Assembly (NCBI GenBank): GCA_963807605.1
Contig: CAWECG010000003.1
Span: forward strand, 416,001 to 480,000
DNA length: 64,000 nt
From: Candidatus Bathyarchaeota archaeon
GTDB lineage: Archaea; Thermoproteota; Bathyarchaeia; 40CM-2-53-6; RBG-13-38-9
Reading direction: 5' to 3'
Shown: one piece after another, positions 1 through 64,000 of the stretch
Position numbering within the stretch: the first letter of the stretch is position 1
How the letters are laid out: every line of letters begins with the position of its first letter
Position numbers and translations under genes: made by a program
Notes under the pieces: generated by a model
Databases searched by the model: none
What the model was told of the DNA's origin: nothing
The model's input: the letters and a program-made list of their open reading frames with translations, nothing else

Positions 1-11
1 ACTTCAATCCG

Positions 12-1682
12 TTGATACCGCCGAGAGGAACCAGCCCACACGTCTGGCTTTCAAAACTGATCGAAGTTATCTCACACGCTTACTACTTGGGTGAGGGCGT
101 GGAGTACCTACTGTGCAAGGCAATCGATTCAGTTTACAGGCAATTCGGTGTATATGATAGAAGCAACAACTGGCCAAGCTTCAGGAACGTGCTCTCATAC
201 CTAGAGAGCTACGACTGCAAGGGAAGAGAGTCACAATGGCTTGCTTCTGCATTGCGTGCGGTCGCAGCCCTTTGTTTCGGAGAGATGGACAGAATAGTCA
301 ACCATGGCAACTACCCAATAGATAGAGTTCTGACTAAAAATGTGGTCCTTGAGGTTGATGCTCTACCTGACTCGGCTAAGATATTCCTGACAGAGTCACT
401 GTTACTTTGGATTCATCATTTCAGAATGGCTGAAGGAAAGAGGGAGACCCTAAAGCACATTTGCATTCTTGAAGAAGCTCACCACATCCTCTCAAGAAAA
501 CTGCAGATAATATCTGGCACTGAAACCATAACAGACATCCTCCTCAGAGAAGTCAGAGAGTTCGGCCAGTCTGTGATAGTGATCGACCAGGACCCAAGCT
601 TACTCTCAATTCCTGCGCTAGGCAACACTTACACCACGGTCTGTTTTGGCCTGAAAGAGAGAAGTGACATAAATGTCATGGCCGCAGCGCTAAACCTCGA
701 TTACAGGGACAAAGATATCTTAACCAAGCTTGAGGTCGGTCATGCTATAGTTAAGCTTCAAGGAAGATGGCCCGAACCTTTCCTTATCGAAATCCCAAGA
801 GTCGACATCCACAAAGGATCTGTAACTGACGAACAGCTCAAAGACCAAATGGCATGGTTTTACAAGGAATTAGGACAAAATCGAACCGAAACACAGCCAC
901 TAGAAGAATCTAGAGAAATTATGCCTCGGAATAAAGAGCAAACAAGTAAAGATCAAACAAGAGAAAAAGGCCAACTGGCACACCAAGAAACAGAAGAGAA
1001 GGTAAGAACTCAAGAACCAAAAAGACAAACAGAAAATATTGCAGGGAAACAAGGCACAGCCAAAACAGAGATAGAATCAGGGGAGTTAAGTGAAGCAGAA
1101 AGAGAGCTACTGATTGACATTCTAAGAAATCCACTAAGCAAGGTAACAGATCGGTACGCAAGATTAGGACTGAACGAATATCAGGGAAACAAAGCCCAAA
1201 CAAGACTGGCTGAAAAAGATCTAATAAGAACCGAGATGCTGCCCGCATATCAAAAGAGGGGCTATTGGGGCAAGGCCTTTGAACTCACGGAGAAAGGGCA
1301 ACAGACTCTCGCTACACTCGGTCATATGCAACCACAGCAGACCAAAAGAAAAGGAGGACTCCAGCACAAACACATCACAAAACTGCTCGCAGAAAAACTC
1401 CGGACTCAAGGCCATCAAGTCCAAGAAGAATATCAGCTAGGCTCTGGCGAAGCAACTGATTTACTGGTGGACGGACAAACAGCAATCGAAATCGAGAGAA
1501 GCACCAGGAACTCGGCAGACAATGTCAAGAAGAACCTCGCACATGGCTTCACAGTTCTGGTAGTCGCTGAGACGGCTTCCCTAAAGTCAATTCTCAGAAA
1601 ACTTCTAGCTGAGCAAGGCCTCGGCTCAGTCGTGGTGATGGAAGTAAAGGAGCTACTGAGCAGTGGGCTCCCCGCAGTTTAA
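12..1682 (+). CDS. HerA/VirB4/TraD-like P-loop ATPase, 5'-truncated by window, with C-terminal wHTH and PD-(D/E)xK-like region
   Basis: Walker B ICILEEAHHIL, LREVREFGQSVIVIDQ motif; C-terminal TDLLVDGQTAIEIERS. Confidence 0.75.
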   Translation: MIPPRGTSPHVWLSKLIEVISHAYYLGEGVEYLLCKAIDSVYRQFGVYDRSNNWPSFRNVLSYLESYDCKGRESQWLASALRAVAALCFGEMDRIVNHGNYPIDRVLTKNVVLEVDALPDSAKIFLTESLLLWIHHFRMAEGKRETLKHICILEEAHHILSRKLQIISGTETITDILLREVREFGQSVIVIDQDPSLLSIPALGNTYTTVCFGLKERSDINVMAAALNLDYRDKDILTKLEVGHAIVKLQGRWPEPFLIEIPRVDIHKGSVTDEQLKDQMAWFYKELGQNRTETQPLEESREIMPRNKEQTSKDQTREKGQLAHQETEEKVRTQEPKRQTENIAGKQGTAKTEIESGELSEAERELLIDILRNPLSKVTDRYARLGLNEYQGNKAQTRLAEKDLIRTEMLPAYQKRGYWGKAFELTEKGQQTLATLGHMQPQQTKRKGGLQHKHITKLLAEKLRTQGHQVQEEYQLGSGEATDLLVDGQTAIEIERSTRNSADNVKKNLAHGFTVLVVAETASLKSILRKLLAEQGLGSVVVMEVKELLSSGLPAV

Positions 1683-1788
1683 TCCCCTTCCTAATCCTTC
1701 CTTTTCGTCTTCTTCCTCTGCCACTACCCAAGACCAAGCCAGTTTGAATCAAAAGACTTGAGAATCATGCTAATTCGGAGGAAAGAAA

Positions 1789-2145
1789 TTGAGAACACTC
1801 ATCGGCACTTGTGAGATATGTGGAGATGAGGTCTGGGAGGAGGACGGTCTGTTGTTGATGAATTCCTGCTACAGATGTGACAGATGTGGCAGATGGACCT
1901 GTTGGGGATGCGGCGGATACAGCACGGGAGATGGCTATGGAACAGAGGATGAGTCGAAGTACAGAAGCATATGCAAGGAGTGCTACTACGAGCTACAAGC
2001 AGAATATGCAGCCAAATGGGAAGCAGAGTACGGAGCTGAGGAAAGGGCTCGTGGAATGGAGAATCCTTACGATTTCAGCGAGGAAGAAAAAGAGTGGCGG
2101 GAACGTTTACGCTCGTATCAACCGCGCAGAGACAGCCATGGGTGA
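1789..2145 (+). CDS. Small Cys-rich (Zn-finger) protein
   Basis: CEIC, CDRC, CWGC, CKEC motifs; GGAGG upstream. Confidence 0.6.
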   Translation: MRTLIGTCEICGDEVWEEDGLLLMNSCYRCDRCGRWTCWGCGGYSTGDGYGTEDESKYRSICKECYYELQAEYAAKWEAEYGAEERARGMENPYDFSEEEKEWRERLRSYQPRRDSHG

Positions 2146-2259
2146 TCAGGAAAGATGTTGGGCCGATGAGAGTTGTCGGTCCTGCTCTTATGCCTCCGCA
2201 GCAGGTTTATTTATTGAAATATCGATAATATTATTGAAATTTCAATAAGTGAGTCTTTT

Positions 2260-2841
2260 ATGTTGCCTGAGAACGAGCTCAAAGTCCTCGCGGCTTTCTT
2301 TCCTGAAGATGGAGATAAGACCATACAGGAATTGCGAGAAGCGGCTGGCTACTCATACGAGAGGGTCTACTCCTCACTAAACTCACTTGTGAATAAGCGT
2401 ATTGTGTCAAGGAGAAAGGTGGGCCGCACATTAGTCTATACTATAGACACATCTAACGATCTGGCCCTTCTAGCTTTCACTTATCATACCATCAGCAGGA
2501 GAACATCACTTATGGGTAGGTATTCAACAGTTGGGAAGGCGTTAGCAGAGTTTCTGGCAAAGGCTAAGACGGATATAGTGGTTCTTTTCGGCAGTTACGC
2601 CAAGGATGAAGCTAAAGAGGGTAGCGACGTCGATATTCTCTGTGTTAACGGTAGAGCTGATGTGGAAAGGATTGCATTGTCCCTGAGACACAAATTCAAT
2701 CTAAGGATCACTCCGGTCTTGATGGCCAAGGATGATTTTCTGAACATGAAGAAGGAGAATCCGGAATTTTGGCGTGACCTCGTTCAATTTGGAGTGGTCT
2801 TGAAGGGGCATGAACAGTACTACAGCCTAGTCTACAGGTGA
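2260..2841 (+). CDS. wHTH + minimal nucleotidyltransferase (MNT antitoxin)
   Basis: N-terminal HTH; VVLFGSYAK...SDVDIL motif. Confidence 0.85.
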   Translation: MLPENELKVLAAFFPEDGDKTIQELREAAGYSYERVYSSLNSLVNKRIVSRRKVGRTLVYTIDTSNDLALLAFTYHTISRRTSLMGRYSTVGKALAEFLAKAKTDIVVLFGSYAKDEAKEGSDVDILCVNGRADVERIALSLRHKFNLRITPVLMAKDDFLNMKKENPEFWRDLVQFGVVLKGHEQYYSLVYR

Positions 2842-2859
2842 TTCTGAGGCGAAGTATGT

Positions 2860-3396
2860 TTGGAAAGGAACATCAACTGGTTCATACACCAAGGATTACT
2901 TTTGAAGACTCCTTTCATAAGGAGACTTGCTCCAAGGTTGCAAGACAAGGCGCGAAGTAACCTCATCACTATGAATATTCTCTTCGATCTCTACAGCAAT
3001 GAAGGGGCCAGAAGGGTACTGAACATTCCAGATGAGTATGATCCTGGAGAGTGGGTTGTGATCTCAGGGTACTATGCAATGTACATGATGAGCTTAGCTG
3101 CCCTTTCAAAGATAGGCTTCAGAAGCAAGAATCATGCGGCCACGGCTGTCGCTCTGGAAACCTTCTTTGTTAAGAAGAAGCTGCTTGAACCAGAGATTCT
3201 GAAAATGCTTGAGAATGCAAGGCTTGAGAGAGAACAGATAGAACAGTTGAAACTGGCAAAACAGAGGCGGGAGATAGCTCAATACAGCGTGACGAAGGAG
3301 ACCACTCGAAAGATTGCGGAGAACATACGGGGAGATGCTTTCAAATTTGTTGAGAGATTGGAGGCACTAATCGAGAGCTTGCCGTTGACTGCCTGA
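2860..3396 (+). CDS. HEPN-domain toxin of MNT-HEPN pair
   Basis: SGYYAMY..SKNH and RREIAQY motifs; directly downstream of MNT. Confidence 0.8.
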   Translation: MERNINWFIHQGLLLKTPFIRRLAPRLQDKARSNLITMNILFDLYSNEGARRVLNIPDEYDPGEWVVISGYYAMYMMSLAALSKIGFRSKNHAATAVALETFFVKKKLLEPEILKMLENARLEREQIEQLKLAKQRREIAQYSVTKETTRKIAENIRGDAFKFVERLEALIESLPLTA

Positions 3397-3404
3397 CCAA
3401 CCGA

Positions 3405-3608
3405 TTAGCTCGATTGCTGATCTATAGCACTCTTTTCATCTAAAAGCGCGCGCGCAAATTCATAGTAAGTTATTCCCAAGGTTGAGGCCGCCTGCCTGTA
3501 AGTCATCCTGCCCCGCTTAACCTTCTCTGTAACTTCACAGAACCGCTTCATTCCCTTTTCTCCAAATATGGCCTTGTATAGATCAGTGAACTGTTTCACC
3601 TCGAACAT
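3405..3608 (-). CDS. Small UPF0175-like HTH protein
   Basis: GRMTYRQAASTLGITYYEF resembles UPF0175 HTH. Confidence 0.45.
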   Translation of the reverse strand: MFEVKQFTDLYKAIFGEKGMKRFCEVTEKVKRGRMTYRQAASTLGITYYEFARALLDEKSAIDQQSS

Positions 3609-3673
3609 CTCTATCAGCTGTTGGTTACCAAAGGAACTCTCTGTTCTTTAGGATTGCTAACGGAGGGTTAGAT

Positions 3674-3859
3674 TTGTTCAGCCTCGAAACAAAGCGTAGG
3701 ATATCGATAAGAAGACTCAAGGACTTCGCGCTGGAGAAGCTTCCGAGCAACTCAGCATTAAGGGATGTTCTGTTGGCAGAGGATGATGAGCTCGAAGCTG
3801 TCGATCTATCAGTCAAGATTGACGTGTGGCTGAAGCTGCTCAAGAGGGAATTCTTGTAA
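3674..3859 (+). CDS. Small hypothetical protein
   Basis: 61-aa ORF with GGAGG upstream. Confidence 0.5.
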   Translation: MFSLETKRRISIRRLKDFALEKLPSNSALRDVLLAEDDELEAVDLSVKIDVWLKLLKREFL

Positions 3860-4077
3860 ACGACCCTGCCTAGCCTTTGCTTTCATGAATTAGAAAGCAG
3901 CCTAGCGCCCCGACAAAGAAGGCAATGATGAATTCCACGATTCTAGCATCCACGCCGGTGCCGATTATTGTCAGCGTCTCCGTCGCAGCATCGTAGTCTG
4001 TTACGATGGCAAGTAGAGTGAGGCGTTGAGTTCGAATAGTTTTGCAAACAGAGAATTCTACGCTATGAGGAAGAAAT

Positions 4078-5352
4078 TCATGGGCCTTTCATTATTACCC
4101 TTCCGTCAGGTAGTGTCATCATAGGTTCCCATCCTTCGTCTATGAACTTCTCGATTTCATCAACTCTTACAACTTTACGGGAGGAGTCTTTCTTTGAAGT
4201 GTCCTCGTTGCGGTTCTGACCCTGAGAGAGAACTTGCTGTCCTTTCTCGGTTACTAGCTGAGATACGAGATCTTCGAGCTGCCTTAGCCGCTCCTCCAAC
4301 TGTTGACGGGAAAGCTGAGACTCACGTCGGACCTCCTCAGCCTCAGAGATTGTTAGCAGAGGCACAGCCTTAAGATAGTCTTCCAGAAGGTCCTTCTCTA
4401 TCGGCCTATAGTAACTGTCGGATATGCCTGTTGAGTGACCCATCAAAGTCTCAACATTGATAGGCTTCATGACCTGCTCTGCCCTAGTTTTGAAGAACTT
4501 TCTTATTGAGTGAATGGAGAACTCATGTCTTCTCTTCTTCTCCTTTCGCAGTCCGAATTTCCAGAGCATATCCTCGAAGAGTCGCCTTACACCCCTGACC
4601 TGCAGCCTTCTTGGTTTGTTGATGTCGCCCTCGTGAAGGTTCTTTACTGTTTGCCATCTATCCCTAATCAACGGTGAATCTCCAGCTATTTTCTCTCCCT
4701 GAGAAGCACGCAACTGCACGTACTGCTCTAGCTTCCGATAGGCTTCAGGCGTTATGAATGTCTGGTACTCTTCTGATTCACCGGCATAGACACGAAGTTT
4801 TGCGGCAACAACCTTCCCATCCGTCTTTATGGGCTCCACATGCCCCCAGTTGAGATACTCCCACGCGCCGATCCTGATTCCACTGCTCGCCATGGTGAGA
4901 ATGATTGCTTGGAACCTCAGATCCGAGTTTGTTACAAGCAGTCTTAACTCATCAATGGTCGGTGCCCTGTCAAGCGCATATCTTCTTGCACTCGGCAAAA
5001 GTCGCGAAATCTTCTTCCAGTTTATCCCCGAGACATCATTCATCTCCAGGAGCAGCTTAACAGGCTTCTTCATATTGCCGACAGTGCTAGGCTCTATCTC
5101 CTTTCTGGATGCTCTCTCCTTTTCATTCAAGAGAAAACTAAGAATCTGATTCTGAGCCCAGCGGGAATTCTTCTTAGCCTTCCCAACAAAACTGTCAACA
5201 TCCATGCCAACATATTCTAGGAAAGTGGCAAGTCTCCGCTGGTAGATTTCGCGCGTAGTAGGGCTCTTGATAGCCTCAAGAAAAAGCTTCGAGGCTTTGC
5301 CCTCAAGTAAGGAAAGATCCTTGAGCTTCCTACCAGCTGGCAACTCAATCAA
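4078..5352 (-). CDS. Tyrosine recombinase/integrase
   Basis: SGIRIG (R), HSIRKFF (HxxR), LMGH, downstream Tyr (SYYR). Confidence 0.92.
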   Translation of the reverse strand: MIELPAGRKLKDLSLLEGKASKLFLEAIKSPTTREIYQRRLATFLEYVGMDVDSFVGKAKKNSRWAQNQILSFLLNEKERASRKEIEPSTVGNMKKPVKLLLEMNDVSGINWKKISRLLPSARRYALDRAPTIDELRLLVTNSDLRFQAIILTMASSGIRIGAWEYLNWGHVEPIKTDGKVVAAKLRVYAGESEEYQTFITPEAYRKLEQYVQLRASQGEKIAGDSPLIRDRWQTVKNLHEGDINKPRRLQVRGVRRLFEDMLWKFGLRKEKKRRHEFSIHSIRKFFKTRAEQVMKPINVETLMGHSTGISDSYYRPIEKDLLEDYLKAVPLLTISEAEEVRRESQLSRQQLEERLRQLEDLVSQLVTEKGQQVLSQGQNRNEDTSKKDSSRKVVRVDEIEKFIDEGWEPMMTLPDGRVIMKGP

Positions 5353-5409
5353 AAATATGATGCCTACGGCTCGATATAAATTTTGAGCCCACTTCTAGAC
5401 GCAATAATG

Positions 5410-5529
5410 TGGCGGGCCCGCCGGGAATTGAACCCGGGACCCCGACCCAGGACACACTTTGTGTCTCCTTCCGGGTGGCCTCCAAAGTCGTTAAAAGCCC
5501 GGTACTCTACCTGACTAAGCTACGGGCCC
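5410..5529 (-). tRNA. tRNA-Lys(UUU) with two introns (37/38, 15 nt; 43/44, 28 nt), CCA encoded
   Basis: Spliced product GGGCCCGTAGCTTAGTCAGGTAGAGTACCGGGCTTTTAACCCGGGGGTCCCGGGTTCAATTCCCGGCGGGCCCGCCA folds as a cloverleaf; both introns fit BHB geometry. Confidence 0.92.
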
Positions 5530-5530
5530 G
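5508..5530. repeat. att site (left) overlapping the tRNA-Lys 5' end
   Basis: ACTAAGCTACGGGCCCG at 5514-5530 is identical to 41704-41720; 22/23 match over the extended 23 bp. Confidence 0.9.
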
Positions 5531-5549
5531 TCCTTATTGTCCCTAACTA

Positions 5550-5568
5550 ATCCTTATATCTTTGTCTC
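5550..5568 (-). promoter_or_regulatory. Island-supplied BRE/TATA promoter for tRNA-Lys
   Basis: Minus strand AAAGATATAAGG ~25-35 nt upstream of tRNA G1. Confidence 0.5.
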
Positions 5569-5593
5569 TTCCATGTGTTTCTTTGGGTCAGGG

Positions 5594-6937
5594 ATGGTAA
5601 GGACAAGCTATAACCATGCTTTGGTTAAAAAAGCTTCACAACTTGTTGGTAGTAGTGAGGCGGTTAGGAAGTGGTATGATGAGATTTCATTCACAAAACA
5701 GCCTCGTACAAGCTGCGATTATGTCAATGAACTTGCATGTTTTTGTGAGGATGTTAAGAAGACGCCTGAACAGCTTCTCGAGTTAAATGCCAAACACGCT
5801 TATGAACTCATGAAAGGGTGGGCGGGTCAGAAGATTAGGTTAAAGGTATATTCTCTTAAGACTGTCCATGCTCGATGGTATGCTATTCGGAGTTTCTTCA
5901 AATTTCATGAGATCGAGATCAAAGACGATTTTCCAATCCCGCATATCCGAACTAAGTTTTCTGATAAGATACCTACACGAGAGGATCTTCGTCAGATTCT
6001 TAATGCTGCCTCCTTTTTTAACACAAAGATTGGTATCCAGCTTCTCGCTTATTCTGGAATTCGACCTGAAGACATTTGTGATTTGACCTATGCTTCAATA
6101 AAACATGATTTCGAGAAAGAGATCTATCCTTGCTCTGTGTACGTGGCGCAGGGCAAAACGGGTGATGTTTATGTTACCTTCATGCCTCGTCAGACTGTAG
6201 AGACAATCAAGCAATATTTTAAGTTGAGAACTAAAAAGGGTGAGAAGATCGAGGATAACACCCCACTTTTGCGATGCCAAAGAGGAAAAGAGGTTAGAGG
6301 CATTAGGCGGAGAACCTTAAGCCACAAGATTAGGGAGGTTCTATTAAAGAGTGGAGTGGAAATAAAGGTAGAAATCGGTGATAGAATCAGGCGGATGCGT
6401 CCTTATAGTCTCAGGAAGTACTTCAGAAGCAACCTCTCAAGTGAAATGCAGACCGAGTTCAGTGAAGCTCTGGTTGGACACATAACGGGTTTGGCTCAAA
6501 TTTACAATGGGATTAGAGACTTGGATCCTGCTGCAATTGAGAGAATGAGAACAGCCTACTCTAAAGCGGAGTCCTTCCTTCTCGCTGATGGTGTAAATAT
6601 AGAGGGTCTACAAGAGATGTCTAAGAAGCTCAAGAATAATGAGGAGGAGTTGGCGTCTATTCGTTCTGAACTAATAGAATATAAGAAAGAAGAACTACAA
6701 CGGACAAAGAGACACATGATTCAAGAACTTCAAAGATTTAAACAGATTTCCAAGACCGAGGAAGAATTCCTGTCCAACTTTGATGGTTACATAGAAGGTT
6801 ATATCGAGGGTATCAGAAATTTGGCTGCGCAGGAAAAACGACCGCTGAGCGAAAGGGAAATGGCGGAAATCGCGCTAATTCAGACTATCACTACAGAAAC
6901 AAAAAGGGCTGTGTTCCGTGCTACTCCCATGGTTTAA
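5594..6937 (+). CDS. Tyrosine recombinase/integrase of the island
   Basis: SGIRPED (R), GKTG (K), YSLRKYF, LVGH, QIYNG (Y); C-terminal coiled coil; ATG at 5594 preferred over TTG 5537. Confidence 0.9.
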   Translation: MVRTSYNHALVKKASQLVGSSEAVRKWYDEISFTKQPRTSCDYVNELACFCEDVKKTPEQLLELNAKHAYELMKGWAGQKIRLKVYSLKTVHARWYAIRSFFKFHEIEIKDDFPIPHIRTKFSDKIPTREDLRQILNAASFFNTKIGIQLLAYSGIRPEDICDLTYASIKHDFEKEIYPCSVYVAQGKTGDVYVTFMPRQTVETIKQYFKLRTKKGEKIEDNTPLLRCQRGKEVRGIRRRTLSHKIREVLLKSGVEIKVEIGDRIRRMRPYSLRKYFRSNLSSEMQTEFSEALVGHITGLAQIYNGIRDLDPAAIERMRTAYSKAESFLLADGVNIEGLQEMSKKLKNNEEELASIRSELIEYKKEELQRTKRHMIQELQRFKQISKTEEEFLSNFDGYIEGYIEGIRNLAAQEKRPLSEREMAEIALIQTITTETKRAVFRATPMV

Positions 6938-7041
6938 GCCTGTGAGGTGGGCTTTCTTACTAACACTTGGTAACTCAGCAGGAAATGAAAGAAGAATCAA
7001 CGGGGAAAAAAGTAAGGACTAAAAAAGCTTCCGTTCCGCGA

Positions 7042-7296
7042 TTAGGCTTGTGGCGGCGCCTCTACTGCTTTTACCCTCTTCTTTCTTGCAGGAGGTCTGC
7101 CCCTTTTCTTTCTCGGTCTGCCCCTTCGTTTTCCTAGTGGGCGACCCTGTCTCTTTACAGGTTTGTTGACTATTGACAGGACGATATCTCTAATAGTTCC
7201 CTTAATCTCAGCTGGGACAGCGTTTATACTGTTCCTTAAGCTTTCAGCGGAGGTTAGCACTTCAGATATTATGCTTGAACTCTTCCTTCTCGGCAT
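7042..7296 (-). CDS. Small basic protein with tandem GRP (AT-hook-like) motifs
   Basis: KRQGRPLGKRRGRPRKKRGRPPARKK. Confidence 0.6.
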   Translation of the reverse strand: MPRRKSSSIISEVLTSAESLRNSINAVPAEIKGTIRDIVLSIVNKPVKRQGRPLGKRRGRPRKKRGRPPARKKRVKAVEAPPQA

Positions 7297-7591
7297 AAAG
7301 ACACGTCACTACTATGTCTCACCCAACGTTAATTTAGCGTTATGCCTTTCTCCCTCTGTTTCCTCTTTATGGATAGCAGTAGAATCGTATGTTAGAGAAA
7401 TGACGATTAAAGAGCAGGCTAGACAAGCAATTCTTTGAGAGCCTGAAGGGCTGGATAAATTCAAAAGATACTAATGCGAGTAATATGAATCAAAATCTAA
7501 AACCGATGGTTAGTGGGGAACCTGAAGTAGTTGTCCCCGCCTTGTTGGATCGCACTCTGAGCTACAGAAACAATCAGTAAGTCCAGAAATG

Positions 7592-7723
7592 TCATGGTTA
7601 CTACTAGCCTGGCACTTACGGAACCATGCGGCACATGACTTGACCCCACAAAAGGTACTTGTTCAGCGATTCGGTGAAATTGTCCAGAGTCTAATGAACA
7701 CACTGTTTCTTTCTGTTCAATAG
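7592..7723 (+). pseudogene. C-terminal fragment of a HEPN-like protein
   Basis: Manual translation LAWHLRNHAAHDL (RxxxxH); no intact start. Confidence 0.45.
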
Positions 7724-7789
7724 GTTGCTACGCGAATATGAAATGTAAATCAAGATTTTCTAAGCATATGCAAAGGACATTAGACTAGC

Positions 7790-8113
7790 ATGTGTTCGAG
7801 AGGAACTAAAGTATTAACATTCGAAGAGTGCCTTCAACAAATAGTCGAGAGCGCTCTCTCAAAACGTTTGGCTCTCTGGCTTGGTGCAGGAATATCATGC
7901 AAGCCACCTGCAAACTTACCATTAAGCAGAGAATTGAAGTTCCACATTCTCGAGAGGATTTGTCAATCAGACATGTTATGCCATATGTACGAGGAACGTC
8001 TACGCGGCCACACGCACACTGATTTTGTTTTGGGAAAACTAGAGGAAATCATAAGAGCGAGACGCGCCTTACTTACCCAAGAAGGAAAGAAAGTTGAAAG
8101 GATTAACGAGTAA
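7790..8113 (+). pseudogene. Truncated SIR2-family N-terminus
   Basis: LALWLGAGISCKPPANLP = sirtuin GAGIS..P motif; only 107 aa. Confidence 0.6.
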
Positions 8114-8369
8114 AGAATACCTGTTCTTGAGGGTATTGGCTACTGTTATTTTCATTAATACCGTTGTTTTCTACGTTGCCTCACTCCACATGGAAACTTT
8201 CGTCGCTAATTTCTTTGAGGTTGTAGCGTTGACTACTGGCCTTACGGTCTTCGTTCTTACAATACAACTGCTGTTCTGGTGGAAATACCTACGAAGAACG
8301 GACAATCAGCGATTTTGGAGATGGGATGCAAGTACCCTCTTTTCTCGGAAACTAGAGAACTCGAACTAG
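8094..8369 (+). CDS. Small two-TM membrane protein
   Basis: Two hydrophobic segments. Confidence 0.45.
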   Translation: MKGLTSKEYLFLRVLATVIFINTVVFYVASLHMETFVANFFEVVALTTGLTVFVLTIQLLFWWKYLRRTDNQRFWRWDASTLFSRKLENSN

Positions 8370-8415
8370 ACTGAGTTACTTTTTGCGTTCTGACCTCCCA
8401 CAGAACGCTAGAACA

Positions 8416-8985
8416 CTACCACCCGATAATGCAACAGAGCACCTTTCCTGGGGGGCGTCCTCGCCGCTTTGCAGGTTTGCTGACTATCGCCTTAGCCATG
8501 TCTCTAATCCTATCTTTAATCTCAACTGGTACGTATCTTTCGAAAGACTCTTGTAAGACGATTCGCTCAGGCTCTGATAAGTCGGAGTTACTTGAGAATT
8601 GGGCGATTTCATACCATAGAAGAGTTGTGTTGACGCGTCCAGATTCGACTGCCTCCCTGATTGTTTTCCTGCCCTCCTCTACTCCAAAGTTCAGTGCTAT
8701 GGAAATAGCGAGCCAGACGTTCAAACCAGCATCATTGGGACAAAACCTCACACCTGCCCGAGCAGCCTCTAGCGCCTGTGGCTTCTGATTCGCAGATCTC
8801 AGAGTAAGGATCTTGTCGTTGTGATAGATGGGATTGTTTGGATTCAGTGTGATCGCAATGTCGTACTCCTTGGCAGCTTCATCAAATCTCTTCAGACCAT
8901 ACAGAGCGACGCCTTTGTTGTTGTGATAGATGGGATCGTCTGGATTTAGTCTGATTGCGATGTCGTACTCCTCAACCGCTCCTCA
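8416..8985 (-). pseudogene. TPR-protein fragment fused to a partial copy of the AT-hook protein
   Basis: Frame upstream of 8751 reads EYDIAIRLNPDDPIYHNNKGVAL..EYDIAITLNPNNPIYHN; C-terminus EIKDRIRDM..KPAKRRGRP resembles 7042-7296. Confidence 0.6.
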
Positions 8986-9596
8986 AATCTCTGCTAACAC
9001 AATTTAATTCTGTCTTGATCTTATCGTAGATTGGAAGGGGAATCACGACGTCACTTGACCCAGGCATAAATCTATTCTTCCATGTCTACTCTTAGCAAAT
9101 AGGTTCTTATTTTGTTATCTACAGGGTAACGTCAAGTTCTCGGTTTCACTTGGTTCGTCGTAGCATCCTGGAGTCCATACTTCTTCCTGGTTATCCCGAA
9201 GCTTTTCTCGAAATCTTGGCGTTTGATCTTCTCGCTGGGAGGACTTGTGAGTTCATACTTGACTTTGAAAAGTTCAGCGAGTGTGAAGAAGAAGCCCAAG
9301 TGAAAAATGTCCTGTTGCTCTTCCGCTTGTAGTCCCAATCGGTCGAAGAGCCGGACTAGGCTCGGCGTCGTTTCCTTAGTTGCGTTCAGAGTGAAGTACA
9401 GGTAGCAGTCACGAAAATCAGCGACGTGCGTTTGAAGTCTTTAGGCTTCTGGTGAGAGGGTGTTGAAGACTGACGTGTAATTCGACCTTTCGACGAAGCT
9501 CCATGATCAGATTCACGGCTTTGCTATGCCAATTCATAGCCGTTTTTTCACGGTCATCAAAATAGCGCATGATGCTGTACGCTCACTCGCAAGTCG

Positions 9597-9652
9597 GTGG
9601 TGGTGCTCACAAAGGGAGTGGGTGGTGGTGTCTTAGCTGGTGATTTTGAACC
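9597..9652. repeat. Pair of CTC-ACCAGCTA family sites (variant forward CTCACAAAGGG 9606-9616; reverse TAGCTGGTGA 9634-9643)
   Basis: GTGGTGGTGCTC arm identical to the one at 14835. Confidence 0.7.
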
Positions 9653-10411
9653 TTCTCTGAAATGTTACTACGGAAAGACCACATCGACCATACAAAAACG
9701 ATTAAGAAAACGCGACTTCAAAATCTATAGACAAGGAAAACAATGCCACGTAGTTGGAAAGCCATCCTCAAAGTGGACATTCATACACTCTATACTAGGA
9801 GCTGCCCTTTTTCTGAATCAAATTAAGTTCTCGTGATGCCAATAATTGTGCCAGTCGTTACAACATAGCAGAAGCAACACACTGTAGTGGTTGTAGGTTG
9901 TAACATAAGAGTCAGCAGAAAACCCACGCTGGTTAAACTTGACCCAATAGTTCGGCCATTTCGGCACTATTTATCTATTGAGTGACTTTGAAGATTAAAA
10001 AAGAATTACAGGCCCCAATTCGTTGGTATTTGTCGGTAGTTTACTTTCAGCGACCCATTTCTTTCCTCCAGTCTCAGAGATTTTCGGTGTCCTATTCCTC
10101 ATCCTTGCGATTCGTTTATTATTACTTTCTCAAGCTTCTTGAGTAGAGATCCTTGAAGCTCTTCGGGCGCATTGGGTTATGCTACCTTGAAAATGTCGAG
10201 GTCTTCAGTAATTTTCCTATACCGTAGGATCATTCATATTTAGCACTTCTTGTACAATGAAGGGGGATCGTCGGTTCATATCTTAGAGACATTTGCAAGG
10301 GATGATATACTCAATTGTCTGCGCGCTTGCTAAAAAAGGATAGATTCGGGCTATTTCTCAGAAGGGTGAACCAACATTGCTAGCGCCATTCACCATGGGT
10401 GATGTCAAAGC

Positions 10412-12337
10412 ATGGGTGGACGAAAGAAAGCCCTGCTAGCATTCCTTATTTGCTTCCTTCTTGCTGCGCTACTTTTTCTAATGCGAGGAAATCCGACGGT
10501 TGGTGCAATCGTTGGTATAATAACACTGGCACCTACGATAGCATGGCTTTTAGGATTCGATCCTAGAGACTTATTCAAGAAACAAACTGGTCGATCAGAC
10601 GCCGAGATCATTGTGAAAGCACAGTTTAGAATGGGGCCATTAAAAGAGCTAACAGAGTCATACCGAGGGGCTGAGGCTATCAAATCTTATGAAGACGGGC
10701 ATTCAATTATTCTTCTCAATCGTTTATCCATCAAAAATGCGGCAATAATGTCTGCATTTCAGCTCATTCAAGAGGGGAGGTATGAGGAGGCCGACGCCAA
10801 AGTCACAACGGAACTCCTAAAGACTCAGGAGATCCTATCCAGCTCACTTCTACTTAGTCAAACGTATCTGATCAGAGCAGACACACTGTTACACAAGAAT
10901 TCCTACTTAGAGGCGGAGAGATACTACGGGTTATCTCACGAACTAGCTACTTCAATCGATAATGTTCCGTTGATGATTGCGTCGGATGATGGCTTGGCAG
11001 TTGCCAAAGGGAGACAAGGCAGAAATTCTGAAGCTCTAGAGATTGTTGAACGGATCCTGCAAGGCTATCCAGACCGCGCTAAAGCATGGTACAATAAAGG
11101 AGTAGCCCTCAGCATGCTAAATAGGAATGATGAAGCACTAGTTGCCTTCGATAAAGCGATTGAATTAGAACCAGACTATGTTGTTGCTTGGAGCAATAAA
11201 GGTACTATGCTCAGCTTACTCGGCAGAAATGACGAAGCCCTTGTTGCCTTCGAGGAGGCAATAAGACTGAAGCCTGATTTTTCCCGCGCGCTGTACAACA
11301 AAGCAGCCTCTCTTCGCAAGCTGGGAAAAGTCGATCAAGCCTTAACTGCGCTGAAAGAGGCTTCTAAAAGAAGCACAAGGGATAGTGATTCATTAAATCA
11401 TGAAGGTGCCATCCTCGGCGAATTCGGCAAACATAAGAAGGCCCTAGCTGTTTTGGAAGAAGCACTAAGGCTGAACCCTAAAAATTACGAGGCGTGGTAC
11501 AACAAGGGAGTTAGTCTGTATCGACTTGGCAAACATGAGCAGGCACTGGACGCATTCAATAAGGCAATAGGGCTAGACCCGAACCACAGGGATGCATGGT
11601 TTGACAAAGGGATAATTCTCAAGAATTCTGGAAAGTATGAACCCGCCATAGCGGCATTCGATGAGGTCACAAAAATTGATCCTAGATTTGGTGCGGCATG
11701 GTACAACAAAGGCTTAGTCCTCGGCATGCTTGATAGGGTGGGTCAAGCACTGGTTGCCTTTGAAGAATCCATAAAACTAGATCCAAGCAATGCTTTTGCA
11801 TGGTATAACAGGGCAATAGCTTTGCGTAAGCTCGGCAGATTAGAGCAAGCTCTAGATGCCCATGAACAAGCACTTAGGATCGAGCCTAAGCTTGCAGCGG
11901 CGTGGGATGACAAAGGAGTCATACTTTCCTCGCTCGGCAAGTACAAACAAGCCGTTTCTGCCTTTGAAGAAGCCCTGAAAATTGACCACAATAACGCGCA
12001 GCCATGGTATAATAAAGGACTTGCTGAATTGAGGCTCGGAAAGTTTCAAGACGCTGTGAATTCCCTTGGAGAGTCCCTTAGACTCAACCCTCGAATCATT
12101 CCTGCATGGAATGACAAAGGAGTCGCTCTGATTGAACTTGGTGACTTCGAGGAAGCTCTATCAGCTTTTGAGGAAGTTCTGAAACTCGATCCAAATCTCG
12201 TTGCAGCGTGGGTTAACAAGGCAAACGTTCTCCGCAAGCTCGGGAGATTAGAAGAAGCTGATAGGGCAGCTGATCGAGCACTGGCGATAGCGCGAGCTAC
12301 TAATGATAGAACCAACAACAAAAGAAGTTTCAGATAG
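10412..12337 (+). CDS. Membrane-anchored tetratricopeptide-repeat protein
   Basis: Two N-terminal TM helices; about 12 or more AWYNKG-type TPR repeats. Confidence 0.92.
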   Translation: MGGRKKALLAFLICFLLAALLFLMRGNPTVGAIVGIITLAPTIAWLLGFDPRDLFKKQTGRSDAEIIVKAQFRMGPLKELTESYRGAEAIKSYEDGHSIILLNRLSIKNAAIMSAFQLIQEGRYEEADAKVTTELLKTQEILSSSLLLSQTYLIRADTLLHKNSYLEAERYYGLSHELATSIDNVPLMIASDDGLAVAKGRQGRNSEALEIVERILQGYPDRAKAWYNKGVALSMLNRNDEALVAFDKAIELEPDYVVAWSNKGTMLSLLGRNDEALVAFEEAIRLKPDFSRALYNKAASLRKLGKVDQALTALKEASKRSTRDSDSLNHEGAILGEFGKHKKALAVLEEALRLNPKNYEAWYNKGVSLYRLGKHEQALDAFNKAIGLDPNHRDAWFDKGIILKNSGKYEPAIAAFDEVTKIDPRFGAAWYNKGLVLGMLDRVGQALVAFEESIKLDPSNAFAWYNRAIALRKLGRLEQALDAHEQALRIEPKLAAAWDDKGVILSSLGKYKQAVSAFEEALKIDHNNAQPWYNKGLAELRLGKFQDAVNSLGESLRLNPRIIPAWNDKGVALIELGDFEEALSAFEEVLKLDPNLVAAWVNKANVLRKLGRLEEADRAADRALAIARATNDRTNNKRSFR

Positions 12338-12385
12338 CATTAGAAAAATCAACACGAATGAGTCTATCGATATTAGAAGTAGGTA

Positions 12386-13144
12386 ATGATCTTGGATGAG
12401 CATGCGTTGGACAGACTGCAGGAGAAACTGAATCTGGGAAGGTTCGACAACACTTTTTTGATTGGAATTCCAGTAAGTTTCTTTCTGATAAGTGGATTCT
12501 ACACATGGCAGAAAGGGCTATTCGTCAGCCTCGGCTTACCTATGAATCCATATCCTTTCTGGATATACCCGACTGCTCTCATATGGATGGCGTCTGTCTG
12601 CTATTTATTTGCATACTTCCATGACAATCTAAAACTCAGGTTGTGGGTTTACAATTTCTATTATTATTTTATCGTCGTCAGCGCGATCCCCTTTGGCTAC
12701 GCACTGTTCTTGAAACTGAATGGTTTATTTTACGCAAGTCTAAAAGAGTTTATGTTTCTCGCATATGCGTACAATTATGTCTTTTTCTTAGTGGGGGGAA
12801 TCTATGTTTATAGAATTCTTGGAGACTACTCATACTCCGCCTTAATTAGATGGTTGAAGACAAATGCTCCAATGCGCTCAAAAGAGATAGAAGTTGATTC
12901 TAAGACGTTTTTGCTACTCTGGCCGTATCGGTCGGTGAACATCAGAAGATCCATAGAGGTTTTTGCATTTTTGACTATCCCTGAATCAATGTTCATAATC
13001 TTCAGCCTGTACGTTATGAGGACAGAAAACAAAAATGCAGCGGTTGCTTTATGGTTCTTTCCGTCATTCTACATGCTCTTTTTGATTGTGATTCATTTGA
13101 TTCTTCGCTATGGAATCCCTCCAACTCGTCATGAGAGCAAATAG
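12386..13144 (+). CDS. Multi-pass membrane protein
   Basis: About 6 hydrophobic segments. Confidence 0.7.
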   Translation: MILDEHALDRLQEKLNLGRFDNTFLIGIPVSFFLISGFYTWQKGLFVSLGLPMNPYPFWIYPTALIWMASVCYLFAYFHDNLKLRLWVYNFYYYFIVVSAIPFGYALFLKLNGLFYASLKEFMFLAYAYNYVFFLVGGIYVYRILGDYSYSALIRWLKTNAPMRSKEIEVDSKTFLLLWPYRSVNIRRSIEVFAFLTIPESMFIIFSLYVMRTENKNAAVALWFFPSFYMLFLIVIHLILRYGIPPTRHESK

Positions 13145-13155
13145 ACTACAGGAGA

Positions 13156-13185
13156 GTCGTCGTCGCTCACCAGCTATGGTGTAAA
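13156..13185 (+). repeat. CTCACCAGCTA site (core 13166-13176)
   Basis: GTCGTCGTCG-CTCACCAGCTA-TGG, ~20 bp after a stop codon. Confidence 0.85.
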
Positions 13186-13347
13186 TTCCCATGGCAAATT
13201 GTTAAAGCATCATATCATAATCTAATGTGGAGAGCTTGAGATGACAGGCTCGACTTCTGTTATCGTCGTAGATTCGAAGCCACACATGAGAGCATGACTA
13301 GGTGGCTAATTACGCGCACGTAAATCGATCTCAGAGAATGGATTCTG

Positions 13348-13905
13348 ATGGAAGACGAACAGGTGAAAGAACTAGTCTGCTATCAATGCGATCCAAAGGG
13401 CGTAAATCGGAAGATAGTGAAAGTTGAGCAAAACGAAGGCGATAAGATTCGCTACCTAGAATGCGGCCACAAGTCACGAATGTTCTTCCGTACCCTGTCT
13501 GATCGCGTAACTGTATCAGATTCATTTTTCACATCTCTAATCATCAACCCGCTCCCAGAGATTGAGCAGTCGCTCAAGAATCAGGATTACTTTAGGGCTG
13601 TAGCGTATCTTGCAGCAATGCTCGAATACTACGGAAAAGTTTCCATTGATGCGACACTCAGAGCACAAAATAGGAACATAGATAGTGATCGCCTCGACAG
13701 GTTTGGTTTGGAAGAAGTAGCGATTCTTCTCTACAGCTTTGATATAATCGACCAGCCTTGCTATTCGGCGGTCCTCAGACTTAGCAAGCTTCGCAATAGG
13801 CTTCTACACATCAAGGACATGGCTGAATTTCGGACAACTCTGGGAGTTGAAGCTGAGACAGCTGTAAAGAAAGGAATGGAATGTATTCGTGTTTTAATGA
13901 AGTGA
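13348..13905 (+). CDS. Zn-ribbon + HEPN-like protein
   Basis: CYQC..CGH; C-terminal RNRLLH (RxxxxH). Confidence 0.6.
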   Translation: MEDEQVKELVCYQCDPKGVNRKIVKVEQNEGDKIRYLECGHKSRMFFRTLSDRVTVSDSFFTSLIINPLPEIEQSLKNQDYFRAVAYLAAMLEYYGKVSIDATLRAQNRNIDSDRLDRFGLEEVAILLYSFDIIDQPCYSAVLRLSKLRNRLLHIKDMAEFRTTLGVEAETAVKKGMECIRVLMK

Positions 13906-13958
13906 AATCAGAGTTCTAGGATGATCAAGAACTTTTATAGAGAGATCTTAGGGTTTTC

Positions 13959-14012
13959 GTCTTCGTCGCTCACCAGCTATGGCACACACACAATCAATAC
14001 CAAGCGGTTCAA
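13959..14012 (+). repeat. CTCACCAGCTA site (core 13969-13979) with GCACACAC arm and CGGTTCAA accessory motif
   Basis: Tail CAATCAATACCAAGCGGTTCAA matches the reverse complement of 41475-41496. Confidence 0.88.
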
Positions 14013-14064
14013 CATTAACACAAATTACATAAGTTCATTGACGGAACCCATGTAAAGACGCGGT

Positions 14065-14799
14065 ATGATGAAGAGATATCCCCTCGCTGTTTCTGTCAAA
14101 CAGGTGATAGCGCGTATACAGATGCTTTTGGAACAATTTGAATCACCATTCAAGGCATCAGATCTTTATAAAATCAGAAGAGGAGTTATCACAACGAATA
14201 AGGACGAATCCATAGACTATGAAGCTGCTATCACATACCTAGATAAAACAAATCAGGTAAGAATACTCGAGAAGAAGGAACCCTTTGACGAGACCGTATT
14301 CGAACCTACAATAGACTTTGGTGTTTCAAGACCTACACTTCCGGTCGCATTGCCGACGGCTGCCAAAGGAAAAATAGCGTCTGATGCTGGGATGATGCTA
14401 GAAGCATACGCGGCTCTTTATGTTCTTGAGAACACACTCCGAGATTTTATTGAAGAAAGATTAAAGCAATCGTTTCAATCAGATTGGTGGCAAAAGGGGA
14501 TACCTGCAGCCGTCAACAAAAAAGTGGTTCAAAGAAAAGCAGACATACGGACAAGATGGCACCACATTGCAGTAGGTTCGCCTCTTATGATGACTGATTT
14601 TAATGATCTCGCCGGCATAATTAGTGTCAACTGGGTTGCCTTCAAGGAAACTATGGGTGATTTGGAACGGGTTAAGTCTGTTTTGGCTGAACTTGAAGTC
14701 CCCAGAAACATAGTTGCACACTGCAATCCGCTTGCTCCAGATGAGAAGACAAGACTCCTGCAAAACGTTCGGATTGTCATGAAATTGAGCGGTAGATAA
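14065..14799 (+). CDS. Swt1-like HEPN domain protein
   Basis: LENTLRDFI..DWW..DFNDL..RNIVAHCN. Confidence 0.8.
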   Translation: MMKRYPLAVSVKQVIARIQMLLEQFESPFKASDLYKIRRGVITTNKDESIDYEAAITYLDKTNQVRILEKKEPFDETVFEPTIDFGVSRPTLPVALPTAAKGKIASDAGMMLEAYAALYVLENTLRDFIEERLKQSFQSDWWQKGIPAAVNKKVVQRKADIRTRWHHIAVGSPLMMTDFNDLAGIISVNWVAFKETMGDLERVKSVLAELEVPRNIVAHCNPLAPDEKTRLLQNVRIVMKLSGR

Positions 14800-14834
14800 A
14801 CAGTTTTGCTGACGTAGCAAGCCTATCCATTTTG

Positions 14835-14875
14835 GTGGTGGTGCTCACCAGCTATGACCGACGACGACACACACA
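14835..14875 (+). repeat. CTCACCAGCTA site (core 14844-14854)
   Basis: GTGGTGGTG-CTCACCAGCTA-TGACCGACGAC, ~45 bp after a stop codon. Confidence 0.85.
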
Positions 14876-15674
14876 ACCGTGGAGCATCCGGAAACGCTGA
14901 CATCATAACTACCGTGTAGCATACTGACGGAGCCAAGATCGAGATAGACTGGATTCTAGTCCGTAAGTTTGTTGATCCAGAACCCACTCACGGAAGCTGG
15001 GGAAGCGAAGAAGAACTATACAACTCTTCCCAGCAAGCCTAGCTTCTCAGCAGCTCTACACCTACTAGCGGAGGTTCTATGATTCAAGATAAAACTTGTC
15101 GTCTACTATGAGAACCATACCTCTCGGCCTTCCAGCATTGAGCTCATGTATCCTTGAAAAGTGGCGCCGCTGAGGCTAACTCTGCATGGGATGCAGAGCT
15201 CACAGTAGTCAACCCAGATGATGATATTGGAGAAACCTTTCAGGAAAGTCGAGAAAAAGGGAACAAAGAACGGCGGCACGAACACGGAATCATCGCGACA
15301 GCATCCTGGGGTGGACCTCTAGTCTTGAAAACCCTGTCATGCCCTGTTCCTTGAAATCTCCACATCCGTTGGTTGATGATCTCTACGTACAAAGACTTCC
15401 AGAGTGGTCATTGCAGAGCGTGATTACTCGATCAAGACGACGAGAATTCGAGGGCAAAAATCGCTTGAAAGCAGTTCTCATACATGCTGTTTCATATCAT
15501 TCGAGATGGCTACCTCAACTGTGAATGTCGTTCACCGAAAAACCGCTTCCGGGGCAGTCTTCCTAAACAGATTCCACGCATACTGGATCTGAAGACTTTT
15601 AAACAAAACGTAGCAATCTCGTTCGAGGATTCTCGACTAGTTTGGCACACTTCTCCGAGGGTTGAGGCACATAG

Positions 15675-15962
15675 ATGGCCTTAAACATTAGGGAAAAGGG
15701 TAGAGAGGCCTTGAATGAGCTTCTTGAGTTCGGTCTTTTTGTTCTCGTAGATACAGGGGCGTTGCTTATGATAGTCATGGCCCTTTGGATAGGCGAAGTG
15801 GCGGTGAGTTATCGCTATACTGAGACGTATCTAGTCTTTGAAGTGCTTCACCAAGCTTCATACGTGGGGCTCTTTCTCCCTTATTGTGCTTTGCTAGTAT
15901 TCGATGCCTACAAGTTTCTAATCCTCAGGAAGAGGAGATTGGCCCGTGAAGTTTGGACTTAG
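15675..15962 (+). CDS. Small two-TM membrane protein
   Basis: Hydrophobic ORF overlapping the start of the TyrRS paralog. Confidence 0.6.
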   Translation: MALNIREKGREALNELLEFGLFVLVDTGALLMIVMALWIGEVAVSYRYTETYLVFEVLHQASYVGLFLPYCALLVFDAYKFLILRKRRLAREVWT

Positions 15963-17280
15963 GTCTTGGTCGACAATAGGAAAACTATTCAGCCGCAGGC
16001 AGTTAGCGTTCGTAGTCGTAGTCATAGGTCTGTATTTTCTCAGTGTTTCCATACTTTCCGTGCTAAAAGGAATAGTGTCGTTGACAGAATTTCTGTTGTT
16101 TCTTTCAGCATCAACTATCCTGATTCTGCTTGGAATACATGTCGGAAGGCATGAGAAATACAAATCTGCAATACGCGTTCCAGAATCGGATGTTAGGAAT
16201 AGGTTAGATCTCGTAACCAGAAATACTGAAGAGATCATAACTCAAGATGAACTAAGGAGTCTACTTGCTGTCAAGAAATGCCCTAAAGCATACTGGGGTT
16301 TTGAAGGTAAGAGCTTGATGCATCTAGGAATGGGACTCGTATGTGGAGGAAAGATCAAGGACTTGATAAGAGCTGGATTTGAGGTTACAATTTTTCTTGC
16401 CGATGTTCATTCTTGGATTAGCAATAAGTACCAAGGAGATATGAAAAAAATAAGAGCCTGCATCGAATACTTTGAGCATTGCTTCACCAGCCTTGGAATT
16501 TCGCCTCATGAAGTCAAGTATTTATGGACATCTGATTTAGCCAAAGACCCAAGTTACTGGAAGAGAGTCATAGAGGTAGGGAAAAACGCCTCTATTCGCA
16601 GAATACTGAGAGCGTTGCCAATAATGGATAGACAACTGGGGCAAGAAGACGTTGATGCAGCGGACGTATCGTATGTTTGCATGCAGGTAGCAGATGTATT
16701 CGAGGTGGGCGCGGATGTTGCATGTGGCGGATTGGATCAGAGAAAGGCTCACATGTTAGCCAGAGACATCGCTGATAAACTGAATTGGAGAAAACCAATC
16801 GCTCTACACGTACCTCTACTATTATCCTTAGATGAACCCAGACAATTCGGTGAAGTTTATGATGAAGACGAAAAAATAAGCAGACGTATAATGAACAAAA
16901 TGTCAAAAGAATCTCATGGAGGCATAATCTACATACATGATTCTCCTGAAGAAATAAGGAACAAGGTCCTTAACGCATACTGTCCGCCCAAGAAACTTGA
17001 GGACAATCCAGTAGTAGAAATAGTCAGACTTATCATATTCCCTGAAAGATCTACGTTTGAAGTAAAAAGACTGGACAAATATGGCGGAAACGTGATCTTG
17101 ACCAGCTTCGAGGAATTTGCAGAACTCTATCGTAACGGAAAAATTCATCCAATGGACCTCAAGAACAGTGTGGCAGAAAGTCTCACAGCAATGCTAAAGG
17201 GAGTCCGGGAATATTTTGAAAGAAACCCAGAGCCTCTGCTGACTATGCGAGAAGTTGAGGGACAACAGCAGGCGTCGTAA
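15946..17280 (+). CDS. Tyrosyl-tRNA synthetase paralog with N-terminal transmembrane helices
   Basis: AYWGFE..HLGM, FLADVH, YVCMQVAD, GGLDQRKAH, KMSKE, AYCPP, IHPMDLK; extra ~80-aa N-terminus with two TM segments. Confidence 0.88.
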   Translation: MKFGLRSWSTIGKLFSRRQLAFVVVVIGLYFLSVSILSVLKGIVSLTEFLLFLSASTILILLGIHVGRHEKYKSAIRVPESDVRNRLDLVTRNTEEIITQDELRSLLAVKKCPKAYWGFEGKSLMHLGMGLVCGGKIKDLIRAGFEVTIFLADVHSWISNKYQGDMKKIRACIEYFEHCFTSLGISPHEVKYLWTSDLAKDPSYWKRVIEVGKNASIRRILRALPIMDRQLGQEDVDAADVSYVCMQVADVFEVGADVACGGLDQRKAHMLARDIADKLNWRKPIALHVPLLLSLDEPRQFGEVYDEDEKISRRIMNKMSKESHGGIIYIHDSPEEIRNKVLNAYCPPKKLEDNPVVEIVRLIIFPERSTFEVKRLDKYGGNVILTSFEEFAELYRNGKIHPMDLKNSVAESLTAMLKGVREYFERNPEPLLTMREVEGQQQAS

Positions 17281-17464
17281 CGTTACAGCACCTAGAACAT
17301 CCTTCTCCAACGTCAACACCTTCTTCAGCGGATGATCCTCTGGAAGCTGCAGTGCATACCCTTTCAGCATCTACATATTTCATAAGAAGTCTGTAAGGGA
17401 GAGTATAAACGGGTGAGAGCTCTAAAGAAGTAGTACACCAAAACGGAAGCGGAGTCGTCTCCCA

Positions 17465-18781
17465 TTGAGTAATAAGAAAGCGGATCCTCCCTTCTTTCAC
17501 GTGGATCCGGAGTACAGCTCAATTCTTCCACCTCTTTCGGAACCCGAATGTGAGGCCCTGAAGCGATCAATAAGGGAAGATGGGATGCTCTTCCCAATCA
17601 TCGCAAACAAACATGGAATAGTGCTGGATGGGCATAACCGGCTGAAGGTTTGTCGTGAACTCGGAATAAAGCCGCGGTTCGAGGTAAGAGATTTCTCCAA
17701 CGACCGGCTCCAAGAGAAGAAATTCGTAATCGTTTCAAACCTCAGGAGACATCACCTGAACGATTTCCAGAAGATCGAGCTCTCCCAACCGCTTCTGAGC
17801 ATGCAGCGTCTTCTTGCCAAGCAAAGAAAGATTCGTGCAGGAAGATCGTTCGGGAGGGGAAGAAAGGGTAGGTTGCTGCCAAATGGCAGTAAGCTATCGC
17901 AGGGGGAGGCTGTGGAGAAAGTAGCTCGTGAAATAGGCGTCTCCCCGAGAACTTACTACCGCGCTCTCTCCATCATTGAAAAGAAGCCTGAGGAGGTCAA
18001 GCACAAACTGAGAGAGGGGAAGATTGAAATCAATACAGCTTACGCAAATCTCCAATCTGAAGAAAGGCGAAAGGAGCTCATAGCTCTCTCAAACAAGCCG
18101 CTGCCCAAGCTTGTCAAGATCTTGTGCGGCGATTACAGAAAGCTCTGGCCCAATCATATCAAGGAGGGTACAGCTGACATCATCTTCACGGATCCACAGT
18201 ATGGCATGAGTCTAGGAAAGAAGAAAGCAGGATGCTCCAGTAGTCTGGAAGCCCTCACACGACTGTGGGACGATCTGGGCGAGTTCTCGAATAAGGTTCT
18301 GAAAGAAGGGGGATATCTTTTTGCATACACGGGGCAGGAGTATTCCCATCTCGCTGAAACACGCTTGAGGACGCACCTCTGTCAGTATTGGAGGATAACT
18401 ATTGCATACGAATCAAACCAGTCCCAGCTATTTCACAAAAAGATCAGGAACCGCTGCAAGCAAATCCTAGTCTTCGCAAAGGGAAAGGGTCGTGAACACG
18501 AGTGGATATTTGACATGCTGCACGGCGGAGGAAAAGGTGACAAGCAAGCCCACGAGTGGGCGCAGCCGGAGACGGAGGCACTCTATCTGATCCAGAAGTT
18601 CACCAAGCCCAACGAACTTGTTGTTGACCCAATGTGTGGTAGCGCTTCCGTACTCAAGGCCGCAGTTCGTCTGCGCCGCAAAACGGTAGGATTTGAGATC
18701 AACAAGGAGACATACAGGATAGGACTGGGAAGACTGAGCGAAGTGGTCTGGAAGGGCAAAGAAGGGGCCCCCTTTTTGTGA
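17465..18781 (+). CDS. ParB/Srx N-terminal + DNA N6/N4-methyltransferase fusion
   Basis: VLDGHNRL (ParB), HTH, IFTDPQY (DPPY-like), DPMCGS. Confidence 0.85.
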   Translation: MSNKKADPPFFHVDPEYSSILPPLSEPECEALKRSIREDGMLFPIIANKHGIVLDGHNRLKVCRELGIKPRFEVRDFSNDRLQEKKFVIVSNLRRHHLNDFQKIELSQPLLSMQRLLAKQRKIRAGRSFGRGRKGRLLPNGSKLSQGEAVEKVAREIGVSPRTYYRALSIIEKKPEEVKHKLREGKIEINTAYANLQSEERRKELIALSNKPLPKLVKILCGDYRKLWPNHIKEGTADIIFTDPQYGMSLGKKKAGCSSSLEALTRLWDDLGEFSNKVLKEGGYLFAYTGQEYSHLAETRLRTHLCQYWRITIAYESNQSQLFHKKIRNRCKQILVFAKGKGREHEWIFDMLHGGGKGDKQAHEWAQPETEALYLIQKFTKPNELVVDPMCGSASVLKAAVRLRRKTVGFEINKETYRIGLGRLSEVVWKGKEGAPFL

Positions 18782-19005
18782 CCTCCCCTCGAACATATCT
18801 GCTCCACACCTTACGGGCATAACTGGGGGTGGAACCTGTCATTTCGGCTATTTCCCTGTGTGAGAGGGTGGGATTATTGAGTTTTATACCTACTATAGCA
18901 TCTTTTTGGGGGTGAAAAGGAGTTTCCTCCCTTTTCTTTTAGCCTTGACCACATCTATTCACCATGGTATGGACGTGTGACCTCAAAATGTGACCTTTTT
19001 GAACA
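18749..19005 (+). repeat. Long diverged inverted repeat, left copy
   Basis: Aligns by eye with the reverse complement of ~22600-22870; 28-bp perfect core 18834-18861 / 22757-22784. Confidence 0.85.
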
Positions 19006-19006
19006 T

Positions 19007-19040
19007 TTGACACTCCCCTGTCTAAAGGCGGAGTGATCCT
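19007..19040 (-). mobile_element. IS200/IS605-type right-end hairpin remnant
   Basis: Minus strand CACTCCGCCTTTAGACAGGGGAGTG-TCAA. Confidence 0.55.
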
Positions 19041-19202
19041 AGCTTTGTTGCGAATCCTTGTAAGTCCGAGTTTTGGGCTCTTCCTGAGGGTAGGACAATC
19101 TTACGAAAAACTTTTTTACAATATTGGGTAGCCCAAGCTCTTGTAGTCTCTCTAATCTATCTGTTATTATCTGTTCATTCTCCTGTATTACCCCGAAACA
19201 AA

Positions 19203-19494
19203 TACTACCGGCGGGATAGCATGATGATGTTGAAAACCCAGGAACTGGCGAATTTCATTCTCGGAAAAAAAACAAATCGATTTTGACAAACCTGTTCCGG
19301 ACTTGGTCAGAGAAGATAGCAGAGAAACACGTGAGATGATACTGTCCTTATCGATTTCGGAAGCTAGGAAGGTTGGCATCAGGAAGAGCACTCTTTGGTA
19401 CTTGAAGAAACGTGCCAGGGAAAAGAAACCCCTTAGGACGCTAAGCGTTTACACCTATAGAAACCCAAGAACCGAATTTTCCGACAGCCTATAA
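19203..19494 (+). pseudogene. cas1: C-terminal remnant of casposon-type Cas1 (casposase)
   Basis: LKTQELANFILGK/fs/QIDFDKPVPDLVREDSRETREMILSLSISEARKVGIRKSTLWYLK resembles the HTH-bearing C-terminus of casposases; frameshift in a poly-A run. Confidence 0.7.
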
Positions 19495-19870
19495 CATGAT
19501 TGATGAGATAGAGAAGTATGTTGTATCATGGAAAAGGTATGCAGCTTACAAGAACGTCTGCGAAGAGACACTTGCAGTCAAGAGCACAAGCAAAGCGCTT
19601 CTAATAGGAGATCAGGTGGACAAATCGTTGATCAAGGGGAGTACTCTGCCCCCGCTTCTGGCTCTGCCTGATCCGGAGGAGGTGGAAACGCTAACTATGT
19701 GACCATCAACTGAAGAGACCTCATTGCAATGACCCTTTCCATGCCGTCGTGCTTCCAGCACATGTAAGAATCCTCTTAGCTTGCGTTGCTATTTGCAGCG
19801 CTATGGCACGTGTTTAAATAGTTCTCCTTTCTGAGGACAAGTCTTTAATGAGAGCCTCTCCAATACTCAA

Positions 19871-20791
19871 ATGCGTGTGCGTCGACAGACAACTGTTTAT
19901 AGAAAGGAAAGTGATTTTGTGAAGGAAATTGACTCGGGGCCTCCTTCACGAATCTGGCTCCCCATCTATTGTTTAGATAAGCTGAAAGAGATTATTACGG
20001 CCACAAAGTTCCAAAAATTGATATTTCTAATCCAGACCGAAGGGAAGACCAAGAGCTGGTTTGATTATCACTGGCATCACTTCGGCCCTTACTCTCAAGA
20101 TCTTAGAAATGACCTTTCTGCCCTATGCAGTCAAGACTTGATAAACATAGAACCAATGACAACTACAAAGGGCTTCGAGACAAATAGATACTCGATACTT
20201 GCACAAGGGCAGTCACTTCTTGAAACCATGGTTCTAGAACCAGAGATCAGAGATGATTTGCGCCGAGTCGACAAGATAATAGACAAGTATGGTAGACTGA
20301 ACTACCAAGAGATCTTGGAGATAGTATACGCTCGATATGACCTTGACTTGAATGAGCTAACAAAGAAACTGGAAGCGAACCTCTGGTCACTGAACAAGAA
20401 CTGGCTACAGCTCTACAAAATGAAATCAGACTGCATATACTGCACCTATGCCTTAGCGATGATTGAATACTCAGAAACGATACTAGATAAGATCTTGAAC
20501 AAGAGTATAGACAAACTCACGAGACAGATCTGTCTCAGAACCATCAATGACATGATTAACCATCTAGGCGAAGTCACCTCTGTCTGCTCTAACTTCAAGA
20601 CTTGCCCCTTCGACTGCAAACCGCAAGCCAAAGAATGCATCGAATACTTCGAATTTCTCCAGAAATACTGTCAGGACAAACAGATCTATCCAGCCGTGGA
20701 AGATCTGAAGCTTTCCGACATCATGGCTCCAGAGCAAATCGACAAAATGCTTGAGGATTTCCAGCAGCAAGTGACCTCGATCGTGAATTGA
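19871..20791 (+). CDS. Panacea/SocA-like (DUF4065/YwgA-type) antitoxin with C-terminal extension
   Basis: TKFQKLIFL..FDY...FGPYSQDL. Confidence 0.7.
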   Translation: MRVRRQTTVYRKESDFVKEIDSGPPSRIWLPIYCLDKLKEIITATKFQKLIFLIQTEGKTKSWFDYHWHHFGPYSQDLRNDLSALCSQDLINIEPMTTTKGFETNRYSILAQGQSLLETMVLEPEIRDDLRRVDKIIDKYGRLNYQEILEIVYARYDLDLNELTKKLEANLWSLNKNWLQLYKMKSDCIYCTYALAMIEYSETILDKILNKSIDKLTRQICLRTINDMINHLGEVTSVCSNFKTCPFDCKPQAKECIEYFEFLQKYCQDKQIYPAVEDLKLSDIMAPEQIDKMLEDFQQQVTSIVN

Positions 20792-21423
20792 CTGAAATTG
20801 CTTCCACTGTCGTTTTCCTGGATGCTAACATTTGCATAACATACGCAATAGAATTCTTCATCAAAGACCACATGTTTTCAGATAACGTATATCACTCTAA
20901 GATTTGCTGTGTCATTAGTCACATCTCCTCCAGGAAGGATATCTATGACATAAATATACCCGAATTCATTAGGGGCGAGATTACCCGTAAATTAACTGAA
21001 GTATTCAATAGGACATTCGATAATTACAATGTTTCACACGTCTATAGACTGAAATTTATCTCGAAGGGCACGGAGAGGCTGAAAAAACTCCTGCAACGCT
21101 CAGAATCGCTAGAATTGGTTATTGACGAAGAGATCAAAGAGATAAACAGACTCTATGCGGAACTCTTAAGGAAAGGAGATGCTCGCATAGCAAAGCTAGT
21201 CCAAAAGAAAGGGCATCCAAAACCATCAGACAACGACATCAAACTCGCAGCTCAGGCAATCAAAATGGTAAGACAAGGCCGATGGGCAATTCTAATAAGC
21301 GGAGATTTTGACATTCATGGATTCTGGGAGGACTACGAGAAAACCTTTCGTCTGAAGATATTCTCCTACGAGAGACTACCTGCTGAGCCTTCAGAAATTG
21401 ACAAAGCATTTTTGAACTTGTAA
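20788..21423 (+). CDS. PIN-domain RNase
   Basis: VVFLDANI, E, SDNDIKL, LISGDFD; overlaps the upstream stop. Confidence 0.75.
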   Translation: MTEIASTVVFLDANICITYAIEFFIKDHMFSDNVYHSKICCVISHISSRKDIYDINIPEFIRGEITRKLTEVFNRTFDNYNVSHVYRLKFISKGTERLKKLLQRSESLELVIDEEIKEINRLYAELLRKGDARIAKLVQKKGHPKPSDNDIKLAAQAIKMVRQGRWAILISGDFDIHGFWEDYEKTFRLKIFSYERLPAEPSEIDKAFLNL

Positions 21424-21525
21424 GTCGAGCATCTTTCAGGTAATCTTTGATTATCAAGAACGTAGTTAATGAATTCAATAGAGCGGTTGGTTATGAATGC
21501 TCGATACGATGGGGGGTTGTCTTGA

Positions 21526-22074
21526 TTGGCTCAATACTACTTTGACATCGAGACTACAGGCATTGATCCAGAAAAGGATAAAATAATAACGATACAATGG
21601 CAAAGGCTGAACGAATTCAATGGTGATCCAGTCGGCGAATTACAGATACTAAAGGAATGGGAAGCATCTGAGAGAGACGTTCTGACAGCATTTCTGCCTC
21701 AAATCCAATGTGAAAACTGCTGGGACTTCATTCCAATTGGCAAGAACTTACTGTTTGATTTTAACTTCCTGGACAAGAGATCTAGGAAACACGGTCTTAA
21801 TGGCTTTGATCTAGCATACTGCTACAGTTGCCCACATCTGGACTTGAAACCCGTTCTGGTGTTAATAAATCAGGGCAAATTCAGGGGTTATGACAAGGTT
21901 CTGGACATTGGTGGACACCCCGTGATTAATGAGAGCATTCCCCAGCTCTACGAGAGGGGGATGTATGAAGACATAATAGCATACATCAAAAGGGAAAATG
22001 AAACTTTCCTAAAGGGACTAAAGATACTGAAGAGAGAAATGCCAGCATTGCTGGTTCATTTTAAGAATCTTTGA
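21526..22074 (+). CDS. RNase H-like / DEDD 3'-5' exonuclease
   Basis: YFDIETTG, NLLFDFNFL, HLDL. Confidence 0.8.
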   Translation: MAQYYFDIETTGIDPEKDKIITIQWQRLNEFNGDPVGELQILKEWEASERDVLTAFLPQIQCENCWDFIPIGKNLLFDFNFLDKRSRKHGLNGFDLAYCYSCPHLDLKPVLVLINQGKFRGYDKVLDIGGHPVINESIPQLYERGMYEDIIAYIKRENETFLKGLKILKREMPALLVHFKNL

Positions 22075-22599
22075 AAATGATGTCTTTATCTAATACCGAA
22101 TTGTCTTGTGTGACATCTTTCAAATTCTCTATTTAGATAGTGGTCTTGTCGTAAAAAGCAACCGTCTGACTCATGGCAATGGCATCACGATTGATAGGCC
22201 ACCAATCAAACGGAGACCAAGATCCCGCTGAAACAACTCTTACATAACGTATCATCCTTGTACATCGAGCTCAAAGATAAATTCGGCAGATTAAAACAGA
22301 CTAGTCTCGTACCGTATCTAGACCAAATAGTTGCAATGCTGATTACCAGACCCCGTCGGTTCTGTTGTGTTAGGCTCCTTGTTTATCGCTTTCAATGGTT
22401 GATTCCAAATCTTGCCTTGCCTAAGAGGTATCGTGCTAACTCCTGCAATTTCAACGACAGTGGAATGAAGGCCGCTTTTCTTAGTATTAGAGGAACTGAA
22501 CAACAACTTGATCCCACCAAGAGTAAGACATATCAGAACTTTCTCAAGACAAAAAAGGCAAGACTTGGCTATTACATACCCGGAAAGTAACAAAAGGAT

Positions 22600-22870
22600 A
22601 CAAAAGGTACACTTTGAGGGCACACTCCCTTATGGTGGTGAATGAACATGGCTAAGACCAAAAATACAGGAAAAACCTCTTTCAACCTCTAAAAATGATG
22701 TCATAATAGCCATAAAACTCAGTAATCCTGCCTTATTTCAACAATTCTCCCTTATTACACAGGGAAATAGCCGAAATGACAGGTGCCAACCCCAGTTATG
22801 GGCCTCGCGTATGGAGTAGATACGTGTGAGGAGAGGGCACAAAAAGGGGGGCCCTTAACTAGCCTTCCAT
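22600..22870 (-). repeat. Long diverged inverted repeat, right copy
   Basis: See 18749-19005. Confidence 0.85.
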
Positions 22871-23026
22871 ATTCAATAGTTATACCGGGTTAATGCTGAA
22901 CCACCCTTTTGGTATTATGATGCACCGTTTCCTGTTAGCAAAGACCGGAACAGATAGAAGGTGTTGAAGCACCAGGATTTCACCGCTCATATGTGATCCA
23001 ACTTGCCTTTTGCTGGAAGCGGAACA

Positions 23027-23149
23027 AGAACGCCATATCTTTCAAGGTATGGATGAATTGTATCAGGACTCTAGGGTTTGAAAAAGAGGACTGCTCTATC
23101 TTCAGAAGAAGTCAAAAGACCCCGCAGGCTTCAGTCCGCGGTAGTTCAG
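23027..23149 (+). mobile_element. ~120-bp non-autonomous IS200/IS605 derivative (MITE/PATE-like)
   Basis: LE-like hairpin CCATATC-TTTCAA-GGTATGG-ATGAA; RE-like CCGCAGGCTTCAGTCCGCGG-TAGTTCA. Confidence 0.55.
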
Positions 23150-23252
23150 GCTGAGTGAATTTAAGATTCGTAAGGCAGGCCACCTATCCAGATCTTTAAA
23201 TACCAGTAACGATTTAGTTACTGGCAAGCAACTGGTTAGAGGTGAATAGAAT

Positions 23253-23783
23253 ATGTACTCATGGTCTGAAAGAGGACAAAGTTGGCAACCATACCAGCAA
23301 CCTTTCCGTCAGCCGAGAAGTGGACCAATTTACACACCCTCAGGAATTATTCCCGATTCTAGTTACGCATCAAATTGGCCGGAACTTCGACAATGGGTTC
23401 TTCAGCGAGACGGACACCAGTGTACCAATCAGTGGCAGGATGCTTATGGCAACTGGCAACGATGCCCTGCTACAACAAGCCTTCAGGTGGATCATATAAC
23501 TCCCAAGTCCAAGGGTGGAAGCGATTATGTAGAGAACCTGCGAACCCTATGCGAGCGATGCCACTCTCAACGCCACCCACACATGTGGGCTCAATACCAT
23601 ACAGAACACCCAGAAGAATTCGGCTATCCACAACAAGGATCCTATACACAGCAGCCAGGATACTATCCTCAACATGGTTATCCACAGTCCGGCTACCCAT
23701 ATCAGCCTCAATACTTCAGCCACCCACAAACATATCCATTCTTTGCCCAACAAATCCATCAGCCCTACTTTAGATACTACTGA
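23253..23783 (+). CDS. HNH endonuclease with Q/P/Y-rich low-complexity tails
   Basis: VLQRDGHQC, VDHITPKSKGGSD..NLRTLCERCH. Confidence 0.85.
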   Translation: MYSWSERGQSWQPYQQPFRQPRSGPIYTPSGIIPDSSYASNWPELRQWVLQRDGHQCTNQWQDAYGNWQRCPATTSLQVDHITPKSKGGSDYVENLRTLCERCHSQRHPHMWAQYHTEHPEEFGYPQQGSYTQQPGYYPQHGYPQSGYPYQPQYFSHPQTYPFFAQQIHQPYFRYY

Positions 23784-23904
23784 CAGGTAGCAGACAATCC
23801 CCCTCCCTTTTTGTTCCATCTTTTTCAAGAGGAATAGCCACTTTTCAGTAGCTAGATCCAAACCGTTATACTTACTAGCATTCTATAAGGGAAAGTGAAT
23901 AGGA

Positions 23905-24111
23905 ATGGTCCACATTGCAGAAAGTGTGATCTTCAAGATACGCAAGGTCAGTGAGGGGTATCAATACCAAGAAGTTCTGATCCGTGTTCCACGCAGCCTA
24001 TGGGAGGATCCACGCTTCCCCCTGGATCTCTCTAAGAAACGAAGACAGAAAGTGATAATTGAATTCAGCGAGGATAAGATCACCATCTCTAAGCCACCAA
24101 AACCACCGTGA
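23905..24111 (+). CDS. Small AbrB/MazE-like DNA-binding protein
   Basis: LIRVPRSL...VIIEFSEDKITI pattern. Confidence 0.5.
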   Translation: MVHIAESVIFKIRKVSEGYQYQEVLIRVPRSLWEDPRFPLDLSKKRRQKVIIEFSEDKITISKPPKPP

Positions 24112-24158
24112 AGACTCAAATCGTCATTCTGGTGAAAAATGCACATTCTGACTTCAAG

Positions 24159-24224
24159 ATCGGTTTTACAATCGGTTTTACACGACAAACATCGGTTTTA
24201 CACACGACGGACATCGGTTTTACA
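24159..24224 (+). repeat. Four direct repeats of ATCGGTTTTACA (iteron-like)
   Basis: Copies at 24159, 24171, 24191, 24213. Confidence 0.85.
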
Positions 24225-24329
24225 AACCCGAATCTTTCATTTTGATAGGATTTGAGGCTTAGATCTATGCAAAATGACGGATTTACACGCTCATCTCAAA
24301 AGGTGCCATAGATCCCCTCTGTGTAAAGG

Positions 24330-25400
24330 GGGTTGTTGCTTGGCTTCGCTTTTTTTGTATTGTTGTTTTGGTTTGTTTTGTGTTTTTGTGTTTGATGGGT
24401 TCTTCTTTCTTATTGTTTTTTACTTAGTTGTTGTTTGTTCTTGCTCTTTTATTGTTGGTGTTTTTTTTGTTAGGTATCTTTATTGTTTGTAGTTGTGTTG
24501 TTTTTCTTTCTCTTTCGTTGTATTTGATTGTTTGAGTGTGTTTGTGTGAGTGTCCTATTTTTGATATTTGTATTGGATGTCTTATTGTTGTTTGTTGTAT
24601 TACATGATGTTGATCTTAGGACAGGTGTGTTTCTTTATCCCTTTTCTTGCTCTTTGTTGTTTGTTCTTGTTGTTCTTGCTCTTTCATTAGATTGTAAGAG
24701 GTTTCTTACATATCTCTTTCTTCTTACTCTTTATATTGGGGGGATCTCCCCTTTCCCCCTCTCTTACTCTCTAGTGTTAAGTAGGGAGGTTCTCCCTTTT
24801 CCCCTCTTTCTCTCTTATGCTCTCTCTATTGGGTATTTGAGGGGGGGTTATCCTGCATTTCTAATAGTGATAATGAGTGTAATAGGCATAATTGCTCTAA
24901 TAGGTTCAATAGAGGGGGTTCTTTTCACTTCCTTGTAATGGTTAAAACTTGTTATTGTTCTAATATTGTGGGTTCTAATGTGATGTGGTAATATGGGACA
25001 GTTAGTGGGGTTGTCTGTCGTGTTTTTAATAATGGGGGGGTAATTGGTGGGTTGTTGGCTTCTTATAGTCATGAATTATAGATTGTAGTTCATCCGTTCC
25101 TATCCGAGTCTGTCCGATATATGGCGTGTTTTGTGGTATGAATGGGGGTGTACGGTTCTTATGTTGTATGGTCCTGCTTAACCATTGAATTGTGTTACAC
25201 ATGGCTTATTGTAGTTGTGGTCTGTCTCTATCTCTCTGTATCAACCGCTTTCCCCAATGTTGGGGAAAGCGGTTTTAGTGTGTAGTGTTTTTATGGGTTG
25301 GGGTGGGGGTTCTGGTGTGGATCCTTGGTGGCTTCTTTATGGCTTGTTATGGCTATATTTGATTGTTATTGCCCGTTTTTGCGAATGTAATGTAAAATAG
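24330..25400. other. ~1.1 kb apparently non-coding tract with extreme G/T strand skew and a 15-bp perfect inverted repeat (25243-25274)
   Basis: Plus strand dominated by T and G; AACCGCTTTCCCCAA-TG-TTGGGGAAAGCGGTT. Confidence 0.7.
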
Positions 25401-25503
25401 AAAAGTCAGAGACCCACGGCTAAACCCATAATGAATACGCCTACTTCCCTTTTACTATAATTCTTACTATATATCTAACACACATCATCACTGCGTCTTT
25501 TCA

Positions 25504-25563
25504 TTACATTCACAGAAATGGGGGTGGGTGGTAGTATGGCGGTTCTGGTAGCTGTAAGTGCTG
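25504..25563 (+). repeat. Direct repeat copy 1 (TTACATTCACAGAAA...GTATGGCGGTTCTGGTAGCT)
   Basis: Matches 34107-34161. Confidence 0.8.
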
Positions 25564-25628
25564 CACGGAGATGGAAGCGCCCCGATTCCGCAGTCGGAAA
25601 CTATATCTTCAGCAATAACGGTTGATCG

Positions 25629-26297
25629 TTGGCAACATTGGCGAACATATTCATTAGTCACAGTCGAAAGGACGATTCGCTAATTGCAAGTGTCCATCAA
25701 CTCCTAGTAAACGTAGGTCATACTCCAATTATTGAGGAATTCATTCCAGAGTCAGAAAAACTGCCTATCCCCCATGATGAGATTCAGAGAAATGTGTCCG
25801 TCAGCGACGCCATCTTTTTGTTCCTCACTGATAATGTTCTCGCAACAGACTATACTAGAAATTGGGTGGTCTTCGAAGTCGGTTTAGCGAAGCAAGCTTC
25901 GAAACGAGTATTTGTGTTCGAAAGATACGGTGTTCCAATTCCGTATCCAATACCGTACGTCACAGATTACACGATTTTCGACCCACAGAGCATCAGTGAT
26001 CTCCTGACCATCCAAACGATAGCAAAAGAACTGGTTGGAAAGATTCCTGCAGCCTTGATTGGAGCAGGGGCAGGTGCGTTGCTTGGCGCTGCCTTTGGAC
26101 CATTAGGATTTGCGATAGGTGCTATTACACTTGGTCTCGCAGGTCACAATTGGGATGTTCAAGCTGAAGCGAAAATTCCGGTTGTCGAATGCCCGTATCC
26201 CAACTGCCATGTTCGTTTCAGGTATTACTCTCCAAACGTCACCTCCTTCAATTGCCCGACATGCCGCCAACAAATTGACCCTCCGAGGTGGGTTTAA
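25629..26297 (+). CDS. TIR-domain protein with glycine zipper and Zn ribbon
   Basis: IFISHSRKD, WVVFEVGLA (catalytic Glu), GAGAGALLGAAFGPLG, CPYPNC..CPTC. Confidence 0.85.
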   Translation: MATLANIFISHSRKDDSLIASVHQLLVNVGHTPIIEEFIPESEKLPIPHDEIQRNVSVSDAIFLFLTDNVLATDYTRNWVVFEVGLAKQASKRVFVFERYGVPIPYPIPYVTDYTIFDPQSISDLLTIQTIAKELVGKIPAALIGAGAGALLGAAFGPLGFAIGAITLGLAGHNWDVQAEAKIPVVECPYPNCHVRFRYYSPNVTSFNCPTCRQQIDPPRWV

Positions 26298-26602
26298 TGA
26301 CAGAGATCAGTCGAAAATACAGTACGGATGCAGACAAGACTCTGGAAAAGATCAAGGAAACTTGCAACCGTTTGGGATTTCCCATAGTCAATGAGGACGC
26401 AACGACTCGGCGTATACAAGTATCAACCGGATGCACCGCTTTTTCCTGGGGGGAGACTATGGATATCATAGTAAGTCAGCAGAAAGATGGAGCAACGGTA
26501 ACAGTCGATTCAAAGCCCAAAGTCTGGTACAATCTTCCTGGATCGGAACGGGCTAAAAGAAACGCAGAGGCTCTACTTGACGAATTAGATAAACAAGTAT
26601 GA
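26288..26602 (+). CDS. Hypothetical protein coupled to the TIR gene
   Basis: TAATG stop/start overlap at 26295-26299 (likely real start 26297). Confidence 0.7.
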   Translation: MGLMTEISRKYSTDADKTLEKIKETCNRLGFPIVNEDATTRRIQVSTGCTAFSWGETMDIIVSQQKDGATVTVDSKPKVWYNLPGSERAKRNAEALLDELDKQV

Positions 26603-26661
26603 TGAAGACCCATCCCACAATCCCCCCTCTGCAGAAGGCTATCTTCGGTTCTGTCAAGTCT
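26455..26661 (+). repeat. ~207-bp direct duplication, copy 1
   Basis: Near-identical to 36888-37093. Confidence 0.95.
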
Positions 26662-26747
26662 TCGGGCGATTTTTCTCCCTGTCAAGTTCGAGAGATTACT
26701 TGATGGGGAATATGGTAACTTGATCGGGAGTTTTAATAGTTCAATTC

Positions 26748-27541
26748 ATGCTATCTGTGATTATGCCTTCACACAACCTCTGGGCAATGCTGGCGATAAT
26801 CGCAGTATCGACAATACTAATTCTTTTGGGAGTTTATCTAGTCCCATCACGAGTTATGGGCGATCTCGCTACAGCGAATATACTTCTACTGGTTCTTATC
26901 GTAACAGGGGTTTCGGTGCCCTTATCGCTTTTTTTATTGAACGCCACGAGAGATTCAGCAATGCCCCTCGCTTGACATATGAACCCTACATAATCAAGGG
27001 AACCGAGCATCCGTGTTCTGAGATTAGTCTGTTTCTCGGTCAAAATGGGTTCATAGTTGCTCTAAAGATAGTGAATGAAGGACGTAGTCCTGCCAATGAC
27101 TGTAGCGGAAGAATTGACTTCGAGAGAGTAGTAGGTTCTCAAGGCAAGGAATTGATGACTGAGAGTATCCTGAAAAATGGAACGCTAAATTGGAGTCACT
27201 TTGAGATTGAACAGACTGATGTTGACATTGCGAGGCAAATAGGCTTTTTAACTCTTGGTCCTACCCTTCAGCGCTATTATCCTACGAAAAGGAACCAAGA
27301 TTTGATACCGAAAGAACCTGAGTACCTTGAGATTTGTTTCACCATAAAGGGTCGTGACTTTGTCTATGCCACTATGACTAGTCGCGAGCCGACTCTGAAG
27401 ATGGGTGAAACATATCGGTTAACACTTCAGATGGTGGGTAGGGAACTGAACGAAAAACCGAGATTCTACATGCTTGACCTGAAGTCGTGGGATAAACCTG
27501 ATCTCATGCCCTGTAGTGAGTTGATCTCATTTTCTACCTAG
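26748..27541 (+). pseudogene. Membrane-anchored protein, frameshifted in a poly-T run near 26930
   Basis: TM ORF 26748-26975 overlaps soluble frame ending at 27541. Confidence 0.5.
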
Positions 27542-27721
27542 TTCCATTTGTCCAAGTTTTCTAAGCAGAATAAGATCACGTTCGCAACCCTCGATAATTG
27601 CCTTGAGTCCTAGTTGCCGTACGCGTGTGAGGAGGGTTGTGTATCCTTTGAGTCGTTTGCCTTCTAGGTATGCTTCTAGTATTTTGCGTTCGGATTTGCC
27701 TAGTATTTCTTTTCGTACCAT
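27527..27721 (-). CDS. Small basic hypothetical protein
   Basis: 64-aa ATG ORF, helical and basic. Confidence 0.55.
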   Translation of the reverse strand: MVRKEILGKSERKILEAYLEGKRLKGYTTLLTRVRQLGLKAIIEGCERDLILLRKLGQMELGRK

Positions 27722-27864
27722 GATGACTCGTTACAAATCTTGCACAACTACATCAGACCACATGAAGCCCTAGAGAGTAAGACACCAGCAGATGCATGTG
27801 GAATCAAGGTCGAAGGAAAGAACAAGTGGCTAACGATAATCCAAAACGTAAGTGCGAAACGTAA

Positions 27865-28302
27865 CTAGGAAAAGAGTGATTCAAAGTCGGTTCTTAGAGG
27901 TGTGATTTGATTAACGGAAACTTTGTTTTCCATTTCTTTGAACATCGCTTCGCCAGCGTTTCGCAATTCAGTTAGTATTTCGTCCTTAATTAGTTCACGA
28001 ATAGCTTTCATAGCGTTGATGTCGGAGCGGATTCTCGCAAGGAAGTATTCTGGAATTTTCGAGGTTGTTTGAAAGGACTGAAAGTCTCCTGCGTACCCAT
28101 ACATCATAGCGGTTTTCTCTGCAATCTCACTTCGCCTTATGTTGCTTAGAATCTTATCTACTCGTCTACTAGCACAGACCTCATGAATTGCGAATAGAAG
28201 AGCTAGGCCGCTAACGACTAGAGCCAATACGCTAAGGACTAGAGCTAGGTCGGTCACTGAAAACACCACTACATGCCATTTTCGCTTTGCATTATATAGC
28301 AA
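27865..28302 (-). CDS. Membrane-anchored hypothetical protein
   Basis: N-terminal TM helix. Confidence 0.6.
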   Translation of the reverse strand: MLYNAKRKWHVVVFSVTDLALVLSVLALVVSGLALLFAIHEVCASRRVDKILSNIRRSEIAEKTAMMYGYAGDFQSFQTTSKIPEYFLARIRSDINAMKAIRELIKDEILTELRNAGEAMFKEMENKVSVNQITPLRTDFESLFS

Positions 28303-28614
28303 ATAGGACTGCCAACATTAAAAACAAGCGTACCATACATGACGTTACCCTCTTTCAACGACTTTTGATGACAATCCTATCCGACGAAAGTTTACAAGAA
28401 GAAAATCCGACGAAGACTTTACAGAACCCACGCATAGGGCTCTGTTAAGTTGATGGGTGTTCGGTAGGCTTGTTAACTGTCGGGTGTTGACTGGCGTTCT
28501 GAATCAATCGATGGAGAAAAAATTAGAGTGGTACATCTACATTGGCGGACCTTTTCATTGGCGAATAATACGTCAATGGCATGGAGACTTGTTCTGATGC
28601 TTGCTGAACAGGAA

Positions 28615-28740
28615 ATGAGTAAGACAACCTTCCGATTGCCGAAAAGTTTACTGAGAGAAACGCACACTATGCCATAGAGCATGACAAAACGGACACCGAG
28701 ATTTTCAATGAAGCACTTCCGAATATCTCAGCAAGAGGTC
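28615..28740 (+). pseudogene. Frameshifted ribbon-helix-helix (CopG-like) regulator
   Basis: MSKTTFRLPKSLLRE/fs/YAIEHDKTDTEIFNEAL. Confidence 0.45.
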
Positions 28741-28749
28741 TGGAAAGAA

Positions 28750-29633
28750 ATGAGTAGTGACCAACAATTAACTGAAGCAGAAAAAAGCCGTATTGGGAGT
28801 CCCGCGGAGACATACTGTATCTACGCGTGTCCCACATGCAAGCGAGAGTTGGAGCTGAGGGACGGCGGACTCCGGTGCCATGTCTGCGCGGTGACCTATC
28901 CTATCTTGGACGGCATTCCCGATTTCGTGCTCGAAGACCTCGCGGAGAACAGTAACCAAAGCTTGCGCATTATCGGGAAATGGACTCCTCCGTCCCGTTC
29001 GACTTCATGGCGCGCATTTACGAGACATGTGTGTATCCGCTGGTGTGTAACCTGCTTGGGGGGTGGCGCAGCATGTCCTTGAAAGAGCTGGCACTCGACA
29101 TCTCGGACATTGTGGGATCAGTCGATGGCTTAGTTCTGGATGTGGCATGCGGCCCGGGAACCTACGGTCGTCGCATCGCTTCCGAGTCAAGGACCATTTA
29201 TGGCATTGATGCCTCCATGAGCATGCTGCGCCGGGGTGTTCGCTACGTCGAGCGAGACTGTGTTCCCAACGTTCACTTCGCCGGGGCCAAGGTCGAGGCG
29301 CTGCCGTTCTCAGCCGGTCTGTTCGACGCTGCCATCTGCGCAGGGTCGTTGAACCACTTCTCCGACACAGTCTTTGCATTGCGTGAGATCGGCCGTACAA
29401 TGAAGGCGGGAGCGCCATTGGCGGTGATGTGCTTTGCCGTGAGCACTAGGGGCGAAGTGAAGCAAGGTCTCTTCAAATACCGACGCATTCGTGACCAATT
29501 GCCTAACGAAGGTGCTGGTCATATCTTCGAGTTCCCCGAACTCGACCGGTGCCTAGCCGAGGCTGGCTTTGAGGACTTCCGACCCCATCAGTACGGATGC
29601 CTCCTAGTGTCGTCCAGCACTCGAAAGAAATGA
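28750..29633 (+). pseudogene. Trm112-like Zn motif + class I SAM methyltransferase, frameshifted near 28980
   Basis: CPTC..CHVC..YPILDGIPDF; VLDVACGPG, FDAAIC. Confidence 0.75.
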
Positions 29634-29923
29634 GCGGGGCATCACCCGATGCTACCAGTCAAATCAACACCCTAGAACTTAACAGAACCTGCTGCTGGTC
29701 AGTACTCAAGAACCAGCGACCATATCACGATTAGGCATAGAAGAAAATTCCTCGTGAAAGCGCTGTCCCATAATGTGGACGTTAGCGCGATTGAAGGGGA
29801 GCCTGGATGCGAAGCCATAATGGCCCAACTGTGGGCGAATAGGCACATGCCAAATACATTCGTCCAGGAACAAGGATGGAAGAGGAGCCTTCACATAGGC
29901 GCGCTCATGATGATAGGATCCCA

Positions 29924-31309
29924 TTAGTTTTTCTTGGCCCTAATGACGAGAAATGTAGGCATAACTCTTCTAGCTCGAGCAATTCTTGGCGGAATAGACT
30001 TATCCAACGGCTCTGGTTCATCAAATCCCTCCATGGTAAATCCAAATTTCAACAAGGTGTTTACATATGATTTTAGAGGCCTATGGTAGACCGAAACTCT
30101 GACATGTTTTCCATTTAGTTTCCAACTCTCCACGTATTTTCTCTCCAAAAAATAGTCCTTCCAGATGCTTGGTAACTCGGCCTTGCTCTTGCTAGGAAAC
30201 AACATATCTTCGAAATTTGTCTTCAGAGGATGTGGCAGGGACATTACTAAGATTCCCCCATGTTTAAGAACTCTGAAGAATTCTCTAATCGTTGATTTGT
30301 AATCTCCAACATTGTCAAGTAGAAATCCGGCCGTTATCATATCGAACGACTCATCCTTGAAACCTAGTGAACTGCTATCAAGACGAAGAAGGTTTCCGCT
30401 TCGTTTACCGATAACTTTCTTGGCATAGGCCAACATATTTGAGGATATGTCAAAGCCGGTGACTTCAAAGCCCATATGAAGTAGTCTGTCGGCATAAAAC
30501 CCTCCACCGCATCCCGCGTCGAGTGCTCTGACGCCCCTATAAGAATCTATAAGATTAATTACAGCTGGCAATTCCATTAGTCGACTAAGAGAGTTCTCTG
30601 ATCTATATGCACAGTACTGGTTAGCTACTTCATCCCATGTATCAGATTCGAGGTCGCTTAGTAAAGAGACGAACCATGTGGGCGGATTTTTGATGTGATC
30701 AAGTATGTAGCTTCTTCTTCTGAGGATCCTTTTATGCACCTTGGGCATTGATCTAATTAGTCTTTCAAGCCTATCTACGGACGGGATATTCGAAGTCAAT
30801 AGTTTTGAGAGGTCGGAAAGATGTTTCTTGTTTTCGGCTCTTGTAGCTCCGCGGGCAAATATCATTTTCATTACAACTAGATGCTCAATAGGAGGAATGT
30901 GTAATTGCATAGATCCGAGGTTACAAATGAACGGCTCTTTTATCAGATGTCTAAGGGGATACCGAATTTCGATTCGCTTATAGGAGTCGTCAAGTATTTT
31001 TAATTCATCAATCACCAAATGCAGTTTCTGAATATCGGAGTCAATATATCTCACAAAAGCAAAGTGCGTATTCCTCGGTTCACCACGGAGATGTCCCTCC
31101 TTGAAACCTATTTCCTTTAAAAGGAATCTGACAGAATCTATATCTTGAAGTCTGCACACCAAGTCCAAATCAGCGATGCTTCGCCTTTTGACGAAACAGC
31201 TGGCTGCTAATCCGCCTATCCATAGATGCTCTATACCACTGTTTCCTATGTGCATAACGACCTCTTGAACAGCGCGTGTGCGTGTAGTTGAGCGCAATTT
31301 TGCGCTCAC
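29924..31309 (-). CDS. Nucleotidyltransferase (AbiEii/DUF1814-like) + class I SAM methyltransferase fusion
   Basis: IGGLAA...RSIADLDL; ALDAGCGGG, GFDIS, FDMI, RVLKHGG..HP. Confidence 0.8.
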   Translation of the reverse strand: MSAKLRSTTRTRAVQEVVMHIGNSGIEHLWIGGLAASCFVKRRSIADLDLVCRLQDIDSVRFLLKEIGFKEGHLRGEPRNTHFAFVRYIDSDIQKLHLVIDELKILDDSYKRIEIRYPLRHLIKEPFICNLGSMQLHIPPIEHLVVMKMIFARGATRAENKKHLSDLSKLLTSNIPSVDRLERLIRSMPKVHKRILRRRSYILDHIKNPPTWFVSLLSDLESDTWDEVANQYCAYRSENSLSRLMELPAVINLIDSYRGVRALDAGCGGGFYADRLLHMGFEVTGFDISSNMLAYAKKVIGKRSGNLLRLDSSSLGFKDESFDMITAGFLLDNVGDYKSTIREFFRVLKHGGILVMSLPHPLKTNFEDMLFPSKSKAELPSIWKDYFLERKYVESWKLNGKHVRVSVYHRPLKSYVNTLLKFGFTMEGFDEPEPLDKSIPPRIARARRVMPTFLVIRAKKN

Positions 31310-32586
31310 GCGGCCCCAAATTTGAGCTTTTTCAGATTGATCTCAGGGATTTTGTCAAAGAGTCTTATAGGTTTCTGGCCATGCAAGTCGATTAGTTTCA
31401 GATTTTCCAATTCTTTCAAGGCCTCAGAGAGAGCACTCTCTTTGAGCCCACAAAGAGGCATAAGATCCTTACGAACTCGTTTCCCGTCACAATTTAGAAA
31501 TAGAGATAACTTCTTGGGATTAGCCAGAACCTTGAATACCTGCGAAAGCTCCTTAGTTGACTTGATATCCAACCTCACGCTAGTCCTAGATTGGATGTCG
31601 ATCTTCTCTAGTTTCTTTTTAGCGGACTCAAAGATCTCGTGCAGGTTATAAGTTATTGCCTCCTGTAGTTTAACTGTAGAAGCAGGAGAAGTAAGTGCTT
31701 TCTTGATATGTTGCGTCTCTGATTGTTTCTCTAACTTCTTCACTGTTTTTAATTCACCATTTCTTACGACATACCATCTGTCTAGAAAAAGTGGGAGAAA
31801 GAAATCGTGCAAGTTGTTAATCCTATTTATTGAGTCTTCACTTGTGCTCTTTAGGAACTTGAGAACGTATTTGGCAATGTCATCTTGTCGATTATCAATA
31901 TCACTATATTTATAGTCATTTCCCTCTTCAAGGCGAAAATTCGGAAGTGCCGGCATTGACACAACAACTGGATCAACTCCTTTTGTGATATCCATATAGG
32001 ATTGGCATTTACTCTCTCCACATAGAATGAGTTTTGCTGGGCAAGATGCTAATCGTAGATCATTTAGCTTCCTCGCAAAAGCAATGTCCAGAGTATCTGA
32101 TATCAGATGGTCCACTCGTTCCCTCCTTTCAGCATACGTTTCAGGGATCTTTATTGATGTGATTGAGAACCAATGACTAAGATTGCCCTCTTCCCTCCTA
32201 AATCTCTCTATTAGCTCTGAGAACCTACAAAGTTCAACTTTGTGAAGATCAGCATCTAGGGCTTGAAGCAAGTTTCTAAATTTCCCTTCGCAGGCCTCGA
32301 CCGTCTCTTCATGTGAGCGTGTTATCTTGTCCTGAAATACAACGTGATGGTACATTGTAGCGTCTTGTATGTTGATTACAACAGAGATCCCTAGGCGCGA
32401 CATATTGGAGAGTATCTTAGCCACCGTCAGATGATGGTAAGTCAAAGTAATTGGCATCAAAGAGCAATAGGTTACTATGTCCTCGCCTGAACGTATTGTG
32501 TTGGATATTTGCTCTGAAAGATCCTTTTTATTGACGTTCAGGGAAAGATTATCGAATAGCTTCTCTATTTCACTAGCGCTGGTCAT
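31306..32586 (-). CDS. Degenerate TyrRS/TrpRS-like Rossmann domain + C-terminal ArsR-type wHTH
   Basis: TYCSLMP..LTYHH, VVINIQD, LILCGES, VVVSMPALP follow class Ic motif order; FKVLANPKK..ALSEALKEL HTH. Confidence 0.55.
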   Translation of the reverse strand: MTSASEIEKLFDNLSLNVNKKDLSEQISNTIRSGEDIVTYCSLMPITLTYHHLTVAKILSNMSRLGISVVINIQDATMYHHVVFQDKITRSHEETVEACEGKFRNLLQALDADLHKVELCRFSELIERFRREEGNLSHWFSITSIKIPETYAERRERVDHLISDTLDIAFARKLNDLRLASCPAKLILCGESKCQSYMDITKGVDPVVVSMPALPNFRLEEGNDYKYSDIDNRQDDIAKYVLKFLKSTSEDSINRINNLHDFFLPLFLDRWYVVRNGELKTVKKLEKQSETQHIKKALTSPASTVKLQEAITYNLHEIFESAKKKLEKIDIQSRTSVRLDIKSTKELSQVFKVLANPKKLSLFLNCDGKRVRKDLMPLCGLKESALSEALKELENLKLIDLHGQKPIRLFDKIPEINLKKLKFGAA

Positions 32587-32820
32587 ATTGTCTTTCCACT
32601 CTTACTATTGACGATAAGCTGGGAGTTATTGAAGTTCTCGCCTGGAATACCAAATCTGTGGAATCGAGATTCGCGATTTCGCGAAGTCAGTTTTTGACAT
32701 GTATCTTGGGGCCATTATATAGCTGGACACCATCCTGCGTCCAAGGAGTAAGACACTAAGGAGGGCGTGATGAAAAACCGCTCCTGTGTGTCTTCATAAT
32801 AAACCTAGGCTGGGACGCAA

Positions 32821-33456
32821 TTGAGAAAAATGGAACGTATACTATCAATTGTGGGGATTTCCATAATTCTGATAGGAACACTTGTTCTTGCAAGTTTCCT
32901 TGGATTTGAGAGTACAGTGGAGCAGGTATTCGACGATGTTCTATTTGATGAGGTTCACAGAGAACTGGCTCAGTTTGCATTTACGTTAACGTCAAAAGGA
33001 GCGTTCACAACTAATTATCCGATCCATGTCAGAGTTCGAGTTCTCATAATCGAGAAACAGGTTATGGAAATGCTACCTATCCAGGTGGTGTTTCCTAATG
33101 CCTGTGAGTACCCTCGTAGAGTCGTGACCCCCTTAGAAATACCAGCCGTAGCTCGAGTATCTATTAGCAACATCTCTCCATATTGTGGAGAGGCATATAT
33201 GGAGTTTACCTACTCGGGAACCTTTGGCTACATGATCTTCTTAAAAGATAACCCACTATGCGAGACTGTTCGCCAGAAGATAATCACGGTGTCCCCTTAT
33301 GAAGTGCGACTGCAAATTGACAATGTTAGAAGACAGCTAGGGATAGGTATAGTTGCTCTCGGCATAGCGATCACGAAAACGAAGATCATAGTACATTACC
33401 ACAGTCATAAGGTAGTCTATATCACGCGCCAAGAGGAATTTTGTACGAGGCTCTGA
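32821..33456 (+). CDS. Membrane protein
   Basis: N- and C-terminal TM segments. Confidence 0.6.
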   Translation: MRKMERILSIVGISIILIGTLVLASFLGFESTVEQVFDDVLFDEVHRELAQFAFTLTSKGAFTTNYPIHVRVRVLIIEKQVMEMLPIQVVFPNACEYPRRVVTPLEIPAVARVSISNISPYCGEAYMEFTYSGTFGYMIFLKDNPLCETVRQKIITVSPYEVRLQIDNVRRQLGIGIVALGIAITKTKIIVHYHSHKVVYITRQEEFCTRL

Positions 33457-33479
33457 GAACCAAGAATCTTAACCTAAAG

Positions 33480-33712
33480 GCATACTCAACACGATTTCCA
33501 ACAGACAATACTCATTTGAAGCAGAGGCAATAGCTTACACAATATCCAAACACTTTGGCATAAATTTAAATTCGGATACCTACCTGGCCATATGGCAAAA
33601 AGAACCAAAGAAAATCATTGAGAGTTTTGAGCGGATGCATGGTGTGGTAAACAAGATCATAACAGAAGTGGAGCAGACAGAAACACGGCAGATACTCACC
33701 GTCACCCGCTAA
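33480..33712 (+). pseudogene. C-terminal remnant of an ArdC-associated metallopeptidase-like protein
   Basis: Manual translation EAEAIAYTISKHFGI..SDTYLAIW. Confidence 0.55.
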
Positions 33713-34106
33713 GAGATCAAAAAGATATGACTATAACGGCATATGGAACAGAAGAAGACGCAACAAAAGAGACAGAAAAGATAAAGAAACTATACCCCAA
33801 AGCCAAACTCCTCGCCCCATCCCAATACGTGTGGATACGCATGATTGCCAAGCATTTGGAATAAGATCCTTTGAAGGTGAGGAGTTGGAGCAGGGCGAGA
33901 TCCGCTACATACTAGCAGCCTCAACAGAAGAAGCAACAAACTGGAATCTCAAGAGTAAATTATTATAAGGAATGAAACGCATTTTTTTTATGCTGATTTT
34001 TTTCAAATTTCTATATATCTACCTATTTATCTAACATATCATCTTACAATTTCCTGCAGTAGTAGGACATTCAAACACCCTATACACACCCCACATATGT
34101 AGTACC

Positions 34107-34161
34107 TTACATTCACAGAAACGGTGGGGGTGGGTATGGCGGTTCTGGTAGCTAGGTGCTG
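34107..34161 (+). repeat. Direct repeat copy 2
   Basis: Matches 25504-25563. Confidence 0.8.
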
Positions 34162-34559
34162 TCCTAATTGGTGACTTGCATCGTCAGTTGTGTATCATGG
34201 TGTCTCTCAAATCTCCCGTTCTTGCCCAGTTCCTTCGCTATTCATTTAATCTCTTCAACGATTTCTTTCTTAGTTGTCGTTCCCTCGCCTCCTAAACAAG
34301 GACTAGCACAAGAGCTCAGTAAATGATTCTCGGACGATTCCACTAATCTTGCTTCATTATGAACGCACACTTTGCCTTAGCCGTTGAGCATAGCAGAGAC
34401 TCTCGAATTCTTCGTCGGTCAGTTGATCCCATTCTAGCACACTTGATCCGACCTATCGTGACCGTCGTGGTACCTTGAATGTACTTCCTAGTACGCGCAC
34501 TATGGAATAAATAGCTATATTACCAAAATGAGTAAGGAGTCCTTACATAAGGGATAGTC

Positions 34560-35072
34560 GTGTCGTCACTTCGTGTTATGATATTCATAGACGGTTCAAA
34601 TCTATTCAAAGCATCAGAACGATATAGAACGGGGTATCGCCCTGACCTGGCGAAACTCCAAGATAAGTTGGTCAAGGGTCGAACGTTGATGAGAACCTAT
34701 TACTACTGCTCAATAGCTAATCCACCAAGAATTGAGCAGATCAAGTTTCAAGATAAATTGAAAAATCTACACATCCAAGTGGTTTCTAAGTCTCTCAAAA
34801 ATCGTCCTACTGGTGAAAAGGTTGAAAAGGGGGTCGATGTTGCACTTGTGACTGACATGCTTAGCCTTGCGTTTCGTAATGCGTATGATGTAGCCATTTT
34901 GGTCAGCGGCGATAGCGACTTCCTTCAAACGGTGAATGAAGTCAAACGAGCTGGCAAAAGAGTTGAAATAGCTTCATTCAGGTTCACTATAGGCAAGGAG
35001 TTACAAACGGAAGCTGACGATTTCATTCCAATTGAACCAATAGCCGATGAGATAGCACTTGAGCGAGGCTAA
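34560..35072 (+). CDS. NYN-domain (LabA/DUF88) RNase
   Basis: IFIDGSN, EKGVDVAL, LVSGDSDF, GKRVE. Confidence 0.92.
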   Translation: MSSLRVMIFIDGSNLFKASERYRTGYRPDLAKLQDKLVKGRTLMRTYYYCSIANPPRIEQIKFQDKLKNLHIQVVSKSLKNRPTGEKVEKGVDVALVTDMLSLAFRNAYDVAILVSGDSDFLQTVNEVKRAGKRVEIASFRFTIGKELQTEADDFIPIEPIADEIALERG

Positions 35073-35149
35073 GTTTGATGGTGGCTACACACGCGTAAAA
35101 CGCAAATTATAATAATACGTAAGATAAGGTAATGTGTACATCACAACCT

Positions 35150-35301
35150 AGCAGTAGGTGGGGATTACCCCTAGTGACGGGAAACCGTCAACCAACTGCT
35201 TAATTTGACTTATGTGGTGGGGTATTAGTACTCTCCCCAAGGATTGAAAGCGGTTCTTGGGGGAGGGGTGTACGGGCAACCTGCACCTTACACCCACCGC
35301 A
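35150..35301 (+). ncRNA. Candidate structured ncRNA (two tandem three-way junctions)
   Basis: Nested helices with GAAA/GCAA loops and G-U pairs on the + strand; TTATAAT upstream at 35107. Confidence 0.6.
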
Positions 35302-35329
35302 CTTGTTCTAAGACCTAAACATGAGCACT

Positions 35330-35521
35330 TCACAGGCTTTCAATTTTGAAAATGTAGTCTTCTTTGTTGCATGTATAGGTCTTGCCGCATCGGGGACACT
35401 TTTCTTGAATGTTTTGTAACGTTGCGGTTTTGAAGGAAGCGTAGTCCATCTGCATTATTGAAGGATGCATAAATCGGCATTCTGATACCTTGCATATTGC
35501 CAGTAAAGGCATAACGAGCAT
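35330..35521 (-). CDS. Small Zn-ribbon protein
   Basis: CKVSEC..CPRCG. Confidence 0.55.
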   Translation of the reverse strand: MLVMPLLAICKVSECRFMHPSIMQMDYASFKTATLQNIQEKCPRCGKTYTCNKEDYIFKIESL

Positions 35522-35810
35522 CGCTAGTACTGCTTTGTACTACTTCTACCTGCAGTATCGTCATGATGTTTTGCATAACCTCTATTTCATGTTAAAGTTA
35601 CTTTAGTCTTCAATGTATTGTGACACTCTCCTAAGCGTAACACAGCCAATGAACGTCTAGCAAGCGAGATCTACAAGGGATCCTGACCGTTATAATTTCC
35701 AGTATATCGAGCTCCAGTTATCCCAACCTTTCAGTTTCAATAATCCTATTATTAATCTTGCATATCTCAATGCAAGCAATGTTTCCAAAAAAGGAGCTTT
35801 TCTGTCTTTC

Positions 35811-35999
35811 TTATCCTAGAGTCACGACCTTACCGCAGTTACTACATTTCAATAAGAGGATCTCATACTGGACTCCACTAGCGGGGATTCTGGTTTGGTC
35901 AGCGGTATATAGTGGTAGCATCATGGCGTCTTTTGTCTCTTCTTTCTTAGCACAATCAGGGCAGGGAGGATAATGCTCGAAACTCAGACTGATTGACAT
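35811..35999 (-). CDS. Small Zn-ribbon protein
   Basis: CPDC..CSNCG. Confidence 0.55.
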   Translation of the reverse strand: MSISLSFEHYPPCPDCAKKEETKDAMMLPLYTADQTRIPASGVQYEILLLKCSNCGKVVTLG

Positions 36000-36179
36000 A
36001 GCAACTCACTAGTCTATTTTCCATTATCCCTAGAAAACTATGGGTCAACGTTATTTGGTGGTGGATAATGGGTGAGCGCATCTTAATTTGGACACATTCA
36101 TAACCTTAGACCCTAGATATCCTAGCATTCAAAACCTTAGAACCTAACCAAATTGGCTGTCTGAGTGTAAATTGGTGCG

Positions 36180-36200
36180 CGAATCCCACTCCCCGCACCA
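36180..36200 (+). other. tRNA 3'-end fragment (tRNA-Leu-like), probable relic att site
   Basis: CGAATCCCACTCCCCGCACCA = T-loop, T-stem, acceptor strand and CCA. Confidence 0.55.
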
Positions 36201-36327
36201 ATACGCGCCTGCGTGTTGACGCAAGCCCGCGCGTATGTCGGCAAGATTGGCTCGGGATTTCACGGCAGTCATACAAAGAAATCGTGGCGACGCCGCTGAA
36301 GCTGCACGACAATTATACAATTAAGAT

Positions 36328-36600
36328 TCAAGTACGTGTCAAAGAGGAAGTTCCGTGAGCGATTCTTGGAGAAGGCTCATGCAATCTATCTTTTACTTTA
36401 CTATCGAGTTCTAAAGTGGCCTTCTCGTGATGGGTCGTGACAGGAATTTTGATTGTGTTGTCGGGTTCGGTCTGGATATGTCTGATACTTCGAAGGGCAC
36501 TTGTGAAATGTGCTTTTCTACAGACATCGCAGTATCTTAAGCCTCTGCTCGTCTTTCTTCCGCAATCAACACATTTCTCAGATACGTCCAGCATCAACAA
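36328..36600 (-). CDS. Small Zn-finger protein
   Basis: CVDCG..CDVC. Confidence 0.45.
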   Translation of the reverse strand: MLMLDVSEKCVDCGRKTSRGLRYCDVCRKAHFTSALRSIRHIQTEPDNTIKIPVTTHHEKATLELDSKVKDRLHEPSPRIAHGTSSLTRT

Positions 36601-36887
36601 CTCACCAACGATTTACGATACGGGAAGCAGAATAACCGCTGAGAGCAAAACTATCCCACAAAACCGTTATCCCTTCAAAACATTATGTCATGAAGTTAGT
36701 TAAGAGCCATCATATAAAACCATTGTCACCTAGGCGTCTCGAACTCGGTTACACTAGACTCCTCCGGTCGTCCTCTTGACCGCAAAATTAACTAACCGTC
36801 TGGTTTTCATGCTCGCATTTCGATTTGCAGATTTACAGACTAATGAAAATCGATCTCTCTTGGTAAGACCTTGATCTAAACCTTCTT

Positions 36888-37093
36888 GACTATGGATATC
36901 ATAGTAAGTCAGCAGAAAGATGGAGCAACGGTAACAGTCGATTCAAAGCCCAAAGTCTGGTATAATCTTTCTGGATCGGAACGGGCTAAAAGAAACGCAG
37001 AGGCTCTACTTGACGAATTAGATAAACAAGTATGATGAAGGCCCATCCCACAATCCCCCTCTACAGAATGCTATCGTCGGTTCTGTCAAGTCT
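36888..37093 (+). repeat. ~206-bp direct duplication, copy 2
   Basis: Near-identical to 26455-26661. Confidence 0.95.
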
Positions 37094-37188
37094 ACGTCGG
37101 TTGACAGATGCTGTAAAAATACGTCGGGTGGCGATGGGTGTTGCACCCGAAAGGGCTCTGTTAAGTTGGCGGTTGCCTGTTCAGGCTG

Positions 37189-37548
37189 TTAAGTTTCGGT
37201 TGATGGCAAAGGGTTAATTTCTTCGATTGGACAAATATTTTGTCTCTTCTTGCACCAAGCTTTTCCCTCTTCCGCTAGTTTTTTCTGCACTTCAAATGAT
37301 AAACCAGCCAATACGGGTATCTCTAAACTTGGGCATGACACTTCAGGTATTAATGAACCTCTGACCTCCTTTCTCGGTTTCTCGACCCGCCTGTATTTTC
37401 CATCTGACCCTTTCCTTTGTGTTATGACAAGCTCATCTGGGTCAAAGAATTTTGTTGTTATTTCATCTACCCCAGTTATTGGGCAAATTTTCCTGATAAT
37501 TTTAGCAAATTTTTCTGTTGATTTAAGCCCATAGCGAATTTTACCCAT
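37189..37548 (-). CDS. Hypothetical protein
   Basis: 119-aa ATG ORF with a G-rich RBS-like sequence upstream. Confidence 0.55.
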   Translation of the reverse strand: MGKIRYGLKSTEKFAKIIRKICPITGVDEITTKFFDPDELVITQRKGSDGKYRRVEKPRKEVRGSLIPEVSCPSLEIPVLAGLSFEVQKKLAEEGKAWCKKRQNICPIEEINPLPSTET

Positions 37549-37947
37549 TACTCATTCCCCCCATATTCTTTGGTTCTGTTAAGTCTTCATAATGGAAGCT
37601 TTAATCCTTGAAGCTTCATCCTCTTATCTAAGTATTCTAGGTTAGGTTTGAATTTTGCATCCGTCGCAAGAGTACAAAACTTCGAATGGTTGGCTAGTTA
37701 TGATAAGGCTAGAAATAGGCAAACTTGTGCGTCTAAAAACATATACCGACACTGACGAGCCAATCTATTGGGCCAACAATCAAAGAGTTTTCCGATTGAA
37801 GAAAGCCTAGTTTGGCTCTATGTAGTCTGCGTCGGATCGATTGGGCTGTAAAAAATCGTCGGATAGAGTCACATTTCTTATGGTAGATAGTTTATGGCAG
37901 ATTCGTGAACAAAGTCGGTTGAGATGTAGACCCTTAGTTATTGGCTT

Positions 37948-38373
37948 TCAAACCTTGAGTTCGTCAGAAGTTAGCTGAGTTTTCTTTCCCCAGAGGGCTT
38001 TCCTCATTTCGGTTAATGTCTTCCAATAACTGGCAGGTGAGGGATTTGCCATAAAGGATTTCACCGCTTGAAGAACCTCATCGGGAGCGAAAAGAACCAT
38101 ACGAGAGTATTCGGCGAAGAGCGTGTTTTGAATATCCTTCTTGGTCTTGATATTATAGGTTTGAAGCACATCGACTGGTAAATGGTCAATTTGGTTGGGG
38201 TACAACAAGACCTGCATATAGATAGGCACAGATCGGAAGCGACTTACCCTCTCTTCGAACTCAGCAAGTTGGGTCTGGGTTCGACGTCTGAAAAACTCCG
38301 AGAAATATGCGCCGACTATTCCCCCTACGCCGAGTCCTGTTAGTAGTGTAAGTACCAACCCATTATCTACCAA
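37948..38373 (-). CDS. Membrane-anchored hypothetical protein
   Basis: N-terminal Gly-rich TM helix. Confidence 0.65.
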   Translation of the reverse strand: MVDNGLVLTLLTGLGVGGIVGAYFSEFFRRRTQTQLAEFEERVSRFRSVPIYMQVLLYPNQIDHLPVDVLQTYNIKTKKDIQNTLFAEYSRMVLFAPDEVLQAVKSFMANPSPASYWKTLTEMRKALWGKKTQLTSDELKV

Positions 38374-38429
38374 GAGACTCCAAATTCAATTCTTACTGAC
38401 GATATTTATGGTTAATGGCGAGAAGAAAC

Positions 38430-38580
38430 TTAAGATGCACTCACCAGCTATGTCACACACAGACAAAAAAATCAATACCTAACGGTTAAAATTCAGATGC
38501 TCTCACCAAGGGACACAGAAAAATAGCTCGCTCTAACGGTTCAAATCCATGTGATCTCACCAGCTAAGGCGCACATACTT
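38430..38580 (+). repeat. Three tandem CTC-ACC sites (cores 38440, 38502 variant, 38556)
   Basis: Units of 62 and 54 bp, each with AACGGTT(C/A)AA before the next core. Confidence 0.85.
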
Positions 38581-38593
38581 TTTTTTAAGGAAG

Positions 38594-39302
38594 TTGCTTG
38601 TCCCTATTCTAGGGAAGTCTGCAATGGAACTTGATTTGGATTCATGGGAACAACGAGTCGCGAATCCAAAGGCGTTGGGTGATGCAGGGAAGACTCTGTG
38701 GAAGAAAATACAACCTGTTCTCAACGACGTTTTGGATGAGATAAAAAAGAACGGGAGAATTAACAATTTACGTAAAAGCTGAGATGGACAGACTCAGTGG
38801 CCCAATCAAAATGCTTGAAGAAATAACCGCAACTTACAACACGGTAATCCATATCTTTGAGAGACCGCAGGAAGAGCGGTTGCGATTCTTCCAGGCAATC
38901 CAACCATTCGGTTTCGAAGAAGCTAGTGTGACCCGCATGCATCTAACGTTGGCGGTAGCGATCACTGTTCTTTCAACAGAACTCTTCAAGCTAGTTCTGC
39001 TATTTCATATGAAAGATGTAAGCCCTGATGTCTCAAAATTCAATATCACAATGCAAAGTTCTGCTCCCAAAACTTGGCCGCTGCTCAAGCTTTTCGTTGA
39101 CAATGATTTTCGCAACGCCTTAGCGCACGGTACGTACGCTATTGTCAACAAGAAGATTGTCCTCTACAGGGATACAACGCTGATTCCATTTGAGGAAATG
39201 GAGCTTCACGAGTTCATGATGAGGAGCAAAGATCAGAATGTGCTGTTTCACTGCCTCTTCAATGTCTTAGCGGCTAAGAAAAGATTGGGCTTCTTCACTT
39301 GA
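38594..39302 (+). pseudogene. HEPN-like protein split into two ORFs (38594-38782, 38784-39302)
   Basis: FRNALAHG (RxxxxH); adjacent ORFs suggest a frameshift. Confidence 0.55.
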
Positions 39303-39375
39303 TCAGTTCGATTAACTAGACTTAGATCCGAAGTATGTGACTTCTGCGAGCGTAGCGAGCCATTAGATTATGATT

Positions 39376-39460
39376 TGTGTGTGTGCCATAGCTGGTGAGC
39401 ACACACAATTAACCTGCTCCAACGGTTCAAATTACGATGCTCTCACCAGCTAAGTTGACA
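39376..39460. repeat. Inverted pair of sites (reverse core 39389-39399, forward core 39442-39452)
   Basis: GTGTGTGCCA-TAGCTGGT-GAGCACACAC ... GATGCTCTC-ACCAGCTA. Confidence 0.9.
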
Positions 39461-39519
39461 AAAGTTAAAAGACTCGAGCAGTAGATCATTAGTCTTAGAT
39501 GAGTTTGTGAGGTGATAAG

Positions 39520-39891
39520 ATGCCAAAAATGGAAGTAAAGAGTCTGAATTCTCCGGATGAAGTGAGAACTTTCGAGAAGGGGAAGCTGGAACTTGTAAGT
39601 ATTGGAGGAGCAACGGTTGTGCGTTATACACTGGAACCTGGGTGGCGATGGTCTAAACACGTCAAGCCAGTAGCGAAGACCGAGAGTTGTGAGGCTCCAC
39701 ATTTTGAATATCACGTCTCAGGAATTATGCATGTTGTGATGGATGATGGTACAGAAAGAGACGTGAAAGCTGGTGAAGTCTCCTCAATTCCGCCAGGACA
39801 CGATGGTTGGGTTGTTGGAAACGAACCTGCGGTCGTAGTTGATTTCCAAGGATTGGTCGATTACGCCAAGCAGCCACCAAGAAATAAGTAG
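39520..39891 (+). CDS. Cupin-domain protein
   Basis: LEPGWRWSKH..CEAPH..IPPGHDGWVVG. Confidence 0.9.
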   Translation: MPKMEVKSLNSPDEVRTFEKGKLELVSIGGATVVRYTLEPGWRWSKHVKPVAKTESCEAPHFEYHVSGIMHVVMDDGTERDVKAGEVSSIPPGHDGWVVGNEPAVVVDFQGLVDYAKQPPRNK

Positions 39892-39920
39892 CATTCCAAA
39901 ACCATTTTTTTGTGTCCCTT

Positions 39921-39951
39921 TGTGTGTGTGCCCTAGCTGGTGAGCACACAA
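39921..39951 (-). repeat. Reverse-oriented site (core 39934-39944)
   Basis: TGTGTGCCC-TAGCTGGT-GAGCACACA. Confidence 0.9.
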
Positions 39952-39958
39952 TGGATTC

Positions 39959-40528
39959 CTAGACGTTATCGCGGTAATTCCATACCTTCCGAAGAGTTTC
40001 CATATATTCTCGGTCTGCGTTTGGATAGAACTCTTCAAGCCTTTTCCATTTCTCGCGCATTTGGGTGACGTCAAGCATCCAGTAGGCGTCCTTCATGCTG
40101 ATTTCTGATGTACTTACGATGAGTCTCACGAGATACTCCTTGAACGATCCCTTCGCGCTCAAATAGCGTTCACTTGTGCCGAATATCAGATCAGCTATTT
40201 CATTTATGGAATTACTTGCTTCAAATGCGAACCATAACAGGGTTAATCCTTTGGGGTCAAATTGCGAGTAGTTCAACTGTCCCCATTCCTGATAGTATCT
40301 GCTGACAATTTCAGGATGAATCTTCTCCTGAATCACGACATCAATTAGTGACTTGCCACTCTTGAAGAGTCTAAACAGCCTTGATGCTAGCTCGCCGTTT
40401 AACTCAGAGCTGACTGTCCTTACTTCATCCTCGCTATTGGTGCTGAGGGATTGCGGCTTGAGTGTCCTGTGTATTGTTGTGATGGAAGAATTTGTTACCT
40501 TTGCTATGACTCTATAGCTCATCTTCAA
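39959..40528 (-). CDS. HTH-containing hypothetical protein (possibly 5'-truncated)
   Basis: MSYRVIAKVTNSSITTIHRTL HTH. Confidence 0.55.
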   Translation of the reverse strand: MKMSYRVIAKVTNSSITTIHRTLKPQSLSTNSEDEVRTVSSELNGELASRLFRLFKSGKSLIDVVIQEKIHPEIVSRYYQEWGQLNYSQFDPKGLTLLWFAFEASNSINEIADLIFGTSERYLSAKGSFKEYLVRLIVSTSEISMKDAYWMLDVTQMREKWKRLEEFYPNADREYMETLRKVWNYRDNV

Positions 40529-40548
40529 TGCTCTAAGCCGTTTGATCC

Positions 40549-41409
40549 ATGCTGCCAGATCCTCGTTTTCCTGCTGTTTCCGGGGGTATCGTGTACGTAG
40601 GCTCAGGGGATGGTAAGGTGTATGCGTTGAATGCTGCTACAGGAGCCAAGGTATGGAATTACGCAACAGGCGTCCCTGTCGCGTCTTCTCCTGCTGTTTC
40701 AGGTGGTATCGTGTACGTAGGCTCATTTGATGGTAATGTGTATGCGTTGAATGCTACCACAGGCGCCAAGGTATGGAATTACACAGTGCGCTACGGTGTC
40801 ACAACTTCTTCTCCTGCTGTTTCAGGAACCGTTGTGTACGTAGGCTCATTGGATGGTAAGGTGTATGCGTTTGCACCTACTTCAGCTCAGGTGGCTTGTG
40901 CCACGGGCACTGGGACGGGGACGTTCACTATGAGTCCGAGTACTGCTGGAGGATTCACAAGTCTAACCGCTTCAGCATCATCGAGTGTCTCACCCGCTCC
41001 GCCAGCAGGGTTAACGTTTCCTGACGGCTTATTCTCCTTCACAATCTCAGGTCTCGCACCGAGGGCAACTGTTACAGTAACCCTCAAGTTGCCTGCTCCG
41101 TTGCCGGCGGGTTCCTTCTCGTATTGGAAGTTTCAGTCTGGTGTGTGGAGTCAGTATTCGTCGGCTTCGCTTGATTCCACTCGAACCATTATCACGTTAA
41201 CCTTCACCGCATCAGCCAGTGGCACAATTACTGACCCTGGGGGCCCAGCAATCGTGCCGCCTCCTCCGTCCGCAAGACCGGTCGGAGGCGTCGTGGAACC
41301 CGTCAACAAACTCACACTTCTCACACCATATTTGGCCTTCTTCGGAGTGGTCGCGGCTGTTGCAGTCGTCATTGTGACGGATAGGAAACGCAGAGAACCC
41401 ACAGACTAG
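40549..41409 (+). CDS. PQQ-type beta-propeller repeat surface protein with C-terminal anchor (N-terminally truncated)
   Basis: SSPAV.GG.VYVGS.DG.VYA repeats; PVGG + TM + basic tail. Confidence 0.75.
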   Translation: MLPDPRFPAVSGGIVYVGSGDGKVYALNAATGAKVWNYATGVPVASSPAVSGGIVYVGSFDGNVYALNATTGAKVWNYTVRYGVTTSSPAVSGTVVYVGSLDGKVYAFAPTSAQVACATGTGTGTFTMSPSTAGGFTSLTASASSSVSPAPPAGLTFPDGLFSFTISGLAPRATVTVTLKLPAPLPAGSFSYWKFQSGVWSQYSSASLDSTRTIITLTFTASASGTITDPGGPAIVPPPPSARPVGGVVEPVNKLTLLTPYLAFFGVVAAVAVVIVTDRKRREPTD

Positions 41410-41439
41410 TCAGTGAGCTGATTTCGCAATCCCTGATTT

Positions 41440-41510
41440 TGTGTGTGTACCTTAGCTGGCGAGAGCATCTAGAATTGAACCGCTTGGTATTGATTGATGG
41501 TGTGTGCTCG
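41440..41510 (-). repeat. Reverse-oriented site (core 41453-41463, one mismatch) with accessory motif
   Basis: Minus strand AAGCGGTTCAATTCTAGATGCTCTC-GCCAGCTA-AGGTACACACAC. Confidence 0.85.
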
Positions 41511-41697
41511 CTCCGTGCAAACGTGGAGCGTCTTGACGTCAAAAGTTCTGCAGCGCTAGGCAGACGGGGATACCTTCTCTTTCTCTACAGGGGCGAGACG
41601 GTCTCTTCCCTTTCAAAGGAGGCGGTATCTCTCTCTAATAGTTCCAAGACACACACTAGCGCCCCAATATAAGATTGATACGGGTTCGTAAGGATAG

Positions 41698-41720
41698 TAC
41701 CTTACTAAGCTACGGGCCCG
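41698..41720. repeat. att site (right): orphaned 5' end of tRNA-Lys
   Basis: Minus strand GGGCCCGTAGCTTAGT, preceded by a TTTTTTAAT box at ~41746-41755. Confidence 0.9.
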
Positions 41721-41914
41721 CGCAGTAGCACCTACTCTCCTTTGCATTAAAAAAACCTTTCAGCAAAGCTGCTTAGAGGAAACAGAGCCTCGCCGTTGTG
41801 TACCCAATAATCGGCTATTTCATCTAGTCGGGCTATCCGCAAAAGCGACGAACGAGAAAGGCTTTAAAGTTACTCTGAAACCTATAGACAAGCTTGGCTG
41901 GACTAATAGGCCGT

Positions 41915-42082
41915 GCCCAACCGTCATGGGTGCATAGAGGTAGTATAGTCTGGCCTAGTAAGCCTAGAAAGGCCTAGAGTGTACGGCTGTCACCCGTACG
42001 ACTTCCGATAGGAGGACGTGACGCGGGTCCAAATCCCGCCCTAAGGGGAGCGCTCAAAGCTCTCTCCTGGCGATGGGCGCCA
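41915..42082 (+). tRNA. tRNA-Asp(GUC) with four introns (41919-41937, 41961-41979, 42001-42020, 42043-42074)
   Basis: Spliced 78-nt GCCCAGGTAGTATAGTCTGGCCTAGTATGTACGGCTGTCACCCGTACGACGCGGGTCCAAATCCCGCCCTGGGCGCCA forms a full cloverleaf with CCA; three introns fit BHB well, one is relaxed. Confidence 0.88.
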
Positions 42083-42335
42083 ACCTCATTGCCCGCGTTC
42101 ACCACTCCAGAGGCAGTCGCTGAGCAGACTATTCTTTTGTGACCGCATGTGGCGGAAAGAATTGGCATCAACAAGCCAGCAGGTCAGTCATAGAGCTAAT
42201 TGGTGTTCAGGTCATTCAACCCGTTCTGTAATAAATATCTTCATGCAACAAGGTTGTATCCAAGTGGACAACTATTCTCTTCGGGAGAAGGAATGTTGGA
42301 GCCTTATTCCAGAATTGAGTATATACAGAGCGCGC

Positions 42336-43440
42336 GGGGTTGTCCCGTTATTAGCGTTTTCATGTTAGGTTTGTCCAGTAGGTTATGCTTCTGGTTTTGG
42401 TGGGTTGTTTGGTGTTGTGTGAGGCTTCTATGGTGTAGAGGAGGCATAGTATGCAGTAGCTGATGTGGATGGTGATGTTTTCTAGTCCTCGTGTCTTGTG
42501 GTTGTTGAGGTTGAGGTGTTCTTTGAGTGATGCGAAGACCAACTCGATGATGGAGCGTTTATTGTAGATGTGTTTGAGGTTTTCTGGGCCGTGTGTTTTG
42601 AAGTCGCTGGTTACTCTGAGGATGTTTTGTCTTTCAGGTTTCTGGTTGGCTGGGTAGGGTATCGCGGTCTTGATTCTGTGTTTTTTAGCGGTCTCTCTGA
42701 GTCTGTTGCTGGAGTATTGACTGTCAGCGGTTAGCTGTCGGATTCTGGTTGCTGTGGTTTTAACTGTCATTTTGAGGAGTGGTATGCTCGGTTTCTTCTC
42801 GTTAGTGTTTGCTGGTGTCACTAGGAATGTTAGGGGTGTGGCTGTGTCTGTATCGACTGTTAGGTGTAGTTTGTAGCCTAACCCGTATGTGCGGTAGGCT
42901 CTTCCTACACGTGCTTGAGGGTCACTGAAGCCTGTTCTATTGTTTATGTTTCGTCTGCTGTAGGCTTTGATGAAGGTGGCGTCCATAGCAACTATTCTTG
43001 GTGTTACATAGCGCTTCTTCAGTAATTTCTTGACCTGTTTGTTTACTATGCGTCTTAGTCTTCTTGTTCCTAGTCGCTGGTTGAATCTTGAGAGTACCGT
43101 CCTACCGTAGGCTGGCTCCTCATATCTTATGTCGCATATGTCACGTAGCCGCTCATCGATCCATAAGCGACGTTCAAGCTCACGCAGACTGTTTATTCTG
43201 AGGTAGCGTCTGGCAAGGTGTGCCTTGAAGAGTCCTAGAGGGTTACGTGGAGGTTTACCTGGACCTTCTTGATGATAGCAACTAACAACTAGACGTTCAA
43301 CAAATGATAAATCCAGATTACTCAGCAGTGACTCCAGAGTCTCGTACCCTTCTATCTGGAATCTCCTCCAAGTAGAAGGGTGCGGGGCTCAACCCTTATG
43401 GATCTTTCCGTGTCAACTCAAAGAATATCGGGACAACCCT
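42336..43440 (-). mobile_element. Insertion sequence (IS5/IS1182-like), 1105 bp
   Basis: IRs GGGGTTGTCCCGTTATT / AATATCGGGACAACCCT; flanking GCGCGC duplication. Confidence 0.88.
42360..43392 (-). CDS. DDE transposase (frame open upstream of ATG 42986 to ~43385; start unclear or frameshifted)
   Basis: MDATFIKAYS, GYKLH, ADSQY, YNKRSIIELVF; upstream GPGKPP..SLRELERRL. Confidence 0.85.
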
Positions 43441-43446
43441 GCGCGC

Positions 43447-43681
43447 TAGAAGCCGAGACGATATCTGCATTAATCATGGATGAGATGCCGATAGGAGTAG
43501 TGAACGATAAACCCGCTGGCGTAAGATTGATACCTGTCCCTAATAGAGAGTTGGCGACACTGTCAAGTTTGGGGGGTTGTTAGGAGAAACGATCATAATG
43601 CCTATCAGCACTTTCAGTTCAGCTAGATTCGTAAGGCGAGGAGGGCAGATTCCAGCCCCTATACTCAGCCTGACAGGATAA
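43447..43681 (+). pseudogene. C-terminal remnant of DUF711/UPF0210 protein
   Basis: TISALIMDEMPIGVVNDKPAGVRLIPVP/fs/[19 protein letters not shown]. Confidence 0.7.
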
Positions 43682-43702
43682 CGAGATTGGAGTGAGTTTA
43701 AG

Positions 43703-45028
43703 ATGAGAGAATTTGATCTCTTGATTGTTGGCGCGGGAACCGGCGGATGTATAGCCGCCTCCACAGCAGTAAAGAAAGGTTTGGCTGTGTGTTTGATTGA
43801 TTGCAAGTCTCAAGACAAGATCGGGGAGAAAGTCTGCGGCGATGCCATAGCGGGACACCATTTTGAAAGACTGGAAATCAACCCACCAACGGGCGAAGAC
43901 TATGACTCCACGATAGAAGGTGTAAGGCTCTACTCCCCTGACCTGTCGAGTACCTTTACCATAGGAGGCCCCGGAGTCAAAGGTTTCATAGTCAACAGAC
44001 TCAGCTTCGGTCAAAGACTTCTCAAAGAGACACTTGACGGCGGGGTGGCATTTTATGATTCGATGCTGGTCACTGAGCCCTCCGTCGAGGGCGGATATGT
44101 AAACGGCGTAGTAGCTCGGAATACTAAAGACGGGAATAAACAGAGTCTCAGAGCTAAAGTCACCATCGACGCCAGCGGCGTTGGAGCAGCAATAAGACGT
44201 GGACTTTCCGAAGATTTCGGCATCGAGAAAGAGATTTCGAAGAGAGATATCATGGCGTGCTACAGAGAGATCAGAGGTGACGTTCGAATGGAGGAAGGAT
44301 ATTGCGACATATACTTCAATCAAGCCGCCGCGCCAGGGGGATACTTCTGGATCTTTCCAAGAAGTGGAGGAAAGGTGAATGTTGGCGTCGGCCTCCAAGG
44401 GATGCAGACGAGTTTACACCCGAAGACTCAACTCTACGACCATGTCTTGACCAAGGGGATGTTCAAAGGATCAACGGTTCTCGAAGCGGGAGGAGGATAT
44501 GTGCCGACCCGCCGACCCCTAGACCTCCTCGTCGGAAATGGTGTGATGTTTGTTGGCGATGCCGCCTGCCTTGTCAATCCAATACACGGTGGCGGAATTG
44601 GCCCCTCGATGATCAGTGGAAGAATTGCTGCAGAGGTAGCAACAGAGGCAATAGAGGATGGTGATACAAGCAGCAAGGGCCTGTGGAGATATAACACAGA
44701 TTACATGAAGACATACGGAGCAAAGCAAGCCGGTCTAAATGTTTTCAGAGTATTCCTCCAGGAGATAAGTGATGAAGAATTGAACTACGGTATGAAGCAG
44801 CAACTGGTCAAGCCAAACGATATTCTCAGAGCAAGTCTGGACGGTGATCTGAAACTGAGCATAACTGATAAGGCAGAGAGAGCCTTTAGAAGTATAAGGA
44901 GACCGGACTTCCTAATCAGGATCAGAGATGTCGCAAGAAGGATGCGTATAGTGAAGGATCATTTTCTTAACTATCCAACTCCTGAAGATTTCTCCGCGTG
45001 GAGAGCGAAGGCCAAGACTCTTCATTAA
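43703..45028 (+). CDS. Geranylgeranyl reductase family (DGGGPL reductase-like)
   Basis: IVGAGTGG, KVCGDA, PGGYFWIFP, VGDAA..NPIHGGGI. Confidence 0.92.
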   Translation: MREFDLLIVGAGTGGCIAASTAVKKGLAVCLIDCKSQDKIGEKVCGDAIAGHHFERLEINPPTGEDYDSTIEGVRLYSPDLSSTFTIGGPGVKGFIVNRLSFGQRLLKETLDGGVAFYDSMLVTEPSVEGGYVNGVVARNTKDGNKQSLRAKVTIDASGVGAAIRRGLSEDFGIEKEISKRDIMACYREIRGDVRMEEGYCDIYFNQAAAPGGYFWIFPRSGGKVNVGVGLQGMQTSLHPKTQLYDHVLTKGMFKGSTVLEAGGGYVPTRRPLDLLVGNGVMFVGDAACLVNPIHGGGIGPSMISGRIAAEVATEAIEDGDTSSKGLWRYNTDYMKTYGAKQAGLNVFRVFLQEISDEELNYGMKQQLVKPNDILRASLDGDLKLSITDKAERAFRSIRRPDFLIRIRDVARRMRIVKDHFLNYPTPEDFSAWRAKAKTLH

Positions 45029-45098
45029 ACTGAAGCGACTAGAAGAAGAACTAAATACTCAATGCAATCGAATAACACAGCGTTTTATCTGTGGGACT

Positions 45099-46379
45099 TT
45101 GATGAATTCACAACCCAAGACTCAGAGAGATCCTCCGGAAGAGAACGGTTCCAAGATATCGAGCGTCGATGGAGTATTGACCGTTCCAGACAAGCCTACC
45201 GTCCCGTATATTGAAGGAGATGGAATAGGCCCTGACGTTATCGGAGCTGCCAGAAGAGTCTTGGATGCGGCTGTAGAAAAGGCGTACGGTTCTCGAAGAA
45301 AAATAGCTTGGCTTGAAGTACTAGCCGGCGAAAAGGCCAGACAGAAACATCGAGAGTCGCTACCCGAGGAGACTCTGAAAACGATTGAGGAATACGTGGT
45401 TGCTCTAAAGGGGCCTCTTGAGACCCCTATCGCCGGAGGTCACAGAAGCCTAAACGTTGCTCTAAGGCAGAGGCTGGACCTTTACTCATGTGTCAGACCT
45501 GTAAAGTACATTCTAACAGCACCAAGCAGAATGAAACGTCCCGAAGAGCTCGACATTGTAATCTTCAGGGAGAATACAGAAGACGTCTACTCGGGTATTG
45601 AGTTCAAAGAAGGTTCTGAAGAGGCTAAGAGACTCATAATTTTTCTGAAAGAAGAATTGAAAAGTGAAATCAGGCCGGACTCTGCAGTGGGTATAAAGCC
45701 GATAAGCGAGTACGCGACCAAGAGGATAGTCAGAGCGGCCATAAATTATGCTATAAAGAATAACCGAAAGAGCGTCACGATAGTCCACAAAGGAAACATA
45801 ATGAAGTACACAGAAGGGGGCTTCATGCGCTGGGCCTACGAGGTTGCCAACAAGGAGTTTAAGGACAAGACCGTTACCGAGGCGGAACTGACAAAAGCGG
45901 ATGGCCCACACAAGGGTGTGATGCCTCCCGGAAAGATACTGGTGAAGGACAGACTCGCCGACAACATGTTCCAGCAGCTGATACTGAGAACAAGCGAATA
46001 CGATGTTCTTGTTCTTCCAAACCTAAACGGCGACTATATCTCGGACATGGCTGCTGCTATGGCTGGAGGCCTTGGGCTTGCCCCAGGCGCAAACATAAAC
46101 TACGAGACTGGTGTTGGCCTTTTTGAGCCTACGCACGGCACAGCCCCTACTTACGCAAATCAAGATAAGGTAAACCCGACCTCAGCGATTTTTTCTGGGG
46201 TGTTGTTGCTCAGACACTTGGGTTGGAAGGAAGCAGCAGACACAATAGAGAAGGCCGTAGCACGAACGGTAAGCCAGAGAAGAGTAACATATGATCTCGC
46301 GAGACAACTTGAAGGAGTCCAGCCGATAGGAACCTCGAAGTTTGCAGATGCGGTAATCGAGAATATGCAAGTGATCTAG
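45099..46379 (+). CDS. icd: Isocitrate dehydrogenase (NADP)
   Basis: IEGDGIG, KGPLETP, RENTED, HKGNIMK, NLNGDYISD, HGTAP. Confidence 0.96.
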   Translation: MMNSQPKTQRDPPEENGSKISSVDGVLTVPDKPTVPYIEGDGIGPDVIGAARRVLDAAVEKAYGSRRKIAWLEVLAGEKARQKHRESLPEETLKTIEEYVVALKGPLETPIAGGHRSLNVALRQRLDLYSCVRPVKYILTAPSRMKRPEELDIVIFRENTEDVYSGIEFKEGSEEAKRLIIFLKEELKSEIRPDSAVGIKPISEYATKRIVRAAINYAIKNNRKSVTIVHKGNIMKYTEGGFMRWAYEVANKEFKDKTVTEAELTKADGPHKGVMPPGKILVKDRLADNMFQQLILRTSEYDVLVLPNLNGDYISDMAAAMAGGLGLAPGANINYETGVGLFEPTHGTAPTYANQDKVNPTSAIFSGVLLLRHLGWKEAADTIEKAVARTVSQRRVTYDLARQLEGVQPIGTSKFADAVIENMQVI

Positions 46380-46512
46380 TGACTCATAGTCACCAAGTTA
46401 TGTTCTGCCAGTAAACTCGAATGAAAGCAGTATCGTGAGGTTTCGTGAGGCTCCTTTCATATTCGTGTCAGACGTTGACATCGTATCTGCTCTATCTTGG
46501 TAGGATTCAACT

Positions 46513-46932
46513 ATGGCAGTAGTAACAGGGCATATCCCTGTCAAGAGCAGAGGAGAGACTGACATTATAGACTTAACCGACGATGTGGAAAAGGCTGTAA
46601 AAGAATCCGGATTAACAAGTGGTATAGCAACGATATTTGTTCCAGGCGCTACAGGTGCACTCACAACTATAGAGTATGAGCCAGGATTGCTGCATGACCT
46701 GCCGGCGGCCCTCGAGAGAATCGTCCCGAGAAGCATAAGTTATGAACATGAGAGGAGGTGGCACGACGGAAATGGCCACTCCCATGTGAGGGCCTCCCTC
46801 CTAGGTCCGAGTCTTACGGTACCTTTCCATGATGGACAGCTCATTCTAGGAACATGGCAACAAATAATCTTCATAGAACTCGACACTCATGCGAGAACAA
46901 GGGATCTTGTAGTCCAAATACTCGGTGAGTAA
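46513..46932 (+). CDS. yjbQ: YjbQ/UPF0047 family protein
   Basis: NGHSHVRASLLGPS, LGTWQ. Confidence 0.93.
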   Translation: MAVVTGHIPVKSRGETDIIDLTDDVEKAVKESGLTSGIATIFVPGATGALTTIEYEPGLLHDLPAALERIVPRSISYEHERRWHDGNGHSHVRASLLGPSLTVPFHDGQLILGTWQQIIFIELDTHARTRDLVVQILGE

Positions 46933-47058
46933 TGGGCTGCTCTATCAAGCAATTCTGTTATAATCTCGTTCGGCCCCACGAGTTCTGGAAATACTGGACA
47001 ATGCTCTGCAAATTTTGAAACTAATTTTATGTTTCTGGAAGAAAATGGGGGAGGCAAA

Positions 47059-47877
47059 CTACTGAGGTTTGCCGCAGACAGGACAGTAAGTCGCTCCAGC
47101 AGGAATTTGCGCTCCGCATGCCATGCAGAATTTCTTTTCCGAAGGTTGTATTATTGCTGGGCTCGCGGTTTCTGCATCCGTGTACATCAGTGCACCTGAT
47201 CTTGAGGCGAAGACGCCGAATATGGGCCATATGATGATTGATATGAGCCAGCCGATGGCTGGTATAGATCCAACTGCACTCACGATGATTGCAAAGACGA
47301 AGACCACGATCAGCCATGCGATGTATCTGCCCCATCCTATTCTTCCTATGATGCGGACGATCTCGCCTACAGCGAAGGCTTTGCCGAAGCTCCCCGTCTT
47401 GACCATGTGAACGATGGCCATTGCCATTATGATGGCTATCACGAAAGCAAGGATGATGCCTGCTGCAAACAGTATGACGCCAAAACCAAGCGGGATCAAC
47501 CAGAAGCTCGGTCCGTAGGGGACGACCATGTATGGCGCAAAGAGCGTCAATGCCCCGAATGCAATTAGTATCAACGGAATTATCATGTATATTACAGCTA
47601 CCACGGCTATCTTCAGTCCATCAATCCAGAGTTCTACGTATTTCTCAAGTCTTGGCGGCGAGTCTGAGCTGGGTGTTTCTCTGATCGTCTTTGCATAATA
47701 CCCCGTAACGATTAGGTTTACTATCGGTATTATGTTTAGGATGATGAGAATAACGAGTCTGCCAAGGTCAGTGAAGAGCTTCCTTGCATAGTCTACAGAG
47801 AGGTTAATGTTCTGTCCTAAATCCAAGAAAGCCACCAATCTAGGTATTCGTCTAGGAAGCGTTATAACGCTTCCCAT
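47059..47877 (-). CDS. DUF4013 membrane protein with C-terminal zinc ribbon
   Basis: IIPIVNLIVTGY; CMACG..CPVCG. Confidence 0.85.
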   Translation of the reverse strand: MGSVITLPRRIPRLVAFLDLGQNINLSVDYARKLFTDLGRLVILIILNIIPIVNLIVTGYYAKTIRETPSSDSPPRLEKYVELWIDGLKIAVVAVIYMIIPLILIAFGALTLFAPYMVVPYGPSFWLIPLGFGVILFAAGIILAFVIAIIMAMAIVHMVKTGSFGKAFAVGEIVRIIGRIGWGRYIAWLIVVFVFAIIVSAVGSIPAIGWLISIIIWPIFGVFASRSGALMYTDAETASPAIIQPSEKKFCMACGAQIPAGATYCPVCGKPQ

Positions 47878-47904
47878 GAGAATCGTTAACAGTCGAACGA
47901 TCTT

Positions 47905-48228
47905 TTAGACCTTGACGCTGGGTCGCCTACGGCCCAACGCGTAGGTTATCAGCCCAACAATAAAAATAATGATCCCTGCTATTCCCCAGCCCATCCATGA
48001 AGAGTGCAAGTATTCATTCAGGTATAATGCCGCGGTTGCAAAGAGGAATATTATGCCTATGACGACGATGAAGATGCCCACGGCCATGAGCATGATTCGC
48101 TTGGCGATGTTCTGGATGAAGCCTATCAAGTAGTCTTTCAGTCTCTTGTCAACGTTTGATAAGATTTTACTCGCAACAGCCGAGGAGAATATCTCGATTA
48201 TATTCTCGAGGAGCCCTTCTTTGGGCAT
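47905..48228 (-). CDS. Two-TM YqjE/holin-like membrane protein
   Basis: Two C-terminal TMs; follows DUF883-like genes. Confidence 0.55.
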   Translation of the reverse strand: MPKEGLLENIIEIFSSAVASKILSNVDKRLKDYLIGFIQNIAKRIMLMAVGIFIVVIGIIFLFATAALYLNEYLHSSWMGWGIAGIIIFIVGLITYALGRRRPSVKV

Positions 48229-48230
48229 AT

Positions 48231-48425
48231 TCAGCTGCGCCTAGCTATTGAGCTGCCGATCAGGATGCCGACAACTATTCCAGCGATGAATACGACACCG
48301 GCCGACTCCACGGGTCTCTTCTTAATCATCCCTTCAAGTTCTACCCTACTTCTCTCCGCGTACTCTTTAAGATCACCAAGTCTCTTCTGGAGTTCCTCAA
48401 GGGTCAATTTTGACTTTTCAGCCAT
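48231..48425 (-). CDS. ElaB/YqjD/DUF883-like tail-anchored protein
   Basis: IKKRPVESAGVVFIAGIVVG..RR. Confidence 0.7.
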   Translation of the reverse strand: MAEKSKLTLEELQKRLGDLKEYAERSRVELEGMIKKRPVESAGVVFIAGIVVGILIGSSIARRS

Positions 48426-48504
48426 CTTCTTTGACCTCCAATAATAGGTTTGATGTTGCCTATTGTATAAATGTGTTGCATGAAGGGTTAGGGCTGTGTT
48501 CTTT

Positions 48505-48708
48505 TTATTTGTCTGATCGGGGGTTCAACGCAATTCCAAGGGCAAACCCCAAGACGAAAGCCAAGGACAACGAGAGGAAGGGGTAGGTTTCGAATTTTCT
48601 TTCAACGTAGTCTATCTTTTCACGAATAATATCGCGTTGAAGTTCAAGAAGGTCCTCAATCTGTTCCTCAGAAAAGCTCTTGGAGGTTGTTCTTCGGGCT
48701 TTAGACAT
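48505..48708 (-). CDS. DUF883-like tail-anchored protein
   Basis: YPFLSLSLAFVLGFALG. Confidence 0.55.
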   Translation of the reverse strand: MSKARRTTSKSFSEEQIEDLLELQRDIIREKIDYVERKFETYPFLSLSLAFVLGFALGIALNPRSDK

Positions 48709-48779
48709 CTTCGACCACCTTGAAAGTTACTATATGAACTTTAGTCGTCCACTTAAAGGCTTTCAGCCGTTTGGCCTTC

Positions 48780-49551
48780 CTACGTCTTAGATCTTGCCTT
48801 CGGAATGTAAGAATAAAGCTTGGTTGCCGCAAGATGCGGCCCGATCTCAGAGATCACACCCGGCGCTTGTGTTCCCAGTTTGCATATGAGAATGGTGGAT
48901 GCGAGGCTGAGTCGCTCAACTCTTACAATATCTTTTGCCAAGCCTGTTCTCTCAATAGCTCTATGAACCGAGTTGATGGTTGAACCCAGAACTACTACCC
49001 TATCAAATGGGTATCGCTCCCAATCCTTGAAGTATGATTCCTGCCTATCTGTAAGTGCCAATGTCACTTTTCCAGCATTCTCAAACCCTTCGATTCCTCA
49101 CTTTGAGAGGTAAGCCGTCATGGAGGCAGAATCTTCTTGCTATCTGCCTAAGTGATTGAACCCAACCATCTGCAAGTTGGGCTCTCATCCGATAAAGCGG
49201 GTAGAGGCCATCAACTCTCTGTGGGGAAAGGATGCCCAGATCCAAGTACAGGCCATAGCCGACTTCTCCTGAATTCACAATGAAGCCGCGATACGTATCG
49301 CCGAGTTCCAATTTTGAGAACTGAACGGGTGCTAATCCATAGTGATTTTTTAGAATCTCAGTGAAGACTTCGCTGTCTTCACCATTATAATCTATTGAAA
49401 TCCAGCCTCCGGCTCCGGCCTCCATCTTTCCTATCCGGATCTGTAAGCCTGAGGAGATCTCTTCTAGATCTGACTCTAACTCTTGAAGTCCCTCGCGACT
49501 AGGGGTAGGGTCTAACTTCTCAGAAAGAACTGTCTTCATCAACTCAGCCAT
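48780..49551 (-). pseudogene. DUF2110 family protein, frameshift near 49080 (possibly assembly error)
   Basis: GYGLYLDLG, ERL..CKLGTQAPGVI; conserved neighbour of HD/TFE genes. Confidence 0.7.
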
Positions 49552-50104
49552 TAATCGTATGTCTTATCTCTTCGTCGAGTCTTTTGAGCCTCTCTATGGA
49601 GGGGTGATCTCGACCGAGTTTATCTGCAAAATGTTTAATCACAAAGTCAATATCGGTGACTTTGCTTCCGCTAACAAGCTTGTCAGCGTAGCAGACGATT
49701 TTCTCCTCAAGCGTCTCAGGCAGGTAATCCTTTGGAGGCAGACCCAAGGCCATCGCCTCTTCCTTAGGGATGCCTGCTCCGACATGCCTCTCGGCTATCC
49801 TCGCCAAGTCTTCGCCGAAGCCAGCTTCCCTGAGAATACCTGCCCCCTCCATCCCATGCTTCACGTCCGTCGTAACTGAGCGACCTACGTCATGGAGGAG
49901 TGCTCCTGACCTAACTAGAGCCATGTCAACGCGAGTTCCTTTTCTTATGCAGGATTCGGCGAGCTCGACAGCCGTCGTTGCTACAGCGATGGAATGCTTG
50001 ATGATCTTTGGATTGCAGGCTTTCTTCTTGAGAAAGCTTAGAGCCTCCTCAGTCGTCGGGCGCTTCAGCTTAGGGGGTGAGGACAACCTTAATCGGATCA
50101 TCAC
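49544..50104 (-). CDS. HD-domain phosphohydrolase (TIGR00295-like)
   Basis: HS..LLHDVGR..HG..ERHVGAG..EEKIVCYADK. Confidence 0.9.
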   Translation of the reverse strand: MMIRLRLSSPPKLKRPTTEEALSFLKKKACNPKIIKHSIAVATTAVELAESCIRKGTRVDMALVRSGALLHDVGRSVTTDVKHGMEGAGILREAGFGEDLARIAERHVGAGIPKEEAMALGLPPKDYLPETLEEKIVCYADKLVSGSKVTDIDFVIKHFADKLGRDHPSIERLKRLDEEIRHTING

Positions 50105-51164
50105 CTTCGACCTCGTTTGCAGCCAACTTCAAACCTTTCTCCGCTTCTTCCAGTGGGAGAACGTGGGTGGCCATCTTCTTTATTGGGTATTTCTGTTCCT
50201 CCAGTAGTCTTACAGCCGCCTCGACATTCCAAGCTTGGCCGAGTCCGCCAACTATCTTGAGCTCTTTCATGACTATCTCATCGGTTGGTATTGGAACTGT
50301 CTTTCCACCTGTCAAGCCGGGGATAACAATGGTCCCTAATGCTTTGACGAGTCTCGGTGCTTCTGAGATGGCCTTGACTGAGCCTGTGTTAAAAATTGTC
50401 ACATCGCTCATCTCTCCGGACGTTATCTCTGCTACACGCTCTACCAGGTTGACCTCATCGACATTTACTGTGTAGTCAGCTCCAAACTCCCTTCCCAGCT
50501 GAAGTCTCTTCTTGTCAATAGATGTTCCCGCAAGAATGATCGTACCGGCACCAACATGGTCCGCAACCATGACTGTCGCCAAGCCTTGAGAGCCGGGTCC
50601 GACAACGACGACAGTGTCACCGGGCTGAACATTTCCTTTAGTGCAGATCCACCGCAAGCCATTGCCAACCACGGAAGCAAGGCATGCTTCCTCTTTTGGA
50701 ACATTGGAAGATACCTTATGAACTCGGGAGTTCGGGGCGACGTACATGTATTGTCCATACGCCCCCCACAGGTGAGGAGGCTCTCTGCATGAGATGTTCA
50801 CACCATAGCATCTATTATTGATGCAGATCGGGTAATTCCCAGTTAAGCAATATCTACATCTTCCGCAGGGGATGTATGGCTCTACGATCAGTCGGTCGCC
50901 AACTTTCACCTTATAGTATTCTGAGGCTTTACGTCCAACTTGATGTGCTCTTCCGACCAATTCATGGCCCATGATTATTGGGAAGGGAGTTGCTAGTATT
51001 CCCCCGAATTTCGTCCCGACGTATCTCTCAGCATCGGAGCCGCAGACGCTGACAGCCTCAATTTGCAGAAGCATATCTTCTGGACCGATTGAAGGGATGT
51101 CGAAATTCTGAAGCTGAACTTTTCTTGGCGCCTCGAGTACTACAGACAATTCTCGGTTTGACAC
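50070..51164 (-). CDS. Zn-dependent alcohol/polyol dehydrogenase (MDR)
   Basis: VCGSD, MGHE, CGRCRYC..C, GPGSQG. Confidence 0.93.
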   Translation of the reverse strand: MSNRELSVVLEAPRKVQLQNFDIPSIGPEDMLLQIEAVSVCGSDAERYVGTKFGGILATPFPIIMGHELVGRAHQVGRKASEYYKVKVGDRLIVEPYIPCGRCRYCLTGNYPICINNRCYGVNISCREPPHLWGAYGQYMYVAPNSRVHKVSSNVPKEEACLASVVGNGLRWICTKGNVQPGDTVVVVGPGSQGLATVMVADHVGAGTIILAGTSIDKKRLQLGREFGADYTVNVDEVNLVERVAEITSGEMSDVTIFNTGSVKAISEAPRLVKALGTIVIPGLTGGKTVPIPTDEIVMKELKIVGGLGQAWNVEAAVRLLEEQKYPIKKMATHVLPLEEAEKGLKLAANEVEGDDPIKVVLTP

Positions 51165-51214
51165 TAAAGATTCCCCTATTGTTTTGAGAGGTTAGAATGC
51201 CAAAACTGAGGATT

Positions 51215-51859
51215 TCATTTTGACATTAGTTGCTTGGCTTTGATCACGCCGTCCCATGCGTCGCGGCCGAAAGCATCCGCGCCGACTTCGTGTGCAATCT
51301 TCTCGTTTAGACAACTCCCTCCGACAAGGACCTTTACTTTCTTTCTGAGCGAGGACTCGTTGAGAGTGTTGATGGTTTCTTTGACCTTGCTGATAGTTAC
51401 GCTGAGCAATGCTGAAAGTGCCACTATGTCTGGATTGAGTTCCTTTGTCTTCTCTACTATAGTCCTGGGAGGGACATCCGCTCCGAGGTCATGAACCTCA
51501 AACTCTGCTGACTTTAACATTGTCGCAACTATGTTCTTTCCTATGTCGTGGAGGTCTCCTTCAACCGTTCCAATCAACACCCTGCCTTTGGTTTCGGTCG
51601 TTTGGCCCTTCAAATGAGGTTCTATAAGTGCCATGCCTTCTTTCATGGTGACGCCTGCCATTATGAGTTCTGAAAGGAAGTAATCCCCCTTTTCATATCT
51701 TTCACCAACAATTTCCATTCCTCGACCCATTCCTTCTCTAATGATCTCTTGGGGTGAGATCTTGTTCCGCAGGGCTACTTCTATTGAACTCTTGAGATTG
51801 TCGGAATCGAGTTCTGCAAGGCTCTTTGCGACTTTCCCAAGAAGCTCTTTCTTACTCAA
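51215..51859 (-). CDS. Corrinoid (cobalamin-binding) protein
   Basis: GTVEGDLHDIGKNIV, LSALL, VGG. Confidence 0.93.
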   Translation of the reverse strand: MSKKELLGKVAKSLAELDSDNLKSSIEVALRNKISPQEIIREGMGRGMEIVGERYEKGDYFLSELIMAGVTMKEGMALIEPHLKGQTTETKGRVLIGTVEGDLHDIGKNIVATMLKSAEFEVHDLGADVPPRTIVEKTKELNPDIVALSALLSVTISKVKETINTLNESSLRKKVKVLVGGSCLNEKIAHEVGADAFGRDAWDGVIKAKQLMSK

Positions 51860-51883
51860 AGTCTATACCTCATCCTATGCGTC

Positions 51884-52240
51884 TTAATTCCATTTTTCGT
51901 ATCTCTTTCCTTCATCGATCATCGTTAATATGTTCTCTGTCTCGACGTGCTGTGCGTTGAGTTCCTGTCTAAGAGGATGAAGCTGGCATTTTCAGCAGCT
52001 GAGTCGATGCAGCCTCCGGTGTCTCTCCTGACATCACGCTCTGCACCTTATGGGATTGCCTGTACACAGTCAACGTTTCCTCTTGCGCGTGCACAGCCGC
52101 CTCCCCCCCCACCCGACAGTCCCTTTCCCGTATCCTCTCTACGTAAACTTTCCATGAAGTCGTGTTGAACGGGAATGTATGAGGTTGCTCCAAGTTGAGC
52201 CCCCCGAGGAAACGTTTCTTGTTAGTCATTATTCTCTGGT
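51884..52240 (-). pseudogene. Remnant of URO-D/MtaA-family methyltransferase
   Basis: Broken frames GNVDC..DVR..CID.AA..FIL..ENILTMIDEG. Confidence 0.55.
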
Positions 52241-52310
52241 ACGGGTGCAATCCTGAAAACGGTCGGAGTGCAACAGTTTAAGAAAAATTATCCGATGAAG
52301 ATCTTATCAT

Positions 52311-52868
52311 TCACGTTAGCATTTCAGTCTCAAGCTTCTGAATCATATTCGAGAGTTCATCGACTATCTTGCTGTTTTCGCTTTCCACGAATTGGCCGCC
52401 GCATTTCGGACATCTGAAAGCAGATTCTATAGCTTCTTCAAAGGGAAGACGGACGTTGCCACACTTACTGCAGACGAAGAAACTATGGGACTTTTCATAT
52501 TCCAGTCTGGGCCTCAGTTTATCGAGTGTCCTTTTCTTACGACTTCGAATGAACGCGTCAAGTTGGTCCGGTTGAAGTTTCCAGTAGAAGATGTACCAAC
52601 CCGTCTTCTCGTCTCTCACTCTGGTACAAGAAACCAGGGTCTTGTCGTATAATTTGTAGAGGACTTTCCTCACAACATTCAAGCGAACGCCTGAATCATT
52701 TGCGATAACATCATCTGTGGCTTCCCTCAATTTTGCGAGGGACCTTACTATCTTGACCGCGTCCTCCTCTCCAAGGAGGCTCGCCACCTTCATTAGTTCA
52801 TCGTCTAAGAGCGACAATGGTCGAATCCTCATTAACCGCACAAGTGAAGTCATAGGCAGTTTTCTCAA
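52311..52868 (-). CDS. tfe: Transcription factor E (TFE alpha)
   Basis: VRKVLYKLY..RDEKTGWYIFYW; CSKC..FEEA..FRCPKCG. Confidence 0.95.
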   Translation of the reverse strand: MRKLPMTSLVRLMRIRPLSLLDDELMKVASLLGEEDAVKIVRSLAKLREATDDVIANDSGVRLNVVRKVLYKLYDKTLVSCTRVRDEKTGWYIFYWKLQPDQLDAFIRSRKKRTLDKLRPRLEYEKSHSFFVCSKCGNVRLPFEEAIESAFRCPKCGGQFVESENSKIVDELSNMIQKLETEMLT

Positions 52869-53030
52869 CAGATTTCCAAGGTTTCGTTTCTGAATTTTGC
52901 GGGGTTCATCACATCCTGATATACTCTTGGAAGTTCATGCTCTTATGTAATTCTATTTTTTTCTGTTTTAAGGATCCGATCTGTATGATTACCGGTCACT
53001 GCTATGTCGAGTATCGCCTTAGGCCATGTC

Positions 53031-53609
53031 TTACGCTGAAATGATTTGCTTTCTACGTGGGGATGGAATAATCCTCAACTTTGCATCTTGAAACTGTTGT
53101 GAGAGTTCCTTGCCTTCAAACAGTCGATCGAGGAAGACCGCTAAGGCAGCAACCTCTGAGTGGGGTTGATTGCCGATTGCGACATTGAAGTCGGATATCT
53201 CTTCGCTGTAGAACTTAGCTGGAACCTTCTGGCTTCCTATCAAGACAAGAATATCTTTCCCAGCACTTCTGATCCTCTCCATCACATCGCTTGATTCAAT
53301 GTTCTCACCGTATACTGTCAGATGAACGGTTGCTCCCCCTTTCTGCCGCCAGGACTTGACAAATCGTTGCCATGCAATGCCCATGTCTAGGTTGAAGGAG
53401 CCGCCCCACCTCTCAACAACTCTCCTTATGGTCGTCGCGACTGTTCTGTCTTCAGCGTCAGTTAGGACAAGACCTGAGGCGCCAAACGCCCGCGCGGTTA
53501 GGGCGACATGGCTTGTAACCCTCATGTCTCGAGGTCTATGCCCCCAGCGCAGTACAACAATCTTCAAATCAAATCCTTCTTCCGTAGCTGTAGAGCGATT
53601 GCATACCAC
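53031..53609 (-). CDS. tRNA (cytidine56-2'-O)-methyltransferase aTrm56
   Basis: GHRPRD.RVTSHVALTARAFG, VHLTVYG, NQPHSEVAAL. Confidence 0.95.
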   Translation of the reverse strand: MVCNRSTATEEGFDLKIVVLRWGHRPRDMRVTSHVALTARAFGASGLVLTDAEDRTVATTIRRVVERWGGSFNLDMGIAWQRFVKSWRQKGGATVHLTVYGENIESSDVMERIRSAGKDILVLIGSQKVPAKFYSEEISDFNVAIGNQPHSEVAALAVFLDRLFEGKELSQQFQDAKLRIIPSPRRKQIISA

Positions 53610-53632
53610 TGACTCCGGCTAGGTACTTATCG

Positions 53633-54151
53633 CTACTTCTTCTTGTATTGGATTACGTCCCCGAGCGTGGGCTCAGATTGTTCCGGCTTCTCAACGGAGA
53701 CATCGGTCTCCTTTCTAGGCAAAAGAAGCTTGATCTTTAATGTGTGTTCAAGTGAGTGGGTCGACCTGAGGTCTGGAGCCATTTTACCTAACTCGATCTT
53801 CTGCACTATGGAGAGGCGTTCTTTAATTGCCCTAGCCAGATCTTGTTGAGACATCTTGTTCTTCTCTCTAGCCTTTTTGATTATTCTTGGGAAATCATCT
53901 GTAATCTCAAGCTCTTCAACCTCCCTTGGCAGACGACTGGCGACCGGCTTGATGACTCTTGGAGTCCCCACGCGTTCTGTGGTCGTGTGAGGGGTTGTTT
54001 CTTCTCTTTTTAGATCAGGTTCGCCTAGGCTGGAGCATCTCATGCAAACGAGCAACCTCGAACCCTCAATGACTATTCTGTTAGGTAGTCCGTAGATGTT
54101 GGAACCACAAATCTCGCAGTTCATTTGCGTTCGCAACTCTTGTAGAGGCAA
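53633..54151 (-). CDS. Multiprotein bridging factor aMBF1 (TIGR00270)
   Basis: CEICG..VC..C; Cro HTH; TLGD. Confidence 0.93.
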   Translation of the reverse strand: MPLQELRTQMNCEICGSNIYGLPNRIVIEGSRLLVCMRCSSLGEPDLKREETTPHTTTERVGTPRVIKPVASRLPREVEELEITDDFPRIIKKAREKNKMSQQDLARAIKERLSIVQKIELGKMAPDLRSTHSLEHTLKIKLLLPRKETDVSVEKPEQSEPTLGDVIQYKKK

Positions 54152-54172
54152 AGGAAGCTTAAATCTGATGCG

Positions 54173-54691
54173 ATGTTATTAGCTTTACGAGTTGTTATGG
54201 ATAGACCGGACTTCTGGCAGTTGAGGAAGCTTAGAGGTGTAGCCAATTACCAATTTGGAAATTCTGTCGGCGAGATCCTATTTCCCAAAGGCGTAAGGAT
54301 CACAAGATCCCCAAGAACTGGGAAGATCAAGCTGATCTATTTTCGAAGGCAACATCTTGCGACTTTGAGAAGCAACGACGGACTCTTCAGTCTCGGTATA
54401 TATGGCGCGAAGCGACTCCTGAACAAACTGGGAGATAAGGCTCCGCTTAGAGCCACGATGAAGGACGGCTTCGAAGACTTCGTTCGGGCGGGAAGAAATC
54501 TATTCGCCAAACATGTCATCTCCGCTGATCCTGCAATTCGACCGCAGAATGAAGTCATCATTGTAGACGGGCGGGGAAGACTGGTCGCTGTCGGAAAGGC
54601 GATTCTGAGCGGTGAGGAAATGGTGTCCTTCAAGCTGGGCGTCGCTGTAAAGGTCAGAAGAGGTGTCGGCGAAGTAGCTCGTTTTAAATAG
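54173..54691 (+). CDS. PUA-domain protein (ArcTGT C-terminal-like)
   Basis: ANYQFG, LATLR.NDG, FAKHV..DP.IRP..EV. Confidence 0.9.
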   Translation: MLLALRVVMDRPDFWQLRKLRGVANYQFGNSVGEILFPKGVRITRSPRTGKIKLIYFRRQHLATLRSNDGLFSLGIYGAKRLLNKLGDKAPLRATMKDGFEDFVRAGRNLFAKHVISADPAIRPQNEVIIVDGRGRLVAVGKAILSGEEMVSFKLGVAVKVRRGVGEVARFK

Positions 54692-54724
54692 CATCTGGTC
54701 TACATTACTGATATTGGGGTACCC

Positions 54725-56488
54725 ATGTTGAAAAGTCTCAGCAGAGTCTCCCTAGTTTTGGTGATGCTATCAATTTTATTTGCCTCAATAAACACCTCAA
54801 TTGTGAGAGCACAACAGGTATCCGTTGGAACTGATAATACAACATACAGTGTTGGCGACCCAGTCAGGATAGGCATTCTTCTCAGCGATATGGGTACGGC
54901 AAGCGTAGAAATGCATGTCAATACGCCTGGAGGGTCAGTTAGCTATGACCTCGGAACTATCGGCTCTGGAGCCTGGTACTACACTACATTGACTGGACTT
55001 ACAGTAACCACCGGAACCTATAATGTGGAAGTTGACGCTATGTCCGGAGACGTGATATGGAAGGGTTACACGACCTTTTATGTTCAAGGCCCGGCCTTCG
55101 ATTTTGCGATGACCGTTTCGCCGCCTACTCAGACGATAACTCAAGGAGGAACTGCCAATTTCCAAATTCTGATCACTTACAGCAGTCAGGCCTACAGTGG
55201 AACCACCATCAACATTATATTGACCGGATTAGGCGCTGGAATGGACCATACTGTATCAAGCGGTGGCGCTCTTACTATTCTTACGTCTGAAAACACTCCA
55301 CCTGCAACCTATTCTATTATTATTACGGGATCAGCTGGTGGCATTACTCATCAGGCGAGCCTCACACTAACAGTAACCCCAAGATTTGATTTTTCTGTCT
55401 CAATCTCGCCAACAACCCAGACAGTTACTATAGGTGATAAGACCTCTTACTCTGTTACGGTAAGTCTGGTGAGCGGCACTGCTGCCCCTGTCTCTCTGAG
55501 TGCCTCTGGCCTGCCTAGTGACGTAACCTTCAGTTTCTCACCCCCGACAGGCCTTCCAACCTTCACCTCAACCCTCACAGTCGATGCCTCTGCAGCCACA
55601 TCTGAAGGCGGTAACACCATCACGGTCATGGCGTCGAGTGGTACGAACTCCAGGACGGCTACTGCGACCCTTGTCGTAAAGAAAGAGGACTTTGCATTGT
55701 CGGCATCCCCTAACATGACCTCCGTCAGGAAAGGAGAGAAAGCAAACTTCAACCTGAATGTGAACCCTATAGGAGGCTTCAATCAACCCGTAACCTTCGC
55801 CATCTCAGGGCTCCCTAGCGGGGCATCTTCCACATTCGCCGTCCCATCGGGTAAACCTCCGTTGACTTCAGAGCTAGCGATAGACGTATCGTCATCGACC
55901 CCTGTGGGTAACTACTCACTAGCAATAGATGCATCTGGTGGAAACAAAACTCACTCCCTAACAGTTTCGCTAGTGGTAGAGAAGAAGATCAGCAGCCTGG
56001 AGATATCAGTCGACCACGGATTGCTCGGCGATGTAACTGTCTCAGGTAATCTAAAACCACCAGTTAAGAATGCGGAAGTCACTCTGTCTTACCATGGGCC
56101 CGAAGGAAAGGAGATGACTCGCAAGGCCACTGTTGACGCAGATGGCGCATTCAAAGATACGCTCTCGCCAGATCCGTCGGGCAACTGGACAGTCGCGGCA
56201 AAATGGCCCGGAAACGATGACTACGATAACTCGTCAAGTCAAACGGCATCATTCACTTCTCAGAAAGGAATCAACCTGGAAATGTTGTTATCTTTCCCTT
56301 ACTTCATAATACCTCTAGTCGTGGCAGTGGTTATCGTCTCTGCAATCGCTGTGACAGTAGGTAGACGTCGTGCAAAGTCCAGAATCGTTCAACCCTCCGC
56401 GAAAGCAAACATATGTTCCAGATGCGGAACTCCAGTTACACCAGGAGACTTGTTCTGTCCAAACTGTGGATCAAGTATCAGCGAGTAA
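54725..56488 (+). CDS. Secreted Ig-like-repeat surface protein with C-terminal TM and zinc ribbon
   Basis: Signal peptide, DF.(L/V)S.SP repeats, TM, CSRCG..CPNCG. Confidence 0.85.
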   Translation: MLKSLSRVSLVLVMLSILFASINTSIVRAQQVSVGTDNTTYSVGDPVRIGILLSDMGTASVEMHVNTPGGSVSYDLGTIGSGAWYYTTLTGLTVTTGTYNVEVDAMSGDVIWKGYTTFYVQGPAFDFAMTVSPPTQTITQGGTANFQILITYSSQAYSGTTINIILTGLGAGMDHTVSSGGALTILTSENTPPATYSIIITGSAGGITHQASLTLTVTPRFDFSVSISPTTQTVTIGDKTSYSVTVSLVSGTAAPVSLSASGLPSDVTFSFSPPTGLPTFTSTLTVDASAATSEGGNTITVMASSGTNSRTATATLVVKKEDFALSASPNMTSVRKGEKANFNLNVNPIGGFNQPVTFAISGLPSGASSTFAVPSGKPPLTSELAIDVSSSTPVGNYSLAIDASGGNKTHSLTVSLVVEKKISSLEISVDHGLLGDVTVSGNLKPPVKNAEVTLSYHGPEGKEMTRKATVDADGAFKDTLSPDPSGNWTVAAKWPGNDDYDNSSSQTASFTSQKGINLEMLLSFPYFIIPLVVAVVIVSAIAVTVGRRRAKSRIVQPSAKANICSRCGTPVTPGDLFCPNCGSSISE

Positions 56489-56537
56489 AACTAAACGGAA
56501 CATGCGCAGCAAAGAATGACTTCAAGACGCCTTAGGA

Positions 56538-56849
56538 TCATATCCTCTCAACATTGCTTTCCAGTTGATCGATGCTGAACTTCAGAATGATGGCATCGCC
56601 TATCTTATCGATTACAGATACAGGTATTCTAACTTTTGTTTTACCTATGTCAAATCTCTTGGAAAAGGCTCTCTTAGCCACATCGCTGTCTAATTCAACG
56701 ACAAAATCCGTTAGAAGACATTTTTCAGGGTCAACAACAAGATCCTTAACCTTGCCTACGAATTGCATTCCAACCCCGTACACCTTCATCTCACCGAATT
56801 CGCTTGCCAGCACGAGACTCACCATCCTAGGATCTATGACGTTGAACAC
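56538..56849 (-). CDS. PRC-barrel domain protein
   Basis: VGKVKDLVVD..IP...IDKIGDAIIL. Confidence 0.85.
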   Translation of the reverse strand: MFNVIDPRMVSLVLASEFGEMKVYGVGMQFVGKVKDLVVDPEKCLLTDFVVELDSDVAKRAFSKRFDIGKTKVRIPVSVIDKIGDAIILKFSIDQLESNVERI

Positions 56850-57103
56850 TTTATGTCTTCCCTTAATTTGACATCAAATAAATCTCTCAGACTGGGAGTG
56901 TTTTGTAAGACGAATACCTTTATGGTCAGAATGCCCCCTTGATCTAGCTGTCGACTTGCCGGGCGTGCGGCACATGTCACTAAGCTATCTGGTTCATTCT
57001 AGAATATGTTGATCATCCGGCCACGTGAAAAACATTTTTCAGAGACCCTTAAGTTTTCTTAGGATTATTAACTAGCGTTGTCGCACGTTGGAGTGGAAGA
57101 GGT

Positions 57104-57487
57104 TTGGCTAATAAGGCTCTTCGATCTATGAGGGGTATGCCATCGGGTAGGGATGCCCTTCGCATGATGCAACGAATGGGTATGGAGACAAATCCAATAG
57201 AGGGCGTCAAAGATGTTACTATCCGAACGACTGAAAGAAAGATCATTATAGACGAACCTGCTGTGGTGTCTATTCGAATGCAAGGGCAATCCATCTTTCA
57301 AGTGGCCGGCGGGACCTTGAGGGAAGAGCCGATAACTGCGGGGTCCAAACCCATTATCCCTGAGGATGATATTGCCCTTGTCGCTCAGCAGGCTAATGTT
57401 ACTTTGGGAGAAGCTAGGAGAGCCTTAGAGAGTTCTGGCGGAGACCTAGCCCAAGCCATTATCTCTTTAAAAAAGGAGAAATCTTAG
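57104..57487 (+). CDS. nac: Nascent polypeptide-associated complex protein
   Basis: RMMQRMGM, FQVAG, DDIALVAQQA..GDLAQAI. Confidence 0.93.
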   Translation: MANKALRSMRGMPSGRDALRMMQRMGMETNPIEGVKDVTIRTTERKIIIDEPAVVSIRMQGQSIFQVAGGTLREEPITAGSKPIIPEDDIALVAQQANVTLGEARRALESSGGDLAQAIISLKKEKS

Positions 57488-58128
57488 CTCTCTTCTTCCA
57501 ATCGTCTTTTTATCCTTTTAAGACGGAAGAAGTCCTCCCTTTCCCTTTCTTCAAGATACATCCTGATGAAACGTATCGTATTGCTCATCCTCGGGATTAT
57601 CACGTATTCTAGGCTGTTGACCCTTCTCTTGACCGATGCTATCGCTTCCGCGAGTTTTGTGAGAGCCGTCTCGATTCCTGCAAGTTCAGCTAGGGTCTTG
57701 ACCGCTTCAATCATCGCTAATGTGGCCTCATCCAGTCTTGCAGATGTGTCGATGACGCTATATGGATAGCTGCTCAAAGGTTTGACCTCGATTTGTAAGT
57801 TCGGTATGGATACGCCAATCACGCTGCGGGTCTTTGCGACGACATCAAACCTATCTTCGACACCGTAGGCCAACTCTTGAAGTTTGGAGTATCCCATTAT
57901 CATCTGCGCCTCAGAGAAGGCTGCGTATGCTACCTCTAGAGACTCCTGGGCTTTCGCTCTGAGGGAGGATATCTCCCTGACGAACTCGAAGAATTCCATC
58001 ATCAGAGCGTCAAGCTTCTCTCTAAGAAGCTCTCTCCCTCTCTCGGCAATGTCCATCCTCTTTCTTAGAGCTAGAAGTTCCATCCTTGTAGGATGGACAT
58101 TCATCAACTGCTCTGACATCGAGAGCAC
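57484..58128 (-). CDS. atpD: A/V-type ATP synthase subunit D
   Basis: PTRMELL, RRVNSLEYVIIP, EREREDFFRLK. Confidence 0.96.
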   Translation of the reverse strand: MLSMSEQLMNVHPTRMELLALRKRMDIAERGRELLREKLDALMMEFFEFVREISSLRAKAQESLEVAYAAFSEAQMIMGYSKLQELAYGVEDRFDVVAKTRSVIGVSIPNLQIEVKPLSSYPYSVIDTSARLDEATLAMIEAVKTLAELAGIETALTKLAEAIASVKRRVNSLEYVIIPRMSNTIRFIRMYLEEREREDFFRLKRIKRRLEEES

Positions 58129-59525
58129 TCAGTTCTTTGTCCTGTACTTCGGGTGGTGAATCTTGATAGTCTCCGGATCTATCCTCTTCAGTTCGCTCTC
58201 AGGAAGCATTGAGAGAAGCTCCCAACCGAGATCTAAGTATCCTCAATCTCCCGGTTCTCGTATACTCCTTGCGTCACAAATCTCCTCTCAAAGATGTCTG
58301 CGAACTTAAGGTACATCTTATCCCTTGAAGAGAGCGCCTCCTCACCGACGACTGCAACTAAATCTCTGAATCCCCTACCTTCTGCGTAGGCATAATACAA
58401 TTGGTCCGAGACCTCTCTGTGGTCTTCACGTGTTCTGCCCTTACCTATCCCTTCCTTCATGAGTCTTGAGAGAGATGGTGAAACGTCTATTGGAGGATAT
58501 ACACCCCTTCTATAGAGACCTCTATCAACTATTATCTGTCCCTCCGTTATGTAACCTGTCAAGTCGGGTATGGGATGTGTCATGTCATCGTGCGGCATAG
58601 TAAGGATGGGCATCTGAGTAACTGAGCCTTTGCTGCCGTGCGTTCTGCCGGCCCGTTCATAAATCGTTGAAAGATCCGTGTACAGGTAGCCGGGGTATCC
58701 TCTTCGTCCCGGGACCTCCTCCCTTGCTGCAGATATCTCTCTCAGGGCTTCACAATAATTCGTCATGTCGGTAAGTATTATCAGAACATGCATTCCAAGT
58801 CGATGGGCAAAGAATTCCGCAGCTGTCAAGGCGATCCTTGGTGTCAGGATCCTCTCTATTGCGGGGTCCTCTGCCAAGTTCACGAATAGAGTGACGTGTT
58901 CAAAAGCGCCCTGCCTCTCGAAATCTTCTTTGAAGAACTGGGCCTCATCAGCCGTTATGCCCATGGCCGCGAAGACTGTTGTAAAAGGCTCCTCGGTGCC
59001 TCTTACCTTTGCTTGACGCGCGATCTGTGCAACTATGGTGTTGTGTGGCAATCCTGACCCTGAGAAGATTGGTAGCTTCTGCCCCCTGACAAGCGTATTC
59101 ATTCCATCTATTGTGGAGATTCCTGTCTGGATAAAGTCTCTAGGATACTCTCTCGCGTAGGGGTTGATTGGCGCCCCATGGACATCTAGATAGTCTTCCG
59201 CGATTATCTTGGGTCCGCCATCAATAGGTTCTCCACTGCCGTTGAAGACTCGGCCAAGCATGTCAGAGGAGACTGGTAGCCGGATAGTTTCACCGCTGAA
59301 AGACACCTTTGTTGTTGGGATATCTAGGTCCGAGGTGCCTTCAAAAACTTGGACGACGGCTATGTCTTCGCCAACTTCAAGAACCTGCCCCCGCCTCTCC
59401 AAGCCAGTTGGCGTAATTATCTTGGCGACTTCACCATATCCAACGCCCCGTACTGCTTTTACGAAGAGTAACGGGCCTGCTATCTCGCTTACTGTGCTGT
59501 ATTCTCTTCCAAGCATTGTGGACAT
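58129..59525 (-). CDS. atpB: A/V-type ATP synthase subunit B (1-nt frameshift near 58235)
   Basis: [23 protein letters not shown]; conserved tail [13 protein letters not shown] lies in a shifted frame ending at 58129. Confidence 0.95.
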
Positions 59526-61322
59526 CTAACGCATCCCTGCTGTAGCAAGAAGTTGTGAAGACAGCTGGCTGAATTGAACATCTATCTTCTTCAGGAGTTC
59601 CTTTGCAAAGACCTCGAAATCCTCAGAAGGCTGTATCTTCATCCTTGCAATCTCATCCTTTACGGGTAGCTCGAGTATCCGCTGCAGAGGTACACCGCTT
59701 TCAGTAGCTTTCATCATCCCTCGGTGGAAGTTCATTATCACTTTGATCATATAGAAGCTCTTCTTAATGGGACAGAAGCTGTCAATGGGATGGACAGCGC
59801 TTTGCATGAGAAAATCTTCCTTTAGCATTCTGGCAACCTCTAGGGTCACTCTCTGGCTCTCGGATAAAGCGTCTGGACCAACGAGCATCACTATCTCCCT
59901 AAGCTCCTCATCTCTCTGAAGTATCTGCATAACCTCACGGCGAAGGTCGACCCATTCTTCTCCAATTCCTTTTCTGTACCACCCCTCAAGGGGATCCAGG
60001 TAGAGTGAGTAGCTCGTTAACCAGCTTATAGCCGGGAAGTGTCTTCTCTCAGCCAGGGCTTTATCAAGAGCCCAGAAGACCTTGACTATGCGTAGAGTAT
60101 TTTGAGTGACAGGTTCGGAGAAGTCGGATCCCGGAGGTGAGACCGCGCCCACCACCGATACTGACCCCAGATTAGATTCGCTGCCTAGGATCTCGACTCT
60201 TCCTGCCCTCTCGTAGAACTCTGCGAGTCTTGAGGCAAGATAGGCAGGATAGCCCTCTTCTCCAGGCATCTCCTCAAGTCTGCCTGAGATCTCTCTTAGG
60301 GCTTCAGCCCATCGAGATGTCGAGTCAGCCATCAACGCCACATCGTAGCCCATATCCCTGAAATACTCACTCACCGTAATGCCGGTGTAGATGCTAGCCT
60401 CCCTCGCCGCGATAGGCATATTTGATGTGTTAGCGAATAGTATTGTACGCGCCATCAACTCCTGTCCTGAACGTGGATCCTTAAGCTGTGGAAAACGCTC
60501 TAGAACCTCAGCCATCTCATTGCCTCTCTCACCACAACCAACATAGACTATGATGTCAGCGTCGGCCCATTGAGCCAGTTGATGCTGCATCACAGTCTTG
60601 CCTGTTCCAAAGCCCCCTGGAATAGCCGCAGTTCCACCCTTAGCGATTGGAAAGAGAAAGTCTATAATCCTCTGACCTGTCACGAGCGGTGTGTCTGCTG
60701 GCACCTTTCTCTTAAATGGTCGGGCTCTCCGGACAGGCCATGTGTGCATGAGTCTGGCTGTAACCTTTCCGGATGGACCGTCGATTGAGCATATATCATC
60801 CTCGACAGTGTAGTCTCCCTCGGAGACTATGCTTTTTATGGCGCCGGACACCTTGGGAGGCACTAGGATCCTGTGATTAACGAGGACAGACTCCTTCACT
60901 GTCCCGAGAACGTCCCCAGATTGAATACTCGCCCCTTTCTTCTGAGTTGGTTTGAAGGCCCATTTCTTCTTGCGGTCCAACGCTGTGACTACAATGCCTC
61001 TCTCGATGAAGTCACCAGAGAGCTCTTTGATAACTGGTAGCGGCCTCTGAATTCCATCATAAGTCTGTCCGACTATCCCAGGGCCAAGCTCGACCGATAG
61101 AGGTTTACCTGTTCGTTCTATCTTCTCTCCTGGCTTGATCCCGGTTGTCTCTTCATAGACCTGTATGGTCGCTCTGTCACCTTCGAGCCGTATGACCTCT
61201 CCTATGAGTCCGACTTCACCGACTTTGACAAGCTCATACATCAGCGACCCCGTCATGTTTTTGCCGACTACCACCGGCCCAGCAATATTCTCGATCTTTC
61301 CTGATTTGAACAAACATTTCAC
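59526..61322 (-). CDS. atpA: A/V-type ATP synthase subunit A
   Basis: [27 protein letters not shown]. Confidence 0.97.
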
Positions 61323-61632
61323 CGGAAGCGTTTCATCAGCAAACCTACAAGTTGTCGTTCTAGATTCAGATAAAACGAATTAAAGCTTTCTAACCACATA
61401 ACGTCTTGATCGTGTGCATTCTTCTCAGAAATCTAGGAAGATCCTACTCTCCATGAATAGGTTTGCCGTCACTAGAAAATTGAAGGTGCATATCCTTCTC
61501 AGGCAACCATGGGGAAGGCCTTTCCAAATCTACAGGAGGCTCTAGTAAATGCAATTGGCAGCCCCCGCTTTTCTCCAATGATGCGCATGTAATGAGTGGT
61601 TTAGTTTCTTGACGCGCGCGCTCTCTCACATG

Positions 61633-61768
61633 GGAGGCAGAGTAAAGGCAGATTACCATCAAGATTTCATTGTGTCGTCGCCGACGGTTGAAGTCGATGG
61701 CACAGTGCTTATGGAAAAGGGAAAGTTGGATGCTCGATATATCAATTCAGGCAGACATATCCTTTGAT
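61633..61768 (+). pseudogene. Possible C-terminal remnant of an M29 aminopeptidase-like gene
   Basis: GRVKADYHQDFIVSSPTVEVDG..LMEKG. Confidence 0.4.
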
Positions 61769-61811
61769 GAGGATGGCTGAATGATAATGCTCAAGTCCCT
61801 TTGGAGACTGT

Positions 61812-62189
61812 TCAACAATCAGTTTTGCAGATAGCACAGTCTTTGAGAGAACGATCCCTTCGTCTGCAAAGTGGGCAGACCAATCCCTTCTTTCTGACCA
61901 GGTTGCAAGCCTCACACAGAGCTTGAACGAGTTGAGACCTAGAGATTTCTTTGCTGACAAGTCTGTTCGCTATCTTCGCAGTTAGGATTTGGATCTCTGG
62001 TATGTTTTCAAGATCTAAGGCTCTCCCTCTGACTTTCCTAATGTATTTGCTTATGGCTGCCTGTGTGATTCCAAGGAGTTTGGCTGCCTCTTTCTGTCTA
62101 AGACCATGTTCCTCAAGAAGCTTCTTGGCCAGAACTGCTCTCAAGGCCGGTGCCACTGATTTGACAACAGCTTCACAGGGGACTGACAA
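61812..62189 (-). CDS. HTH transcriptional regulator (COG2522-like)
   Basis: PCE..PALRA..QKEAAKLLGITQAAISKY..RG; Cys cluster. Confidence 0.88.
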   Translation of the reverse strand: MSVPCEAVVKSVAPALRAVLAKKLLEEHGLRQKEAAKLLGITQAAISKYIRKVRGRALDLENIPEIQILTAKIANRLVSKEISRSQLVQALCEACNLVRKKGLVCPLCRRRDRSLKDCAICKTDC

Positions 62190-62313
62190 ATGTCACCACG
62201 AGGGGCTTTTGATAACGTAGTATATATGACATGTGTTATCTAACAGGTAAATAACCACATTATTCTTCTATCGAGATTCGGAACATAACCGAGCTGTAAC
62301 GGTAGAGTTCAGT

Positions 62314-63042
62314 ATGCCAGAAACGGGAGAGTTCGGTGGGAGTAAGCCAGTGAAAAAGGAAGAGCCCGTTCAGCAAGCCCTCAGAATACTCGGGATTCCC
62401 AGTTCTATCAACGTGAAGCTTGTGAAGAGCAAGAGAGTGGCGCCCTACGCAACTTTAGTATCTTACAGACAAAGTCAAGATGGAGAATCAAACCTAGAAT
62501 ATGTGATAGAGTATAGGAAGAATATGAAACCAGAGTTATTGAGACACGAACTCTGTCATCTTAAGCTTCATCTAATGGGTCTGCCTGTGGTTGAGGTTGA
62601 CGTAGGCTCGCCACCCAGTCTGCGAAGCCAAGTGCTTAGCACCCTACATGAAGACTACTATGCGAGCCTAATAATGCACCAGAAGTTCACGAAAGATTTC
62701 TTGTCGTCAATAATGAGAGACACGGGCAGTGGCGATCACGGCATACACCTCCATGATGAGGTCAACGATGATCTCCTCTCATGGTTACTCCAGAGATACG
62801 TCCTAAAAATTGCCGTACTTGAAGCTCTAGGATACAAGAATGAGGCCGAAACCAATAGAGAAGAAATAGAGCACTTGAAAGAGGAATCACATTTACAGCT
62901 TTACCTCTATCTGAACGCTATCTGTGAATATCTGAGTAGACTGCCGCCTCTGGATCCAAGTCTAAGGAAATTCACGGCTGAGGAGAAGGATTGCATCGGA
63001 AAAATAGTTGGAGCAATAAACGATGTTGAGATTTCTCTATGA
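62314..63042 (+). CDS. Hypothetical protein with HExxH metallopeptidase-like motif
   Basis: LLRHELCH..HED. Confidence 0.7.
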   Translation: MPETGEFGGSKPVKKEEPVQQALRILGIPSSINVKLVKSKRVAPYATLVSYRQSQDGESNLEYVIEYRKNMKPELLRHELCHLKLHLMGLPVVEVDVGSPPSLRSQVLSTLHEDYYASLIMHQKFTKDFLSSIMRDTGSGDHGIHLHDEVNDDLLSWLLQRYVLKIAVLEALGYKNEAETNREEIEHLKEESHLQLYLYLNAICEYLSRLPPLDPSLRKFTAEEKDCIGKIVGAINDVEISL

Positions 63043-63051
63043 GTCGCGGCT

Positions 63052-63255
63052 CTACTCTTTTACTTCAATGGCCTGTGTTGGACATTGTGTTTCACAAGCG
63101 CGGCAGACAATGCAGGAATCATTGTTCACAGGAACAGCTTTCGTTTCACCGTTGAAGTCAGGTTTATTCTGTAGCTCAAAGACTGAAACTGGGCAGACGC
63201 TGACACAAGTTCCATCCCCATTACATTTGGAAAAGTCTACTGTGACCTTTGGCAT
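63052..63255 (-). CDS. Ferredoxin (4Fe-4S dicluster-type)
   Basis: CNGDGTCVSVCP, CIVCRACETQCP. Confidence 0.93.
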   Translation of the reverse strand: MPKVTVDFSKCNGDGTCVSVCPVSVFELQNKPDFNGETKAVPVNNDSCIVCRACETQCPTQAIEVKE

Positions 63256-63431
63256 TATTACACCTCACAATTTTTGGCTCCAACAGTTCAGCATTATCTC
63301 TTATATAGTTTCCTTAAATGAGAGAAGTTTAATACTGCTTGAACTCATCTTAGCCAGCTCTTCCGGGTTAGAGAGCTTAATCGATGAATCATGCGCAAGA
63401 CTACAGAGAGATACGCAGAGGAGAATATGAG

Positions 63432-64000
63432 ATGACAAGAAATCTTTCCGATAGATCGCTAGAGCTCAAACAGTCGGCCTTCGCGGAGTTCTTCGCAGAA
63501 GCAGTCGAGATGCAGCGTTCAGGAGAGGATGTAATACATCTACATGTTGGAGAACCTGACTTCAAGACTCCAAGACATATTGTGGAGGCAGCTCGATTAG
63601 CAATGGAAGAAGGTTTCACACATTACACTCCTCCGGGAGGATTCTACGAACTAAGAGAGACGATCTCAGAGAAACTAAAGAACGATAATGGAATAGAAGC
63701 GGATCCCTCGAGTGAGATTTGTGTTCTCTCTGGCGGCTACAGTGCGCTCTACTGCGCTTTTCAAGCACTCATCAATCGAGGCGATGAGGTTATACTTCCT
63801 CAGCCTTGCCTGCCCCAATACTGGGGCGACATAGTCTTAGCGGGTGGCAAAGCAGTTTCCCTCAGACTGTGCAAGGAAAACCAGTTCAAACCGGATCTTG
63901 ATGAACTCAAGTCAAAGGTCAGCGAGAAGTCTAAGGTACTTCTGTTAAACTCCCCCCAAAACCCGACCGGTTCAGTATTAACTGAAAAGGACATGACAGG
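63432..64000 (+). CDS. PLP-dependent aminotransferase class I/II (3'-truncated by window)
   Basis: Manual translation VIHLHVGEPDF, THYT..G..ELR, GDEVI, LNSPQNPTG. Confidence 0.92.
   Translation, partial: MTRNLSDRSLELKQSAFAEFFAEAVEMQRSGEDVIHLHVGEPDFKTPRHIVEAARLAMEEGFTHYTPPGGFYELRETISEKLKNDNGIEADPSSEICVLSGGYSALYCAFQALINRGDEVILPQPCLPQYWGDIVLAGGKAVSLRLCKENQFKPDLDELKSKVSEKSKVLLLNSPQNPTGSVLTEKDMT

Follow-up and report, generated by a model that had tools for sequence, protein, structure and literature searches.

Non-partitioning archaeal integrases of the pNOB8 type target the 3' ends of tRNA genes. The pTN3-like integrases of Thermococcales are said to have been described by Cossu et al. 2017 and by Krupovic and Bamford 2008. 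Zhao and Williams 2002 reportedly described an element of Mesorhizobium loti that replaces the 5' end of a tRNA gene; it is said to be a bacterial element with a sigma-type promoter and an integrase unrelated to the one discussed below. Because it replaces the 5' end of the tRNA, the M. loti element must supply the promoter. In pTN3-like integrases, attB lies in the 5' part of the tRNA gene, and the tRNA is expressed from the integrase-promoter region (PMC8371274); a 2021 review regards these self-splitting integrases as unique among archaea in their integration into the 5' ends of tRNA genes (PMC8371274). Among 39 tRNA-targeting elements surveyed, the only such case was CalSub-E1 of Candidatus Caldiarchaeum subterraneum (Krupovic et al. 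2019, PMC6563490). This is a single case at tRNA-Ser, compared here with our locus by its description, in which neither a clade-wide pattern nor a conserved promoter block is reported (PMC6563490). The title of the M. loti paper contains the words 'reverses the usual target gene orientation' (PMC6563490). Targeting of the 5' end with supply of a promoter by the element is known from these systems and is rare. An earlier note on the DNA analysed here was right in calling such targeting uncommon (PMC6563490, PMC8371274), but its combination with an element-borne promoter had already been described for the pTN3-like integrases.

The element described below, island A, represents a non-partitioning form of 5' targeting, which is new. 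It lies in the window, the 64-kb stretch of DNA that was analysed, together with part of a second island (island B). The main features, in window coordinates, are the following.

4078-5352, minus strand: integrase-like ORF of island B, from a putative start codon (weak PF00589 match, homology, tree)
5410-5426: att core of island B, made up of the final 17 nt of the tRNA, CCA included (exact pair, unique in the genome)
5410-5529 including CCA, minus strand: intact, intron-bearing tRNA-Lys(UUU) (Rfam; ARAGORN with introns allowed)
5514-5530: attL core, tRNA positions 16 to -1 (repeat search)
5531-5593: island-borne spacer from the tRNA to the integrase gene (sequence reading)
5594-6937, plus strand: intact island A integrase, 447 aa (Pfam PF00589, family alignment)
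5531-41703: island A, 36.2 kb (about 44% GC versus about 48% to its right)
36166-36889: captured chromosomal segment, a tRNA 3'-end-like stub and then a small zinc-ribbon gene (similarity)
41688-41705: inverted repeat, two 6-nt arms set 6 nt apart, at the distal end of island A (sequence reading)
41704-41720: attR core, orphan stub of tRNA-Lys positions 16 to -1 (repeat search)
41747-41761, minus strand: native BRE/TATA of tRNA-Lys, at -28 to -42 of the stub (conserved in 8 relatives)
about 41915-42082, plus strand: multi-intron tRNA-Asp(GUC), ancestral neighbour of tRNA-Lys (conservation in relatives)
42329-43450, minus strand: IS element with a DDE transposase, present 7 times in the genome, here inserted outside island A in the conserved right flank

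Island A is very probably an integrative element whose tyrosine integrase recombined attP with the 5' end of tRNA-Lys(UUU), with replacement of the promoter of that gene. In the proposed scheme, attP would be a copy of the first ~16-23 nt of tRNA-Lys(UUU) fused to element DNA, and the integrase encoded at 5594-6937 would recombine it with the same ~16-23 nt of the chromosomal gene. The tRNA would be rebuilt intact, its first bases and its whole upstream region being element DNA, while the native BRE/TATA and a 16-nt stub would be stranded 36 kb away, beside tRNA-Asp. The tRNA would then be transcribed from the element spacer, probably from a box common to it and the divergent integrase gene. 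On the other side, a second, unrelated integrase family would have inserted an island of ~65 kb at the final 17 nt of this tRNA. Promoter use, integrase-binding sites and any current mobility of island A are predicted here from the sequence.

Like the pTN3-like elements, island A has an archaeal host, an attB in the 5' part of the tRNA and an intact tRNA after integration. It differs from them in that their gene is split in the SSV manner whereas the island A gene is whole, with attP upstream of it; the hosts and, presumably, the sequence family differ as well. With the M. loti element, it shares the replacement of the tRNA 5' end by element DNA. An intact integrase gene beside attL, a short direct repeat of a tRNA fragment and cryptic islands are all reminiscent of the pNOB8 type, and island B behaves likewise at the tRNA 3' end. 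Island A, in contrast, uses the opposite end of the tRNA and so has to bring a promoter, which an element at the 3' end does not.

Default ARAGORN, which does not allow introns, found no tRNA in the 64-kb window. With introns allowed it reports Lys-UUU with a 39-nt intron at 5410-5529, CCA included, and Rfam places a minus-strand tRNA at 5413-5529 (51.4 bits). Intron-bearing tRNAs can conceal both 5' and 3' island sites from default tools, and annotators should bear in mind that either end of a tRNA may be an island boundary. The exact 17-nt direct repeat (5514-5530 and 41704-41720) encloses 36.2 kb and spans positions -1 to 16 of tRNA-Lys, in agreement with the earlier note, which had read the duplication as tRNA nt 1-16; likeness extends to 22/23 nt. 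The two copies form a unique pair in the 2.65-Mb genome. No third copy was found in the window with up to three mismatches allowed, shuffled sequences giving a mean of 0.05 matches. The window gave no additional or degenerate att copies of the kind expected from tandem elements. The inverted repeat at 41688-41705 overlaps the attR core and is a candidate integrase-binding arm; a similar palindrome adjoins the stub in two related elements (in genomes G032 and G033).

The empty site is present in eight relatives, one of them from the same genus, in which the whole tRNA-Lys(UUU) gene is directly attached to the conserved promoter. As the earlier note had anticipated, the tRNA-Lys of these relatives joins the flank that begins at 41721 and is divergent from tRNA-Asp; on the same-genus contig both sides of tRNA-Lys are empty. 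In the island-bearing genome the BRE/TATA at 41747-41761 is parted from the tRNA gene and lies beside the 16-nt stub and the divergent tRNA-Asp, so that the earlier claim that the distal copy keeps a TATA-like box holds, with the box conserved in all eight relatives. The distance of about 195 bp claimed from this copy to tRNA-Asp was confirmed: tRNA-Asp begins 195 bp from the end of the stub and has a GUC anticodon arm, a T-arm and CCA. It is kept in all relatives, while the insert segments are variable. Neither Rfam, even at a loose threshold, nor ARAGORN, with introns allowed too, recognised this tRNA-Asp.

The island A integrase exceeds the PF00589 cut-off (35.8 bits versus 27.1), and a profile of 23 homologues matches the archaeal XerA structures 4A8E and 5HXY. 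Residues R157, K188, Y271, R274, H296 and Y304, invariant or nearly so in the alignment, align to XerA 5HXY and are predicted to be catalytic, with Y271 in place of His. The gene is divergent from tRNA-Lys, as claimed before, and adjoins the att site intact; its start is 64 bp from attL, and the N-terminus of the product agrees with the family consensus. A direct repeat of a tRNA fragment at both ends and an integrase gene at this distance from attL mark island A as a tRNA-targeting island, and the unique repeat, the empty sites and the intact adjoining integrase bear out the earlier proposal of a 36-kb island in the 5' end of the tRNA.

Relatives of this integrase (37-55% identity) are encoded in MAGs labelled Bathyarchaeia, Methanomethylicia and Hadarchaeota. 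In 37 of the 42 loci with enough upstream sequence, many of the metagenomic ones being non-independent of one another, the 5' end of an intact tRNA faces the integrase gene, and the identity of that tRNA varies (Lys, Arg, Pro, His and others). By locus set, the divergent arrangement was seen in 3/4, 6/6 and 28/32 cases, with two more read by eye in the last set; in the 28 loci the gap between tRNA and integrase is 51-74 bp. ARAGORN isoacceptor calls were inconsistent for the intron-bearing tRNAs of two loci, L031 and L033. The exceptions include L035 and L080, which have the core and the upstream block without a tRNA body and are candidate attP forms or pseudo-sites, and L110 (43% identity, longer N-terminus), which has no tRNA upstream. 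In the phylogeny that the earlier note had called for, the integrases next to tRNA 5' ends group in a single clade (support 100/99), separate from those paralogues in the same genome that adjoin 3' ends. The 5' arrangement is a habit of this integrase clade and not an accident. The same 5'-end duplication, with a distal stub, was found in G032 (17 nt, exact; element of 11.7 kb) and G033 (degenerate; element of 3.6 kb), and several relatives have decayed integrase genes. Among the viral contigs of IMG/VR, no relatives of the integrase turned up. The group is widespread and apparently undescribed; integration into the 5' end of tRNA genes is deemed rare, and here an unsplit lineage does so systematically, at many tRNA types.

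Island A encodes a TPR protein, HEPN proteins, an extra TyrRS-like gene, a DNA methyltransferase, a SocA-like protein, an HNH protein, a TIR protein, SAM methyltransferases, an NYN nuclease and a beta-propeller fragment. No capsid, portal, terminase or other virion genes were matched by Pfam or PHROG among the ORFs scanned, and a PHROG search with 10 small island A ORFs gave no phage-family matches and no names; genes of archaeal viruses are frequently unrecognisable. No transfer ATPases or mating-apparatus genes were seen among the larger ORFs of the island, and no replication genes were recognised among the ORFs scanned.

The segment at 36166-36889 matches the ancestral neighbour of tRNA-Lys (G000:C3:354666-355377) with 94% identity and C2:71118-71733 with 95%. 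This captured segment makes island A a mosaic, so that the 36 kb may not be one original element. A zinc-ribbon gene adjoins tRNA-Lys in relatives, and its copy in the island had been considered as an argument against insertion; this was rejected because the gene exists in three copies, with the chromosomal one at the ancestral place. There is a close to even chance, though somewhat short of it, that the 5'-targeting element is confined to the integrase-proximal part and that the remainder of the 36 kb built up between the att cores by accretion of several elements and captured pieces. Several island A segments are common with contig C2 (88-95% identical), a 207-bp repeat occurs at 26455 and 36888, and the family members with both ends identified measure just 3.6 and 11.7 kb, all of which, along with the tRNA 3' stub and the copied chromosomal gene, favour accretion. 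Against it, the region holds just one integrase gene and one pair of att cores. Of the earlier description of a 36-kb island, the boundaries set by the unique repeat stand, while the content is mosaic rather than uniform. Accretion would alter the history of the cargo and neither the 5' integration nor the promoter replacement.

To return to island A as an integrated 5'-targeting element, its spacer supplies the new upstream DNA of the tRNA. A TATA-like A/T box occupies 5552-5560 (-23 to -31 from the first base of tRNA-Lys) and a BRE-like purine run, in the tRNA sense, 5560-5564, which closely matches the box placed by the earlier note at about 5553-5565; the BRE/TATA-like unit thus extends from -23 to -35. 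It resembles the BRE/TATA pattern of host tRNAs in the direction of the tRNA. A 6-nt motif occurs twice in the spacer (5531-5536 and 5551-5556). Transcription of archaeal tRNA genes depends on promoters upstream of them, and a whole-genome search gave a single match to a full-length tRNA-Lys(UUU) in the assembly; for these reasons we infer that tRNA-Lys(UUU) must now be transcribed from the 64-bp spacer of the element. The divergent integrase gene is probably served by this one BRE/TATA-like box (-23 to -35) as well.

A block homologous to the spacer is kept upstream of different tRNAs in members of the integrase family, and its TATA block is conserved in most lineages with a 5'-facing tRNA. 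In the majority of members this block would have to act as the tRNA promoter. It is unlikely that the integration is real and the box serves the integrase only, with the tRNA transcribed by read-through or from a start inside the integrase gene. Such a division of roles would fit the polarity of the box in relatives, which is that expected for the integrase direction (a consensus TATA that way in the main family), and its centre at about -24 from the tRNA in most of them (about -21 to -25 in the main family), nearer than in the host's own tRNA boxes (about -30 to -35). However, the spacer in the 28 metagenomic loci is just 51-74 bp long and has one A/T box, the box in the window is at -23 to -31 with a host-like BRE on the tRNA side, a single-copy tRNA has to be expressed, and pTN3-like elements are reported to have the same solution (PMC8371274).

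It is possible, if rather doubtful, that attP throughout the clade consists of tRNA nucleotides 1 to about 24 and a compact bidirectional promoter, each integration putting the host tRNA under the integrase TATA box. If so, tRNA supply would be coupled to the regulation of the element and loss of the spacer would be costly, an addiction-like hold, and transcription from the orphaned native tRNA promoter would run into the far end of the element. The clade is a simple archaeal system in which to test bidirectional or leaderless use of promoters, and its mobile elements may take over the transcription of an apparently single-copy tRNA.

A translocation or mis-join, for example over the nearby multi-copy IS, with the 17-nt repeat being incidental, is very improbable. 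The IS that lies 600 bp rightward of the stub does have three copies elsewhere with 100% identity, but the DNA from stub to IS and the DNA past the IS, where synteny returns at about 43700, are syntenic with relatives, the repeat is unique and direct, the junction of tRNA and integrase is an architecture found across the family, and the distal end bears the palindromic arm of the family. A pTN3-like event of SSV type, with attP inside an integrase gene that is split upon integration, is equally hard to credit: attB in the tRNA 5' half, with tRNA expression from the integrase promoter, has been described in archaea for that family (PMC8371274), but here the gene is unpartitioned and its ORF whole (447 aa, against 379-453 aa in homologues), the start codon is 64 bp downstream of the att core, an in-frame stop (5516-5518) between the two prevents reading through the att site, and the distal end carries no integrase fragment.

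The second integrase is part of a separate island of ~65 kb at the 3' end of tRNA-Lys, with its own 17-nt repeat. Its gene, which the earlier note had seen to abut the tRNA 3' end, is co-oriented with tRNA-Lys and begins 57 bp past that end; the flank beyond is not chromosomal and belongs to this island B. The partner of the att core at 5410-5426 lies outside the window, at G000:C3:356470-356486, adjoining the ancestral 3' flank, which is colinear with two other genomes, G013 and G001. Colinearity with G013 located this flank at C3:344-356 kb; chromosomal origin of the left flank of the window was rejected, as G013 and G001 put the true 3' flank 65 kb away. With two integrase families at the two ends of tRNA-Lys, just about 85 bp of the gene would be original DNA. 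The island B integrase has a weak PF00589 match (E 0.0026), is 27% identical to the island A integrase and forms its own clade in the tree; it is 78.6% identical to a metagenomic integrase at the same position in locus L031.

Site-specific recombination within a 17-nt core at the 5' end of a tRNA-Lys gene produced island A, an insertion of about 36.2 kb. It restored an intact tRNA and displaced the native promoter. The features concerned are, in window positions:

4078-5352, minus strand: integrase gene of island B, the second island, at the tRNA 3' end
5410-5529, minus strand: tRNA-Lys(UUU), encoded CCA included
5514-5530 and 41704-41720: exact 17-nt direct repeat
5531-41703: island A
5552-5560: A/T box in the tRNA-integrase spacer
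5594-6937, plus strand: integrase gene of island A
41747-41761: BRE/TATA block past the right repeat copy
42329-43450: insertion sequence (IS) with a DDE transposase

The Rfam search of the window found one tRNA (5413-5529, minus strand, 51.4 bits). In this archaeal window, with its intron-bearing tRNAs, ARAGORN identified the gene only when introns were allowed, as a tRNA-Lys with the anticodon UUU and a 39-nt intron; it is the sole full-length copy detected in the assembly. Genome-wide, many host tRNAs contain one or more introns and are overlooked by default tools. The 17-nt repeat spans tRNA positions -1 to 16 and, beyond one mismatch, five further bases agree (22/23), in accordance with the duplication of tRNA nucleotides 1-16 described in the earlier note. 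The two copies are a unique pair across the whole 2.65-Mb assembly, and no third copy was found in the window with up to three mismatches allowed (0.05 matches on average in shuffled sequences).

The empty site that the earlier note proposed to look for was found in eight genomes of the same family, retrieved by a search with the right flank of the window. In all eight, an intact tRNA-Lys(UUU) directly abuts a conserved upstream block consisting of a purine-rich BRE followed by a T-rich TATA. The same block is present in the window immediately past the 16-nt stub, so that the TATA-like box noted earlier beside this repeat copy is one conserved in relatives. About 195 bp further, on the opposite strand, the window and all relatives carry a strongly conserved gene with a GUC anticodon arm, a T-arm, CCA and variable insert segments, in agreement with the divergent tRNA-Asp placed there previously. 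On L021, a 1.7-kb contig from the same genus, an intact tRNA-Lys stands between the ancestral 3' neighbour and the native promoter, so that neither side of the tRNA is occupied at this site. The layout of island A could also be read as a mis-join in the assembly, given that the IS near the right junction, inserted into the conserved spacer that follows tRNA-Asp, is a multi-copy element (seven genomic copies, of which three are 100% identical). However, both flanks of this IS are syntenic with relatives and the family architecture is seen at both island A junctions, which makes a mis-join very unlikely.

The island A integrase is encoded by an ORF of 447 aa with an ATG at 5594, matches PF00589 above the cut-off and agrees at its N-terminus with the consensus of 22 homologues. 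Profile alignment to XerA structures places the catalytic residues at R157, K188, Y271, R274 and H296, with Y304 as the nucleophile; Y271 stands where XerA has His. In contrast to SSV- and pTN3-type integrases, whose genes are split on integration, this gene is left unsplit, because the ORF is whole, the homologues are of comparable length (379-453 aa) and an in-frame stop (5516-5518) separates the att core from the ORF.

Archaeal tRNA genes rely on BRE/TATA promoters upstream. The 64-bp spacer between the tRNA and the divergent integrase gene, an orientation recognized earlier, contains just one A/T box (-23 to -31), which a purine run flanks on the side away from the tRNA. The arrangement resembles host tRNA promoters, whose boxes are centred slightly farther off, at about -30 to -35. 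Since the sole full-length tRNA-Lys(UUU) gene found needs a promoter upstream and the spacer offers one host-like box, the tRNA would be transcribed from element DNA. The new TATA-like box that the earlier note had located inside the island is thus present, while its use as a promoter is what we infer. The box is also located about 35 nt ahead of the integrase start and for this reason probably serves both genes, which would parallel pTN3-like elements, where tRNA expression from the integrase promoter has been proposed (PMC8371274). In most relatives, the box is nearer to the tRNA and its polarity is better suited to the integrase direction. Across the host genome, tRNA promoters share a BRE of the GAAAG/GAAAC type, and the TATA after it is centred some 30-35 nt before the mature 5' end.

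Homologues of the integrase (37-55% identity) occur in metagenome-assembled genomes (MAGs) labelled Bathyarchaeia, Methanomethylicia, Hadarchaeota and others. A divergent intact tRNA with its 5' end toward the integrase was present in three of four loci on contigs found by protein identity, in all six loci on genome contigs with an upstream flank, and in 28 of 32 metagenome loci that have 140 bp or more of upstream sequence (plus two by eye), counts that overstate independence as some loci duplicate one another. The distance from the tRNA 5' end to the integrase start is 51-74 bp in the 28 metagenome loci and similar in most others, reaching about 240 bp in two. The tRNAs used vary (Lys, several Arg, Pro, His and others, with unreliable calls for intron-bearing ones), and the sequence immediately upstream of them is conserved in most of these lineages. 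Judged from this conservation ahead of different tRNAs, the upstream block, whose consensus-like TATA is separated from the tRNA by about 19-28 nt and from the integrase start by about 30 nt, is element DNA. Integrases adjacent to tRNA 5' ends group in the tree as a single clade (support 100/99), which includes neither the island B integrase nor the same-genome paralogues that are located at tRNA 3' ends or lack a nearby tRNA.

Both ends of the element could be seen in two further genomes. In G032, an 11.7-kb element ends in an exact 17-nt 5' stub adjoining a different TATA-bearing upstream region; in G033, the element is 3.6 kb and the stub degenerate. A short palindrome adjoins both stubs, with a half-site repeated on the integrase side of the core, and a comparable arrangement, built on a motif of its own, is present in the window (41688-41705, 5531-5536 and 5551-5556). 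From their placement, these motifs are candidate integrase-binding sites. At two other loci (L035, ~3950-4000; L080, ~900-995), the core and conserved block precede a family integrase without a tRNA body; such loci may represent attP forms, or else integrations into pseudo-sites. In four MAG loci (L041, L043, L044 and L045), the integrase frames are broken into short ORFs of 52-241 aa; these look like decayed elements with the promoter block still ahead of the tRNA.

Recombination at the tRNA 5' region is described as much rarer than at the 3' region, the cases cited being a Mesorhizobium element, elements of Thermococcales and Methanococcales, and one Caldiarchaeum element of 39 (PMC6563490). 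According to a 2021 review, which does not mention Bathyarchaeota, only pTN3-like integrases among archaea use the 5' half (PMC8371274). The clade identified here is not described in the papers on Bathyarchaeia viruses and Asgard elements that were consulted. Island A is a well-supported example of a type that is rare but already known, and the uncommon 5'-targeting integrase suspected earlier belongs to a new, unsplit lineage that carries out such targeting systematically.

The sequence on the left-hand side of the tRNA in the window does not represent ancestral chromosome. In the relative G013, a small zinc-ribbon gene comes after tRNA-Lys, and the roughly 9 kb beyond it are colinear with contig C3 of the source genome (on which the window lies) from 354415 down to 344440. 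The chromosomal copy of this gene in the source genome is at C3:354666-355377; a same-genus contig aligns with the spacer past it (C3:355360-356139). An exact 17-nt copy of the tRNA 3' end, including CCA, lies at C3:356470-356486, and its unique partner is window 5410-5426. Because the ancestral flank maps to C3:344-356 kb and the repeat pair is unique, island B, of about 64.9 kb (C3:356487-421409), sits at the 3' end of tRNA-Lys, with just its final 5.4 kb in the window (1-5409). The second integrase, reported earlier as abutting the tRNA, starts 57 bp past the tRNA 3' end, is co-directional with it and belongs to this larger island. Inserted DNA around tRNA-Lys totals about 101 kb, and just the middle ~85 bp need be original. 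The island B-type integrase recurs on L031 (78.6% identical), where it flanks a tRNA on the 3' side and an island A-type integrase does so on the 5' side, and L033 shows a similar double occupancy; in these metagenome contigs the sandwich spans 2508-5218 and 2398-5362, respectively.

Among the scanned ORFs of island A, no virion, replication or transfer genes were recognized. The cargo seems to be of accessory and defence type, with genes for HEPN proteins, a ThsB-like TIR protein, a type II-like DNA methyltransferase, and HNH, NYN, SocA-like and TPR proteins. The island also carries a third TyrRS/TrpRS-family gene (15946-17280), the housekeeping pair being at C1:267071-267991 and C3:319602-320444. 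Island A is a mosaic. Several segments (21482-22079, 22362-24327, 33748-34165 and 36167-36782) are 88-95% identical to contig C2 of the same assembly, which has 88.8 kb and two integrase paralogues without a tRNA; no terminal overlap of C2 was found, and it may be a plasmid or other mobile element. The zinc-ribbon gene that neighbours tRNA-Lys on the chromosome is duplicated in a 0.7-kb piece of the island (36166-36889); this copy, the chromosomal one and one on C2 (71118-71733) are 94-95% identical. The copies in island A and C2 are each preceded by a tRNA 3'-end-like stub, and the chromosomal copy begins within the 3' end of a genuine tRNA gene. Some ten occurrences of the first ~35 nt of the segment across the genome suggest that these are att sites of another element family, with imprecise excision having led to gene capture; for the island A piece itself, an origin of this kind is speculation. 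A 207-bp repeat is internal to the island (26455-26661 and 36888-37093), and GC content is about 44% in island A vs about 48% on its right-hand side. At 38460-39454 and 39374-41469, accessory genes are bracketed by short dispersed repeats that contain a T-loop-like motif.

Follow-up and report, generated by a model that had tools for sequence, protein, structure and literature searches.

A TyrRS-like putative regulator with a winged helix and an adjoining nucleotidyltransferase-methyltransferase in a mobile island of a Bathyarchaeota archaeon

Described systems of related organization

BirA (the biotin ligase/repressor), NadR and Csa3 have an enzyme- or Rossmann-like sensor domain fused to a helix-turn-helix (HTH), and aaRS paralogues that became regulatory after losing catalysis are known. 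The product of gene A, the archaeal gene studied here, follows the same logic of a nucleotide- or ligand-binding catalytic-type fold joined to a winged HTH (wHTH), as expected for a one-component regulator. BirA features a class II aaRS-like fold, carries its HTH at the amino terminus and is still an enzyme, while gene A codes a class I TyrRS fold with a carboxyl-terminal HTH and has lost the catalytic motifs. Full-text literature searches found no description of a TyrRS-like HTH regulator or of a DNA-binding domain attached to a class I TyrRS scaffold.

The layout of the locus resembles that of AbiE and MenAT, in which a wHTH protein is encoded upstream of an overlapping nucleotidyltransferase (NTase) gene in a mobile defence island; the abiEi and abiEii genes overlap by 4 bp. 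The AbiEi antitoxin has an N-terminal wHTH followed by a C-terminal domain of its own, whereas the gene A protein has a TyrRS-fold amino terminus and a C-terminal wHTH, and the AbiEi Pfam family does not match it at E <= 1. Gene B differs from AbiEii and MenT by an additional SAM methyltransferase; its NTase domain scores below the Pfam cut-offs and its toxicity is putative.

Cyclodipeptide synthases are class Ic aaRS-like enzymes that lack HIGH and KMSKS. They resemble gene A in the fold of the catalytic domain and in the loss of both motifs, but have neither the TyrRS C-terminal domain nor a wHTH and match it less well than TyrRS does. Prokaryotic viperin-kinase loci, with their pairs of radical SAM and nucleotide kinase genes, are similar only to the neighbourhoods of gene A relatives in DPANN archaea. 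Their DPANN counterparts differ in that the radical SAM proteins fall below the curated cut-offs and that B12-binding radical SAM genes take their place at some loci.

Genome context and operon organization

The window, which is the whole analysed stretch of 64,000 nucleotides, contains a mobile island integrated at a tRNA gene, and genes A and B are part of its cargo (Table 1). The conflict setting put forward in the original prediction agrees with the gene content of this island, which in addition to the integrase codes for TIR, Swt1-HEPN (PDC-M34B, E 4e-32), NYN and HNH proteins and a type II MTase. An extra, membrane-anchored TyrRS paralogue (PF00579, E 1.4e-37) is encoded in the same island, and the genome also has its own TyrRS and TrpRS. 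The ~210-bp direct repeats bracket a 10.4-kb segment that carries genes A and B.

Table 1. Coordinates of the features of the island and of genes A and B in the window
Feature	Position	Strand	Evidence or remark
tRNA gene, intron-containing; left att-like repeat (5508-5530) at its 5' end	5413..5529	-	Rfam RF00005, 51.4 bits
Integrase, tyrosine-recombinase type, island edge	5537..6937	+	PF00589 E 8.9e-9
~210-bp direct repeat, left copy	26455..26664	+	D1, D8; overlaps 3' end of 104-aa ORF
Gene B, putative NTase-methyltransferase fusion, 461 aa from GTG start	29924..31309	-	ORF, homologue P0003
Gene B residues 236-461, class I SAM methyltransferase (Methyltransf_11 type)	29927..30604	-	
Gene B residues 1-225, AbiEii/DUF6036-like Pol-beta-type nucleotidyltransferase (GG ... 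DLD ... D), predicted	30635..31309	-	
Gene A, putative regulator (pseudo-TyrRS domain + wHTH), 426 aa	31306..32586	-	ORF, homologue searches, AF2, fold matches
Gene A residues 342-420, ArsR/SmtB-type winged helix-turn-helix	31327..31563	-	VIA-align, NCBIfam, PDB profile, Pfam
Gene A residues 1-335, archaeal-type TyrRS fold without HIGH or KMSKS, predicted	31582..32586	-	VIA-align, hhalign, motif scan
Divergent intergenic region upstream of gene A	32587..32820	.	TATA-like TATATAAT and candidate operator TTCGCGAAATCGCGAA
~210-bp direct repeat, right copy	36888..37096	+	Only last 47 codons of 104-aa ORF
Right att-like repeat, 22/23 identical to 5508-5530	41698..41720	+	Repeat D13; closes ~36.2-kb island

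The 4-bp overlap between the two genes (GTGA, 31306-31309), noted from the outset, requires translation of gene B to begin at the GTG codon. An alternative ATG at 31255, preceded 5 nt upstream by GAGG, serves as the start in a database gene call of 443 aa; with it the two genes would lie 51 bp apart. Alignment of the homologue P0003 from residue 1 onwards, with coinciding amino termini, favours the GTG start. Gene B, downstream, would then be translationally coupled to gene A. The candidate operator TTCGCGAAATCGCGAA (palindrome I5) lies ~25-40 nt downstream of the TATA-like TATATAAT; the palindromes of this intergenic region are short and do not exceed the chance expectation, nor does TTCGCGAAATCGCGAA by itself.

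The gene A protein has a TyrRS-like fold without the catalytic motifs

A class I aaRS fold lacking intact HIGH and KMSKS, followed by an ArsR-like HTH, had been called by eye in gene A, and the structural model and the family alignment bear out each part of this call. The AlphaFold (AF2) model has a pLDDT of 86.5, while prediction from the single sequence was useless (pLDDT 32.6). In the model, residues 1-335 superpose on TyrRS of A. pernix (2cya_A) with a VIA-align Z of 21.7 (296/328 residues aligned). The match spans the Rossmann core and the C-terminal helical domain (class Ic fold), and the likeness to archaeal/eukaryotic-type TyrRS (PF00579) thus extends to the whole fold. All 49 Foldseek hits among the matches listed are TyrRS, the best with E 9.7e-11.

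The likeness is faint in the sequence, with 12-16% identity to TyrRS. PF00579 gave no match at E <= 1, no Pfam family matched the N-terminal 335 residues, and PDB sequence and profile searches retrieved wHTH proteins only, with no aaRS. Alignment by hhalign to a two-sequence TyrRS profile gave a local match only (E 4e-4). The global alignment to 28 TyrRS (E 8.5e-6) has gaps at both signature motifs, one of 4 residues in gene A opposite the TyrRS MHLG and one of ~19 residues opposite the KMSKS loop. In all 31 family members compared, a HIGH-like motif (H-x-G-[HNM]) is absent from the N-terminal site and a KMSKS-like motif from its expected site. On the strength of the model, residues 1-335 are a TyrRS-derived fold devoid of motifs and predicted to be catalytically dead.

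Elsewhere in the sequences, one family member has an unrelated off-site HIGH-like match at residue 246, and one has an off-site KFSTT as its sole KMSKS-like match.

Four residues of the TyrRS-like domain are highly conserved in the family: D75 (31/31), Y50 and S123 (30/31 each) and D167 (29/31). They appear to fall in segments of the TyrRS amino-acid pocket, with an uncertain mapping at the residue level (hhalign probability 64%). The global hhalign alignment pairs D75 with the Asp of the TyrRS 'FLAD' and S123 with the Ser of 'ASEL', while D167 corresponds to one or the other of two TyrRS aspartates depending on the register.

The carboxyl terminus of gene A (residues 342-420) belongs to the wHTH superfamily without reaching curated membership of the ArsR family. 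Its model aligns to the ArsR repressor 6j05_B with Z 9.0 and to CzrA with Z 8.6, the values for ArsR, CzrA and CadC ranging from 8.4 to 9.0. The NCBIfam ArsR model NF033788 matches with E 1.4e-4 and 21.5 bits, below its cut-off of 55, and the gene A profile finds SmtB in the PDB (E 2.7e-5). In the initial family of nine, eight members match HTH Pfam families (HTH_5 in all eight, best E 5.7e-7). G368 of the wHTH is invariant in the 31 members, and the PADLOC models Csa3/CasR match the wHTH part of family proteins.

Gene B codes a methyltransferase joined to a probable nucleotidyltransferase

Both domains first read from the gene B sequence, a GG..R..DLD NTase and a SAM methyltransferase, are upheld, the NTase with weak scores in the window protein itself. 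The methyltransferase matches PF08241 over residues 263-356 (E 4.5e-21, 75.7 bits versus a cut-off of 21.2), carries the SAM motif LDAGCGGG and aligns over residues 236-459 with PDB 3bkw (E 2.3e-14). The NTase domain reaches no Pfam cut-off: PF14907 gives E 0.054 and 13.5-15.7 bits versus 31.2, and PF08843 does not match the window protein.

Assignment of the gene B amino terminus as a probable AbiEii/DUF6036-like NTase comes mainly through P0003, the sole full-length homologue found by word search in 5.8 billion clustered proteins (42% identity, 98% coverage). P0003 scores 27.8 bits on PF08843 (AbiEii), above the cut-off of 22.5, shares the GG...DLD motif and is identical to gene B at G32, D47, D49 and D101. 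The Atlas feature matches of gene B are also to AbiEii/DUF6036 clusters. The NTase-methyltransferase fusion is rare, and gene B may carry out, in two steps, a modification without precedent in the known AbiEii/MenT systems.

The gene A family and its genomic neighbourhoods

A word-index protein search with gene A found only the protein itself, and three proteins when a profile was used. Combined phmmer and profile searches yielded a family of nine, which was extended to at least 31 members from DPANN and other archaea. Their source names are 'hypothetical protein' or 'MarR family regulator' only. The family queries A3 and A4 had no match in the metagenome and viral contigs, nor did A3, the one used there, in the genome contigs. 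The conservation count of 31 rows and the tree leave out the member of L028, at a contig end, and a 153-aa fragment in L075 with the wHTH only. P0020, a protein of 3708 aa that matched in 14 short local stretches, was excluded from all family alignments.

Neighbourhoods were compared at 24 other loci, all from DPANN archaea and including L028; the contexts of P0016-P0021 are not among them. Neighbouring ORFs were delimited by a crude longest-ORF caller, and the lists are incomplete for L027, L028, L060, L062, L072, L076 and L077, which end at contig ends. A radical SAM gene is found within three ORFs of the family member at 14 loci and some nucleotide-metabolism gene at 18; nucleotide kinase, CYTH and NUDIX genes adjoin family members as well. 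In L063 and L068 the slot downstream of the gene A relative, where gene B lies in the window, is taken by a B12-radical SAM gene, again with a 4-bp overlap. These associations are spread across several well-supported clades of the family tree.

Radical SAM neighbours match the PADLOC pVip model with E 1e-7 to 1e-9, and kinase neighbours match VakA with E 2e-14. On the curated viperin model NF038283 the former score 24-29 bits versus a cut-off of 180, less well than on MoaA models (95-103 bits versus cut-offs of 231-325). Since they are far below both the MoaA and the viperin cut-offs, an antiviral function of these proteins is not established.

The NTase-methyltransferase is encoded at none of the 24 loci, and an unrelated DUF6036 NTase lies three genes away from the gene A relative at one of them. 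A search of 400 other genomes from the phylum retrieved no such fusion, and neither gene A nor gene B was found in the genomes of the 40 nearest relatives. The closest homologues, P0016 for gene A (37% identity) and P0003 for gene B, are each encoded on an ENA contig of 5871 bp. The equal size suggests that this is probably one and the same contig, in which case the pair recurs once. The two-gene system of the original prediction thus keeps a probable single recurrence and loses its fixed pairing; the search for conserved neighbourhoods established that pairing with gene B is no general trait of gene A relatives. In view of the 24 loci, the functional link between A and B rests on the gene overlap and this one likely recurrence. 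The radical SAM and nucleotide-metabolism neighbours found elsewhere make gene A look like a modular regulator with swappable effectors rather than one half of a fixed pair.

Proposed function and alternatives

Most likely, gene A controls interchangeable nucleotide-modifying effectors. For the locus in the window we lean, if only modestly, towards a TyrRS-derived ligand-sensing regulator (gene A) acting with an NTase-methyltransferase effector (gene B) as cargo of a defence-type island. Gene A would be a one-component transcription factor whose sensor is a dead full-length archaeal-type TyrRS scaffold and whose output is the C-terminal ArsR-type wHTH. Retention of Y50, D75, S123 and D167 in pocket-like segments, with HIGH and KMSKS gone, suggests a sensor for a small ligand, which might resemble tyrosine or a nucleotide; alternatively, the C-terminal TyrRS domain, which is also retained, could bind tRNA. 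TyrRS and ArsR proteins both act as dimers, and the gene A product may do likewise. It would regulate its own operon from the promoter region 32587-32820, and gene B would add nucleotidyl and methyl groups to a substrate that may be RNA, a nucleotide or a small molecule. We infer DNA binding, ligand sensing, control of gene B and any toxicity. By analogy to AbiE, a conflict role of wHTH regulator and NTase toxin appears the most likely setting because the mobile island that carries the operon has many defence-type genes.

In DPANN and other archaea that are still poorly understood, the family brings a recognisable fold for ligand or tRNA binding together with genes of nucleotide-modifying enzymes, and is a handle on what the radical SAM, kinase, CYTH and NUDIX clusters respond to. 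A broader proposal, which we regard as distinctly unlikely, is that pseudo-TyrRS-wHTH proteins are widespread archaeal immune or stress sensors of tyrosine, of tRNA(Tyr)/aminoacylation status or of a nucleotide signal, which switch on effectors. These would be viperin/MoaA-like and B12 radical SAM proteins, kinases, CYTH and NUDIX proteins in DPANN and the NTase-methyltransferase here, with the island TyrRS paralogue engaged in the same tRNA(Tyr) conflict.

The match of gene A to whole TyrRS, including the C-terminal (anticodon-binding) domain, and the TyrRS paralogue within the island are also compatible with a toxin-antitoxin system centred on tRNA. Gene B would then be a MenT/AbiEii-type toxin acting on tRNA 3' ends, first by nucleotidylation and then by methylation, and gene A, by binding tRNA(Tyr) or the toxin, both antitoxin and autorepressor. 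The AbiEii score of P0003 and an overlap of the same length as in abiEi/abiEii point in that direction, but the architecture of gene A is unlike AbiEi, and the lack of the fusion at all 24 loci, one of which has an unrelated DUF6036 NTase, speaks against it; we consider this system unlikely. That A and B are adjacent but functionally uncoupled cargo, with A regulating something else or only itself, would fit the absence of the NTase-methyltransferase from those loci and of both genes from the nearest relatives searched. The overlapping stop and start codons, the homologues (37-42% identity) on contigs of identical size and the filling of the same overlapping slot by another enzyme in other family members argue for coupling, and make independence of the two genes quite improbable.

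In the regulator reading that we prefer, the TyrRS scaffold is dead; an enzymatic role for it, with gene A a cyclodipeptide-synthase-like or other aminoacyl-tRNA-using enzyme of class Ic aaRS fold and gene B a tailoring enzyme, is highly improbable. Cyclodipeptide synthases align with the gene A model at Z 9.8-11.1, and a methyltransferase could serve in tailoring. Yet these matches cover only about residues 9-215 with half the Z of TyrRS, and family members have retained both the TyrRS C-terminal domain and the wHTH. The family neighbours, moreover, are nucleotide enzymes rather than peptide-tailoring oxidases.

Organization of the gene pair

Genes A and B are read in the same direction and overlap by 4 bp, as the original prediction had it, given the GTG start of gene B: the tetranucleotide GTGA is common to the stop codon of gene A (TGA) and the start codon of gene B. 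A database gene call begins gene B instead at an ATG 18 codons downstream, which has GAGG 5 nt upstream and yields 443 aa. The GTG start is favoured because P0003, the sole full-length homologue of gene B, aligns with the long form from the first residues (MS... in both) and because the short form loses the helix preceding the GG strand. With either start the two co-directional genes are at most 51 bp apart.

Coordinates of the gene pair and of features of the surrounding region
Feature	Position	Strand	Remarks
Gene A	31306-32586	-	ORF, 426 aa, ATG start
Gene B	29924-31309	-	ORF, 461 aa counted from GTG
Intron-containing tRNA	5413-5529		Rfam, 51.4 bits
23-bp att-like repeat	5508-5530 and 41698-41720		22/23 identical; left copy is the tRNA 5' end stretch
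DDE transposase gene	42360-42986		just outside the island
Swt1-type HEPN	14065-14799	+	PDC-M34B, E 4e-32
TyrRS paralogue	15946-17280	+	PF00579, E 1.4e-37
HNH nuclease	23253-23783	+	island
TIR protein, ThsB-like	25629-26297	+	CAP12/Pycsar TIR E 3e-6; ThsB E 1e-6
NYN nuclease	34560-35072	+	E 1e-30
~210-bp direct repeat	26455-26664 and 36888-37096		98% identical; flanks a 10.4-kb segment with the gene pair

Fold and conserved residues of the gene A protein

Gene A has no significant Pfam match. Its residues 348-400 match ArsR/SmtB below threshold (NCBIfam, E 1.4e-4) and, weakly, Csa3 (PADLOC). Searched by word index, 5.8 billion clustered proteins gave only the protein itself; exhaustive phmmer on 1.84 billion representatives gave a family of 9 proteins including the query (E <= 1e-3), to which a profile search adds one further relative. 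C-terminal Pfam wHTH domains are present in 8 of the 9 aligned members. In the source databases, members of the family are named 'hypothetical protein' or 'MarR family regulator'.

The AlphaFold2 model built from the 9-row alignment reaches pLDDT 86.5 and pTM 0.76 (single-sequence fold, pLDDT 32.6). Tyrosyl-tRNA synthetases occupy all 49 rows among the Foldseek matches listed against the PDB, the best being 2cyb_A (E 9.7e-11), with TM normalised to the target of up to 0.70. When the model was compared by VIA-align with 48,161 representative chains, residues 1-335 superimposed on A. pernix TyrRS with Z 21.7 (296 of 328 residues aligned); the Mimivirus, Leishmania and human TyrRS gave Z 19-22, TrpRS Z 12-18, and residues 342-420 matched ArsR, CzrA and CadC with Z 8.4-9.0. 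The aaRS fold and C-terminal ArsR-like HTH first called by eye are thus borne out, and the modelled gene A protein combines a complete archaeal-type TyrRS fold with an ArsR-type wHTH.

Motif conservation was assessed in 31 members, comprising the window protein along with 7 proteins from databases and 23 loci from genomes. Neither H-x-G-[HNM] nor K-x-S-x-[ST] occurs at the expected site in any of them, in agreement with the claim that HIGH and KMSKS are not intact. A global profile-profile alignment of the family with 28 TyrRS taken from related genomes (E 8.5e-6, probability 64%, 296 columns) places a 4-residue gap opposite MHLG of the host TyrRS and another, about 19 residues long, at the KMSKS loop. 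D75 is conserved in 31/31 members, Y50 and S123 in 30/31 each and D167 in 29/31. In the same alignment D75 falls opposite the Asp in the TyrRS 'FLAD' strand and S123 opposite the 'ASEL' Ser, while D167 maps into the 'QVAD...LDVA' segment, its exact partner being register-dependent. These TyrRS segments presumably line the tyrosine pocket, as in the M. jannaschii enzyme.

Domains of the gene B protein

The predicted SAM methyltransferase is readily recognized: residues 263-356 match Methyltransf_11 (E 4.5e-21, 75.7 bits vs a cut-off of 21.2), a PDB search aligns residues 236-459 with the methyltransferase 3bkw (E 2.3e-14), and the sequence contains the SAM motif LDAGCGGG. On its own, the N-terminal domain matches only PF14907, weakly (E 0.054). 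P0003, which shares 42% identity with the gene B protein over 98% of the sequence, scores 27.8 bits against PF08843 AbiEii (cut-off 22.5) and 28.6 bits against PF14907 (cut-off 31.2), and both proteins share G32, D47, D49 and D101. A comparison of language-model features, to be taken only as a lead, groups the domain with AbiEii, DUF6036 and aminoglycoside-NTase clusters (scores 0.91-0.92). Together these data support its assignment as an NTase.

Distribution and genomic neighbours

A search of the genomes of the 40 nearest relatives turned up no gene A and no NTase part of gene B. A further sample of 400 genomes from the phylum yielded no full-length gene A relative, the wHTH part alone being matched, and no NTase-methyltransferase fusion; 12 of these genomes have only short stand-alone NTase frames (60-242 aa). 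The closest homologues are P0016 for gene A (37% identity) and P0003 for gene B. For each, the record lists one ENA contig, 5871 bp long in both cases. We infer that they lie on the same contig, and the pair has thus probably been co-inherited over considerable divergence.

A genome scan gave four family loci, of which three are in Micrarchaeota and one is in Woesearchaeota; by whole-genome profile search, members occur in 8/401 genomes of the Micrarchaeota phylum and 16/401 of the Woesearchaeota phylum. The neighbour survey covered 129 neighbours within 3 ORFs at 24 loci (Pfam E <= 1e-5, simple longest-ORF calls). Radical SAM genes occur at 14 of these loci, thymidylate- or uridine-kinase family genes at 8, NUDIX at 5, CYTH at 4 (plus one by NCBIfam), HAD and DHH at 2 each and Ham1 at 1; at least one of these is present at 18 loci and none at 6. 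The radical SAM gene of the Micrarchaeota loci, coding for 335-343 aa, adjoins the family gene divergently, and its product matches MoaA best (95-103 bits) and viperin weakly, far below both cut-offs. At two DPANN loci, L063 and L068, the downstream slot taken by the NTase-methyltransferase gene in the window is filled by a B12-binding radical SAM gene that has a 4-bp overlap with the family gene; at a third, L067, such a gene follows after 2 bp.

In a maximum-likelihood tree the window protein groups with P0016 (support 100/99), nested in a clade with the database proteins P0017-P0021, and the radical SAM and nucleotide-gene associations are scattered over the other well-supported clades. The 24 loci are mutually related, hence non-independent samples; the association is argued to be recurrent because several distinct gene arrangements exist despite this kinship. 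Clusters in Micrarchaeota and Woesearchaeota-type genomes (L063:6644-9119, L068:3219-5974, L026:5745-7961 and others) repeatedly combine radical SAM (MoaA/viperin-like or B12-binding), CYTH, thymidylate- or uridine-type kinase and NUDIX/HAD/DHH genes beside the family gene and may be nucleotide-analogue pathways; their radical SAM proteins score below the MoaA and viperin cut-offs. One family member (P0024/P0025/P0026), on contigs of 4.7-9.7 kb, carries the NCBI label of a bacterium, Caldisericum sp., but branches within the Micrarchaeota clade, which could reflect gene transfer or a binning error.

Possible function

The best-supported reading is that gene A codes for a putative one-component regulator with a repurposed TyrRS as its sensor. 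The sensor would retain the synthetase scaffold, having lost the ATP-activation motifs and kept a few pocket-region residues; this scaffold is probably dimeric and would bear a pair of wHTH domains. The adjacent slot would be occupied by different effectors in different lineages, usually nucleotide-directed enzymes; in the window the effector would be the AbiEii-like NTase fused to a methyltransferase, in a mobile island rich in defence-type genes. As a one-component regulator with an enzyme-derived sensor, gene A would be comparable in logic to BirA, NadR or Csa3. A conflict function of the pair is thought likely by analogy with AbiE.

Gene A is much less probably a CDPS-like enzyme; cyclodipeptide synthases do resemble the model (Z 9.8-11.1 by VIA-align), but over about residues 9-215 only. 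A tRNA-binding antitoxin is another, less likely reading. That genes A and B are unrelated neighbours would be compatible with the finding that none of the 24 other loci has an NTase-methyltransferase fusion within 3 ORFs of the family gene; the expectation of a pair conserved elsewhere holds for one probable recurrence, P0016/P0003. Full-text literature searching, judged from search listings, turned up no account of a TyrRS-like protein that carries a fused HTH.

The integrated island

An integrase gene abuts the intron-containing tRNA (5413-6937 region), at whose position ARAGORN calls no tRNA. Together with the repeat of the tRNA end it bounds an integrated island of ~36.2 kb, which carries the Swt1-type HEPN, HNH, TIR and NYN genes listed above as well as a type II DNA methyltransferase and a Panacea/DarG-like protein. 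Of a 104-aa ORF (26288-26602), the right copy of the ~210-bp repeat, itself within the island, retains just the final 47 codons, which suggests that the 10.4-kb segment is a nested insertion lacking its own integrase. Shorter repeats (25504-25553/34107-34153 and 28436-28489/37152-37205) hint at further duplication.

The TIR protein has a hydrophobic stretch and a zinc ribbon at its C-terminus. The extra TyrRS paralogue, which lies inside the island, shares 54% identity with the housekeeping TyrRS; it has KMSKE in place of KMSKS, and from a GTG it has a ~85-residue N-terminal extension with, by eye, two hydrophobic TM-like stretches; among 41 related genomes a second intact TyrRS copy is found in genome G000 only, with split matches in two others. 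At 28681-29633 (+) a Trm112-like zinc-ribbon ORF (PF03966, E 4e-4) overlaps a Methyltransf_25 ORF in a different frame, which looks like one frameshifted Trm112-methyltransferase gene; the local GC content is 54% vs about 42-46% nearby. The 3.5 kb after the integrase (6937-10412) have no ORF of at least 120 aa and contain a 71-nt tandem-like repeat (8800-8972). Just outside the island, at 2260-3396 (+), a wHTH-MNT nucleotidyltransferase (TrmB and Polbeta domains) lies together with a HEPN protein as a typical MNT/HEPN pair.

Follow-up and report, generated by a model that had tools for sequence, protein, structure and literature searches.

The window analysed here is a stretch of 64,000 nucleotides (nt) from the 2.65 Mb assembly of an uncultured soil/wetland Bathyarchaeia archaeon, which comprises five contigs and is 94% complete. 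At 41915–42082 on the forward strand lies a region of 168 nt, the letters of which agree with an earlier description made from the DNA alone (hereafter the sequence-only reading), i.e., a tRNA-Asp(GUC) gene interrupted by four introns. The gene sits in an intergenic gap downstream of a beta-propeller protein gene (40549–41409, +). Its downstream neighbour, about 280 nt away, is an ORF for an IS-type DDE transposase (PF01609; 42360–42986, −). A 66-aa minus-strand ORF (41974–42174) covers most of the tRNA gene and was taken as spurious, having no Pfam match; gene callers may annotate this stretch of 66 codons as a hypothetical protein instead of the tRNA. Another interrupted tRNA gene is found elsewhere in the window (5413–5529, −), matched by the Rfam tRNA model with 51.4 bits over 117 nt and called by ARAGORN as a tRNA-Lys(ttt) with a 39-nt intron.

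Joining the segments 41915–41918, 41938–41960, 41980–42000, 42021–42042 and 42075–42082 gives a product of 78 nt, which ARAGORN identifies as tRNA-Asp(gtc) with a normal cloverleaf, a 7-bp acceptor stem and regular D, anticodon and T arms. This result bears out the claim that removal of the four inserts leaves a 78-nt tRNA-Asp(GUC) with CCA. The spliced sequence carries the anticodon GUC (G34-U35-C36), the discriminator G73, C38 and G10-U25, which we take to be the AspRS identity set of yeast and bacteria, and its CCA is encoded. As had been proposed, all four inserts are BHB introns and none of them is at 37/38; the sites are 4/5, 24/25, 48/49 and 68/69, and the two acceptor-stem introns, at 4/5 and 68/69, lie directly opposite each other. 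With four introns, the locus falls among the multiple-intron tRNA genes, which are defined by at least two introns per gene and at least one outside 37/38. It is not a split or permuted tRNA gene, all of its exons being colinear and on one strand within 168 nt. The features of the locus are collected in Table 1.

Table 1. Features of the tRNA-Asp(GUC) locus, with positions in the window
Feature	Position	Strand	Basis or remark
TATAGA box, probable archaeal TATA element	41883–41888	+	Conserved in 10/10 four-intron orthologues; neighbouring bases vary
5′ leader bases used by BHB1	41910–41914	+	−2, −1 (GT) in central helix; −5 to −3 (GCC) pair with G6, G7, U8
Exon 1, positions 1–4 (GCCC)	41915–41918	+	ARAGORN product; orthologue match
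Intron 1, 19 nt, 4/5	41919–41937	+	hBHBh′ GTGC/GCAT; bulges CC|A, AG|A; H 4/4, h 3 bp, h′ 3 bp
Exon 2, positions 5–24 (rest of acceptor 5′ strand, D arm)	41938–41960	+	ARAGORN product; orthologue match
Intron 2, 19 nt, 24/25	41961–41979	+	BHB CTAG/CTAG; bulges TA|A, AG|T; H 4/4, h 2 bp, h′ 4 bp
Exon 3, positions 25–48 (anticodon arm, variable loop)	41980–42002	+	GTC anticodon at 41989–41991
Intron 3, 20 nt, 48/49	42003–42022	+	hBHBh′ TACG/CGTG; bulges AC|T, AC|G; H 4/4, h 5 bp, h′ 3 bp
Exon 4, positions 49–68 (T arm, start of acceptor 3′ strand)	42023–42042	+	T-loop TCCAAAT; C55 at 42029
Intron 4, 32 nt, 68/69	42043–42074	+	hBHBh′ CGCC/GGCG; bulges CT|A, AT|G; H 4/4, h 2 bp, h′ 7 bp
Exon 5, positions 69–76 (GGGC, G73, encoded CCA)	42075–42082	+	ARAGORN product; orthologue match
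Trailer element CCCGCGT	42092–42098	+	Complement of ACGCGGG at 42021–42027
TTCTTTT run, possible archaeal oligo-T terminator	42132–42138	+	Read from sequence; 3′ of trailer element

Without removal of the introns, the DNA gives no ARAGORN call, either with or without the intron option, and scores 17.1 bits against the Rfam tRNA model (threshold 29), with only the anticodon and T arms recognised. The locus is also absent from the 24 whole-genome Rfam tRNA matches. The expectation that standard scanners would miss the gene was therefore correct for ARAGORN and Rfam/Infernal. Weak matches of other Rfam models in the region (NLPC-P60, C/D-box snoRNAs and scr5239) were far under threshold and were dismissed. 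The TATAGA box, which we regard on the basis of its conservation as a probable promoter, lies 27–32 nt before tRNA position 1 here and 27–38 nt before the 5′ end across the ten orthologues; should it be the TATA element, only some 4–10 nt would be left for the leader, just sufficient for the intron 1 motif.

Every product-equivalent placement of the splice motifs was scored by the standard rule, which demands a 4-bp helix with 3-nt bulges and cleavage after the second base of the bulge. The BHB strings previously given could be confirmed for introns 1, 2 and 4, with central helices paired at 4/4 positions and 3-nt bulges. However, the description of intron 3 as relaxed is an artefact of a placement 2 nt too far left: at 42001–42020 the central helix pairs at 3/4 positions with an A-G mismatch, whereas at 42003–42022 the motif is canonical, with the exon helix CCCG/CGGG, and the product is the same. 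Among arbitrary (site, length) pairs in the window, a full hBHBh′ motif turns up at a rate of 4.6e-4, and chance can be excluded because the four motifs fall exactly where removal restores a tRNA. The sequence-only reading had also noticed that the helix of intron 1 uses the 5′ leader, and indeed the central helix is built from leader positions −2 and −1 together with G1 and C2. The leader sequence CCGT is invariant in 10/10 family members, and between families leader position −1 covaries with its intron partner, being T-A in the family of this genome (f1) and C-G in two others (f2 and f5).

When 40 relatives were searched at the DNA level, the same four inserts appeared in nine other species at 80–87% identity, and the four-intron layout is thus present in ten genomes (this one included) from six genera of one family, f1. 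Among these ten orthologues, the exons are almost invariant and the introns are variable with compensatory changes; one genus lacks the encoded CCA and has GCGCTA there. Two further genera of the same family (L011 and L012) have the 24/25 intron only, and their exons match the product at 75/78 and 74/78 positions, respectively. In two other Bathyarchaeia families, tRNA-Asp genes that have no introns match it at 66/78 and 61/78 positions, part of the mismatch being a reciprocal swap, A5-U68 versus U5-A68. Because relatives with one intron or none match the joined exons, every junction is confirmed.

The pairing of the splice motifs is preserved along with their position. In the alignment of the ten orthologues, 97% of the cells in the 43 proposed BHB pairs are standard pairs, against 31–51% in a control with the partners slid by 1–3 columns. 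Six BHB pairs change on both sides, although four of the ten aligned orthologues come from one genus and the number of independent covariation events is therefore small. Individually, intron 1 shows two compensatory pairs in h′ and is missing from the one-intron orthologues (L011, L012); intron 2 was found in 12/12 f1-family loci examined, with the central helix CCAG/CTGG in one genus; the central helix of intron 3 changes from TACG/CGTG to TATG/CATA in one genus; and intron 4 shows compensatory pairs in h′, where a strain variant (42047 G>A) converts a G-U pair to A-U.

Other families carry tRNA-Asp introns in family-specific subsets, i.e., at 4/5, in the D-loop and at 48/49 in f2; at 4/5, in the D-loop and at 68/69 in f5; in the D-loop and at 68/69 in f7; and at 5/6, 48/49 and 68/69 in f9. 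The introns at 48/49 in f2 and f9 are unrelated to that of f1. These subsets indicate that the four sites are old and variably occupied, and that they are combined in f1. At a finer scale, strain contigs from four metagenome studies (soil, marsh, marsh and peat), which are 90–99% alike, cover the gene. They show zero exon differences; the differences inside the gene are confined to the loops of introns 1 and 2 and to two sites within the helix of intron 4, and the remainder lie in the flanks. No intron-less form was found among these strain DNA contigs, a kind of data that cannot show absence.

Splicing enzymes are encoded in the same genome. There are two EndA paralogues (PF01974/PF02778) of 188 and 175 aa, and an RtcB-type ligase (575 bits). 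The 188-aa protein is nearest to the catalytic (alpha) subunits of the Sulfolobus, Aeropyrum and Pyrobaculum heterotetramers (2cv8, 3p1z_B and 2zyz_B), whereas the 175-aa paralogue is divergent and also matches the Pyrobaculum structural subunit. We favour, with a probability of roughly 0.88, the reading of the locus as a functional tRNA-Asp(GUC) gene, present in a single copy and interrupted by four BHB introns that would be spliced by EndA and RtcB, with the removal of intron 4 assisted by the trailer. The exon/intron boundaries, the BHB geometry, the conservation, the covariation and the presence of the enzymes are read directly from the genomes; from these we infer that splicing takes place, in what order its steps occur and what the trailer does.

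The four motifs span 41910–41941, 41953–41982, 41993–42027 and 42035–42077 and do not overlap. The precursor can thus form four hairpins in a row, a fold in which the acceptor, T and anticodon stems are all absent. The unconstrained RNAfold minimum of the precursor is free of BHBs, and imposing all four costs about 31 kcal/mol. Such an energy cost is usual, as the energy model penalises bulged motifs that are recognised by protein, and the unconstrained fold was therefore given no weight. In the pathway that we propose, the gene would be transcribed as a precursor of roughly 190–230 nt, which would present a row of four non-overlapping EndA hairpins, each with a canonical BHB, rather than a cloverleaf. 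A two-paralogue EndA of the crenarchaeal alpha-beta type would then cut in every 3-nt bulge, and RtcB would ligate the exons. Enzymes of this type are broad enough in specificity to accept non-canonical sites.

Introns 1 and 4 interrupt the two acceptor strands at one and the same step, that from pair 4-69 to pair 5-68, and exons 1 and 5 together make up the top four acceptor pairs. RNase P and 3′ trimming need the acceptor/T minihelix. Since the leader is part of BHB1 and the acceptor is split on both strands, both activities would be expected to follow the removal of introns 1 and 4. In particular, it can reasonably be inferred from the leader invariance and the covariation at −1 that intron 1 is spliced before RNase P cleavage, in line with the order suggested by the sequence-only reading.

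The removal of intron 4 would pose a problem of its own, in that its motif would borrow the 3′ strand of the T stem: the central helix uses C63–C66 and hence competes with the T stem. The trailer element CCCGCGT lies ten to thirteen bases 3′ of the gene end and is the exact complement of ACGCGGG, which consists of the last two variable-loop bases (46 and 48) and the 5′ strand of the T stem. By pairing with this 5′ strand, CCCGCGT would keep the T stem from re-forming and would thereby spare BHB4. With BHB4 as the only imposed motif, RNAfold chooses the trailer of its own accord as partner of the T-stem 5′ strand, and this fold lies about 5 kcal/mol above the optimum found without constraints. 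Because the helix made by the trailer overlaps with the exon helix of intron 3, the two are mutually alternative, either of them occupying the T-stem 5′ strand; the trailer element is still there in families that have intron 4 but lack intron 3.

The distribution of the element follows that of the intron. CCCGCGT is invariant in 9/10 orthologues and matches at 6/7 nt in the tenth, while its flanks vary. Among distinct loci with a 68/69 intron (f1, f5, f7 and f9), 21 of 23 have a complement of 5–7 nt located 5–13 nt past the 3′ end, although the families that carry it are related and the co-occurrence hence represents only a few independent events. No complement in that position was found in any of 32 loci without a 68/69 intron, including those of the two f1 genera without intron 4. 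The register varies between families, being CCCGCGT in f1 and f7, CGCGT in f5 and AACCCGC in f9. On these grounds, we put at about even odds the proposal that CCCGCGT is a dedicated helper which holds the T stem open for the 68/69 splice motif.

The strongest alternative is that CCCGCGT has nothing to do with intron 4 and is instead a signal for 3′ processing or termination, a protein-binding site, or a sequence co-inherited from one ancestor. Several observations would fit such an explanation. Both the motif and its partner are constant within f1, so that the pairing is not proven by covariation; the carriers of the intron are phylogenetically related; two of the four f9 loci have no clear complement; and such a trailer is seen at no other T-arm site or tRNA gene of this genome. 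The last point should be read together with the finding that an intron immediately 3′ of the T stem occurs in no other tRNA gene here, and the single 7-mer match among 77 T-arm-like sites in the genome is not significant by itself. However, an unrelated signal would not be expected to keep its complementarity to the T-stem 5′ strand in differing registers across families, nor to be missing wherever intron 4 is missing, and it does not account for the choice of CCCGCGT as partner by RNAfold once BHB4 is imposed. The element also lies in no credible ORF. We regard an unrelated trailer as less likely than not.

If the helper role is correct, then, taken with the part that the leader plays in intron 1, heavily interrupted archaeal tRNA genes would depend on conserved flanking strands that act as stand-ins, the precursor would be a row of hairpins instead of a cloverleaf, and the trimming of the ends would be forced to come last. 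Other unusual flanks were observed among the relatives. The leaders of the tRNA-Asp genes in f7 (L014 and L019) and f9 (L065–L068) contain a spare copy of the acceptor strand, GCCCTGG or CCCGCCCTGGGCG, just upstream of the gene, and these look like ‘decoy strand’ leaders. In the trailers of two f9 loci (L065 and L068), a near copy of the T-loop and the T-stem 3′ strand, TTCGAATCCGC, is followed by a palindrome, CCGCATGCGG, and there is no plain complement.

The sequence-only reading had left to a genome search whether another tRNA-Asp exists; none was found in the 94%-complete assembly by anticodon-arm, BLAST and 37/38-intron searches. The genome contains 50 contiguous, well-paired GTC anticodon hairpins, and only the one at this locus has a T arm nearby; a well-paired hairpin at C4:409740, for instance, is without tRNA context. 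A blastn-short search of the genome with the spliced product returned, elsewhere, only T-arm similarity to other tRNAs. The search for GTC loops with a 37/38 intron gave no tRNA-like candidate. Four of these loops are near T-arm-like sites, of which two look like coding sequence on inspection and another was attributed, by coordinates alone, to the adjacent tRNA-Val gene. Introns 1–4 have no second copies in the genome that would indicate transposition. This is apparently the sole tRNA-Asp gene, a second copy being not strictly excludable at 94% completeness.

The Rfam tRNA model has only 24 matches in the whole genome, 19 of them at the gathering score and most of them 90–120 nt long, and the intron calls made by ARAGORN include many doubtful ones. 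Multiple introns probably hide much of the tRNA set of this genome.

One position of the product deviates from expectation. Elongator tRNAs almost universally have U54-U55-C56 in the T-loop. Here, the T-loop TCCAAAT has C at position 55 (42029) in place of the near-universal U, a one-base deviation by which function is not excluded. All other species examined, including those of the same genus, have U55 (TTC). C55 is not an assembly error, because it is found in strain assemblies from four studies. It could hint at reduced function; the options are that the change is tolerated, that a G18-C55 pair forms, or that the base is edited from C to U. In any of these cases, C55 offers a natural test of how dispensable U55 or pseudouridine-55 is.

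C55 and the 94% completeness of the assembly are also observations that would speak for a decaying or non-functional locus, with the working tRNA-Asp located in the unassembled ~6% or present in a form invisible to the searches. However, a decaying gene would hardly keep its exons invariant in strain contigs from four studies in which introns and flanks vary, and six genera retain the layout, with splice motifs that have undergone compensatory changes. All four strain assemblies have C55 itself, and the searches described above yield no other candidate. We consider decay of the gene highly improbable. Finally, the notion that the four introns are a chance reading of a non-coding spacer beside an IS element, which the silence of the standard scanners at the locus might seem to favour, is already refuted by the comparative sequence data, given the 80–87% identity and the exon-specific conservation shared with orthologous loci of nine other species, the four canonical hBHBh′ motifs against a background rate of 4.6e-4, and the near-identity of the product to intron-poor tRNA-Asp genes.

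The functional four-intron gene is therefore the reading that we compare with known systems. Older reviews give three introns as the maximum (PMC4033280), and the sequence-only reading had suggested that four may be unreported. This suggestion does not hold: PMC11291895 tabulates, in its Supplementary Data 4, four-intron tRNAs in the Asgard lineages Freyarchaeia and Atabeyarchaeia, and a preprint (10.64898/2026.10.13.758758) states up to five introns per tRNA in Asgard families. The multi-intron examples given there include Arg-TCT, Ile2-CAT and Leu-GAG of Freyarchaeia and Trp-CCA of Atabeyarchaeia (PMC11291895; 10.64898/2026.10.13.758758). A four-intron tRNA gene is thus unusual, and its kind is already reported for other archaea. 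Our literature search found no paper on multi-intron tRNAs in Bathyarchaeia and no published description of cis-acting flanking splicing helpers of this kind, and the trailer helper may be a new part.

The genes described in these Asgard papers resemble the present one in having several short introns at non-canonical positions with BHB junctions, in being partly missed by standard annotation, and in belonging to genomes in which most tRNA genes are interrupted. They differ in that they belong to another phylum, whereas the present gene is from Thermoproteota (class Bathyarchaeia), and in that the tabulated tRNA-Asp of Freyarchaeia has two introns (PMC11291895). We came across no helper pairings of leader or trailer in either paper (PMC11291895; 10.64898/2026.10.13.758758).

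With the Thermoproteales (Pyrobaculum, Thermofilum and Caldivirga; Sugahara 2007/2008; PMC4033280, PMC4090602), the present gene shares the phylum, the alpha-beta EndA and non-canonical BHB introns, several per gene. We note two differences: the reported maximum in Thermoproteales is three introns (PMC4033280), and their intron sequences recur between genes through transposition, whereas no intron paralogues are found here. In the split and permuted tRNA genes of Nanoarchaeum equitans, Caldivirga and Cyanidioschyzon merolae (PMC4090602), sequence outside the mature tRNA likewise builds a splice motif. Unlike in those genes, five colinear exons lie here within 168 nt and the leader is part of one helix, while the trailer, in our proposal, would have an indirect role, keeping the competing strand occupied without belonging to the motif.

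In the present gene, introns face each other across the acceptor stem, and the motifs borrow strands from the leader, the T stem and the anticodon stem. The gene may hence serve as a compact test case for how substrates are presented to EndA without a cloverleaf and for flanks as folding helpers. Since standard tools would report this genome as lacking a tRNA-Asp, completeness estimates and codon-usage inferences would be skewed accordingly. With this locus, Bathyarchaeia, which are very abundant in soil and sediment, join the Thermoproteales and some Asgard lineages as archaea with heavily fragmented tRNA genes.
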